Shown: piece by piece, positions 1 to 64,000 of the stretch
How positions within the stretch are numbered: the first letter of the stretch is position 1
How the letters are laid out: every line of letters begins with the position of its first letter
Origin: Narcine bancroftii
Lineage: Eukaryota
DNA length: 64,000 nt
Direction of reading: 5' to 3'
Assembly: GCF_036971445.1 (NCBI RefSeq)
Contig: NC_091475.1
Location: 12,090,001 to 12,154,000, forward strand
The notes under the pieces: model-generated
Databases searched by the model: none
Seen by the model: only the letters and a program-made list of their open reading frames with translations
Told to the model about the DNA's origin: nothing
Position numbers and translations under genes: made by a program

Positions 1-189
1 CTCTCTTCTGGGGCAACAACCATGTATGTGGCACAATTTTGAATGACTCCTGATGATCTAAATGCGCTATGTTTACTGGCATTCCATTATCCACCCTGAA
101 ACGTTCTCAAAGAGCTCAAGCAAATTTGTCAAATATCATTTTAGTCCTTTCTGTTTATGCTGCCTGATTGTCCCATTATTTTGTTTTTC

Positions 190-211
190 CATATTTTTAT
201 TGAGTTTATAT

Positions 212-250
<39 letters not shown>

Positions 251-905
251 TGCTCATACATAGATAAGAATATATATCCAACAAAGTAAATGTATATTAA
301 CAAGTAGCTGTAAACAACCTATGAAAGAGAAAAACAACAATGTATATAAAACAAAATCTATTCTAATAATCTAACCCTTCCCTTGTGAAATTATGATTAA
401 ACATATGTTCCATTAACAAATGAAAGAAAGGACAACCAAACCATAAAATGGGATCCAATCATCTTATAAATTCTGAAAATCTTTAATAAATGTAGAAAAT
501 TAAATTTCTTTACATTAGTAGAGCATCTAATTATTTTCCAGAGTCAAGCAGGCCATCACATCAGATAACCATGTGTAGGAGGGACAGCATCCTTCCATCT
601 CATAAGTATGGCTCTTCTGGCAAAAAGAAGTGCAAAGACAACTACATGGGATTGTAGCCAGACAAATTTAAATCAGCTGACTTGCTAACTCCAAATAGGG
701 CAAGAAAAGGATTAGGAGCCAAATCAATATTAAGAAGATACTTTCCTAATAATTGGAAAGCAAGGAACATGACCAAAACACATGAAATAATGTAACTTTT
801 TCAGTCTTACGTCTATCACATTTTGACGAGAAATTAGAATAAAATATAGTCAATTGAAGTTTGGAAAAGTAAGCTCGATGCACTACTTTACATTGCAATA
901 ATTGC
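190..905 (-). mobile_element. L1-clade LINE, degenerate 3' fragment (ORF2 C-terminus)
   Basis: Minus strand translates to L1-like C-terminal motifs LQCKVVHRAY...KCDRRKTEKVTLFHVFWSC and FARRAILMRWK; disrupted, with an AT-rich tail near the (TA)n at about 217-247. Confidence 0.6.
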
Positions 906-1537
906 ATTATTTTCTAAATATCTTGCTATCGCGTCCTTAATAATGGCTCCCAGCACTTTCACAATTTCAAATGGTTGCCTTGCTGACCAAAGGTTTATTG
1001 CTTTCTGTTTACCTCCTCCATAAGGCATCAATCTCTCATTTCAGTGAGAATAAACCCAGCCTATAGAATCTCTCCTGTAGAAGTATAGCCATCCATTCTA
1101 GACAATATGCCAGTGAATCTCTTCTAGACGCTCCTGTTGCTTACACTTCCTTCCTGTGGTGTGGTGACTAGTACAGTTCACCATATATCAAGTGTGGTCT
1201 AAGCACAATGTGGTACCACCATAACATGAAATCCCAGCTCTTGTTCTCAGTGCGTTGGCGTATAAAAATATGCATATCAGATCCCTTCTCATATTTACTC
1301 TACCTAAACCCTTCACAGATTAGATAATCTTCCACCCTTGTCTTCACTGGAGAAACAGTCACCATTCGTTCAAATCTTGACGAATACAGTCTCTTTTATG
1401 GCATCTGTTTTGCACCTTTTGAAGTATTTTTAAATTGGGGTGAATAGTTTTATTGCAATTTTCAAATCTGGTATATTTTAATGGCAGCATATGAAATGGT
1501 TCCTGTTCCCAAATAAACTGATCTCAATCTCTTTTTT

Positions 1538-1539
<2 letters not shown>

Positions 1540-1607
<68 letters not shown>
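1540..1607. repeat. (CT)n microsatellite forming part of the polypyrimidine tract of a PRDM15 exon
   Basis: About 32 CT units ending roughly 15 bp before the CAG acceptor at 1621-1623. Confidence 0.95.
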
Positions 1608-1611
<4 letters not shown>

Positions 1612-1623
1612 AATCTATTCCAG

Positions 1624-13594
<11,971 letters not shown>

Positions 13595-15589
13595 AAAGAA
13601 TCCCCCATTCCTCCACGAAATCAAGAATATCCTCTCCCTTATCCTGCACATCAGGAACACACAATGCAGAATAAACTGTGAAAGATACTCTGCCGCATTA
13701 CACAGTGGAATTAAAAAGTCTGCTCTGAACTTGTGTCCATTCACTCCAGGTGTGTCTCAGCAGCACCATCAAGTTTTGTGTTTGATTCTCTCCTCCCCAC
13801 AGATATTCCAGCTTGAATTTGTACATCTGAGGTGAACACAATGTCTTGAGTGTATTAGCAGTTTAAAAGGAAATTTTTTAATTAAAAAAAAAACAAAATT
13901 AGGCTTGAAGTGGAGCACAATTTTAAAAAAAAATGTATAAAAGATTCTGTGACATTTCCTAACGTGTGTTAAAATGTGTTGGAATTGTGAATTAGTGCAG
14001 TGGCTAAATATCCAACTGTTTTATTGACAGTGAATGGGTCAGCATGTGCGTGGGTCTGTGTGCATATGGGTCTACAGTTGTCTATCTGGCAGTATGTGTG
14101 CCGTGCGCTTGTCATTTTAATTCTATCTCCCATTCTGTGGTCTAGATTATTTTTGTCAGAATAATCACGGAGAAGCACTCACCCTTTCAAATGAGGAACA
14201 AAATGGTAACGTTCATTTGTTTCTCGACAACACTCCCCAAACCACATGTATGTATTTTGCATTCTTAGTTTAACTCGCATCAGAGATACAATCCAGAGAC
14301 AGGAAAAGCTTTGTCAGCGACTAAGAAATTGGTGGTCTGCATAACAAGCGACAAATAACAGCTACCTGCCACGTCCACTCATCGAAAGAAGTATTATTGG
14401 AAACTATCGACAAATGAGTTTTCAACAGTGAAGGAGACCCGATCGGTATTCATACATTTCACTTTCCCAGGACTGTGTGGAGGAAATAGTGATGGAAGTA
14501 AACATTATTTATTTGATTGATCTTCTCACTGTGTCCGTAGCTGTTTGATTCAAATGGATGTAGCTTCATGCAACAGGTGTCACCGTCCTCTCCTCATAAT
14601 GAGCATGTTGTGCAACCTGTAGCCTGCATAGAAATTGGGAAATAGTGGCTGCTATTTTTGTTGCAAGCAAATGGCCAAAATTAATTTGACTAAGCTCACC
14701 CTACTTGATAGAACCACAGAAAATTACAACACTGAAAACAGGCCCTTCTAGTCTGTGCCAAACTATTATTTTACCTAATCCTACTGCTTCGCACCCAGTC
14801 CACAGCCCTCCAAATCAATCCCAGCCAATATTTAGCACTAAATTGGGCGCATTCAATTCTGATAAAAGAATGTAAATCATGACGAAAACCCAGAAATGCA
14901 CTAGTTCCAATATTTGCCACAGGATTTTGCAGCAGAGAGTGGAAATCAAGCATTGTTAAAACCATTATATGAGATGAAGGAATGTATAATTCAAACAGAA
15001 ACTTCTTAAAAATAACAAATTAATGGTCTGGAGAGACAGGAAAGCCAAGAAATTGGAAGGATGTCACAAAAGTAAGGGTGGGTCTTACTCAGTTTAGAAT
15101 TTGGAAACTACTGTACTGTTTTGATTTTGAACTGTTATATGACCCAGTGAGAATGAACAAAAAAAAATTTGGTGATGACAAGAGGGTTAAGATACAGGGA
15201 CAGGTGTTTCAATCATTACTAATTTACTTAGGTTTGAATTTAAGTAAATTACATTGGAGATGATTTGGCACATTCCTGGGATACTATGATGTGCTTCAAT
15301 CTTTGGGAGAAATTTAGAAATTCAGTTGCAGTTGAATAATACAGCAGGTACTCCTGAAGGGCACGACCATCAGGATGGAATGTATTCATAGTTCAGTTGG
15401 AATACTTAAAAAAGGGAAAGGCTTTAATCTCCTTTTGAGTTGCTTAATTTTTCTGGTGTCTACCTTTAGGACAGCCCGCTGTAACCTAAATTATGACTGA
15501 GCAGGAAAAAAAGAGGAACAGAATTCTGTAATGAAAATTTCTAAGTCAATCAGTACTTTGAATTTTCAAATTGCTTTACGTGTCTTCTG

Positions 15590-16165
15590 TTTAAGTTCAA
15601 GTTTATTTGTCATCCGATTGCCCCAGTACCAATGAAGTACCATTTTCCAATGTGCAGAAGGGACAAAACTCACTGAGAAAAATACCATACAGTCAGACAA
15701 ATGATAGTACATGTATTCAAACTTAATAAATAGTAGTCACAGAAAATTGTTTTAGCAGTCATTTAGCAGTCTCACTGCCCATGGGAAGAAGCTTGAAGGT
15801 TCTGGCTCTGGTACTCCTGTATCTTTTTCCAGGCAGGAAGGAAGAGGTGGAAGAAACTGTGCGCAGAGTGGAAGGGGTTCTCACTGATTTTGTGAGTCGT
15901 CTTCAAACAATGATCCTTGTAGATCTCGTCACTGGATGGGAGGGAGGGAGATTCCAGTGAATCTCTCTCACTCTTATGGTCCACTAGGTAGACCTCGAGT
16001 CCGATGCCCTACAGCAACCGTACCACATTGTGATGCAGCCGACCAGGATCTCTCAATAGTGCACCTGTAGAAGGTTGACGTGATAGTGGCCGGTAAGGCC
16101 TCTCAGAAAGTGCAGTTGCTGTTGCGCCTTCCTGACAAGTGAGGGGATATTGAGTGTCCACGAAT
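15590..16165 (-). mobile_element. Rex1/Babar-type LINE 3' fragment
   Basis: Minus strand SLPSSDEIYKDHCLKTTHKISENPFHSAHSFF; tail aagttcaagtttatt. Confidence 0.65.
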
Positions 16166-16589
16166 TTTAGGTCACTATAGTTAAGTGGACTTCTGCATGA
16201 TCCAAACATGTGTTTCTCAAGTGCTGATTTATTTTGTACTTGGGGTGCAGGGCATAATTTTGAATATTGCAAGGTAATGGCAGCAGTGCTTTAGACATAA
16301 GAAACTAGTAATAGAATGAGGGGGTAAAAGTTGTAAGGCAAGGACTTATGACCCAACTCATTTGCACCAAACATCAGTTTCGCATTTCAAGTTGGAAAGA
16401 TGAACTTTATGTGCAATGGACTGAGGATTAGACAGCTTAAAATGCAACATGTGCCCTTGTCACAGAGGCACTTGCAATACGCAAAAGTGCTGGAGAAACT
16501 CAGCAGGTCACGCAGCGTCCAAAGGAAGCACTGGGGAACCGATGTTCTTCGTCAACGTGTGAGACACCGTAGGCGAAATGCCCGGCTAA

Positions 16590-16925
16590 ACTTCTTGCCC
16601 CGAACAAAGATGGCGGATCGGCTGTTGGCCGCGCCTCTGAAACAATCCTGTACCACCATTGGCTGCTCCTCGCCGGCGCCTCCATTTCTCATTGGTTGAA
16701 AATGCGCTTACTTGTTGAACGCCCAAGGCCGACCAATAGGCTCGCGGGGGGCGCGTGACGTGTTTAAGGCGGCAAATGCGAGGTGGGCCGGGGCCGGAGA
16801 TCGGCGGGAGAGGAGAAGCGCCCCGGCAAGGTTGTCATCACCGCGGGGCGAAGCGAGGTGAGCCCCCCCCGTTTTCGGGCCGTTGCTGCGGGGGGCGGGG
16901 GTTTGGAACTTCGCCTCACCGTCAA
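16590..16925 (+). promoter_or_regulatory. CpG-island promoter and non-coding exon 1 of the HINFP-like gene
   Basis: High CpG density; YY1-type AAGATGGCGG 16607-16616; CCAAT boxes at 16658-62 (ATTGG), 16691-95 (ATTGG) and 16733-37; GTGACGTG 16755-62; E2F-like GGCGGGA 16803-09; GAG|gtgagc donor after 16857. Confidence 0.75.
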
Positions 16926-16926
16926 C

Positions 16927-19270
16927 GGTGTGGAGGGGGGGGTTCCTGATCCTTGGGTGTGGAGGGGGGATCCCTGATCCTCGGGTGTGGAGGGGGGGAG
17001 GTCCCTGATCCTTGGGGGTGGAGGGGGGATCCCTGATCCTTGGGTGTGGAGGGGGGGAGGTCCCTGATCCTTGGGGGTGGAGGGGGGATCCCTGATCCTT
17101 GGGTGTGGAGGGGGGGTCCCTGATCCTTGGGTGTGGAAGGGGTGGGTCCCTGATCCTTGGGAGTGGAGGGGGGGTCCCTGATCCTTGGGTGTGGAGGGGG
17201 GGTCCCTGATCCTTGGGTGTGGAAGGGGTGGGTCCCTGATCCTTGGGAGTGGAGGGGGGGAGGTCCCTGATCCTTGGGGGTGGAGGGGGGGAGGTCCCTG
17301 ATCCTTGGGGGTGGAGGAGGGATCCCTGATCCTTGGGTGTGGAGGGGGGGTCCCTGATCCTTGGGTGTGGAAGGGGTGGGTCCCTGATCCTTGGGAGTGG
17401 AGGGGGGGTCCCTGATCCTTGGGGGTGGAGGGGGGGTCCCTGATCCTTGGGTGTGGAGGGGGGGCTCCCTGATCCTTGGCAGTGGAGGGGGGGTCCCTGA
17501 TCCTTGGGGGTGGAGGGGGGGAGGTCCCTGATCCTTGGGTGTGGAGGGGGGGGTTCCTGATCCTTGGGTGTGGAGGGGGGATCCCTGATCCTCGGGTGTG
17601 GAAGGGGTGGGTCCCTGATCCTTGGGAGTGGAGGGGGGGTCCCTGATCCTTGGGGGTGGAGGGGGGGTCCCTGATCCTTGGGTGTGGAGGGGGGGAGGTC
17701 CCTGATCCTTGGGTGTGGAGGGGGGGAGGTCCCTGATCCTTGGGTGTGGAGGGGGGGGTTCCTGATCCTTGGGTGTGGAGGGGGGATCCCTGATCCTCGG
17801 GTGTGGAAGGGGTGGGTCCCTGATCCTTGGGAGTGGAGGGGGGGTCCCTGATCCTTGGAGGTGGAGGGGGGATCCCTGATCCTTGGGTGTGGAGGGGGGG
17901 TCCCTGATCCTTGGGTGTGGAAGGGGTGGGTCCCTGATCCTTGGGAGTGGAGGGGGGGTCCCTGATCCTTGGGGGTGGAGGGGGGGGTCCCTGATCCTTG
18001 GGTGTGGAGGGGGGGGTCCCTGATCCTTGGGTGTGGAGGGGGGGGTCCCTGATCCTTGGGTGTGGAGGGGGGATCCCTGATCCTTGAGTGTGGAGGGGGG
18101 ATCCCTGATCCTTGAGTGTGGAGGGGGGATCCCTGATCCTTGAGTGTGGAGGGGGGATCCCTGATCCTTGAGTGTGGAGGGGGGATCACTGATCCTTGAG
18201 TGTGGAGGGGGGGTCCCTGATCCTTGGGTGTGGAGGGGGGGTCCCTGATCCTTGGGTGTGGAGGGGGGGGTCCCTGATCCTTGGGTGTGGAGGGGGGGGG
18301 GTCCCTGATCCTTGGGTGTGGAGGGGGGATCCCTGATCCTTGAGTGTGGAGGGGGGATCCCTGATCCTTGAGTGTGGAGGGGGTATCCCTGATCCTTGAG
18401 TGTGGAGGGGGGGGTCCCTGATCCTTGGGTGTGGAGGGGGGGTCCCTGATCCTTGGGTGTGGAAGGGGTGGGTCCCTGATCCTTGGGAGTGGAGGGGGGG
18501 TCCCTGATCCGTGAGTCTTGAGGGGGGGGTCCCTGATCCGTGTCTTGAAGGGGGGGTCCCTGATCCGTGAGTCTGGAGTGGGGGTCTCTGATCCGTGGGT
18601 GTGGAGGGGGGTCCCTGATCCTTGGGTGTGGAGGGGGGGTCCCTGATCCTTGGGTGTGGAGGGGGGGTCCCTGATCCTTGGGTGTGGAGGGGGGGGTCCC
18701 TGATCCTTGGGTGTGGAGGGGGGGGTCCCTGATCCTTGGGTGTGGAGGGGGGATCCCTGATCCTTGAGTGTGGAGGGGGGATCCCTGATCCTTGAGTGTG
18801 GAGGGGGGATCCCTGATCCTTGAGTGTGGAGGGGGGATCCCTGATCCTTGAGTGTGGAGGGGGGGTCCCTGATCCTTGGGTGTGGAGGGGGGGTCCCTGA
18901 TCCTTGGGTGTGGAAGGGGTGGGTCCCTGATCCTTGGGAGTGGAGGGGGGGTCCCTGATCCGTGAGTCTTGAGGGGGGGGTCCCTGATCCGTGTCTTGAA
19001 GGGGGGGTCCCTGATCCGTGAGTCTGGAGTGGGGGTCTCTGATCCGTGGGTGTGGAGGGGGGGTCCCTGATCCTTGGGTGTGGAAGGGGTGGGTCCCTGA
19101 TCCTTGGGAGTGGAGGGGAGGTCCCTGATCCGTGAGTTTGGAGGGGGGGGTCCCTGATCCGTGAGTCTGGAGTGGGGGTCTCTGATCCGTGGGTGTGGAG
19201 GGGGGGGTCCCTGATCCGTGGTGGGGGGGGCCCGGCCCGATATGTGGGCGTGGATGCCCCTGATCCGTGG
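16927..19270. repeat. G-rich minisatellite, unit about 27-30 bp (GTGGAGGGGGGGTCCCTGATCCTTGGGT and variants), roughly 80 units
   Basis: Directly visible, with variant units and higher-order blocks. Confidence 0.98.
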
Positions 19271-21612
19271 GTGTGGGGCCTTGGTCACAATGGCAGTGTT
19301 ATTTGGTTCAGGATCAAGGTCAGGGCTTGGGGTAAAAACACAGCAGTGCTGGGGGGATTTCGGCCTCTCTCTATGTCCACAGTGTGTGTGTGTATATACA
19401 TGTATTTATATATATAAAACTAATGTTTTGGGCTGAGCTCAAGGGAGTAAAGGAGAAGAATGGGAGGGGGGAGGAGTGTGAATTGGACGTGATAAGGAGG
19501 AAAGGTGACCATTGATTTTGGGTCTGTGAAAGGATATGGAGGGAAAAGGAGAGAGAAAACTGCTGGAGAAAGGAGGAGGGATGGGGTGTGGTTTAACGCA
19601 AGCCAAAGTTAGTTGTTTTTAGATTTGTTGTATGTGACAACCCTGAGATTCTTTTCTTTACCCCCCCCTGCTGCAGGTGAGGTAGTCAGAAGATGAGGTG
19701 TTTCGCCTCCAGTTTGCGGGTGGTCTCAGTCTGGGTGTGACCGTGGACAGGCGTGCCGGAAAGGGAACAGGGCAGGGAATTGGAATGGGAGATCCAAGAA
19801 GGCTCCTTCTATAAGGCAAAAAAAATCCTGAATGTAAAGGTGGAGATTCACTGCCTGTGCGTCAGAATGCTTTCTAAATGGTCCATGAGCGGTCGCAAGG
19901 CAGCGGCTCCAATCCCTCTCCAAGTTAGTGCTAGAGGTGGAGTGGTGTGCTCCGCCTTGCTGCATAAAGGTACAACCGCTGCAAGTGGCTGGCTTGGGGC
20001 TGGCTGATGATGTCGCCAGCCCATGACCCATCTCACTTCTCTCTCTCTCTCCCATTCACTCACCCCTCTCCCTCCATGAGTGGACGGTGGGGGCTATCAG
20101 GGGTGGCCAGGCCATCGGGGCGGGCTGTGTCGGCCCTGCCTGCCTCTGGTCCTTCGCCGTGCTGCTTTGGCCTTCGGGGTAGCTCATCGGTGCTAGAGGC
20201 TCAATACACAGCAAAGCAATGGCTGTCTTCCCTATCCATAATTCCCACGCAGCTAGAACCATTCTGGGAAACACAGTAGTTATGGGTAGGGAAGACAACC
20301 ACTGCTCTGCAGAGTATTTATGATGGGTGATACCAAAACGCCCTGAGATTGTCATCTCACTCGTTGGCAAAAACCAAAGTAAAATCTGCAGAAACCACTT
20401 GCCTGAAATCAAACAGAAAATGAAGCAAACACTCAGCAGGTCAGGCATCATCTATGGAGAGTTAAAAAGTTAACATGCCAGTTCTTGTTCAGCACGGATG
20501 CCGCCAAACCAGCAGAGTGTTTACAGCATTTCTTTTGAGTTTGGAGATTCTGCCAAGAAGGTCTCCAGGAAAATGTTTGCTTATTGTGTACCATAAAGAC
20601 CTTTTGTATCTTTACCAGCTTCATTCTCCACAACACTTCATAATTTGCAATTTTTGGGTTCAATGTTGTTTTATTTGGAGTAAACATAACCGACTCTAAA
20701 CTGGCTGCTCTAAACTGTACACCTTTCCAGCCTGTTCTGATCTTGACAGGGATGTTAAAATGATGGCTCAGCTGAATTGTTAGTTCTGCTTGTTGTGAAG
20801 TATCCTAAGGTATTATTCAGGTCACTGATCCTGTTCAGAGCCATTCAGAATGTGACTAGAATGCTAGATTCTGAATTGCATGGTAGTTTGTGGAACTTTG
20901 CTGCTCTACGCCATTGTAAAAAAACATTTTGCAGCATTCTATAAGTTTATTATCATCTGACTATACATGTATAACCCGACACAACAGCATTTCTCCGGAC
21001 CATGGTGCATACAGACACATACTGCATGTACATAAAGATTTAAAATTTAAAAATGTGTAAACTGCATAAATAGTTTGGGATGATTTACACTGTTCATCAA
21101 TCTCAAGGCCAATGGGAAGAAGCTGTTTCCCAGCCTGGCAGTCCTGATTTTGATGCTCCAGTAACTCCTTTATGGTATAAGTTCAGGTATTTGTCATTTT
21201 AATTTTAATTTGACCCTAAAGAAGAATCTTATGCATTGTGTTTTACAATTCTAGTAATTCCTTTAATGTTGCAGATCCCTTAGGTTTTCTTTCCCCTGTA
21301 AAGTTTGAACCCTCTTTCCTATGCTTTTTGATCATTTGTAATTTTCCTGAAATTTGCATGAGCCATCCAATCTTTGTCTGCCTTAATATGGAATTAAATT
21401 TTGTTAGCAGAAATATATTTCACCCATAGGTGAAAATGAATATTTGCAGATAATGTCCAAGGAAAATGGTTGTTTTCTGATAGGTGATTTTCTTTTTAGC
21501 TGAGAATGATTTTTCGAACATTAAAAATTCAGTTCTCTTTTCCAACTTCTACAGCAGAGTGGAGGTGTGAGTGAGAAAAAGTGGTATGATTCCAGTGAAT
21601 TTCATTAAGAAA

Positions 21613-21769
21613 ATGGCCCCTGGAAAGAGCATCAAATACTTGGAGCTGGTGCTGCCTTGTGAATGGACAGATTGCACATTTGTTGGGAAGACAATGGAGG
21701 AATTCTGTGATCATATTGCTGCACATTTAAAAGAGCATCTTAATGAGTATGAAAGTTTTGGAGAATTGG
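21613..21769 (+). CDS. HINFP: HINFP-like coding exon 1 ([23 protein letters not shown]...[11 protein letters not shown])
   Basis: Acceptor ctacagCAG at 21552-57; aaaATGg Kozak context; G|gtatgt donor. In-frame upstream ATG at 21586. Confidence 0.9.
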
Positions 21770-24700
21770 GTATGTAACATTTATTATAAATTACTATCTT
21801 GTATATTTTTATCTTTAGCTTCCACTGTGCAGTCTAGTAGTTTATAAAGCAATTTAAGTGGCATTAGAGTTTTCAAATGATACAAGTATTTTATCAAATG
21901 TTATAATACCAGTGAACAATTGTGAGCTTGAAAGGCTTGTAAAGTTTGTTTTGTTAAACAAAAAAATCTGCAGATGCTGGGGCTGAGTGCAGTACATAAA
22001 TGTGCTGGAGAAACTCAGGAGGTCATGCAACATCCATAGGAAGTAAAGAGTAACCAATATTTTGGGTCTGAGCTCTTTGTCAGGAATCTGGAAAAGCAGG
22101 TAGCTGTCTGAATAAAAAGATTAGAGGGGAGGGGGAGGAGCACAGTAAGAAGTATAGATGGATACAGGTGGGAGGGTAGAAGAGAATGAAGCTGAGAAAT
22201 GAGAGAGGGCAGAGGGCTAGGAAGAAAGGGAATGGGTGGGGAGCTGAAGGAAAGATGACAAGGTTAGGGAAAGGGACTGGGGAAGGAAACAACAGAAATT
22301 AATGCTATCTGACTGGAGACTGTTGAGACAGAATACAAGGTCCTGTTCCTCCAATTTACAAGTGGCCTTGAGTTGGCAATACACAAGACCATGGACAGTG
22401 TGGCGGTGTTGTGTGGAATTAAAATGCAATACGCACATGTGCTTGAGAAACTCAGCAATTCCAGTAGCATCCATAGGAAGTACCATTGCTTATCCAAATT
22501 TTTCTGCAAAGAATATGCTTGTAGACTGGGAAAATGGGGTTGATGCTGGAGCCAAAGTGAAACAGTTTGTGGAGATGGTTTCTGAGAGCGGCTAGTGGTG
22601 AAGCCCACAAGGGGAAAAAAACAAAGTGCCGTGCAATAAACTGGATTTGATTAGTGATCTTAAGATAAAAGAACCTTTAGGAGGTAATGTTCACAATATG
22701 ATAGAATTTACTCTGCAGTTGGAGAGGGAGAAGCTAGAATCAGATGTGTTGGTATTACAGTTGAGTTTAAATACTATGGAGGCATGAGAAAGGAGCTGGC
22801 CAAAGCTGATTAAAAGTGGACCCCAGCAGGAAGAACAGCAATGGCAGGAATTTCAAAAAATGCAAGATTGTTTCATCCTAAATTAGAAAAAGCATTCTAA
22901 AGGGAGGGCAAGGCAACTGTGGCTGAAAGGGAAAAAGAAGGCATATGATATTGCAAAAAAACAGTAGTGAACCAGAGGATTGGGTCATTTTTAAAAACAA
23001 AAACAAAACAAGGGAAGAATAAAAATGAAATAACATACAAAAGGACACCAAAAGTTTTGTCAGAAATATAAAGAGTAAAAGATAGACAAGAGTGAACATC
23101 AGACTGCTGGAAAATAACACTGTAAAGTGGCAAAGGGCAACAAAGAAATTCTGGATGAACGAAATAGATATTTTGGATCAGTGTTCACTCTGGAACATGT
23201 TAGTGTGGTGGCAGAAATTCAGGGGGCAGAAGAGAATATTGACTCTATTACTAAGGAAAAGGTGCTTTTAATGCTGAAAGTGAATAAGTCACCTGGACCA
23301 GATGATTCCAGGGTTCTGAGAGAGCTAGCTTGAGATTATGAATTCAATAGCAGTGATCTTTTGGGGATCACTGGAGTCGGAAATGGTTCCAGAGGACTAT
23401 ATCTAATGAAGGATGTACTGACGTAGGACAGGGTCCAGAGGAGCTTTATGAGAATAATCTTAGGGATGTGAGGAGTGTTTGATGACTCTGGGCCTGAACT
23501 CGCAAAGTTTAAAAGGATGGGGGGAGATCTCATTGAAACAGTCTGAATATTGAAAGGGCAAGATCAGGGTTGGGTAACCTACGGCCTGCAACACAATTAA
23601 TTTGCCCAATCATCTTCAGCTCCAATATACACTGTTTCCCACTCTAAACTCAGCCTTTGTTATTGGTGGCCACAGGGACTGTGCATGTGGATTAGACATC
23701 CCTCAGCAAAGGAAATACTTTGTGGCTATATAAATGCCACCTGTTCCTTCGGGGTCATGAACTGGGCAGCGATTATGACTGCGTTCATGCAGAATGTTCA
23801 CTGAAGTCTCTTCCACGATGTTATAACCAGAAATTACCAACAACCACATCAGTTTCTGCCCCTGGAAAAGTAACTCACCCTGGTGCTCCTGGGAACAAGC
23901 ATAGCTCTCAAGATGGGTCTGAGATAAGCTGTGCATCAGTGGCCAGTTGTTCTGCTCCTGGTCCCAAGCCACGCACCCACTGGTGAATGTGCTGGGCGAC
24001 CAACGGGGTGAATCTTTCGGAGCAACCCTGAGCCGCTCGCTCTCCCCGCTCCCCTGAGCCGCTCGCTCTCCCCGCTCCCCTGAGCCGCTCGCTCTCCCCG
24101 CTCCCCTGAGCCGCTCGCTCTCCCCGCTCCCCTGAGCCGCTCGCTCTCCCCGCTCCCCTGAGCCGCTCGCTCTCCCCGCTCCCCTGAGCCGCTCGCTCTC
24201 CCCGCTCCCCTGAGCCGCTCGCTCTCCCCGCTCCCCTGAGCCGCTCGCTCTCCCCGCTCCCCTGAGCCGCTCGCTCTCCCCGCTCCCCTGAGCCGCTCGC
24301 TCTCCCCGCTCCCCTGAGCCGCTCGCTCTCCCCGCTCCCCTGAGCCGCTCGCTCTCCCCGCTCCCCTGAGCCGCTCGCTCTCCCCGCTCCCCTGAGCCGC
24401 TCGCTCTCCCCGCTCCCCTGAGCCGCTCGCTCTCCCCGCTCCCCTGAGCCGCTCGCTCTCCCCGCTCCCCTGAGCCGCTCGCTCTCCCCGCTCCCCTGAG
24501 CCGCTCGCTCTCCCCGCTCCCCTGAGCCGCTCGCTCTCCCCGCTCCCCTGAGCCGCTCGCTCTCCCCGCTCCCCTGAGCCGCTCGCTCTCCCCGCTCCCC
24601 TGAGCCGCTCGCTCTCCCCGCTCCCCTGAGCCGCTCGCTCTCCCCGCTCCCCTGAGCCGCTCGCTCTCCCCGCTCCCCTGAGCCGCTCGCTCTCCCCGCT

Positions 24701-27700
24701 CCCCTGAGCCGCTCGCTCTCCCCGCTCCCCTGAGCCGCTCGCTCTCCCCGCTCCCCTGAGCCGCTCGCTCTCCCCGCTCCCCTGAGCCGCTCGCTCTCCC
24801 CGCTCCCCTGAGCCGCTCGCTCTCCCCGCTCCCCTGAGCCGCTCGCTCTCCCCGCTCCCCTGAGCCGCTCGCTCTCCCCGCTCCCCTGAGCCGCTCGCTC
24901 TCCCCGCTCCCCTGAGCCGCTCGCTCTCCCCGCTCCCCTGAGCTTTCATTTATTGTAGAATCATGCAGCCCACTATTCAATTACTGACACACCATCTGGC
25001 CACACATGGCAAAAGGTTGGCCGCCCCTGGGCTAGATAGTAGTAAGACAGTCTAGGACCAGACAACAAGCAAGCCCTCAGAATTAAAGAATGTCCTTTTA
25101 GAACAGGGATGAGGAGAGGTTTCATCAATCAGAGGATTGTGAATGTGTGGAATTCATTGCCACAATTTAGAGGCCAAGTCACTGGAAATAGTTAAAACAT
25201 TTCTTCATTAGTAAGGGCATGAAAGGTTATGGGGTCAAGATAGGAGAATGAAATTGAAAGGAAAAATAGATCAGCTGTGATTTGAATGATGTAGCAGACT
25301 CAGTGCTGATTCTGCTCCTGTGTCTTATGAAAACTTAAATTTTGCACACCAAGCATTGTCTGAATACTTTGAGAAAATTAATCCAGTAGAATCCCCATTA
25401 TTCGGCACCGACTGGGATTGTGGATGTCAGATATGCAAATTTTCTGGTTGACTTGAGACACAATGTTCTAATGCCTAATTAATATACTTGCATTAAGATG
25501 CAAGGATTGACAACGAGATAGACAACAGACTCGCCAAGGCAAATAGCGCCTTTGGAAGACTACACAAAAGAGTCTGGAAAAACAACCAACTGAAAAACCT
25601 CACAAAGATTAGCGTATACAGAGCCGTTGTCATACCCACACTCCTGTTCGGCTCTGAATCGTGGGTCCTTTACCGGCATCACCTACGGCTCCTAGAACGC
25701 TTCCACCAGCGTTGTCTCCGCTCCATCCTCAACATTCATTGGAGCGACTTCATCTCCAACATCGAAGTACTTGAGATGGCAGAGGCCGACAGCATCGAAT
25801 CCACGCTGCTGAAGTTCAAACTGCGCTGGGTAGGTCACGTCTCCAGAATGGAGGACCATCGCCTTCCCAAGATCGTGTTATATGGTGAGCTCTCCACTGG
25901 CCACTGAGATAGAGGTGCACCAAAGAAGAGGTACAAGGACTGCCTAAAGAAAGCTCTTGGTGCCTGCCACATTGACCACCGCCAGTGGGCTAATCTCGCC
26001 TCAAACCGTGCATCTTGGCGCCTCACAGTTCGGCGGGCAGCAACCTCCTTTGAAGAAGACCGCAGAGCCCACCTCACTGTCAAAAGACAAAGGAGGAAAA
26101 ACCCAACACCCAACCCCAACCCACCAATTTTCCCTTGCAACCGCTGCAACCGTGTCTGCCTGTCCCGCATCGGACTTGTCAGCCACAAACGAGCCTGCAG
26201 CTGACGTGGACATTACCCCTCCATAAATCTTCGTCCGCGAAGCCAAACCAAAGAAAGAAAAAAGATTAAGAATACACCATTTAAAAGGTAAAAGACAGTG
26301 CAAAATGTAAAGTGATTTGAATAAAATCAGTATTGTACTCTTTAATTATGTAAAATTCACTATAATCAGGTAATTTCTGTAACAACGATGTGCTAGCTGC
26401 TACACTAACCATGCTACCATCGTAATTAACCCACCCTCCTGCAAGTTTTCAGATAAAGCCTTACAAATATACCTAATACTAAAAAAAGATAAATAATGTT
26501 ATTAGACAGGGATAGGGAAAGATTTTGGGAAAGTCGCTCCAGCAGCATCGGTTGGCTCTTCATCTTCACAACAAAGCAACTTTATTCAAACAGCTGTTGT
26601 GAGCAGGGCACGACCGAGGCACTCCGCTGGCTGAATGTTTGCTCCCATCTTCACCATGTGTTGCTTCGGAGAACATTTACTTTTACATGAGCATCTTCCT
26701 CATGCTGACAGTCCGCTCATCTCCACACAAGTGTCCTGGCCAGGCCCTCGGTGCACCTTCCGCGTGCTGACAACCTGGCTTACCTCCACACAAGTGGCAA
26801 CAGCAAGAAAAATGCACATGCATTGCTAGTTCAGCGGGGCAAACCTGCATGTATCTAACGCAACCTCAGCGCTCTCCTGCAGGATCCATCTGCCCAATCT
26901 TATTTATTCGAACTACACATATTTATTTATTTATTTCCTCTCTCTTTTTTTTGCCAGTTATTTGAGTTTCCAATTGATTGAATTCCAGATAATGGGGATT
27001 CTACTGTACAACATATGGAACCTGGGACACTAAGTGGGTGGCGGAAATGGAGTGCTTTCATAACTTTTAAGTAATATTTAGATGAGCACCTGAATTGCCA
27101 AGGTCTAAAAAGCTAAGGAATAAAAGCTAATAAATGGGATTAGTGTCATTGGGTAATTGATGATGGGCATGTAAATGGTGGATGGTATGGCCTATTTCTT
27201 TAGTGTATGATTCTGGGTTTTTTTTCTGGTAAACATTTTACTAGCTAGTTTTGAAGTGTCCACCTCTGCCTGGTACCTGGTGATTATTGAGGATTGGGCA
27301 CAAAAATAAAATGCATTGTTCAGACTCATAAGTTATCGTTGTGTAAATTACTTTTCTTTCACTCTCTTTCCAGATGAGTTCCAGTGCCTCTGGCGAGGCT
27401 GTGGATTCCTGGCAGTGGAAGGGCCCAATGAGTTGGTGGTACATGTCAACTTCCACAGCTATCATACAAAGCTGAAATACTTCGGTTCAGAGCTACAACG
27501 ACTTCGTCCTGATTTGCCAATGTGCTCCCTGGACAGCCAGAACCAAAATCTGATCCCAGAGATTGCAGAGACTTTCACTTGCCAGTGGGAGTATTGTGAT
27601 GTAAGTATAGACCTTGATCTTGCTTTAATACACCTAGAAAGAAAAGTAGAGCTGGCCACAAATTGTCAAGAAAAAAAATAGCGATGAAGGTCAAGAAATT

Positions 27701-30700
27701 AAGAAGTTTTACAGCATTGGATTCTGCAATCTTTGGAGTAGCTGAATTTCAAGGGGCCATCAAGACAATGGCATCATGAAGAAAGCCTCTACTTCCTCAG
27801 GAGTTTGCGGAGGAGCTAGTGGAGTTGTTCAAGTGAACCGGTACGGACTTGAAGGGCCGACATGGCCTGTTTCCGTGGTGTAAACGGTTATATGGTTAAA
27901 ACTTGTGATCTTAAATGCGCACAAGATTTGTGTGATTTCAAGAGAATTGAACAATTTGTGATGATAAAAATTTGTACTTTAATTACCACATGACCGTAAA
28001 GCATTTGCAATACTTCACTATAAGCTTATTTTTTAAAAACATTAACCTTCCTTGAAGTTCCTAAAGCTTCAATAAAATTAATGCATTTTCATTGTTAATC
28101 AAGCATGATCGGGAGGTCTGCTAATGTTCAAAAGTCCAGATTTATACAAGTAATAATTCTGTTCCTGTGATACCCTAAACTTCATAAGCCCATTTAAAAA
28201 AAGCAATTGAAACTTTGATTTCAAGTGAATGAGGGTAGTCATTGTCTAGAAAACATTTCAGCAAGAGGAGAAAATCTGTGGCAGGAAAGGTGTTGAAAAT
28301 GCAATTAATGTATTTTTAAGAATTTTCAACTGAAGTCCAACTATAATAAATGTCAGTACTTAAATCAACATCAGTAAAGCAAGTCTTGAAAATTATTTTA
28401 AAAGTGGCAATCTACAATAAATAGGCTGCATCTGTGGAGAGAGGTAATGTTACAAGACTTCATATTTTTCCATGAATGGAAAATTCAGAATGGTTTTTTA
28501 TCAAAGTGACTGCATTTCAGAAGTACTCATTATAAAAGAAAACTACAGTCATTTAAATTTTAAATATTGTGCTTTCTGTAATCACTTGTTGGAGTGATTT
28601 TCTGCTAATAAATGATTTTGAAACTAGATACTGTAATAATAGAAAATGTGGCAGCCAGTTGTGTACAGTATGCTTTTAAAAATCAATACTAAACATTTGG
28701 TCAACTGCCTCATACAGTACAACTCCGATTATCCATAATGTCGGAAATAAGGTTTTTTCAGATAACTGGTCGTTTTATTTTTTAAACTGCCCAGTAGCAA
28801 CAGCATCGATGTTTAAACAACAACAAACAACAAGGGAAGGCTCTTTAAGCATAAAAATAATGTTTAACTCTTACCCCCCCAAAAAATGCTGGCCACGCCG
28901 CTGCTGATCACTGAGACCTCCCAACCCAGACACATCCCCACCTCTGCTGCTGATCCCCGGGGGGGGCTTTCTGGGCTGGAGGAACACTCACTGGCAAGTC
29001 AGTGGGTTCCTGGCTCCGGTCACTGGAGCTCCCGACACCCGAGTCCCGATTCTGAATCCTCCCTTAGGACTACAGGACATGCACACCGGGGAGTTCGATG
29101 TGCAGTAGTAGGCTGAGGGGAGAGTTTGGAGTTGGCGTTGGGAGCTCCGGTGTGCCAAGGAGGGAAGGAAGGGGAGGGAATGCCACTGAGTCTGAGGGCC
29201 TGCTCCTGCCCAGGAGCCTGCTCTCCTTGACACTGGGACAAGCGATTCTTGTGGCTGAGAGACAATAGGCCTTTTTTATAGTGAAGAAATAAGCGAGTGT
29301 AAAGGTGAATTTTCTCCAACTTTACATCGCTAAACCTACCTCCATAAAACCTCAGAGGGCAGATCCAGCATGTGGACTCCGATCCCTCCTGAGTATACAG
29401 TCCGAGGTGAAGAGCTCCACCTCCTCCATAAAGGCACTTCCACGTCAAGTGGCTGTAAGGAGGTGGGCTGATGACATCGCAATGACACCGTCAGCCTGCA
29501 ACCCAGGAGCCACCACCAGGGCTCCCACGGTGATTGGTGGCTGGGTTTAGGGCTCCCTCCTGCCACACAGAAATGTTCTCTTCCCGTTCCCCCTCTGCCC
29601 CTTGCTCCCTCACCAACCCAGGCAAAAAGGAGGCAGACAAGGGTGCAGGGAAGCTCGGTGGGGTGATCCTCGTGTTTTAATACAGGATCAATGGCTTTCT
29701 TTGTTTCCCATAATCGTCCACACAGCTGGAACCACTCTGCATTTCCTAGAGTGGTTCTAGCTGCGTGTTCGAGATGGGTAACGAAGACGGCCATTGCTCG
29801 GCACATATTTTTGACCTCACGGCGATGGGTGGCTCTTCTCCATCAATCACCCTGCTTCCCTCGGCTCGGGAGGATGGCTCTCGGCGCCGCTCTCCATAAA
29901 AGCAATACTGGAGCAGTCTTTTAGGACTCCATAAAAGTTGCCTTTTTCCCCCTCGTTGAGCCAGCTTTTTTGAAGACTTTATTTAAAATTTTATAACATG
30001 AATACAATAGAGAATTACATTTAAAGAAAAATTTTAAAAAAATTAAAATGGTATAATTACAATATTACATCAGAAAACTACACAAAATAACCCCCCCCCC
30101 CGTTAATTGTAACACAATATTAGTAATCTAACTTAAAATTAGTCCAGCCCTCCCCCCCCAAAAATAAAGAGTGAAGAGTTAATAAAATTAACAGTATTAT
30201 ATATGGAAAAAAAAATACCCACTTACAAAAAAAAGAGATAAAACTTAACCTAAAAAAAATTTCTAACAACAAAAAAAAATTATCAATATTAAAATATCAC
30301 GCTTAAACATATATTTAAATCAAACTTAAATGCATATAATTAGCAACGGAGTCCACTTTAACTTATAAAAAGACATCCTATCCTCAACTGAAAAAGATAT
30401 CCTTTCCATAGTCAAACAAAATTTCATCTCCAAATACCACTTATCTAAAGTTAATATATTTTTATCTTTCCAAGTAAGTGCTATACATTTCTTAGCCACG
30501 ACTAAAGCTAAATAGATAAAGGAGCCAGCTTCAATGGAGTATCACTCCATAAAGTTTGAGAGGGAGAGTTGAAGAGAAAAGTCAATAGGGGAGGGTAAAG
30601 AAGAAATGGAAAGAGAGAGAGGAGTGAGTTATATGAAACGAGGACAATCCTACTATCTTCATGTCAAGTGATTTTTTTTCAACCTGTGAGGTCAGTTCGG

Positions 30701-33700
30701 CTTTGAAAATTTTTGGATAAATGAGGATTTCTGATTTGTTTCGGATATCCTCATTTATCTGAAATTTTAGATATAAAAAATTGGATAAGTGAGGATTTCG
30801 GAGACTCCAATTTAGGAGAATTGGAGTTGAACTGTATATTCTTATTTTCATAGGGCATCAAACTTTGTTCAATCATGCTTATTTGAAGTGCCATGGGGAA
30901 TTTTTGTAAATACCATTGTGGTTGAAGATCAAGTAATTTGCTTTGTGATGTTGACTAAAGTACCAGCATTTGACAGAATACTATGGGAAAAATCTCAGCA
31001 ATTTGGAAAATGTATAATTGGATTTTTGCATCTGAATGGTTTACCCAGCACCTTAACAATCTCTTACCTCCTGCCTTTGGGACCATGCTCCTTCCCTTGC
31101 CCCTCCACCATTTTGTTCGGGCACTTTCCGACATTTTTCATACTTTGGTGAAGGGCTCAAGCCTGAAATGTTGGTTATGTATCTTTATCTTTGCTACATA
31201 AATTATACTGTTGACCAGCTGAGTTTCTCCAACATTGTGTTTTACTTTAGTATATCAATCTGTATTGGACATTCATCTTAATTTTTTTCTTAAAGTCTGC
31301 ATCAAAATTGAGTGGTACTAAATTATTGCCATTTTAATCTTCCATTATGCGATTTGTTTTGAGATGTTTTATTGGGATATACAAGAGAAACTTTTATGCT
31401 AATTGCCTTAAAACTTTAATGAATTTCTGTAACATGAAAATTTAGTGAAGTTTGAGCTTTGCTGATTTGTGACCTGCAACCTTATTATTTCCAAGCTCCC
31501 AATTTGGAATCTTTTACATTTATTGATTTCCCTTTTTGCCCCGCAGAGTACATTTGACAATCCAGAATGGTTTTATCGGCATGTAGATATGCATGGGCAA
31601 TGCACAGATAAAGAGATTCTTCCCGACAAAACTGAAGCCATTTCATGCTGCTGGAAAGGTAATCTGGAGAAGCAAATAGATAAAGCAAATAATTATACTG
31701 AATATATAATTCTGCTATTCCTTTGAACCCTATTATTGTCTATTTTATGGCCAGTCTGCAGCCTTGAATCATCCAAAATATCCAGCTTGGAGTTAAACTC
31801 AATGGGCTTTCCTGTTCCTGTAGCGAAGGGCAGGTTGACTTGTCGACCAGTGTCTCTCTTCCAGGAGCAAAGAAACTAAAATAACAGTCGTGAACCCTTA
31901 AGTGCATATGCTTGGTGCCCTCACAATGGTGTGGAGGTCAAACCTATCATAACTACCTCACTTAGCCTGCAGCTTGCCCTTTTTAAGTCTCCATGAACAT
32001 TTGCAATCAAGCTTAAAGGCTTAGCTTATTTTTTAAAATCATACTATTAACGTTCAAATCATTCATTGTATTATTTTTATTTGCAAATAGCAGGCAGAGG
32101 TCCTTCCGAGAATCTAGATTTAATCAGCAACTTGGAAAGAAGAACGGGTGATCTTTCAGTGAATAGGATTTATGTTTCTTGCTTGAAAATTGTGATCGCA
32201 TTTCAGAAAAATAATTTGTTTGGATATCGTAATTCAGACACTTTCTATCAATTCCAAATAGTTCTTTTTTTTTTAATCAACATGCATGCAGCAGTCTTTT
32301 TTTTTCCACTGGACTGAAATTTCCTTTTAACTGCACTGCTGCACTACAGCCGTTCTTGGAATAGGGTTGAATTTATTTGTCTCTCAATGGGAAAGCTGCA
32401 TGGCCTTGATGTGAATGGTTTCTTTGACGTTTCAAAGGGCAGTCAAGTGTCAGTCATATCACTGTTATCCTTGAGTCCCTGAAGGACAACAATGAATCAG
32501 GTGGGTTTTTCTGAACGGTCATGCACACCATGACTGTCTGACCTTCCAAAGTGTGGTGAAGAAGATTCTGCATGATTATACAGCACCACCAATATCCTAC
32601 TTTGCTCCACCCACTTCCTTTCAATTGTAAGAAACAGCCAGCACTTGCGCTTTCAAATAATACACAATAAATGTGAGGACGTTGGAAGGAGTGGAAGAAT
32701 GGAGCACCTTTGGAGCGTCTGTTCGCAGTACCATAAGTGTGGCAGGACAGGGGTCACGAGAGGGTTAAAAAGGAATACATTTCCATTCTTTTATTAACTA
32801 AGGCATAACATGTCAAGAGCCAGAGGAGTGTGCTAGAATTGTACACAATAGTCACAACTTGAATATAATTTACAATTCTGGTCATCAGGAAAGATGTACG
32901 AAGGGTGCAGAGGAGATCAATATGAATGTTGCCAGGATTTGAAAATCATAGCTTTAAGGAAAGCTTTGCTAAGCTAGAGTTTGGGATTCTCGAATAATTA
33001 GTAGAAGCATTAGTGGGAGATGAGGGAGAAGTGGGAGACCACTTTTTGTGGTCTGGAAATATCTGCCCGAAAGTGTGATAGAGACAGAAACTCTCATCGC
33101 GTTTTTAAAAAAATGCTGAATATTTACTTAAGATAGTGTCCTGTCGAGCTATGAAAGATGGGATTCAACAGGGTCGTTCTCTTGGATGGAGCACAGACCC
33201 AATGACTTGAATGGTCTTCCGCATCATAACTTTGAATATGTGAACACTTATAAGAATATATTTGATCACCAGCTGTTGCCAAGAATTAGTGAACAAAATA
33301 TGTATTTCTATTTCATTAATATTTTCAGGTTGTGTTGCTACATTTAAAATCAAGTTTAAACTTCGGGAGCATCTGCGGAGTCATACACAAGAAAAAGTTG
33401 CATCCTGCCCCAACTGTGGAGGGATGTTTTCCAACAATACCAAATTTTATGATCATGTTCGTCGGCAGTCGTCGGCAGAGGGTATGTAGCTACTTCAGAT
33501 GAATGTTTTGTTTATGTGCTTTCCCTAGTTTAGTCTTGGAATTTGCTTGGTGGAATTTCAATAACGTTCCTGATTGCTGTTTTTTTACGAACATGCTTTT
33601 CATGAAACAATGCATGGAGTTGAGATTTGAACTTGGGAAACTTTTCCATTGTGATTAAACATCCTCTGAATCCAATAATTTATCGCATTTTTCAAAAACC

Positions 33701-36700
33701 GGTAAATAAGAGTGGATTGAGTGTCAAACACCTCCTCTTGACCATGCTCTCCCTTTTCACACCAGCTAGCGTGGGATATAGACTACTTAGTCTTCCAACA
33801 GACCTTGTCTAATTATGCAACTTGGCAGATGCATTCTGGGAATGAATCCAAGAGGATGCTATTCCTGGAATTTTAATGCTTCCTAATGATGAAATAATTA
33901 TGTATATCATATAGATCCTTGTGTTTTTTGAGGATCCCAGTGGAGTTTATCTTGTTGGATCATTAATCATGAATAGTGTCCAATAAGTTCTATATATTAG
34001 TTGGAATTGCACAAGAAAATAGGACTGTGTTTTGGCTATCCAACCCCTCATTTCAAAGTCATTGTGGGTGATCTGTCCTAGGCCTCAACTTCTCTGATAG
34101 CATAGGATGCTGCTGTGAAAGTAATCTTTTCTTTCGTATAATCACATTTTCATTTTGGTCTTTTAGCAAAGATTTTTTTAAAAACTGACAAGTCATTCAG
34201 ATAGTGTGAGCATTTGCAAAACCCTCTGCCGTTTTGCAGTTTGCAATGTTTGCCTGTTTCCATAAATCCTGTTTGCTTTCCTTAGACACAAATTCCTATT
34301 GGATTTTGTAGATGTGCATAATTCAGAAGTGGGCTGTTTGGCCCAACTAGTCCATGCCAAATGTTTATTCTCCAAATATCCTTCCCATTTGACTTCAACT
34401 TGTCCAAACTGGGTAACTTTTTATTTCCTTTTCTTTACACAAGCTATTCCTTAAATGTGTCTGCCAGTTCACATTGTAGCAAATTCTACCCTCTAATTGC
34501 TATTAGAGTAAAGAAAAAGCTCCTGAATTTCTTTCACATTACTGGCATTTATTTCCCCTAGTTTTGCATGTTTCCACATGGAAATGCTTCTCGAGATGCA
34601 AATTGTCAGCTCCTTGTGATGAAGTGATTAACATGTTACAGCTCCACCTATGACAAGTTAACATGAATGGATAAAATTAATGATCTTGAACTCCACTTGG
34701 AGAGCCAGAACATAATTTCTATTTTGATTTTTAGAGAAGATGTTTCCCTGCCAGCATTGTGACAAGCAGTTTGCGAATGAAAGACTGCTACGGGACCACG
34801 TGCGGAATCATGGTAGGTTGCCCGTGACATTGCTTTGATTAGGAAGGCAGTATGGGTTAATGCACCTTTGGAATAGTTGATTTTTCATACAATTCTGCCT
34901 ATCCAATGCTATAATATGATTGAGCTAGTGTGAATTGACACAGTGCATAAGTGCATAGCAAAAGACAAACTGCTGGAGGAACTCTGAGTCGAACAGCAGG
35001 TTTGGGGGGTGGGGGGTGGAATTGTCGACTTTTCAGGTTGAGATCCTGCATCAGGACTGAGAGTGGAGAGGGAAGATTATGGAATAAAATAGTGAGGTGG
35101 ACCAAGGAGGAATAATGTGCAGATGGAGCCAAGTAATGTAGTTTGGAAGTAATTGTCTATGTACTTAATCAAAATCAGTAACTGGGTCAAATACAGATGG
35201 GGTGGTTGGAGAGAATGTGCCTTCAGAGATGTCACTGTTTGGATGAGCTGTAAAACTATCTAATTAAGTGGATGAAAATATCTCTGTAGTAGTTTGAAGA
35301 ATTGGACATTTTCTCAGCCAACCAAAATTAATAACTTTTTTTATCCATTTGCTATTTATGGGATCTTCTTCATAAACATTTATGAATATCTCTACAAAAT
35401 TATAGCCATCAATTCTTCAAACATTTTCTATGCCTCATGCATTCATAGTTCTAGATCACAGAAATGCTGCAACATTCAGGGCTTCTTGAATTTGTACACC
35501 AAAATCTCTTTATTCCTCAATACATTTTGTACGCCTTGTCCTTGATCGTCCTCGCAAAATGCACTTGTCAGGATTAAATTGCATCTGCCATTGTTCTATC
35601 CGTCTTGCCATTTGGACAGTATCACCCTGAAGTAGAAAGAGACTTTCAGTTGCACTTTTACTTTCATGATCTTCGGTTGTAATCAACTGTTTCATAACCA
35701 AGTTGTATGGGAAATACAGGAGCAATTTTTTTTAACCTTTCATGCTGTTCCACAATAACAGCATGATAATGACCAAATGGTCTGTTTATTGAAGTTGTTT
35801 GAGGAAAACGCCACTACTCTTCAAACAGACCAGTGGCAACTTGTGCACCTGACAGACGGTCAAGACTTTGGATCACCTTTTCATCCTAAAGAAATTGAAG
35901 TACTCTCCCAGTACTGCATCGGATGCCTTTTAAGGCTTGTGAACTATGTCCAAGGGATTGTGTGAGTTGACCTCCCTTCTTTTGATTGCAGTGTACAATG
36001 AGGAAAGTGCTAAAAGTTTGCCATGTCTCTTAAAAAAAGCATTATTCTGAATGTCAGAGATGAAGAGCTGTCACTGTCCTATGAAACTGGCACCACGGGA
36101 ATAGAAGGAACCTGTTAAATTTGTCCATAAAGTCAGTTTTACAGGAGAAATATATATAACATAACATATAACATAACAATTACAGCACGGAAACAGGCCA
36201 TTAGGCCCTTCTAGTCCGCACCGAACCAAACACCCCTTTCTAATCCCACCTCCCTGCACAATGCCCATAACCCTCCATCTTCCTCTCATCCATAGACCTG
36301 TCCAACCTTTTCTTAAATAATACAATTGACTCCGCCGCCACTATTTCTCCCGGAAGATCATTCCACACGGCTACCACTCTCTGAGTAAAGAAGTTCCCCC
36401 TCATGTTACCTCTAAACCTCTGCCCCTTAATTCTTAACTCATGTCCTCTTGTTTTAATCTTTCCTCCTCTTAACGGAAATAGTCTATCCACATCCACTCT
36501 GTCTATCCCTTTCATAATCTTAAATACTTCTATCAAATCCCCTCTCAACCTTCTACGCTCCAAAGAATAAAGACCCAATCTGTCCAATCTCTCCCCATAC
36601 TCCCCATATCTCCAATATGAACAGCTTACTGGCAGCCTCTTGGATTCTGGCAGAATTAAATATGTCTATTTAAGGATTGGTGCACTACAGAACATTGTGT

Positions 36701-39700
36701 GTTTCCTTCAACCATCTTTAACTCCTGATCCTCTGCCTAGCCCGACTAAACCTTTAGATCCTTTATTTTGTAGTAATCACTTTTTACACAATAGAAAGAG
36801 GCCAAAAAAAAGCTAAAAATGAATTAAAACAAATGGAGATTTTTGTGGCAGCACACATCTGGCGGTCCAAACGGGGCCGGTTCGCTCGCAGAGATGTGCG
36901 CTGCCACAATTTTTTATTTCGTATTTTAATTTGTGTTTCTCTTTACTAGTGAACCAGTTTAAGTGTCCCCTCTGTGATATGACCTGCACTACTTTCTCCT
37001 CATTAAGGACCCATATCAAGTTTCGCCACTGTTATGAGAGGCCCTATGGGTGTGACTTTTGTGAGAACAGGTAACTTGATTTGCTCCATATTACTTGGTA
37101 TTAGCATATTGATGTAGATAAAAGGGTTGATTCAAATTTCAAGAAATTTGGGACTCCCAATAATGAAAACAAGGAAACAGCCACAAGGAACACGTGCAGG
37201 AAAATAACTTTCTCTTCTCGAATTCTTGGCCCATAAAGGTGGTGGACACCAGATCATTCGGTACATTTAAGACAGATAAATATTTCAAGATTGATGGTCG
37301 TGAGGAGGTAAAGTCTGTGTAAATCAGACCTGTTTGTATTCAATGGTGGCCTTCTGCTTATCTTAGATTCTTGATCAAGAATGCAGTAAAAGTGCAGATT
37401 TTATTGAACTATACTCCTATTGTGTCATACATTTTGCTCATAAGTTGCATGATGAGTTCCTTCCTCTTGGACAACCCTTTCGAGTCAAGCATGACATTTT
37501 CATTTCCAGTTTGGCAGGCTTTAAGAAGGCTAACTAAGCCATAAAGGGACCCTTTCGAGCTAGCACCCACCATTCCTAGTGATCATGATTGATCATCCAC
37601 ACCCAGTACCCCGTTCCTGCCTTCTCCCCATATTCCCTTGACTCCACTGTCTTTGAGCTCTATCTAACTCTTTCTCGAAAGGATCCAGAGGATTGGCCTC
37701 CACTGGCTTCTGAGGCAGAGCATTCCATAGATTCTACTTCAAGGTTACTTTAGTTTTATTGAAAGATTGTTTTCATTGGTTACCAGGCAATGCTTTTACT
37801 CTGCCAGAAATTGGAGTTAAGTACTGGTGTATAAAATCAGGATGATTAGATGGAAATATTGGGGTATGTTGTTGTCTTTCCTCCATTTACACTAGGCTTC
37901 TATGTACTTCTGGCAAAGGAAGTTTTGGTTTTCAAATTTTATTCCAAATGTTGTTCACTTATTTCAGTGATTCTAACCGTTGGTGGAAATTCTCTTCTAT
38001 AGACATTAGAAGCAGGAGTAGGCCTTTCGAGCTAGCACCCACTATTCCTAGTGATCATGACTGATCATCCACACCCAGTACCCCGTTCCTGCCTTCTCCC
38101 CATATTCCCTTGACTCCACTGTCTTTGAGCTCTATCTAACTCTTTCTCGAAAGGATCCAGAGGATTGGCCTCCACTGGCTTCTGAGGCAGAGCATTCCAT
38201 AGATTCTACTTCAAGGTTACTTTAGGATTATTGAAAGATTGTTTTCATTGGTTACCAGGCAATGCTTTTACTCTGCCAGAAATTGGAGTTAAGTACTGGT
38301 GTATAAAAGCATTGATGAATTTCACAAACAATGTCTGTTTTATTGAGAGGTGAATCCTGAAATATAAGGTGGGCGTGATTTTCAGAATTTCATTATTGGA
38401 CCTACGTTTGTATGATGGGCTTTAAGTTTATCCACTCGCATGTTTCTGATTCTAGTTCTAGGGAAATAATTAGCATGGAAATAAGCCTTTCACCCACTGG
38501 ACTGCACTAATCCCATTTTTCTTCACTAATTCCCATCTTCCATCCATTCTCTTAATTCGACTGCCCTCCACCATGTTAGAGCAATTTACAATAGCAAATT
38601 AACCTCCCAAAAAGCCCCTCTATGGCATATGGGAGGAAACTAGAGCTACAGATTTATTGTCAGAGTACATTCATGACATCGCATGCAATCCTGAGATTCT
38701 TTTTCCTAATTGTAATTCCTAAGAATTACCACTTAGTGGTTCTGGTGCCCAACCTTTTATACGGGATCGTCGGGACCAGAAACTTGTCATTGTTCGGAAT
38801 CTTCCAGATTTTTGAATCATTTTAAAATTGAGTGCCTTTAAGCAAATGCTTCATTCCTAGCTCCACTGTCCCCTCTGGCAAGCCCAGAGTTCGCCAGAAT
38901 GTGGCAACAGCCCAATGAGCAGAGTGGTTCCAGCTGCGTGGGGGAATTATGGGTAAGGAAGTCGGCCATTGATCCTGCATTGAGCCAGCCTTCGCCTGCT
39001 CCTCTCCCAAAAGGTGTTGGGCGCTGAGAGTCACCTTTCCACCGAAGATGAGAGAGGATGCCCAGGCATGACTGGGGGGGGAGCCTTCCTCTGAAAACAG
39101 AATATTTGCACAAAATTTTTTAAAGCTCAGTTATATTTCATTCAACCTCAAATGTCCAGCCTCCGAAATTACAGCAACTCAGCCTTATTTAGTGTAAACA
39201 CCTGCCTGTGTGAACAGCCATTCCGGAGTTAAGTATGCTAATTTATTACAGGAAATTAATGTTACTTATATATAAAAACCATGTTTGATGAGCCGATGTC
39301 ATCTACTGAAAAAATTGACCGGTTTTTGGAGGTTGCCGGTATTCGAAATCTCAGATAAAAGTTGGGTACCTGTAATGGAAAACAAACTGTACAAGAATGT
39401 AAACAGATAACAAAATGTAAACAAACCTACTGTAGTATGGAGGGAATTTAAAAAAAATTGAAGTGCAAAAGTAAGTCCTTAAATGAGTCCCTGATTGAGT
39501 TTCTTGTTGAAGAGTCTGATGATGGAGGGGTAGCAGCTGTTCCTGAATCTAATGGTGCGAATCTTGTGGCCTTCTTCATCAGCCTATCAACTTGTGAGAT
39601 CAGAGCGTGTGCTGGGTGGTGTGGATCCTTGATGATTGCTGCTGCTCTCTATCGGCGGCATTCCCTATAGATGTTCTTGATGATGGGGAGGGTTTTGCCT

Positions 39701-42700
39701 GCGATGTCCTAGGCTGTGTCCACTACCTTTTGCAGGGCTTTATGCTCAGGGGTATTGGTGTCCCCAAACCAGACCATAATGCATCTGATCAGCATACGTT
39801 CCACCACATATCTGTAGAAATTTGCCAGGGTTTCTGATATCATTTCCAAACGTCTGCAAACTGAGGAAATAAAGGTGCTGACGTGCTTTCTACGCAATTC
39901 CATTAGTGTGCTGGGTCCAGAAAAGATCCTCCAAGATGGTGATTTCCAAGAACTTAAATTTATTCACCCTCTCCACCTCTCCCCCAATGATCGCTGGATT
40001 ATATACCTCTGGTTTTCCTTCTTCCCTGATGTTAAAAATCAGCTCCTTGCTTCCTAAGGAAACCCAAGCAATCACAGGAAGCACTCAGTTAAGATTGTTC
40101 AGGAATTGCCAGAGCTGTGAGGCAGCAAGTTCGAGCTCAGTGATTAAGGTTGGAGTGAGTGATCCTGGGAAATGTGAGCATCTCTTGACTTGCAGGTGCA
40201 CTCTAATATGGATCCAATATACTGCAGTAATCAACATGTGCACCCCGATCACGCTAGTTAAATATTGTGGATATGTTGTGCCTAAACTTCCAGAAATGTA
40301 CCGCACCAATGACTATTGAAAAAGACTCCATGAAGTTTAGAATTGAGGGAAGTGGGGTTGGGGGGGGTGGGGGGGGTGGTGAGAAGATTTTATGTTAGAG
40401 AAGGTGCTTGGAGGGGAAGAAACAGGAATTCAGAACCGCTTCTCTGAATTGGAGCGAGACGACAGTATCTACATTTTTAAAATTCTAAAACTGACAGGAA
40501 CATTCTTTTATTAATTTATTCTGATCTGAGGAAACAATGGGGTGTTTTTATTAAAATGAATGGAGTAAGTAATAAAACTGCCATGAAATTTGGTATTAGT
40601 AAAAAGAAAAATCAGGAGTTCCTTTTCCAATACAAGCAATTCTTCCTCTTGAGGAGTCTCTCAGGATTGAGGATCATGGATGACTTACTTCCCTTCAATT
40701 CTGTGAGTTCTAAGGTGGCTATTGAGGAGCCACTGTTAAAACCCGTAAATTCTGATTGATGAGGCAGATTGTGAATACCAGGGTGGGGCAGGTGTAGAGT
40801 TTGTAGGTGGTCCACTAGTTGTGCAGGATGTCTGTGCTTGTCTCAAATCTGTTGAGCTGGTGACCTCTTCCCATGACGGAACTCAAAAGTATGACATCAG
40901 TCAAATGACACAACATGCCCAACGTAGCTTTAGTGAGTTACTAGATTCTCAATGCTGGTCATGTTAGTCTGTGAGAAAACTCTGATAGGGTTTGTTAGTC
41001 TTTTTGATGACTGGAAGATTTTGGTGGAGACAACATTGATTGTATTTAATAATTGCTTTTTGCAACAAATAACTTATGAAAATGCTAAAATACCAAGTCT
41101 AAAGTGCTACTTTTCTGTTGGAAACCTGAGCCATACCCTTAGTCAACACAACTAATATAGCTTTTTATGGCTTGCTGTCAATTTTTAATCCGCTATTTCT
41201 GCTCTGAGGAAATTTGAGTGATCTTGGAATATTAAAAGCAGTGTGTGTGTTTTTTATATATATATGTGGGAAAATTTGCTCCTGACTCCAGCATTTGCAG
41301 AATTTTATGGCCTCCTATAAGTGTGAGAGCTTCTTGATGTTGGGATGAAGAGCTTTTCTTCACCATTTCCAAGGCAGGGAGAGTACATCAGTTGTACCTG
41401 AGAAGGATGTTTGGAAATATAGGCCCCCCCCCCCCCCAAAAATCAGTCATAAAAACTTTTGTTTTGCTCTTCCACTTTCATTTGATGGATTACTTTGTTT
41501 AATTTAAAAAAAAAAATCCTGAACCGTAAGTCTGGAAAAGCAATGGTCAAGATGGTTTACTCAATATCGTGCGTAAAGTTGATGGAATTAGAAGTGATGA
41601 TGTGATTGGTTATACAAACCTTTAAAATATTGACACTTTCAATTAACATTTTTCCTCTTCATTGTGGTATCACCATGCACATTTTTGTCTATCTGGATTA
41701 AATTTATGACCATGGTGATCTATTTCCCAAAGTTATTAATGTACATTATTTTGAATATAACAGTATTTTCTGAAAACTCGTGACTTTAAGTTATGCTGTT
41801 CAAAGATGGGTGGCTATGATTGATGTATCAGATTCTGAGTCCAATGTATTTCTCTGAGATACCTTTTTAAAAATTGTTTTTAAGTACCTCCCTCCCCCTA
41901 ATCAAGGTTAGTGATACAAATGGAAGTTTGGAATCCAATAGCGACTTCCAGGCATCAGATGGCGAACTCCTGGACTCTTCAGAGTTTTCATAATTCTTCC
42001 AATCATAATATATTGTAAGAATGGGCTCCACATCTTGACAAATTGAAATTTTCTATCTGTAATATCGTATCTAATTTTCTCCAAGCTGCGGACTCGAAAG
42101 GCCAACATGGCCTGTTTCCGCTCCGTAAATGGTTATATGGTGAAGTAAGTCATTGCATCATGTAAACACTGCATGGGTCGGTGAAGATTCATCCTTCCAT
42201 TTCAGTACAGTTGCTCATCTGGCCATCAGTGTAGATTCTTTCTATTAAAGGCAATGTATAATCCATATTTTAAATTTATTTCCAGTTTTAAGAATTTATC
42301 TGACCTAAGGAAGCACATTGAAACACATAATGATGAGCCCACATACCACTGCAGCTCTGATGGATGTAACTTCAGTGCCCGGAGTGTGCAAACACTTAAA
42401 CAGCACTATAGAAGAATACATGAGGTGAGTGATGCAGTGAAAAGTGATCTATGAATAACTCAAAAAAAATTTATGCACTTTTGAAAACTGAACTTGAAGT
42501 GTGTGGTCGACCCTTTTTCATTTTTTTTGCTTTTTGTCTCTCTCTAACTGTTCATCCATATTTTCCTTTCTTTATCATTTTTTCTCTAAGAACACTTTCC
42601 ATTAATTTACCCACCAGCGTTGTCAGACTCACAGGTCTATAATTGCTAGGTTTACTTTTGAAGCCTTTTTTAAACAGCTACCCTCCAATCTTCTGGCAAC

Positions 42701-45700
42701 TCCTCCGTGGCCAGTGACATTTTAAATATTTCTGTCAGAGGGCTCACTATTTGCCCATTAACCTCCCTCAGAGTCCGAGGGAATATCTTGTCAGGACCCG
42801 GAGATTTATCCACCTTGATTCTCTTAAAATAGCCAGTGCTACCTCCTCATTAATCTGTGTATTATCCATGACCTCACGCCAGATTTCCTTGCTTCACCTG
42901 GCTCAATATTCCTTTCCTTAGTGAAGACTGAAGGAAAAAAAATCATTTAAAATTTCCCCCATCTCTGACTTGTCACATGACCTACCCCTTCTGATCCTCA
43001 AGGGGCCCAATTTTATCTCTTCCTATTATTTTACTTTTAAGTGCTCCTCTTAAGCTTGATCATTGTATTTGACTCCAACACCACCTTTGGCAACATATTC
43101 CAGATACCAAACACTCTTTTATTGTTTAAAAAAAAACCCCTCCTTCCTCTTGCTTTTGATACCCTTACCATGGAATAAAAGATTTGGCTACCCGATTGAT
43201 GCCTTCCACCATTTCATATGAATCTATAAAGTTAACTGTCAGCCTCCTTCACTCCAGGGAAAACAAGTCCAGCCTATCCACCTCACCCCATATATAAAAT
43301 CCTCAAAATCCAGGTGATATCCTGGTGAATTTCCTCTGCATTCTTTCCAGCACAATTCCATTTTTCCTATGATGTGACAACTAAAACTGTGTACAATACT
43401 CCCAGAGTGGTCCAATCAGCACTTTGTAAAAGTTCCAAGCTTGTATTCTGTGCCTCAACCTTTGAAGACAAACCTGCTTTAAGCCTTCTTCATCAATCTT
43501 ATCAACTTGTGTTGCCACTTTCAGGGGATTATGGACTTGAACTTTCTAGTTTTCTCTGTTCATCAGCCTTTCACTCTGTATCGTCTTACCTCTTTAACTT
43601 CCCAAAAATGTGGTAACTGGAGGTCTGTTTGGGTGCTAGTGACTTCGGAGCATATGGAACTGTTGCATTTAGTCCCTCATTTAAATATGGTGTTGCACTG
43701 GATTTTAGTGGCTTGCATACCATCTTGTGGAAGAAAAGGCCACGGGAATACAGTGACTTTAAAAATTGCACTTGAACAGGAAAAATAACACGAATTGGTT
43801 TTCAAAAAAAAAATTCAAATTACTAATATGTGTGACTATTACATCTTTCCTTTCAAGGGGGAAACAAAACCTCGATACAAGTGTCACATTTGTGCCAAAT
43901 GTTTCTCCTGGGCCTACACATTAACAATGCACCTTCGCAAGATACACCAGCTCAAGTGGCCGTCTGGGCATGCACGATTCAGGTGGGCAAGATTACCTGT
44001 CTAATTATTGCTGATGCAGTTTATTTCTGTGAGCCATTATTATCCTTTAAGAGAGAAAGTTTCAGAAACCCTGTCACCCTGTGGGAGAAAGGCTTATTTC
44101 TTCCCTCTAAACCATTGCCTGTTACATTAAATTTGTGTCTCTTGGCCTTTGAGCCCTTTGCTAAGAGGAAAAATGCAGCGTTTCTACCTATGCTCCCATC
44201 ATTTTGTAGATCTTTGTCTTTTGTCATTTGGCTCTGTTCCAAAGAAAGTGGTCCTATCTTATTTGATCTTTCCTCACAGCTGCAATTTTCCAATCAGGAA
44301 GATCGCCTCTTCATTTGGTCTTGAATAATAAACCTTTTATTTTGGTCACCAGAACTATACACTATACCCAAAGTGTGTTGTGAAATGTGATACTATTCTA
44401 GCATAACCTTACTCCTTTTATTTACTCTGCTTCGATTAATAAATCATGTACGCCTCTTTTCATCAGTTTATGAACATTAACTTCCATCTTTTAAACAAAC
44501 TTGGACTTGCATTTGAAGATTTTTTGGTCCGACCGTTCAATCGAATAATTTACTGCATATTTTTGTGCATTTGCCCAAATGCTTTGCCTTCCTTCTTCAG
44601 ATTGATTTCTATTTGCCACTGTCTTTTCTTCTTCTTCTTGTCAACCGTGCAGCCATTTTTATTGATCATTCTTCCTACGTGCAAGTCTAAATCATTGATA
44701 CACATTGTAGAAAGCAAAGGGGCTTGCTGCCAAGAACCATATAACACAACTGGTGATTTCAAATTACTAATATAATGCGTGACTACTACATCTTTCCTTT
44801 CAAGGGGAAAACAAAACCTTGATGCAAGTGTCACATTTGTTCCAAATGTTTCTCCTGGACTTACAAGTTTGATCTCTAAATACCTGTTAAATGTTTCTCT
44901 GGTATTGAGCTGATTTTAAATCCAATTTTCTGCTCTCTTGATCTTGTAGACTTTTATTTTCTTGGCCTGTGTGCCCAGTGAAATCTTATCAAAAGACTTG
45001 CAAAAATCTATAGGGATTACATAAATACTGTCCTCACATGTTGATATTAGCTCATCAGTTGTAAATTAGACACAGCTTTTCCTTAACAATGAATGTCCCT
45101 AACTAACCTGTACCTTTCTATGTAATAATTAATTTTTCAAAATTGATTTGAATAATGTACTTTCCGTAATAAGCTGATTGATCTATAATTTCTTGACTTT
45201 TCCCTCCTTCTCTATTTATACAAAGTTAGCAATCCAACAATCCTCTAGTATTACTCCTATACCAGGAAGTACTGAAAAATGGTCCTTTTTAATAGCCTGG
45301 TGTGTATTTCATGAGTAGTTGACTTTTTCAAAGGTAACAAATCCCTTAATGCTTCCTCTTTGCAATCCTTATCTCATTTGCGTTTCATGCATATCAGTAA
45401 CATCTCCTTTTGGTGAAGGCAGCTACAAATTACTCTCTTAGTTCCTTTGTTGCCCACATCCCACATAAACGAATCCAAGTTTAGGACTGCATTCAGCAAA
45501 AGATGGCTTCAGTAACTGAACTGAAAATATTAACCTGCGATCTGGGTCCTCTGATTAGGTGGTGGGTGACATCAAATAAGCTCATTTCAATCATGTTCAA
45601 TCAGTGCAGCATCTTTAAAATAGATAGGCCAATGTTTGTACATAACTCAAGTGTGGTAATATTGCAGATTATATTAATCTTTTTCACTTTGGCTTATTGG

Positions 45701-47332
45701 CAGAAAGATTCAAGATTCAATTTATTGTAATGTAATAGACATAGAATTTGTTTTCGTTTGCCATAAGGCAGACAGGTTCGCCATCGGCAGAAATTACCTG
45801 AATTTTGCCCTTTACAATCCGAGAAAGAGAAGCAAGAAAGAGTTTCCTCAGAGTCACCATCTGTCCCTGGATTTGCCTCCAGCGCTTCCACAGCTACACA
45901 AAGTCCAGTCCAAACTATCAGCAAGCAGCAGAGCTCTAGATCTGATCCTCTGACATGATCAGTACCCTCTCGCATCCCAGTTCTGATACCTGGTATCCAG
46001 CAGTCCACAGCCCAATGTGAATCCCTTGACTGCAGTCGCCAGCAGCCCACAGACTGTGCGGGTTCCTCGCCTTGATTCACCAACACCTCGCTGCCTATGT
46101 GTTTCTACAACTGCAGAACCCCTCACTGGTCTGCCGCCATGGTCACCATCCCTTGGGTCATCTCTGCTTCTCCTCAAACGGGGTGTCCAGCACCAGTCCT
46201 CTGCTTCCCCGGAGTCTGCAACTTCTCATGACTGCTGCCAATCATATGCGCCACCATCTTGATCACAGGCCCTACCGTTGCAATATTTTTAAATAAAACC
46301 ACCACCAGCTCAATTTACAGGTCGTTTAAAGCCTGTACAAGGCTGATGTCAGTCGGACTGGGCGGTTGGCCCCTGCGGGGATGCTGTGTCTCTGCTCTCC
46401 ATGGGTCTGCACCAATGGCAGCCCTGCTGCTACAGCAGATCCAGCTGTTACTCAAAAGTATATCTAGTGGACATTGTAGCTTTGAATTTTTTCCCCCTAA
46501 GTTAAGGGAGAAATACAAAGTATAAAACTGGAGAGTGGCCCTCAACAGGTGTGTGGTTTTTCCCATCAACCTTGGCTGAATTTCAGCCCAGTCCTGGAGG
46601 TGAAAAGTTTTAGTCATCTGTATTTTTCCTACCTGTTGTAGTGGCAGTGATTCAAAGCACTTTATTGGTTATGGAGCATCATGGCACATCCTAAAAAGAT
46701 TTCATGAAAGTGAGGGGGTTTTAATGATACTATTCAACTTCTCAAGTTCTTCATTATCAAAGGTAAAATATTAAATTTTAATAATAAATCACCCAAAAGC
46801 TTATCTTTTGCTTTAACTGTCTAGGTATAAAGAGCATGAGGATGGATACCTCCAGCTGCATATGGTTCGCTATGAAACTGTTGAACTGACGCAGCAAATC
46901 ATCAAGGACCTAGAGAAGAGACATGGCCGCCGAAGGAAAACAATAGACACATGTCTCCCAGCACTGGCCCCCTACCAAAAGCTTCTCTCCAGGAAGCCTC
47001 CAGCTGGAAAAGTAGCAAGGGAGGCTGACTATCTTGTTCCAGCTGCCCAACTAAAATGTGCTGCGCAGCACGAAACCAACCCACCAGCCAAGTCCATGAA
47101 CAGACTCCTGCAGCCAAAGCACTGTGACACTTCAGAAGCCTCAGGAGCAAGTGAGCTGGACAGAGGAGTTTCTGAAAAGGACTCTCCTGTCCACTTTGTC
47201 CTCAGAAATGCAACCAAAGCAGCAGCCAAGCCTGCTGCTACCCTTGAGAGGAATGATGACAGTTCCTACCTAGACCCTATGGAAACATTGGAGAAAGTAG
47301 CCCGGGGGCTTGGGATTCAGATTATTGGGTAG
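21613..47332 (+). CDS. HINFP: HINFP-family zinc-finger protein (histone H4 transcription factor-like), 539 aa; exons 21613-21769, 27374-27600, 31547-31658, 33329-33481, 34735-34812, 36950-37070, 42286-42424, 43858-43982, 46825-47332
   Basis: Nine GT-AG exons sum to 1620 nt in one open frame. HINFP signatures: [60 protein letters not shown]...[11 protein letters not shown]. Family is certain; ortholog versus paralog is uncertain and paralog is favoured. Confidence 0.9.
21960..22500 (-). mobile_element. Penelope-like retroelement 3' fragment (GIY-YIG C-terminus plus terminal repeats)
   Basis: ORF 22217-22486 has [23 protein letters not shown], resembling the PLE motif RKLEEQHLIFRLG.LQP.G.N; flanked by two gagaaactcag...catccataggaagt repeats. 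Confidence 0.75.
23565..25029. mobile_element. Non-autonomous hAT (Charlie-like) DNA transposon
   Basis: Imperfect TIRs cagggttgggtaacct / aggttggccgcccctg; 8-bp TSD ggcaagat (23557-64) and ggctagat (25030-37). Confidence 0.7.
24026..24942. repeat. 26-bp perfect tandem repeat (CCCTGAGCCGCTCGCTCTCCCCGCTC), about 35 units
   Basis: Period 26 read directly; no variant units seen. Confidence 0.98.
25384..27006. mobile_element. Tc1/mariner (Tigger/pogo-like) non-autonomous element with a nested RTE
   Basis: Perfect 18-bp TIR cagtagaatccccattat (25384-401) / ataatggggattctactg (26989-27006), followed by TA. Confidence 0.75.
25497..26264 (+). mobile_element. RTE-clade LINE, 5'-truncated, young
   Basis: Near-open frame [22 protein letters not shown]...[17 protein letters not shown]...[22 protein letters not shown] with one internal stop; (AAAG) tail; candidate TSD ATTAAGA at 25492-98 and 26265-71. 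Confidence 0.9.
27374..27600 (+). CDS. HINFP: HINFP-like coding exon 2 ([12 protein letters not shown]...YHTKLK...CQWEYCD)
   Basis: ttccag acceptor, GAT|gtaagt donor. Confidence 0.93.
28715..30834. mobile_element. Tigger/pogo-like non-autonomous element with a nested L1 fragment
   Basis: TA-cagtacaactccgatt ... aattggagttgaactg-TA terminal inverted repeats. Confidence 0.7.
29968..30521 (-). mobile_element. L1-clade LINE 3' end, 5'-truncated
   Basis: Minus strand [39 protein letters not shown]...KWTP; 10-bp TSD gagccagctt at 29958-67 and 30522-31. Confidence 0.75.
31547..31658 (+). CDS. HINFP: HINFP-like coding exon 3 ([16 protein letters not shown]...SCCWK)
   Basis: ccgcag acceptor, AAG|gtaatc donor. 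Confidence 0.93.
33329..33481 (+). CDS. HINFP: HINFP-like coding exon 4 ([51 protein letters not shown])
   Basis: tttcag acceptor, G|gtatgt donor. Confidence 0.94.
34735..34812 (+). CDS. HINFP: HINFP-like coding exon 5 ([26 protein letters not shown])
   Basis: ttttag acceptor, G|gtaggt donor, phase 1-1. Confidence 0.93.
36155..36610 (-). mobile_element. Young CR1 LINE 3' end with (ATAAC)n tail
   Basis: ORF 36240-36587 has [24 protein letters not shown]...FFTQRVV, uninterrupted. Confidence 0.92.
36950..37070 (+). CDS. HINFP: HINFP-like coding exon 6 ([40 protein letters not shown])
   Basis: tactag acceptor, CAG|gtaact donor, phase 1-2. Confidence 0.93.
37551..38308 (+). repeat. Direct duplication of about 286 bp (37551-37836 and 38023-38308)
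   Basis: Near-identical copies 472 bp apart, covering a CR1 3' end plus adjacent sequence. Confidence 0.92.
38742..39372. mobile_element. Tigger-like non-autonomous element inserted in a Rex1/Babar LINE tail
   Basis: TIR ctggtgcccaaccttttat / ataaaagttgggtacctg, followed by TA. Confidence 0.6.
39375..40050 (-). mobile_element. Rex1/Babar-type LINE 3' fragment
   Basis: Minus strand [22 protein letters not shown]...[10 protein letters not shown] and [23 protein letters not shown]. Confidence 0.8.
42286..42424 (+). CDS. HINFP: HINFP-like coding exon 7 ([46 protein letters not shown])
   Basis: ttccag acceptor, GAG|gtgagt donor. Confidence 0.94.
42590..43560 (-). mobile_element. CR1 LINE fragments
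   Basis: Minus strand [18 protein letters not shown] and [13 protein letters not shown] motifs around 42600-42820, plus an older 3' piece. Confidence 0.75.
43858..43982 (+). CDS. HINFP: HINFP-like coding exon 8 ([41 protein letters not shown])
   Basis: ttcaag acceptor, CAG|gtgggc donor, phase 0-2. Confidence 0.93.
44758..44865 (+). pseudogene. Decayed partial duplicate of HINFP-like coding exon 8 with its acceptor
   Basis: Copy of about 43814-43920; reads GKTKP* with CGA changed to TGA at 44820-22. Confidence 0.88.
46825..47332 (+). CDS. HINFP: HINFP-like last exon ([25 protein letters not shown]...[17 protein letters not shown])
   Basis: gtctag acceptor; HINFP-specific conserved region; TAG at 47330-32. 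Confidence 0.94.
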
Positions 47333-50300
47333 TTGTAGCTGCTGGTGGTGAAGCAGTAAAGCCTTGGTCACCAACGTCTTTCAGAAATGGCTGCCTGAAC
47401 GGGGACTCTGTGCAAGTGGGATTCTATTTTATGGGATCCTGCTGACTTGCCCCTATCAGGAATGAGAGCCCGATGTTTGCTGTCACTTGCTTTGGAGTAA
47501 CGTGTATTTATTTTTCTGTCTCAGAGTGATATAGTTTGTCCTGGAAGCTGGGAAGGGTCTGTCGCAAGTTCTGAGACATGCCAGACTTAGGCCTATGAAA
47601 CACTAGATAGGAGAGGCCCAGTGTTCGACTGGTGGAGAGTGAAATACAACTTTTGAAAATGTATGTTGTCAAATAATGAGGATTCTGCCTGAGCATTTTT
47701 TCCTCTCCATTTCCATTCTTGAATTGGACAAAATTTGGTATGGGCAAGACTTTGAGAGGTAAAGCCACCATCTGTCACCTGGTGCTTCCACTGATAGAGG
47801 TTAATTTACTCAATGTTTTTAAATCAAAAAAGACTTCCTGTGCTTTGAAGCAGGTGAATTGCTGTCCAACTGTAGATCGTACTATCTGCCGTTCTTGTTG
47901 GAAAAATACTTTAATTATACAGATACTGGGGTGCTGATGAGCGATTAGAGCCTCTCTCTCTCAGGAAACGTCGTTCTTTTCAAGAACAGCAGACTTGAGG
48001 GTGCTGTTTGTGGAAATGTTGACTTGTTTCCACAGATGCTGTTGGACTAGCTGGGTTATTGGAGTATTTCTGGTTTTGTTTCAGATTCCGGCATCTGCAT
48101 TTTTTTGTTTTCCACAGGCCACATTTAGTTGTGGAGGAATATTATAGTTGAGCGCATACAACCCCATTGAGAGACAGGAGGAGCAACCTTATTTTTAAAT
48201 TATGAAGCTTTTTTGTTCAAAAAAAGTTCATTGTCTTGGTCACATAAACAGCTATTTTCCCAAAAAAATCTATTGTCTCTGTTAAAAGTAAAAAAAAAAC
48301 TAGAAATGTAAACTGAAAATTATGCAGGTCAGGCTGCACTCGTAGGAAGAGAACTAGTGTTAATGTTTCAAGTGTGAGATCCTTCTTCAGAACTGGTGCT
48401 AGAGGATTATTGACCTGAAATTTGTATTTCTTTTCCCACAGATGTGGCCTAATCTGTTGAATATCTCCAGCATTTTCAATTAAACCTGTTGATGCAATGA
48501 TATAAATGCCTTTCAATAGAACCTTTTTGCTTCACAATTACTTCAATCTTTTTTGCATTTAAAAACAAAAATTCCAGAAACACTCAACCGGTCAGGCAGC
48601 AACTGTGGAAAGAGACAATGTTTCATGTTCCAGATCATCATCCGGTAGTGTTTTGTATGTCCAGAAAGTCTCTTCAGACATGACAGCAGAACCAGAATGA
48701 ATATTGAAATTATTACTGTGGCTCAGTGAGATCTTGCTCTCTCTCTCTCTCTCTCTCTCTCAAATATTTTTTAAAAAGACAAAGCACAAGCTGTCTTCAC
48801 ATGAATGAAGAACTCATCTCTCCCCCCGATGTTTGCTCTTGAGAGGAAGTCTGTCTTCGATAATTGCCTCAGTAATGAGTGTACAGTGTTGCATTTTTAT
48901 GAAAATTCATGAAGGCCTTCCCCTCGTCTAGTGACGACCATGACTTTGCTGTTTTATAATTACACGTCAAAAATTTAAACCAGAGGAAATTCTAGACTTT
49001 ATTCTTTTGAGGACATTTTGATATGCTTTGGTTCCAAAATGGTGACTGATGAACAATTCAAACTGCTAAGCAGCTTTTAACAACATTGCATTGTGATGCT
49101 TGGATGTATACCGATTTATGATAGTCCCTCTATTGTAGGACTGATTAAAAAAAAGTTTCATTGATAAAGATTAATTACCAACAGTGCAGTTTTAATGCTT
49201 GGAAAACTACCATTCTAGCCCTTTCTGACTTGTATTTACTTCCATCCCATCCCAATGTGGTTGACTCTTAAATAGACTGCCAGTCTTGCTTGTTATTCCA
49301 TACACCTAGAGTAGAAATGAATGAAGAACTGCAGTCCCACCACATTGCGATATTGTGGATACTGAAACCTCAACAACCTATTCAATCTCTGAACAGAAAA
49401 TGCCTGTGGTCAGTTCATTTGGATTACAGTAGTTTTACCTGTATTTAAGTTTCTCCCAGCTACATTGGCAGGATAAGCAAGAGATTAGTTATTTCAGGAC
49501 AATATCCAAATCTTCCAATCACAATCGCCTTACAGAATCTTTCAATAATTTTGCACTGGCACTAACTTAAACAATTTTGTGATTTATCCCATTTCAATTG
49601 CTTTAATTCAAACAGTGGAATCCTTTTAAAACTATACATCCTCTTGCTTGCTGCCAGCAGAGAGACAGCTCATTTCTGAGGGAGGTTGCCAAGTTCCAAA
49701 ACTCCAGCAGGTGGACAGGACAGGAAATAAGATCTCAATCTCTTTTTTTAAAATCTTTGCTTTCCAATACTGTCATGTCATAAGAGTCTAATGGTAGAGT
49801 GAGTGCATTTGGCTTGGGCAAGAGCAGAGATTTATTTTAGCACTGATATTTTTGATGTTTTAGATTTAAAAGTATATGGATGGCTCCATGAGGAGTGCAA
49901 GCTATTTGGTTATACACTAAACAAAATAGTTTCCAGCATTATAAGCAAAACATGAGTTCAATTTGCAGTCTCCATTCCTCACTGGTGCCTTACATTAACT
50001 GTTCCATGTAAGAAGTCAAAAGGAACAAAGAAGTGAAATTTTCCATCAAATGGAAGAATTTCTTGAACTGTGAATTGAGTTGAAGTGTTTGTTTTAACTT
50101 GACATTCTATCAAATTAATGTTGTAAACTGTTGCTAGGATTGTGAATATACTATTTACAGTCGAAGTTTTTTTTACTTCAGATTTACAGTTTTTTTTTAA
50201 AAAAACACAGTATTTTAATGGAATTTGATGTTTTGAAATGTGTATAATGACAACGCAATGTTGTTAATATTGTAAAGTTTGCACTAGTAACTAGTATGGT

Positions 50301-53300
50301 GGGACCAATAAAAAAACATTTAGAGTACATTAAGATGTACTGTAGGATTTTGTTGCTGTTTTGTTTGGCATTGCGTTCAGCAAAGCTGGTGTTGATCATG
50401 TCGTAAAAACATGATTCACCTCAAACTGACTGAAGTGGGAGTGTATTTTTATGGGCTCACGCTTCTAGCAGGAGCCTCGCCTACTAGGAGCACCATCCCA
50501 TTTACTCCAGCAAGTGTGTACTTGTTATTGTGAATGCAATAGATATTTAATAAAATATCTGTAATTTTCCATCGCAGTTCCCACTGCAAAATCACTGGAA
50601 TTTAATAATTGTTTAGCTGAACGCTTTATTTCCTCTGAGATTTTATCAAATCAAGGTTTCCTTTCTTATTTAACATTGCTGTAGTTTGCAGTTTATTTGG
50701 TACTCTTTTTGCCCCCATCCATGTCCCTCCCAAGTGTTGCAAAGGAAGTAATCAGTCATGTAGACATTAAAAGTGTTGTCCATCTCCAAGGCAATAGGGA
50801 TAGGCAATAAACAATGGATCTACCCTGGTTGAAAATCTTCATTCCAGTGCTTTTTTTTTAATTTGAAGGGCAGTCATTATATTGGGAACAAAAGAACTTC
50901 TGGATCTTTTGTAAGGCAATATACCTTTCCAGCTCCATTTTGATGCTCAAAAGATTTTTTTTAAACAAGAGCCTAAGCCGATCATAAACTATTTGTTCCG
51001 TATTGAAAGCAGCTTGATTTGAACAATGTGGAAAGTGCAAGTGGTGGGCTCTGTGTTCTGATAAATTCAAGTGATAAGTTTACTTTTGAAATATGCTCTT
51101 TTCCTTCTACTTTACCTCTTGCTGGGATTCAATTTTTTGTTAGTGAGACTTGAGACTTTAATAAAACATTCCATCATTGCAGTTATTATTATATTATCTT
51201 TTGTAATTGTGGATTTCTTGTGGAGATTTGTTACTTGTAACATATTTTTAACCGATTCCACCACTGACATTATGTACTTTCAAAAGCATACATTGCTTGT
51301 CTGATTTGAACATTGAGTTAATCTGTAAATTTGCCAAATATAGAATATCGACAACTGGTTTTGTGTGTGTGTGCATATTTTCCAGATCATAATCTTGCAA
51401 GAAGCTGCTTTCCAAGATGGTGTGCATTTCTGTACAATTTGAGAAGTGGAAAGAAAAGTCTACATGCCTCAATATACTTTGAGAAAAATTATATGATTAT
51501 CGTGTGAATTGTAAGTAGTTATATATCAGTTTGCATAAACCCTGCTTTAAAGCCAACTTTGCTTTCAAGGTTGAGCAAAGCTTGACTTTGATGCATCATA
51601 GGTCCTACTCTGGAGCTATTTTTGCTGCATGAACATGCTTCATCCTTGTATACTAAGGCAAATTTAAAATGGATTTGGCTTTTGAGTTACTAGCTATTGT
51701 GGGTGATTGTGAAGTCCTTCAATCAGGTAATTTTTATCTCCCACACACACATTTTCCAGGTATCCAATTTTAATCATGTTATGCAAGTTTTGATGCAGCT
51801 CGTTGAGCATGTGGTGGCTCTGAGGAACTATCTGGCCTGTTCTGCCCCTGTAGCCCTGCAAATTATTTTCCTTCAAGTATTCACCTGATTCCCTTTTGTA
51901 AAAAAAAACTTGTTTGACTATTTCTACTGCTCTTGGATACAGATCCAGGTAATAACTTTTTACATAATGAAAAGTCTTTCCTCCTCTTCCTCTTTCCTCT
52001 TCTACCCATCTGCATTCCCTCGTCCAGTTGTAACATTGTTCGCATTGAAAAGACCTTCATTGCTCCAGATTCTTCCCCAATTTTGCAATTTACTTGTAAA
52101 TCTTTTATGGCTTAATAGTAAACAAAACTGGATGTGTCACTCCATTTGCAGCCTTAATGTGTTTCATATGAATGTAACAAAACTCCATGTTTATGAAGCC
52201 CACGATCCTACATACTATATTAAGCTTGCTCAATATATACTGCAAAGATTTACATATTGTTCACACTTGGGTCACACATTTACAATTATTCATTTAATTC
52301 CCTCTCTGTTAAGGATATTTCATAATGTTATCTGCCATTTACCTTCCTATTTCACTAACTTTTCTATGGTCTTTTGTGGTCTATTACGATATTTGCAATT
52401 TACCAGACTTTATAACTTTGTCATCTGTAAATATTGAAATTTCACCCTGCAAACTAATATAATGGTTGTTGTAAAACTATTTTCCTCCAATCTGTGGGCA
52501 ACAACAACAAAAAATCATTTAAGCCAAATTCTTTTATACGCTGCTTCTTGACTCTTATTTTTTCATGAGCTTCAGTATTGCTCAAGCAGAATTTTATCTT
52601 TACGTAAAACTTTTGATAGCTTTTAGGCATCACAGTGATGTAACTAGTAGAATGAACATGTCACAAAATTTGTTTTGTGGCAACACCACCATACAAGAAA
52701 AAGATAGAGTAAAGTAGGACTAATGGTTCATTCTTCATTCAGGAGGGGAAGAACTGTCTTAGTGCAGGTGATTGCTTAACTTCAGGCTCCTCCTTTTTTT
52801 TCCAATGGTAGCAGAGTTAAGAGGGCATGGCCAGGGTGGTGGGGGTCCCTGAAGATAGGGTTTGTATCTGATCTGCAGTGTCTTTGTGGAACTTCCATGT
52901 TTGTTCTTCTTACCAAGTGGGTTTTCTTTGGTTGCTCTGGTTTTCTCCTACAGTCAAAGGATGTACAGACTAGTGATTAATTGGCCACTCTAGATTCTCC
53001 CTAGTATGCATGGCAATATAGAGAAAATAGATCATAGGGAAAAATGTAATGATGGAATGGGATTGTTTAGTGAATCAATATAGAGTCAATGGGCCAAATA
53101 GCCCTTGACATTAACATCCTCCATTGCTCCACCTGCTTAATTTTGATACCCATCCTTGATTTAATTTTCCTAGTGTGTACAGATTTGGATTTAAGATTAA
53201 TACAGAAATGACAAAACCTCATGTCCACAAAAACAACAGATTTTAAATCAAAGTTTGTCTTCAAAAGTACAAGTATGCATTTGTTTTGTCAGCTGCATTT

Positions 53301-56300
53301 TTGAGCTAGTGCTCCTTGGTTTTATAAAATAAATGATTTTGTGTTTTTAATAACTGGATATTGTGAAAGATTTTGAAGTGGGGTATGTTTAAGATGCAAT
53401 TATTCAATCTCATTCCCCAACAAACGTACCTCTCCTGCTTGGAATGGAATCCCTTCTTTGGCAATTTGTGGGGGATGGATGTAGGTGGGTTTCAAGTGAT
53501 AGATCAGGTAGCAATGTTTGACATTCCTATTTGACTGCTTCTACCACTTTTACTTTCAGATCCCAATCAACTAATTTTTTTTAAAAGAAAAAAAAATTTC
53601 CTTACATTATCTTCCCTCTTCTATTGTCCATTACATTCAAACTTTCAATCCTGGTTTGGTGCATAACCAGATAAATGAGAAAGTCATATTCTCTGTTAAA
53701 CTATTATGTTTGGGCACAGATTCTGGGCAAGAACACTGTTTCTGAGCATTGTATTTGTCATCCTGACCCTTGCCAAGTGGCTTTTGTTCAGTTTTTAAAT
53801 AACAATTGCTAGATGAAAAATACCCTGTAATTGGTTTTTGTTCAATATTTTGATAGGTTGTTTAAACAATCAAAGCATTGGATGATACAGCAGGTTTTCA
53901 TTAAAGAACTAGACTGAAATAAAATTTAAAGGAAAAATACATTTTGGATAGGGAAAAGGGGATATTAATCTCTTTCAATGCTGAAAGAGAAACTCAAGAT
54001 TTCTAGTTTTAGCTAAAACTAAGAGTAAGTTTTTCCCCTCGCCCAGTTCTTGTCGGATCGCACTTTTTTACAAAAAAGTTATGGATTGCTACATTGAACT
54101 GTACTAGAAAATTTGTAGGTAATAGTTATGAACTAATGATTTTTAAATGTTTTGCAAACTTCCATGCTTCAATATTCCATTTAATATTGTTTATTTTGTA
54201 AATGGTTAGTGATACCTGGTTAGTCCCCACTCCCTGTATCTAGCTTCCCAAACATATACTTTCAACCTGACCTGCGTACAACTTTTGGTAATGATTGAAC
54301 AAGTAGAAACCAAAATGCAGTCTGCAAGCTTAGTTTATCATGACGCTGTTGTGTACATCTCTGAAGAATTTCAGCTGTTTCACATTATGCTACTTGCCAA
54401 AATGACTTTTATAAATTGTGTTTCCTACCTGTACTGGAACCAAATGTGACTGATGAAAATGCCTTGATGTGAAACATACATAACCTTTCCATTTCCAGCA
54501 TTTTCTGCTTGCTATTACTACAGATCTTTCGTATGCTCTCATACGATTACCCTCTCTTCCCAAGAATTGATCTCATACAATAGATGTTCTGCAATTACAA
54601 AGCAAATCACCATTATAAATTGGGTTCTTTAGAACTGTAGAATGACTTCTTCAAAGTGTGGTCCTCAGTTGTGATCCATATAATGAAGTGAAGAGACTGA
54701 ATGTATTGTAGACAAATTTGCTGACATACAAAGATGTTGGAATAGCAAGTTGTGAGTTCAGAAAGAGTTTGCAAAAAGATGTAGATTAATTAATAGGCAA
54801 ATGGATGGAAGGCGGAGTTAAAGTGTGGGAAGTCAACTTAAATTATCTATTTTAGTCAGATGAATAAAACAATATTTTTAATAGCACAAGACTACCTAGT
54901 GTTTTACAGAGGGATCTAGATGTCCTTTAGCCTGAAGCACACAGTTAGTAAATTAAGAAGGTAAATTTCAAAATGGAATGAGTGCAAAAGTAGATAAAAC
55001 AACAGTTACCATTGAGAGGCCTCACCTGGAACACACACTTAATCTCTTAATTTCTTCCTGTGCTTTGCAGTCCTGATTTCCTGTCATTCAAATTGAAATT
55101 GTAGGTTTATTTTTATTCTCACTACTTGAGCTGATGAATAATTCCATTGTTTTCTGTTTTTTTCTGATTGGATGAGAAATGTAGAAAAATAAAAGGTACC
55201 ACTTGGGTTTACGTTTATTGTCATATATACAGTGAGAAGGGTTCTTCCACGAGCATTCTTCCAGGTTAATATTCAATAACGTAGAAGAATAGGAGCACAA
55301 TTACAGCCAATAGAGTTGCAATGAAGTAAAAGATAAATACAGACCAGATTTCATGAGTGTACTGTTCTGGAGTTAATTCAGGGTTACTGGAGTTCTGAAG
55401 TGAATTCAGGACGGTTTCTGGAAAGAAAATACTGCGAATAAAATGAGAAAATGCAATAATTACAGAGTTGATTTTTTATAAATAACAAGGACTGTACAAT
55501 TTTTAAAAAAAAATCCAACGTCTATTCCATGAATCCCATTTGTCCCTCTCCCTGGTGTTTGCTTGGCCTGGGTGATGATCCAAGAGCAACTTGATTTTAA
55601 TTGTCATTCTTTTTACTTCTTCCATGATCTTCGCTGTGCAACCTCTTTTAGCTCCATGATTGTCAGCCATTTATTCCTTCAAAATAAAGATTGAAAGATT
55701 TCTTGAATGAAGGGATATTAGGACCAGTGCTGTAATATGAGGGGAAACTAGAAAATTAGCCACAATTTTAATGAGTAGTGGTGAAGTCTACAAGGGTTAG
55801 ATGGCCTGTTCCTATTTAGATTAGTTCTTTGCCAGTTCTGGCATCTGATCATTATTAAAGCTGGCTGTCAAGTTCCTTGCTTTAAAATATTGGACTGCAA
55901 AAATATCCTCTTTGGGATGAGTTGAGATTATGGCAGTCACTATATATTTAAAGTCTTCATTTGGTTTTCTGCACATCCCTTCTCTACCAGTAAAGGGACA
56001 CAGTAAATCACACAGACTCAGTTTCAACCATCAGAGCTGCTGAACTTGTCTTTCTGGACTAACCCTGACTACTGTGTGACGGTAAGCTCAGCCAAACGTT
56101 TGTTGTTCCTGGCTGACTTCACTGAAAGTACATCTCTGAGGAAATGTGGAGGGAGAAATGGTGTTGGCCAGAGCTATGTTGCCCTCAACACTCGGACAGG
56201 TCTCCTTTACTTCTAGAGTACGGGTACTGGCACAATGTTCAACAATTTCACGGTGGTACTTCCAGTTTTAACACACCAGCAATCAGAGCTTTGGGAAAAG

Positions 56301-56349
56301 TACATTGGAAAGAGCAGGTTCAGTCTTTTTTGATCCATTCATTTATATG

Positions 56350-56675
56350 GACGTTGACATCCTTAGTGAAGTTGGTATTTATTTATCCATCCTAATTGAA
56401 CTGAAGAAGGAATTAACAGTCAACCAACTTAACAGCTCAGCAGTTGCATATTGACCAGACAAGGTAAGGATTGTAGGATCCTGTCCTTGAATGACAAAAG
56501 TAAACCATAGGTTTCTACAACAATAAACCATCTCATTGCTTCAATACTGACTACCATTTAAAATAAAAACATTTATTTAATTACTTGAATTTAACTATCT
56601 GAGCCTCCGTGGTGGGATTTGAACTCTTGCACCTCGACACTGCTAGCCTAATAACTTAATCACAATACTACTGTA
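56350..56675 (-). mobile_element. Old tRNA-derived SINE (Deu-domain/SacSINE1-like)
   Basis: Minus-strand B-box gagttcaaatcccaccacgg near 56610-25 and central ccagacaaggtaaggat...gaatgacaaaagtaaacca block; family assigned from recall. Confidence 0.5.
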
Positions 56676-58440
56676 ATGGTGGCTTTCTTGCAGATGCTTC
56701 CATACCTAAAGAATTCCTGTCTCTTCTCCTCACAGATGCAGTGACCTGCTGTATGTTTCCCTATCAACTACACAGTCGTTTGACCCCACCTTCCTGCCCA
56801 AGGAATGAAAACACCCAGACCCAATAAACCATGACTCCGCCACAGACTTCCATCAGTAATTGGTAAGCCTATCCCCAGTCTGATCAACCTAAGCATCATG
56901 GCAAAGCACCTTTCCACATTTGGCTTCTATTCCTTGCTCATTTTCCTCATGGAGTGCAAATCAACATTTGTGTGGGAAAGCGAATTGGAGATAACTAGGG
57001 AACTGGTCACATTACTACCATAATGATTTTCTAGTCAGCCTAGTTTATTGCTTGAAAGATACGACACATATTACTGCTCTAAATGGCAAAGTCTCAGTTT
57101 TTCGTTAACTTGTGCTGCAATTCCATTATTTCTAATTCAATAATTAAACTTCAGTTGCTGTCGAAGAAAATGTTGTATTATTGACTGAGAGGATACATTA
57201 ATATTTCTCGTGTGCAGAAGCAGTTCAAGTCAAGTAGCCATAAATAGAGATAATCACCAAAATCCAAAAGAGGATTTGGGAGAAAACTTTGAGGAGGGTG
57301 TAGAAATCAGTCTCACAAGGAGTTGACGAAGATGTGGCATAAATACCTTTGAGGAGAAATTAATCCAAGTTTACCCCGACTGGTTGATATCTCCTTCCTT
57401 GCCAGTCAAATCAAATAAGCACTGATGGACCAATCATTCATAATTTCTTTCTGACACTCCATCTCCATTCATCTTCTCTCGTACAAATCAGCCACTTCTA
57501 TATTCAATTATGTGAATAAAATCTCAGATAATAAGTCAACTTTTTCAAATTCCTAATTATCAACTGTGAGACATCACCATGTTAAGTTTATTAGCAAAAA
57601 TTAAGGGAAATACATTTAAACCTATACAGATGTATAAGCGTAGAAAGAACCCATTGCTCAGCTGAACAAATCCTTGTTCTTTGGGTTCAGTTGTGAGCAC
57701 AGTGTGCTTCACCACAGATTAACTGGCTTTGGAGAAATCCACCAGAGATGAGGGATTGTGGGCCAGACTGTTCAGGAACTTTTGCATTGAGAAGATCTCC
57801 AGGCATTAAAAAGATCAGTCGATCATATGTAGAGCTAGAATTATAGACTGTCTTACCTTTATGACAACAATCTACATAATTATTGATGAAAGTGCCCAGT
57901 TCCAATATCAAAATAATCACTGAATAGGTTACTGGTTTACAACATCAGCTGGTTTAAAATTGAAGGGGTCTTTATAGCTGAACCTTGAGGGTAAAAAGCT
58001 ATGTTAGCACGGTCAAGAGAGACCTTCCCTGCCAACGATAGTCCACTGCACAATTATTTGGGTCTTTCATTTATTGAGTTTGTGACTGAGGAACAGCAAT
58101 TAGAGAAATGTGTCCATGGTACTTTGTATTGTAGTAGTGGGGCAGGTGTTGGGGTGGTTTGGGTTCAGCATGGTATTGTAGGCCCTTTGAAAGCCTTGAA
58201 CCCAATGGCATGAATATCCTTTTTTTTTCTCGCTTTAGGTATCCCTCGCCTCCAACTTGTCTCCATTTCTCCTCTTCCTTTTCTTTCTACCCCCACCATT
58301 GCTGTGTTCTCTTCTGCTATCTCTCCACATCTTCCACCTTCTGTTCAACATTCTATCTCCCAGTTTCTGCCTTGTCTCCTTTCTGTTTTCCCCCTGATGT
58401 CCCCCATTTTGTCTTGATTAGGGGCACCAATCTGAATCAT

Positions 58441-58625
58441 TGAGTGGGAAGGGAAGGTTGAGAATCACTGCTCTAGACTCTGTGATTAGTAAGGGTTGGC
58501 TTAAGGTGGGATGTGAGTGGGAGGGGAAGGTTGAGAATCACTGCTCTAGACTCTGTGATTAGTAAGGATTTGCTTAAGGTGGGATGTGAGTGGGAAGGGA
58601 AGGTTGAGAATCACTGCTCTAGACC
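58441..58625. repeat. 73-bp tandem repeat (about 2.5 units) of a MITE right end
   Basis: tgagtggga...aggttgagaatcactgctctaga recurs at 58441, 58514 and 58587. Confidence 0.88.
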
Positions 58626-58732
58626 CAATTGCGACTGAACTATTTTGCTTGAGAAAGATTGTCATTGGCCCATTTCCTTTGGGAGTTATGAAACCGTGCA
58701 CATAACAAGTCCATGAGGTTCGATTAAAACAG

Positions 58733-59114
58733 GTGGTTTTCAAACTTTTTCTTCCCACCCACGTAATCCCTTAAGCAATCCCTTATTAATCACAGAGCAC
58801 CTATGGCACAGGGAATAACCCCCCCCCCCAGTCTCCATGTGGATGAGAAGTAAGCGGCGAGTGCTAGACGCGTCGGGTGTTGGGCAGCGCATCTCCGACT
58901 GTCACTTCAAACGGCCCCCTCCCCACCAGCGAGGGGTTCCCGCCACTGACAGGTACCCAGCGGGGGCGGCGCGGCTGCCCCCTCCATCCGTGGTCTCCTG
59001 GGTGGGCGAAATTCCCAGAGGTGGAGGCGGGGGGGGGGGGGGCGAGGCTTTCCCGTGGGATCCCAGTCAAGATCGGTGGTATGTGAGTGGAAAGAGAAAA
59101 AGGTTGAGAACCAC
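58733..59114. mobile_element. hAT-like MITE carrying captured RIPK4 exon1/intron1 fragments
   Basis: Imperfect TIRs gtggttttcaaactttttcttcccacccac / gtgagtggaaagagaaaaaggttgagaaccac; the interior matches 60148-60189 and 60222-60302. Confidence 0.7.
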
Positions 59115-59374
59115 GGTTTTAGATGCTGGGTACCACCAGGATCTTACTGTTTGCAGGTTCTCCGTCCGACTCTCCCGATTTGTTGCCAAGAGTACATCCA
59201 TCACATCCAGCCTTTCTGGCGGGCAAGACGAAATTTGTACTGAACGGTGATGCAAAAGACTGGACTCAAGAGAGATATGCAAAAGAAAATGGGTCATAAA
59301 TAACGTGATCGTTGTTGAGGAGTCTGAGGGTGGGTGGGCGGGTGGGGGGTCCTGAACCTGCTGGTCGTGGTACC

Positions 59375-59730
59375 TCTCTTTTCTTTCTTCTTTGGCTTGG
59401 CTTCGCGGACGAAGATTTATGGAGGGGGTAAATGTCCACGTCAGCTGCAGGCTCGTTGGTGACAAGTCCGACGCGGGACAGGCAGACACGGTTGCAGGGG
59501 AAAATTGGTGGGTTGGGTGTTGGGTTTCTCCTCCTTTGTCAGTGAGGTGGGCTCTGCGGTCTTCTTCCAAGGAGGTTGCTGCCGGCCGAACTGTGAGGCG
59601 CCAAGATGCACGGTTGGAGGCGGTGGTCAATGGGGCAGGCACCAAGAGCTTTCTTTAGGCAGTCCTTGCACCTCTTCTTTGGTGCACCTCTGTCTCGGTG
59701 GCCAGTGGAGAGCTCGCCCTATCTTGGGAA
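59375..59730 (-). mobile_element. RTE-clade LINE 3' fragment
   Basis: Reverse-complement match to 25860-26260 with small deletions. Confidence 0.9.
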
Positions 59731-59769
59731 GGCGAGTGCCGGACCTCCAGGAAAGGTCAATTCCTGGAG

Positions 59770-60007
59770 GGGGTTTCACAGGACGGGTGGGATTGAACTG
59801 GGGGGAAAGAAGTGCACATACCTGATGGGACGTTCACCTTGGTGTTGCAATAGGAAGTGACGTGAGCCTGGAGTTGGGGACACACACACACACCTTGAGC
59901 ACCTGATCGGCTCGGACTGAAGGCAGGAGACGTGCTCACTCAGCCGCCCAAAACCAAAAGGCAGAGCGGGGAGAAGGCGCAGCTGCAGGGGGCACGGAGT
60001 TGAGAGG
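59770..60007 (+). promoter_or_regulatory. RIPK4 promoter / 5' UTR
   Basis: CpG-rich region before the ATG; GGAAGTGACGT (ETS-CRE overlap) at 59853-63, TTGCAAT just upstream, CACCTG E-box at 59900-05. Confidence 0.55.
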
Positions 60008-60174
60008 ATGTCCTCCTGGGGGATGGGGCTGCTGAAGACCTTCGACTCCGATGAGTTTGTGAGCTGGGAAAAAGTCGGATCGGGCGGCTTTGGGCAGGTC
60101 TACAAGATCCGTCACGTTCACTGGAAGACGTGGCTGGCGATTAAATGCCCCCCCAGTCTCCATGTGGATGAGAA
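60008..60174 (+). CDS. RIPK4: RIPK4 (receptor-interacting Ser/Thr kinase 4) first coding exon
   Basis: [55 protein letters not shown](K): kinase Gly loop and AIK lysine matching recalled RIPK4; AA|gtaagt phase-2 donor; synteny with PRDM15. Exon 2 was not found in the window. Confidence 0.95.
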
Positions 60175-60575
60175 GTAAGTGGCGAGTGCGGGAGGGGGGG
60201 GGGGGCGCAGCTTCTACTGTCCCCCACCAGCCAGGGGTTCCCTCCATCCGTGGTCTCCTGGGTGGGCGACCTTCCCAAACGCTTTCCCGTGGGATCCCAG
60301 TCCGGATCCGCCGACTTTCTCAATCCGCCCTCGCCCAAACCTGCCCAGAGAAGTCCTCCGTCGTCCTGGCCCGGCTGGCTGCCTCTTGGATAAGGAGTTC
60401 TGCCCCTCGCGGGCGGGCAAGCCCGCTCCTGTCCCGCTCTGGCAGCCGGAGCCGCGCACTCTGAGCCGACGTTTCCCACGGCCCGACAGATCGGCGTCTT
60501 GCGGGCTGCGATTGACCCCCCCCCCCCCCCCAACTCTCTTTGGATGCTCGGGTGGTTGGGACACTTCGTATCCAA

Positions 60576-61234
60576 CCTCTGGTAGGAGATACCACAGCAC
60601 TCAGGTTGTTACATCCAGATCAGGCAACAGTGTGTCTCTCTCCACCCCCTGTCACAGAGCACCTATGGCACAGGGAATAACCCCCCCCCCCCCCCCCCCA
60701 GTCTCCATGTGGATGAGAAGTAAGCGGCGAGTGTTCAGCTCCTGAACCGCTCCCAGTTCTCCCCCCCACCTCCCTCTCTCAAGTCGTTCGTGCCAGGCTC
60801 GCCCCGTAAAGACCACATCGCCTTGCTCCAGGACCACGCTGCATATTTACATCCATATGCGTTCAAATGTCAAGTGGAAGGCTACTGTGCACTATCCGCA
60901 AATGTTCTGGGAATCCAGGAAGGAGGGGGGGGGGGTGGTGGAGAGAGACACACCGTTGCCTGATCTGGATTTAACAACCTGAGTGCTGTGGTATCTCCTA
61001 CCAGAGGGGAGAACAGTTTACATGAGGGTTGTGGGGGGGGGTGGAGAGAGAGACAAACTGTTGCCTGATCTGGATGTAACAACCTGAGTGCTGTGGTATC
61101 TCCTACCAGAGGGGAGAACAGTTTACATGAGGGCTGTGGGGAGGGGGGGTGGGGGGTGGGTGGAGAGAGAGAGAGACACACACTGTTGCCTGATCTGGAT
61201 GTAACAACCTGCGTGCTGTGATATCTCCTACCAG
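60576..61234. repeat. About 70-bp module: one inverted copy (60576-60648) and three tandem direct copies (about 60937-61007, 61038-61112, 61158-61234)
   Basis: gagagagacacactgttgcctgatctggatgtaacaacctgagtgctgtggtatctcctaccag and its reverse complement. Confidence 0.9.
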
Positions 61235-61929
61235 TTTATGGGCTTTCGCCTGCATTGAGTGTTGTAGATGTTTTTCATGGTGGGAAGACCTCATGGTCTT
61301 TCTTGCCGACTTCACTCAGCCAGAAGTCCTGGTGTTCTATCCTGCGAGGGAGAGAGATGTAGAACTTTTAATTATTCTGCTTCCAACGTTCCTCCTTTCT
61401 TTGGTGATAATATGTGTGTTGCTGTGGTTCTGTGAAGTCATTTTAAACGTTTCATTGTGATCAATGTTAGTCAATACAAATTGTGGCTCTGTCAGACCAG
61501 CCATATTCACCTGGCCACCTCAATCGCTCTCTGCCTGTGCGTTTTTTTTTGAAGTGGGATCCGTTGGATTATAGCTATCCTCTCTGCCTTCGGGGTACAG
61601 AAGGGAGAGGGTACTCCATCAATGAATGCAACAGACTGGCTTTGAAGAGTAGGCTTCAGAAATGAGTGTTTGCCTGCATCAGATCGATGCCCCTGGATTT
61701 GTGGATAACAGCTCCTTTTAATCTGTTAAATACAGACAGTGTGAGACAGAAGTGATTTACCACAGGCTTGCATTGTCATGGAGATCTTGGCAAGGAGGCA
61801 TGAGTGAAATGTGAAGCCCTCCTTGCCCTCGAGCTCCATACCGAATACTTCTGGCTTAATCTGTTTTCTCCCTCTTTTCCTATCAAAAGATCAGAGACTC
61901 CAACCCATGGTTGCAATGGTTCAATTTTT

Positions 61930-62105
61930 AAATTTAGACATACAGCTCGGGAACAGGCCATTTCAGCCCATGAGTCTGTGCCGCCCAATTTACACCCAAT
62001 TAACCTACACCCCCCCCCCCACCCCTGCTAAAGGATTTAAACCAAGGTCCAGATCACTGGCGCTGTAAAAGCATAACGTGATCCGCTACGCTAACCGTGT
62101 CACCT
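61930..62105 (-). mobile_element. tRNA-derived SINE (HE1/V-SINE-like), internally deleted
   Basis: Similar to 3870-4105 and 5265-5480. Confidence 0.65.
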
Positions 62106-62354
62106 TAGGTGATGCCCAAGTGGAAACTTTACAGCAGTTCCTGATGGAAATCATTCTTTCCAATTTCACATGGTCTTTGGTTTTATAACGAAGGCTGCTT
62201 TTTCATCCCAGCCCCAATGGGTAGATCTTAACCCATCAAACAGATTGGAGCACTGGAATTTCATCCACAAACCTATGTTGGCCACCCATGAAAATAAATT
62301 TTAAAAAAACAGCAACTGATGGTAATCTGAAATAAAGACTGAAAATGCTGAGAC

Positions 62355-63010
62355 CATAAGACATAGGAGCAGAAATAGACTATTCAGCCCATCGAGTCTC
62401 CTCTGCCATTCAATCACAAGCTGATCCATTTTCTGTCTCATCCCCATTGTCCAGCCTTCTCTCCATAACCTTGTTAAAACAAGAACCTGCCATAAATATA
62501 CCCAATGACCTGGCCTCCACAACTGTCTGTGGCAGCAAATTCCACAGATTTTCCACCCTCTGGCTGAAGAATTTCCTGCACATCTCTGTTCTAAGCGGAA
62601 CCCTTTAATCCTGAAGTTGTGCCCTCTTTTCTCGACTCTCCCATCATGGAAAACAACCATTCTATGTCTACTCTGTTCATACCTTTCAATGTCCAATGTT
62701 TCAATGAGATCCTGCCCTGATCTCCTAAATTCCAATGAATATAGGCCAAGAGCCTTCAAGTGCTCCTAGTTTGATAACCCTTTCTTACCTTCTTTGAAGC
62801 CTCTCCAACTTCAGCACATCTTTTGTCAAATGAGGAGACCAAAACTCCTCCAATACTCCAAGTGAGGTCTCAGCAATGCCTTATCGAAACATCACATTAC
62901 TTTGCTCTAACTTCAGCGTCCCTGCTCTTCCATTCCTCTCGAACTGAACGCCAGCATTGCATTTGCCTTCTTCACCACTGTAAGTTTGCCTTCAGGATGT
63001 CTTGCACGAG
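62355..63010 (-). mobile_element. CR1 LINE 3' fragment
   Basis: ORF 62301-62759 begins KALGLYSLEFRR; similar to 2417-3090. Confidence 0.85.
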
Positions 63011-63149
63011 TACTCAGCAGATCAGGTGGCATCTGTGCAGAAAGGAGTTACTGCTTCAGGTCTGAGACTCTTTGTCGGAACTGACCACTTATTTCTGCCT
63101 GTTTGATTTGTATCAGTAAGAATTACGATGCTGAATAAATGGTGATTGT

Positions 63150-63890
63150 TATAGGATAAAAATGATTGCAGAATGTACAATTAATGAAGATTCATAGAAT
63201 GTATTGCAAAAAAGGTGCAGCAGGCAATCAAGGCAAATGGGATGTAAGCCTTCATTGCCAGAGGAATTGAATTTAAGATGGGGAGGGAGGGTTGGTTCTG
63301 CTGCAACCGTGCAGGTTAGTGGTGAGGCCACACTTGGAGTACTGGGTGCAGTTGTGGTCTCCTTGCATGAAAAGTATACACTGGTTTTGGAGGGGGGTCA
63401 CCGGGTTGTTTCTAGGCAAGAGGAGATTATCTTTTGAGTGTGATTGAGGAGTCTGGCAATATACTCAATGGAGATAGGATCATTTAGAAATAAAGCCGCA
63501 GTAAGAGACATAGGGAGAATGTACAAACTCCTTCGAGACAGTGCTCTATTCGCACCCAGGTCTCTGGCGCTAACACTGTGTTAACTGTGTCACACATGGA
63601 ACCTTATAGAGCCACGAGATTATGAAAGGAACAGATCATTTAAAAGCTGTGAGGTTGTTTCCACTACTAGGTGAGACAAAGGCACATGGGCTCAAATTCA
63701 GGGGAGAGATGAGGAGAAATTCTATGGAATTTTCTGTCCAAAGAAGTGGTAGAGCAGTGAATTTTGAAGCGTATGGGAATTAAGGATTATAGGGAACTGG
63801 CAGTTAAATGCAGATCAGCCATGATTGTATTGATTGGTTGAGAAAGCTCAATAAGCCAAATGGGCCACTCCTGCTCCGACCTCTTGTTTA
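63150..63890 (+). mobile_element. Degenerate CR1 LINE 3' fragment with a SINE piece inserted
   Basis: ggtgaggccacacttggagtac...gcagttgtggtc (VRPHLEY.VQ.W) and a CR1-type 3' UTR. Confidence 0.7.
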
Positions 63891-64000
63891 CAACCCTTAC
63901 AAATCTGTGACTAGTGTGCGATTCCTACGATTATGGGAAAGTACACTAATCACTTTAAAATGTAAAATATTGCAAATCAATTCTCCAAGGGTCTCTTTGT

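What the first reader, a model, noticed from the sequence alone, without database searches (positions are those of the whole stretch)
16590..47332. Intact HINFP-family gene between PRDM15 and RIPK4: probable second HINFP paralog absent from the mammalian locus
Seen: a complete 539-aa HINFP-like frame with its own promoter lies between PRDM15 and RIPK4. Known: in human PRDM15 and RIPK4 are neighbours on chr21 while the single HINFP is on 11q23. The protein lacks the poly-Glu tract that follows finger 1 in human HINFP and ends in [11 protein letters not shown]. Inference: an ancient duplicate, possibly from whole-genome duplication, retained in fishes. From memory it may correspond to the little-studied zebrafish gene zgc:112083, which needs checking.
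Basis: partly seen in the sequence, partly recalled or inferred. Interest (0 to 1): 0.7.

Follow-up and report, generated by a model that had tools for sequence, protein, structure and literature searches.

The report
Second HINFP gene lost in placentals
This is a working ray gene for an old sister copy of the histone-gene regulator HINFP; the copy is also kept in bony fishes, turtles, crocodilians, many birds, platypus and marsupials, was not found in placental mammals, and has a re-coded last DNA-reading finger, so it probably binds different DNA.

Summary
Confirmed. Nine GT-AG coding exons (21586-47332, +) give an open 548-aa protein (539 aa from the second ATG); one contig of a probable RNA run joins exons 2-8 as predicted. 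The gene lies upstream of RIPK4; the PRDM15 label on the other neighbour is recalled. The host is probably a ray. The protein belongs to the zgc:112083 clade (100/100), apart from canonical HINFP; a shark-specific copy is rejected (p-AU 3e-55), and 12 of 14 cartilaginous fishes listed carry both genes. Correction: it is not fish-only. Turtles, crocodilians, many birds, one lizard, platypus, echidna and five marsupials have it; no placental copy was listed. Neighbouring genes point to a vertebrate genome duplication (partly recalled). New here: all 11 positions fixed differently between the paralogs lie in the C-terminal half, and the last finger reads R/N/N at helix -1/2/3 in HINFP but W/Y/T in the paralog, which suggests changed DNA specificity. 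The gene is already in databases; no paper on its origin or function was found.

The parts
16590..16925 (+). CpG-island-like promoter and probable non-coding first exon (donor-like site at 16856)
16927..19221 (.). 28-bp minisatellite, 80 copies, in the probable first intron
21586..21769 (+). coding exon 1 (ATGs at 21586 and 21613; first finger)
   Evidence: tblastn 85-90% to ray orthologs
27374..27600 (+). coding exon 2
31547..31658 (+). coding exon 3
33329..33481 (+). coding exon 4
34735..34812 (+). coding exon 5
   Evidence: length fits the gap in the X1 contig
36950..37070 (+). coding exon 6
   Evidence: length fits the gap in the X1 contig
42286..42424 (+). coding exon 7
43858..43982 (+). 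coding exon 8: last zinc finger; recognition helix WAYTLTMH (residues 356-363) at 43909-43932
44758..44865 (+). dead partial duplicate of the intron-7 acceptor and 5' half of exon 8 (90% over 108 bp, in-frame stop)
46825..47332 (+). coding exon 9: conserved RYKEHEDG hairpin and helix (Tyr381), disordered linker, C-terminal helix, stop
47333..48761 (+). 3' UTR, minimum extent (two contigs would end at a CT microsatellite if colinear)
   Evidence: contig lengths, computed; only the part to 47359 was laid
1622..13597 (+). context: 3' exons of the upstream multi-zinc-finger gene (PRDM15 by recall)
   Evidence: C2H2 exons; the name is recalled, not from a call
60008..60175 (+). context: RIPK4 coding exon 1

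Best explanation
An intact, spliced gene for a second vertebrate HINFP (the zgc:112083 clade; 'HINFP-B' below). SHOWN: it split from canonical HINFP after the invertebrate outgroups and before cartilaginous and bony vertebrates parted; it went through a burst of change just after the duplication (stem 0.51 versus 0.05 substitutions per site) and then fixed a different C-terminal half. INFERRED (about 0.8): the duplication was part of an early vertebrate whole-genome duplication that also made the 11q23/21q22 blocks. INFERRED (about 0.6): the protein is a nuclear, sequence-specific zinc-finger transcription factor that keeps the HINFP scaffold (N-terminal fingers, Tyr381 module, C-terminal helix) but reads a changed DNA site, because the last finger's base-facing residues went from Arg/Asn/Asn to Trp/Tyr/Thr. 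It would therefore not substitute for HINFP at histone H4 promoters but control a partly different gene set. SPECULATIVE: its main role is in oocytes and cleavage embryos. It evolved two to three times faster than HINFP in amniotes and was lost at least in placentals.
For: Tree of 34 rows: HINFP-B clade 100/100, vertebrate A+B 100/99, B's inner order follows the species tree. AU tests reject one clade of cartilaginous-fish A+B (p 3e-55) and of mammal A+B (p 1e-6). Window protein 80-87% identical to B proteins of sharks and rays, 50-53% to their canonical HINFP. 12 of 14 cartilaginous fishes with a listed B also have a listed A; in the 10 with separate contig lengths the two lie on different contigs, B always on the larger. 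Synteny: two cyprinid gene models fuse DPAGT1 to canonical HINFP; human order DPAGT1, C2CD2L, HINFP, ABCG4 (PMC5848380, one table passage); mouse order Ripk4, Prdm15, C2cd2, Zbtb21 (PMC4764572); Prdm10/Prdm15 duplicated at the vertebrate root (PMC4760075, passages). Helix: with proteins classed only on their N-terminal part, helix -1 of the last finger is R in 56 of 56 A and W in 99 of 100 B; the exception is a B/A chimera. Invertebrate representatives: R in 43 of 71, W in 0 of 71, so B is the derived state. Positions conserved at 90% or more in both clades: 72 same and 0 different in residues 20-251, 44 same and 11 different in 252-400 (Fisher p 5e-5, split chosen after seeing the data). Tyr381 in 54 of 54 A and 89 of 89 B. 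Zebrafish transcripts per million, zgc:112083 versus hinfp: egg 59 vs 27, 1-cell 75 vs 15, 512-cell 26 vs 22, 1000-cell 74 vs 173 (PMC4140902 Table 1, section read).
Against: No binding data; no HINFP-family structure was listed in the PDB search (15 hits, all other zinc-finger proteins), so which fingers read the CGGAC core is unknown. Across all fingers the diagnostic sites are not significantly enriched at helix positions (4 of 11 versus 19 of 116, p 0.11). Fingers at 199-251 and the N/D/K residues of the finger at 286-306 are largely unchanged, which fits a shared site. Canonical HINFP is weakly supported as one clade (53/24), so the root between A and B is unsure. No lamprey, hagfish or named amphioxus sequence was in the tree, so first versus second genome duplication is open. 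Dehal and Boore found no tetra-paralogon on human chromosome 21 (PMC1197285, one passage). In four marsupials A and B lie on contigs of the same length, so apparently the same chromosome. The pairings C2CD2/C2CD2L, ABCG1/ABCG4, RIPK4/ANKK1 and the place of PRDM10 are recalled. No amphibian B was listed, which speaks against a simple tie to yolky eggs. The egg expression is one unreplicated table. Sequences counted are related, not independent.
Confidence: 0.62

Rival explanations
1. Same job, split expression: HINFP-B still binds the histone H4 site and acts as a maternal or tissue-restricted H4 activator; the last finger does not decide the site.
For: 72 conserved sites shared and none diagnostic in residues 20-251; Tyr381 invariant; complementary timing in zebrafish eggs and blastulae; repeated absence from lineages fits dispensability.
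Against: R/N/N at -1/2/3 of the last finger is near-invariant in A and replaced by a W/Y/T set just as fixed in B; long stem on B; zebrafish hinfp disruption is listed with a craniofacial phenotype although zgc:112083 is present (PMC10048880, one table row; that row groups several genes).
Confidence: 0.24
2. The aromatic helix no longer reads DNA bases: HINFP-B uses its last finger for protein or RNA contact and works as a cofactor or competitor of HINFP.
For: Trp and Tyr at -1 and 2 are unusual for base-reading C2H2 fingers (own knowledge); the amniote copies aligned lack three residues of the KWPSGH stretch after the finger and have a decayed following helix (30 of 89 B lack the motif), while the helix letters stay fixed.
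Against: Tyr381, recalled as needed for DNA binding in human HINFP, is invariant; all zinc ligands of the finger are kept.
Confidence: 0.12
3. Origin by a local or segmental duplication in the jawed-vertebrate stem, not by whole-genome duplication (concerns origin only; compatible with any function above).
For: No tetra-paralogon on human chromosome 21 in PMC1197285; no jawless-fish sequence; neighbourhood of B seen in this window only.
Against: A sits beside C2CD2L and ABCG4 in human; the B interval sits beside C2cd2 in mouse; Prdm10/15 split at the vertebrate root; A and B on different contigs in 10 of 10 cartilaginous fishes with separate lengths.
Confidence: 0.17
4. It is the only HINFP of this genome, moved next to RIPK4.
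For: This genome could not be searched.
Against: 51% identity to ray canonical HINFP versus 86-87% to ray B proteins; tree and AU test; five named skates and rays carry both genes.
Confidence: 0.01

Closest known systems
zebrafish zgc:112083 (ENSDARG00000037405) and its database orthologs, 'histone H4 transcription factor-like'
   Same: Same clade: 9 of 9 proteins named zgc:112083 group with the window protein; white-shark zgc:112083 is 82% identical; same W-x-Y-T helix.
   Different: Nothing of substance; the window gene is its ray ortholog. The Danio rerio protein itself was not among the listed sequences. No functional study found.
canonical HINFP (HiNF-P, MIZF), human 11q23.3
   Same: Same finger array, Tyr381 module and C-terminal helix; 116 positions conserved in both clades; 49% identity to chimpanzee HINFP.
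   Different: 11 fixed differences, all in residues 252-400, including helix -1/2/3 of the last finger; different locus (RIPK4 neighbour versus DPAGT1/C2CD2L/ABCG4); patchy retention.
invertebrate HINFP (tunicate, echinoderm, brachiopod, mollusc, annelid, spider)
   Same: Outgroup to both vertebrate genes.
   Different: Mostly keep R-G at the start of the last helix like canonical HINFP (R 43 of 71, G 68 of 71); none has W there.

Membership tests
HINFP family | Array of C2H2 and C2H2-like fingers homologous to HINFP along its length | tested here: met
   9 fingers by pattern; full-length alignment; 58-61% identity over residues 20-405 to chimpanzee and cartilaginous-fish HINFP
HINFP family | HiNF-P-specific conserved region after the last finger, with Tyr381 (boundaries and role recalled; the motif's need for DNA binding cited in PMC8717564) | tested here: met
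   Tyr381 in the window and in 143 of 143 proteins counted; hairpin 380-392 and helix 397-412 predicted for the catshark ortholog
canonical HINFP ortholog | Groups with human-type HINFP in a tree | tested here: not met
canonical HINFP ortholog | R-G-N-N-L-T helix in the last finger | tested here: not met
   WAYTLTMH in the window
canonical HINFP ortholog | Lies beside DPAGT1, C2CD2L, ABCG4 | tested here: not met
   downstream neighbour is RIPK4; human order
canonical HINFP ortholog | Binds the CGGAC core of histone H4 promoters and works with NPAT | not testable with these tools
   needs binding assays
zgc:112083 clade (HINFP-B) | Monophyly with proteins named zgc:112083 | tested here: met
   100/100; 9 of 9 named proteins
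zgc:112083 clade (HINFP-B) | Shared position between PRDM15 and RIPK4 in other species | not testable with these tools
   no vertebrate genomes on hand; only contig lengths
vertebrate genome-duplication ohnolog | Duplication dated between invertebrate chordates and crown jawed vertebrates | tested here: met
   tunicate and echinoderms outside; no cyclostome or named amphioxus sampled
vertebrate genome-duplication ohnolog | Both copies in paralogous blocks with co-duplicated neighbours | tested here: inconclusive
   gene orders and the Prdm10/15 date fit; neighbour pairings recalled; one search reports no tetra-paralogon on chromosome 21

The most novel reading that the evidence does not exclude
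An unstudied sister of the essential histone-gene regulator HINFP was re-programmed right after the vertebrate genome duplication: its last finger took a fixed Trp/Tyr/Thr helix, giving a new DNA specificity that has been held from sharks to platypus and koala, with a maternal role in the egg, and its loss is a placental-mammal trait. HINFP and HINFP-B would then be a natural pair for finding which finger reads the histone H4 site.
Probability: 0.3. Interest if true: 0.62.

Novelty: new variant of a known kind. Interest (0 to 1): 0.42.

Why it matters
HINFP is treated as a single, non-redundant activator of histone H4 genes (title of Xie et al. 2009 seen in a reference list). That holds for placentals, but most other jawed vertebrates sampled, including zebrafish and monotremes, carry a second gene, which matters for reading fish knock-outs and for annotation, where both genes often bear the same name. 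The fixed swap in one recognition helix gives a ready domain-swap test of how HINFP reads DNA, for which no structure was found. Against that: ohnologs lost in placentals are common, and the gene is already modelled in public databases.

Tried and rejected
No whole genome was held, so the second locus in this species is untested. Literature: '112083'+'zgc' gave 2 papers, one relevant; 'hinfp'+'paralog'+'zebrafish' 3 papers, 2 listed, none on the duplicate by title or abstract start; 'hinfp' alone 360 papers, 40 listed, none on it by title; RIPK4+PRDM15+synteny 2; paralogon search 11; HiNF-P/PSCR search 119, 25 listed; ANKK1+RIPK4+whole genome duplication+evolution 0; hinfp+zebrafish mutant+histone 4, 3 listed. 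Supplements were not searched, and subscription papers are missing; the primary HiNF-P papers (Medina 2008, Sekimata 2004, Nirala 2021) were not held, so their details are recalled or second-hand. Poly-Glu absence and the LGIQIIG ending were rejected as markers of paralogy. The splice-joint table showed only repeat-derived joints among the 15 rows displayed (80 not shown); the splicing evidence comes from the contig pieces. No run on record as RNA was listed. The Atlas did not name the upstream gene; PDB gave only generic fingers for one of its exons. Rfam found nothing in the window. No CGGACG core in the 530 bases of the promoter region scanned. The AlphaFold model of the catshark ortholog has low global confidence (pLDDT 59, pTM 0.29) and was used for secondary structure only; no fold search or complex job was run. 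P0079 (killifish) is B-type up to the NPEWFYRHV motif and A-type after it; read as a chimeric record and left out, as were P0011, 4 unclassified rows and rows under 440 aa (143 of 166 kept). A 'yolky egg' explanation of the distribution was considered and not adopted, as no amphibian copy was listed. Earlier scan findings: none.
Full report
Observation. The window holds a nine-exon HINFP-like reading frame on the + strand from 21586 to 47332. All eight coding introns are GT..AG and the joined frame is open, 548 aa from the first ATG and 539 aa from the second. Ray orthologs in the databases have the same 548 aa and the same leader. tblastn of ray orthologs recovers the same nine exons. A probable RNA run (status guessed by the tool) holds one 1169-nt contig that lies without other letters on exons 2, 4, 7 and 8, with gaps of exactly the length of exon 3 and of exons 5+6; a second contig starts at exon 9 and runs into the 3' UTR. 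The four runs come from one study. A CpG-rich segment at 16590-16925 with YY1-type and CCAAT motifs and a donor-like site is the likely promoter (motif names recalled, link inferred). RIPK4 exon 1 follows at 60008-60175. The upstream gene has C2H2 exons and is PRDM15 by recall only.

Identity. The last exon found six proteins, all from cartilaginous fishes, one named Zgc:112083. The catshark ortholog found 360 proteins, 120 listed; a profile of six amniote copies found 441, 120 listed. A FastTree of 114 rows split them into two groups, and an IQ-TREE of 34 rows with seven named invertebrate outgroups gave the window's clade (B) 100/100 and vertebrate A+B 100/99; canonical HINFP (A) was weakly supported as one clade, 53/24. 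The window protein is sister to a stingray protein, and is 86-87% identical to ray B proteins, 80-83% to shark B proteins and 50-53% to canonical HINFP of the same animals, so the host is probably a ray or skate. Holding cartilaginous-fish A and B together is rejected (p-AU 3e-55), as is holding mammalian A and B together (p 1e-6). Twelve of 14 cartilaginous fishes with a listed B have a listed A (only 15 members per cluster are shown). All nine proteins named zgc:112083 are B. The zebrafish protein itself was not listed.

Distribution. B is not confined to fishes. It was listed for chimaera, sharks, rays, sturgeon, gar and many teleosts; turtles, two crocodilians, ratites, waterfowl, parrots, raptors, owls and seabirds; one cordylid lizard (390 aa, divergent); platypus and echidna; koala, brushtail possum, wombat, tammar and monito del monte. 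Among the 120 listed hits, which run down to scores where canonical placental HINFP appears (499 bits, against 712 for platypus B), there is no placental, amphibian, lungfish, coelacanth, galliform, passerine, dasyurid or opossum B. The seven named placental proteins are all A. These blanks come from a word-seeded search with length limits, so they suggest losses but do not prove them. For mouse, a paper lists seven coding genes in two segments that include Ripk4, Prdm15 and C2cd2, with no Hinfp-like gene (PMC4764572, one passage).

Origin. The split predates crown jawed vertebrates and postdates the tunicate and echinoderm outgroups. Canonical HINFP lies in the order DPAGT1, C2CD2L, HINFP, ABCG4 in human (PMC5848380, one table passage), and two cyprinid gene models fuse DPAGT1 to canonical HINFP. 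B lies next to RIPK4 here, in an interval that in mouse is followed by C2cd2. Prdm10 and Prdm15 were dated to the vertebrate root (PMC4760075, passages). From memory, C2CD2/C2CD2L, ABCG1/ABCG4, RIPK4/ANKK1 and PRDM15/PRDM10 pair 21q22 with 11q23-24. In 10 of 10 cartilaginous fishes with separate contig lengths B is on the larger and A on a smaller contig; in four marsupials both are on contigs of one length. One early paralogon study found no tetra-paralogon on chromosome 21 (PMC1197285). I put genome-duplication origin at about 0.8; first versus second round is open without jawless fishes.

Mechanism. The B stem is 0.51 substitutions per site against 0.05 for A; from each clade's ancestor, amniote B tips lie at 0.66-1.12 and amniote A tips at 0.29-0.38 (the root position is uncertain). 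I classed 166 cluster representatives on their N-terminal part only (56 A, 106 B, 4 unclassified) and then read the last finger: helix -1 is R in 56 of 56 A and W in 99 of the 100 B with that finger; the exception is a chimeric record. Among 71 unnamed or invertebrate representatives outside the vertebrate clade, -1 is R in 43 and W in none, so B carries the derived state. Of positions at least 90% conserved in both clades (54 A, 89 B kept), 116 agree and 11 differ; all 11 lie in residues 252-400, four in the last finger (T355S, R356W, N358Y, N359T). The regional skew has p 5e-5, with the split chosen afterwards and related sequences counted; enrichment at helix positions over all fingers is not significant (p 0.11). 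Tyr381 is invariant; it is recalled as needed for DNA binding, and a review passage says the motif that holds it promotes DNA binding to a CGGAC core (PMC8717564). By the usual C2H2 geometry (own knowledge), positions -1, 2, 3 and 6 face the bases, so the simplest reading is a factor with the HINFP scaffold and a changed site. No HINFP structure was listed, so a shared site or a non-DNA role of the finger remain live. A low-confidence model of the catshark ortholog shows the finger array, a hairpin and helix at 380-412, a disordered stretch at 413-530 and a terminal helix at 532-542. The only expression data found: zgc:112083 exceeds hinfp in zebrafish eggs and one-cell embryos and falls behind at 1000 cells (PMC4140902, section and Table 1 read); that paper lists it simply as a homolog.

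The poly-Glu run is long in primates, shorter in marsupials and absent from canonical HINFP of chimaera, lungfish and turtle; canonical shark HINFP also ends LGIQIIG. Neither is diagnostic; the helix and the tree are.

Novelty and score. The gene and its orthologs are modelled in NCBI, UniProt and Ensembl-derived sets, often under the same name as HINFP. The searches listed under Tried and rejected found no paper on the duplicate's origin, range or function; supplements and subscription journals were not seen. It is a family member but not a canonical HINFP ortholog. I rate it a new variant of a known kind, interest 0.42: solid and testable, but ohnologs lost in placentals are common and the change of specificity is inferred.

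Noticed in passing
window 44758-44865: Partial local duplicate of 43814-43918 (intron-7 acceptor plus the first half of exon 8), 90% identical, with an in-frame stop; a dead exon copy inside intron 8.
   Followed up: yes
window 16927-19221 and 24026-24943: Two GC-rich minisatellites: 28 bp x 80 right behind the promoter, nearly CpG-free, and a perfect 26 bp x 35 CpG-rich array in coding intron 1; both give long spurious ORFs.
   Followed up: partly
P0038, P0083, P0115 and other amniote B proteins: Amniote copies lack three residues of the KWPSGH stretch and have a decayed helix after Tyr381, while fish and shark copies keep both; may mark a second functional change before the losses.
   Followed up: partly
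window 47189-47329; A and B proteins: Two short C-terminal motifs, a V-Y/H-x-V/E-L strand-like motif and the terminal helix ending LG[IM]x[IV], are shared by both paralogs across a disordered tail; the helix is worn in primates, platypus B and koala B. Probable partner-binding motifs.
   Followed up: no
P0079: Killifish UniRef entry that is B-type in its first 130 residues and A-type after the shared NPEWFYRHV motif; probably an assembly chimera.
   Followed up: partly
P0480, P0484: Cyprinid gene models that fuse DPAGT1 to canonical HINFP; useful as evidence of adjacency.
   Followed up: yes
P0040; cluster of P0249: A turtle canonical HINFP isoform ends in a Sushi domain, and sushi-domain proteins cluster with a teleost HINFP, hinting at a small sushi gene next to canonical HINFP.
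   Followed up: no
window 25500-26200, 36240-36665, 58441-58624, 59060-59830: Fragments that look like LINE reverse-transcriptase remnants (by recall), heavily covered in the laid runs where laid, and a 73-bp tandem repeat upstream of RIPK4.
   Followed up: no
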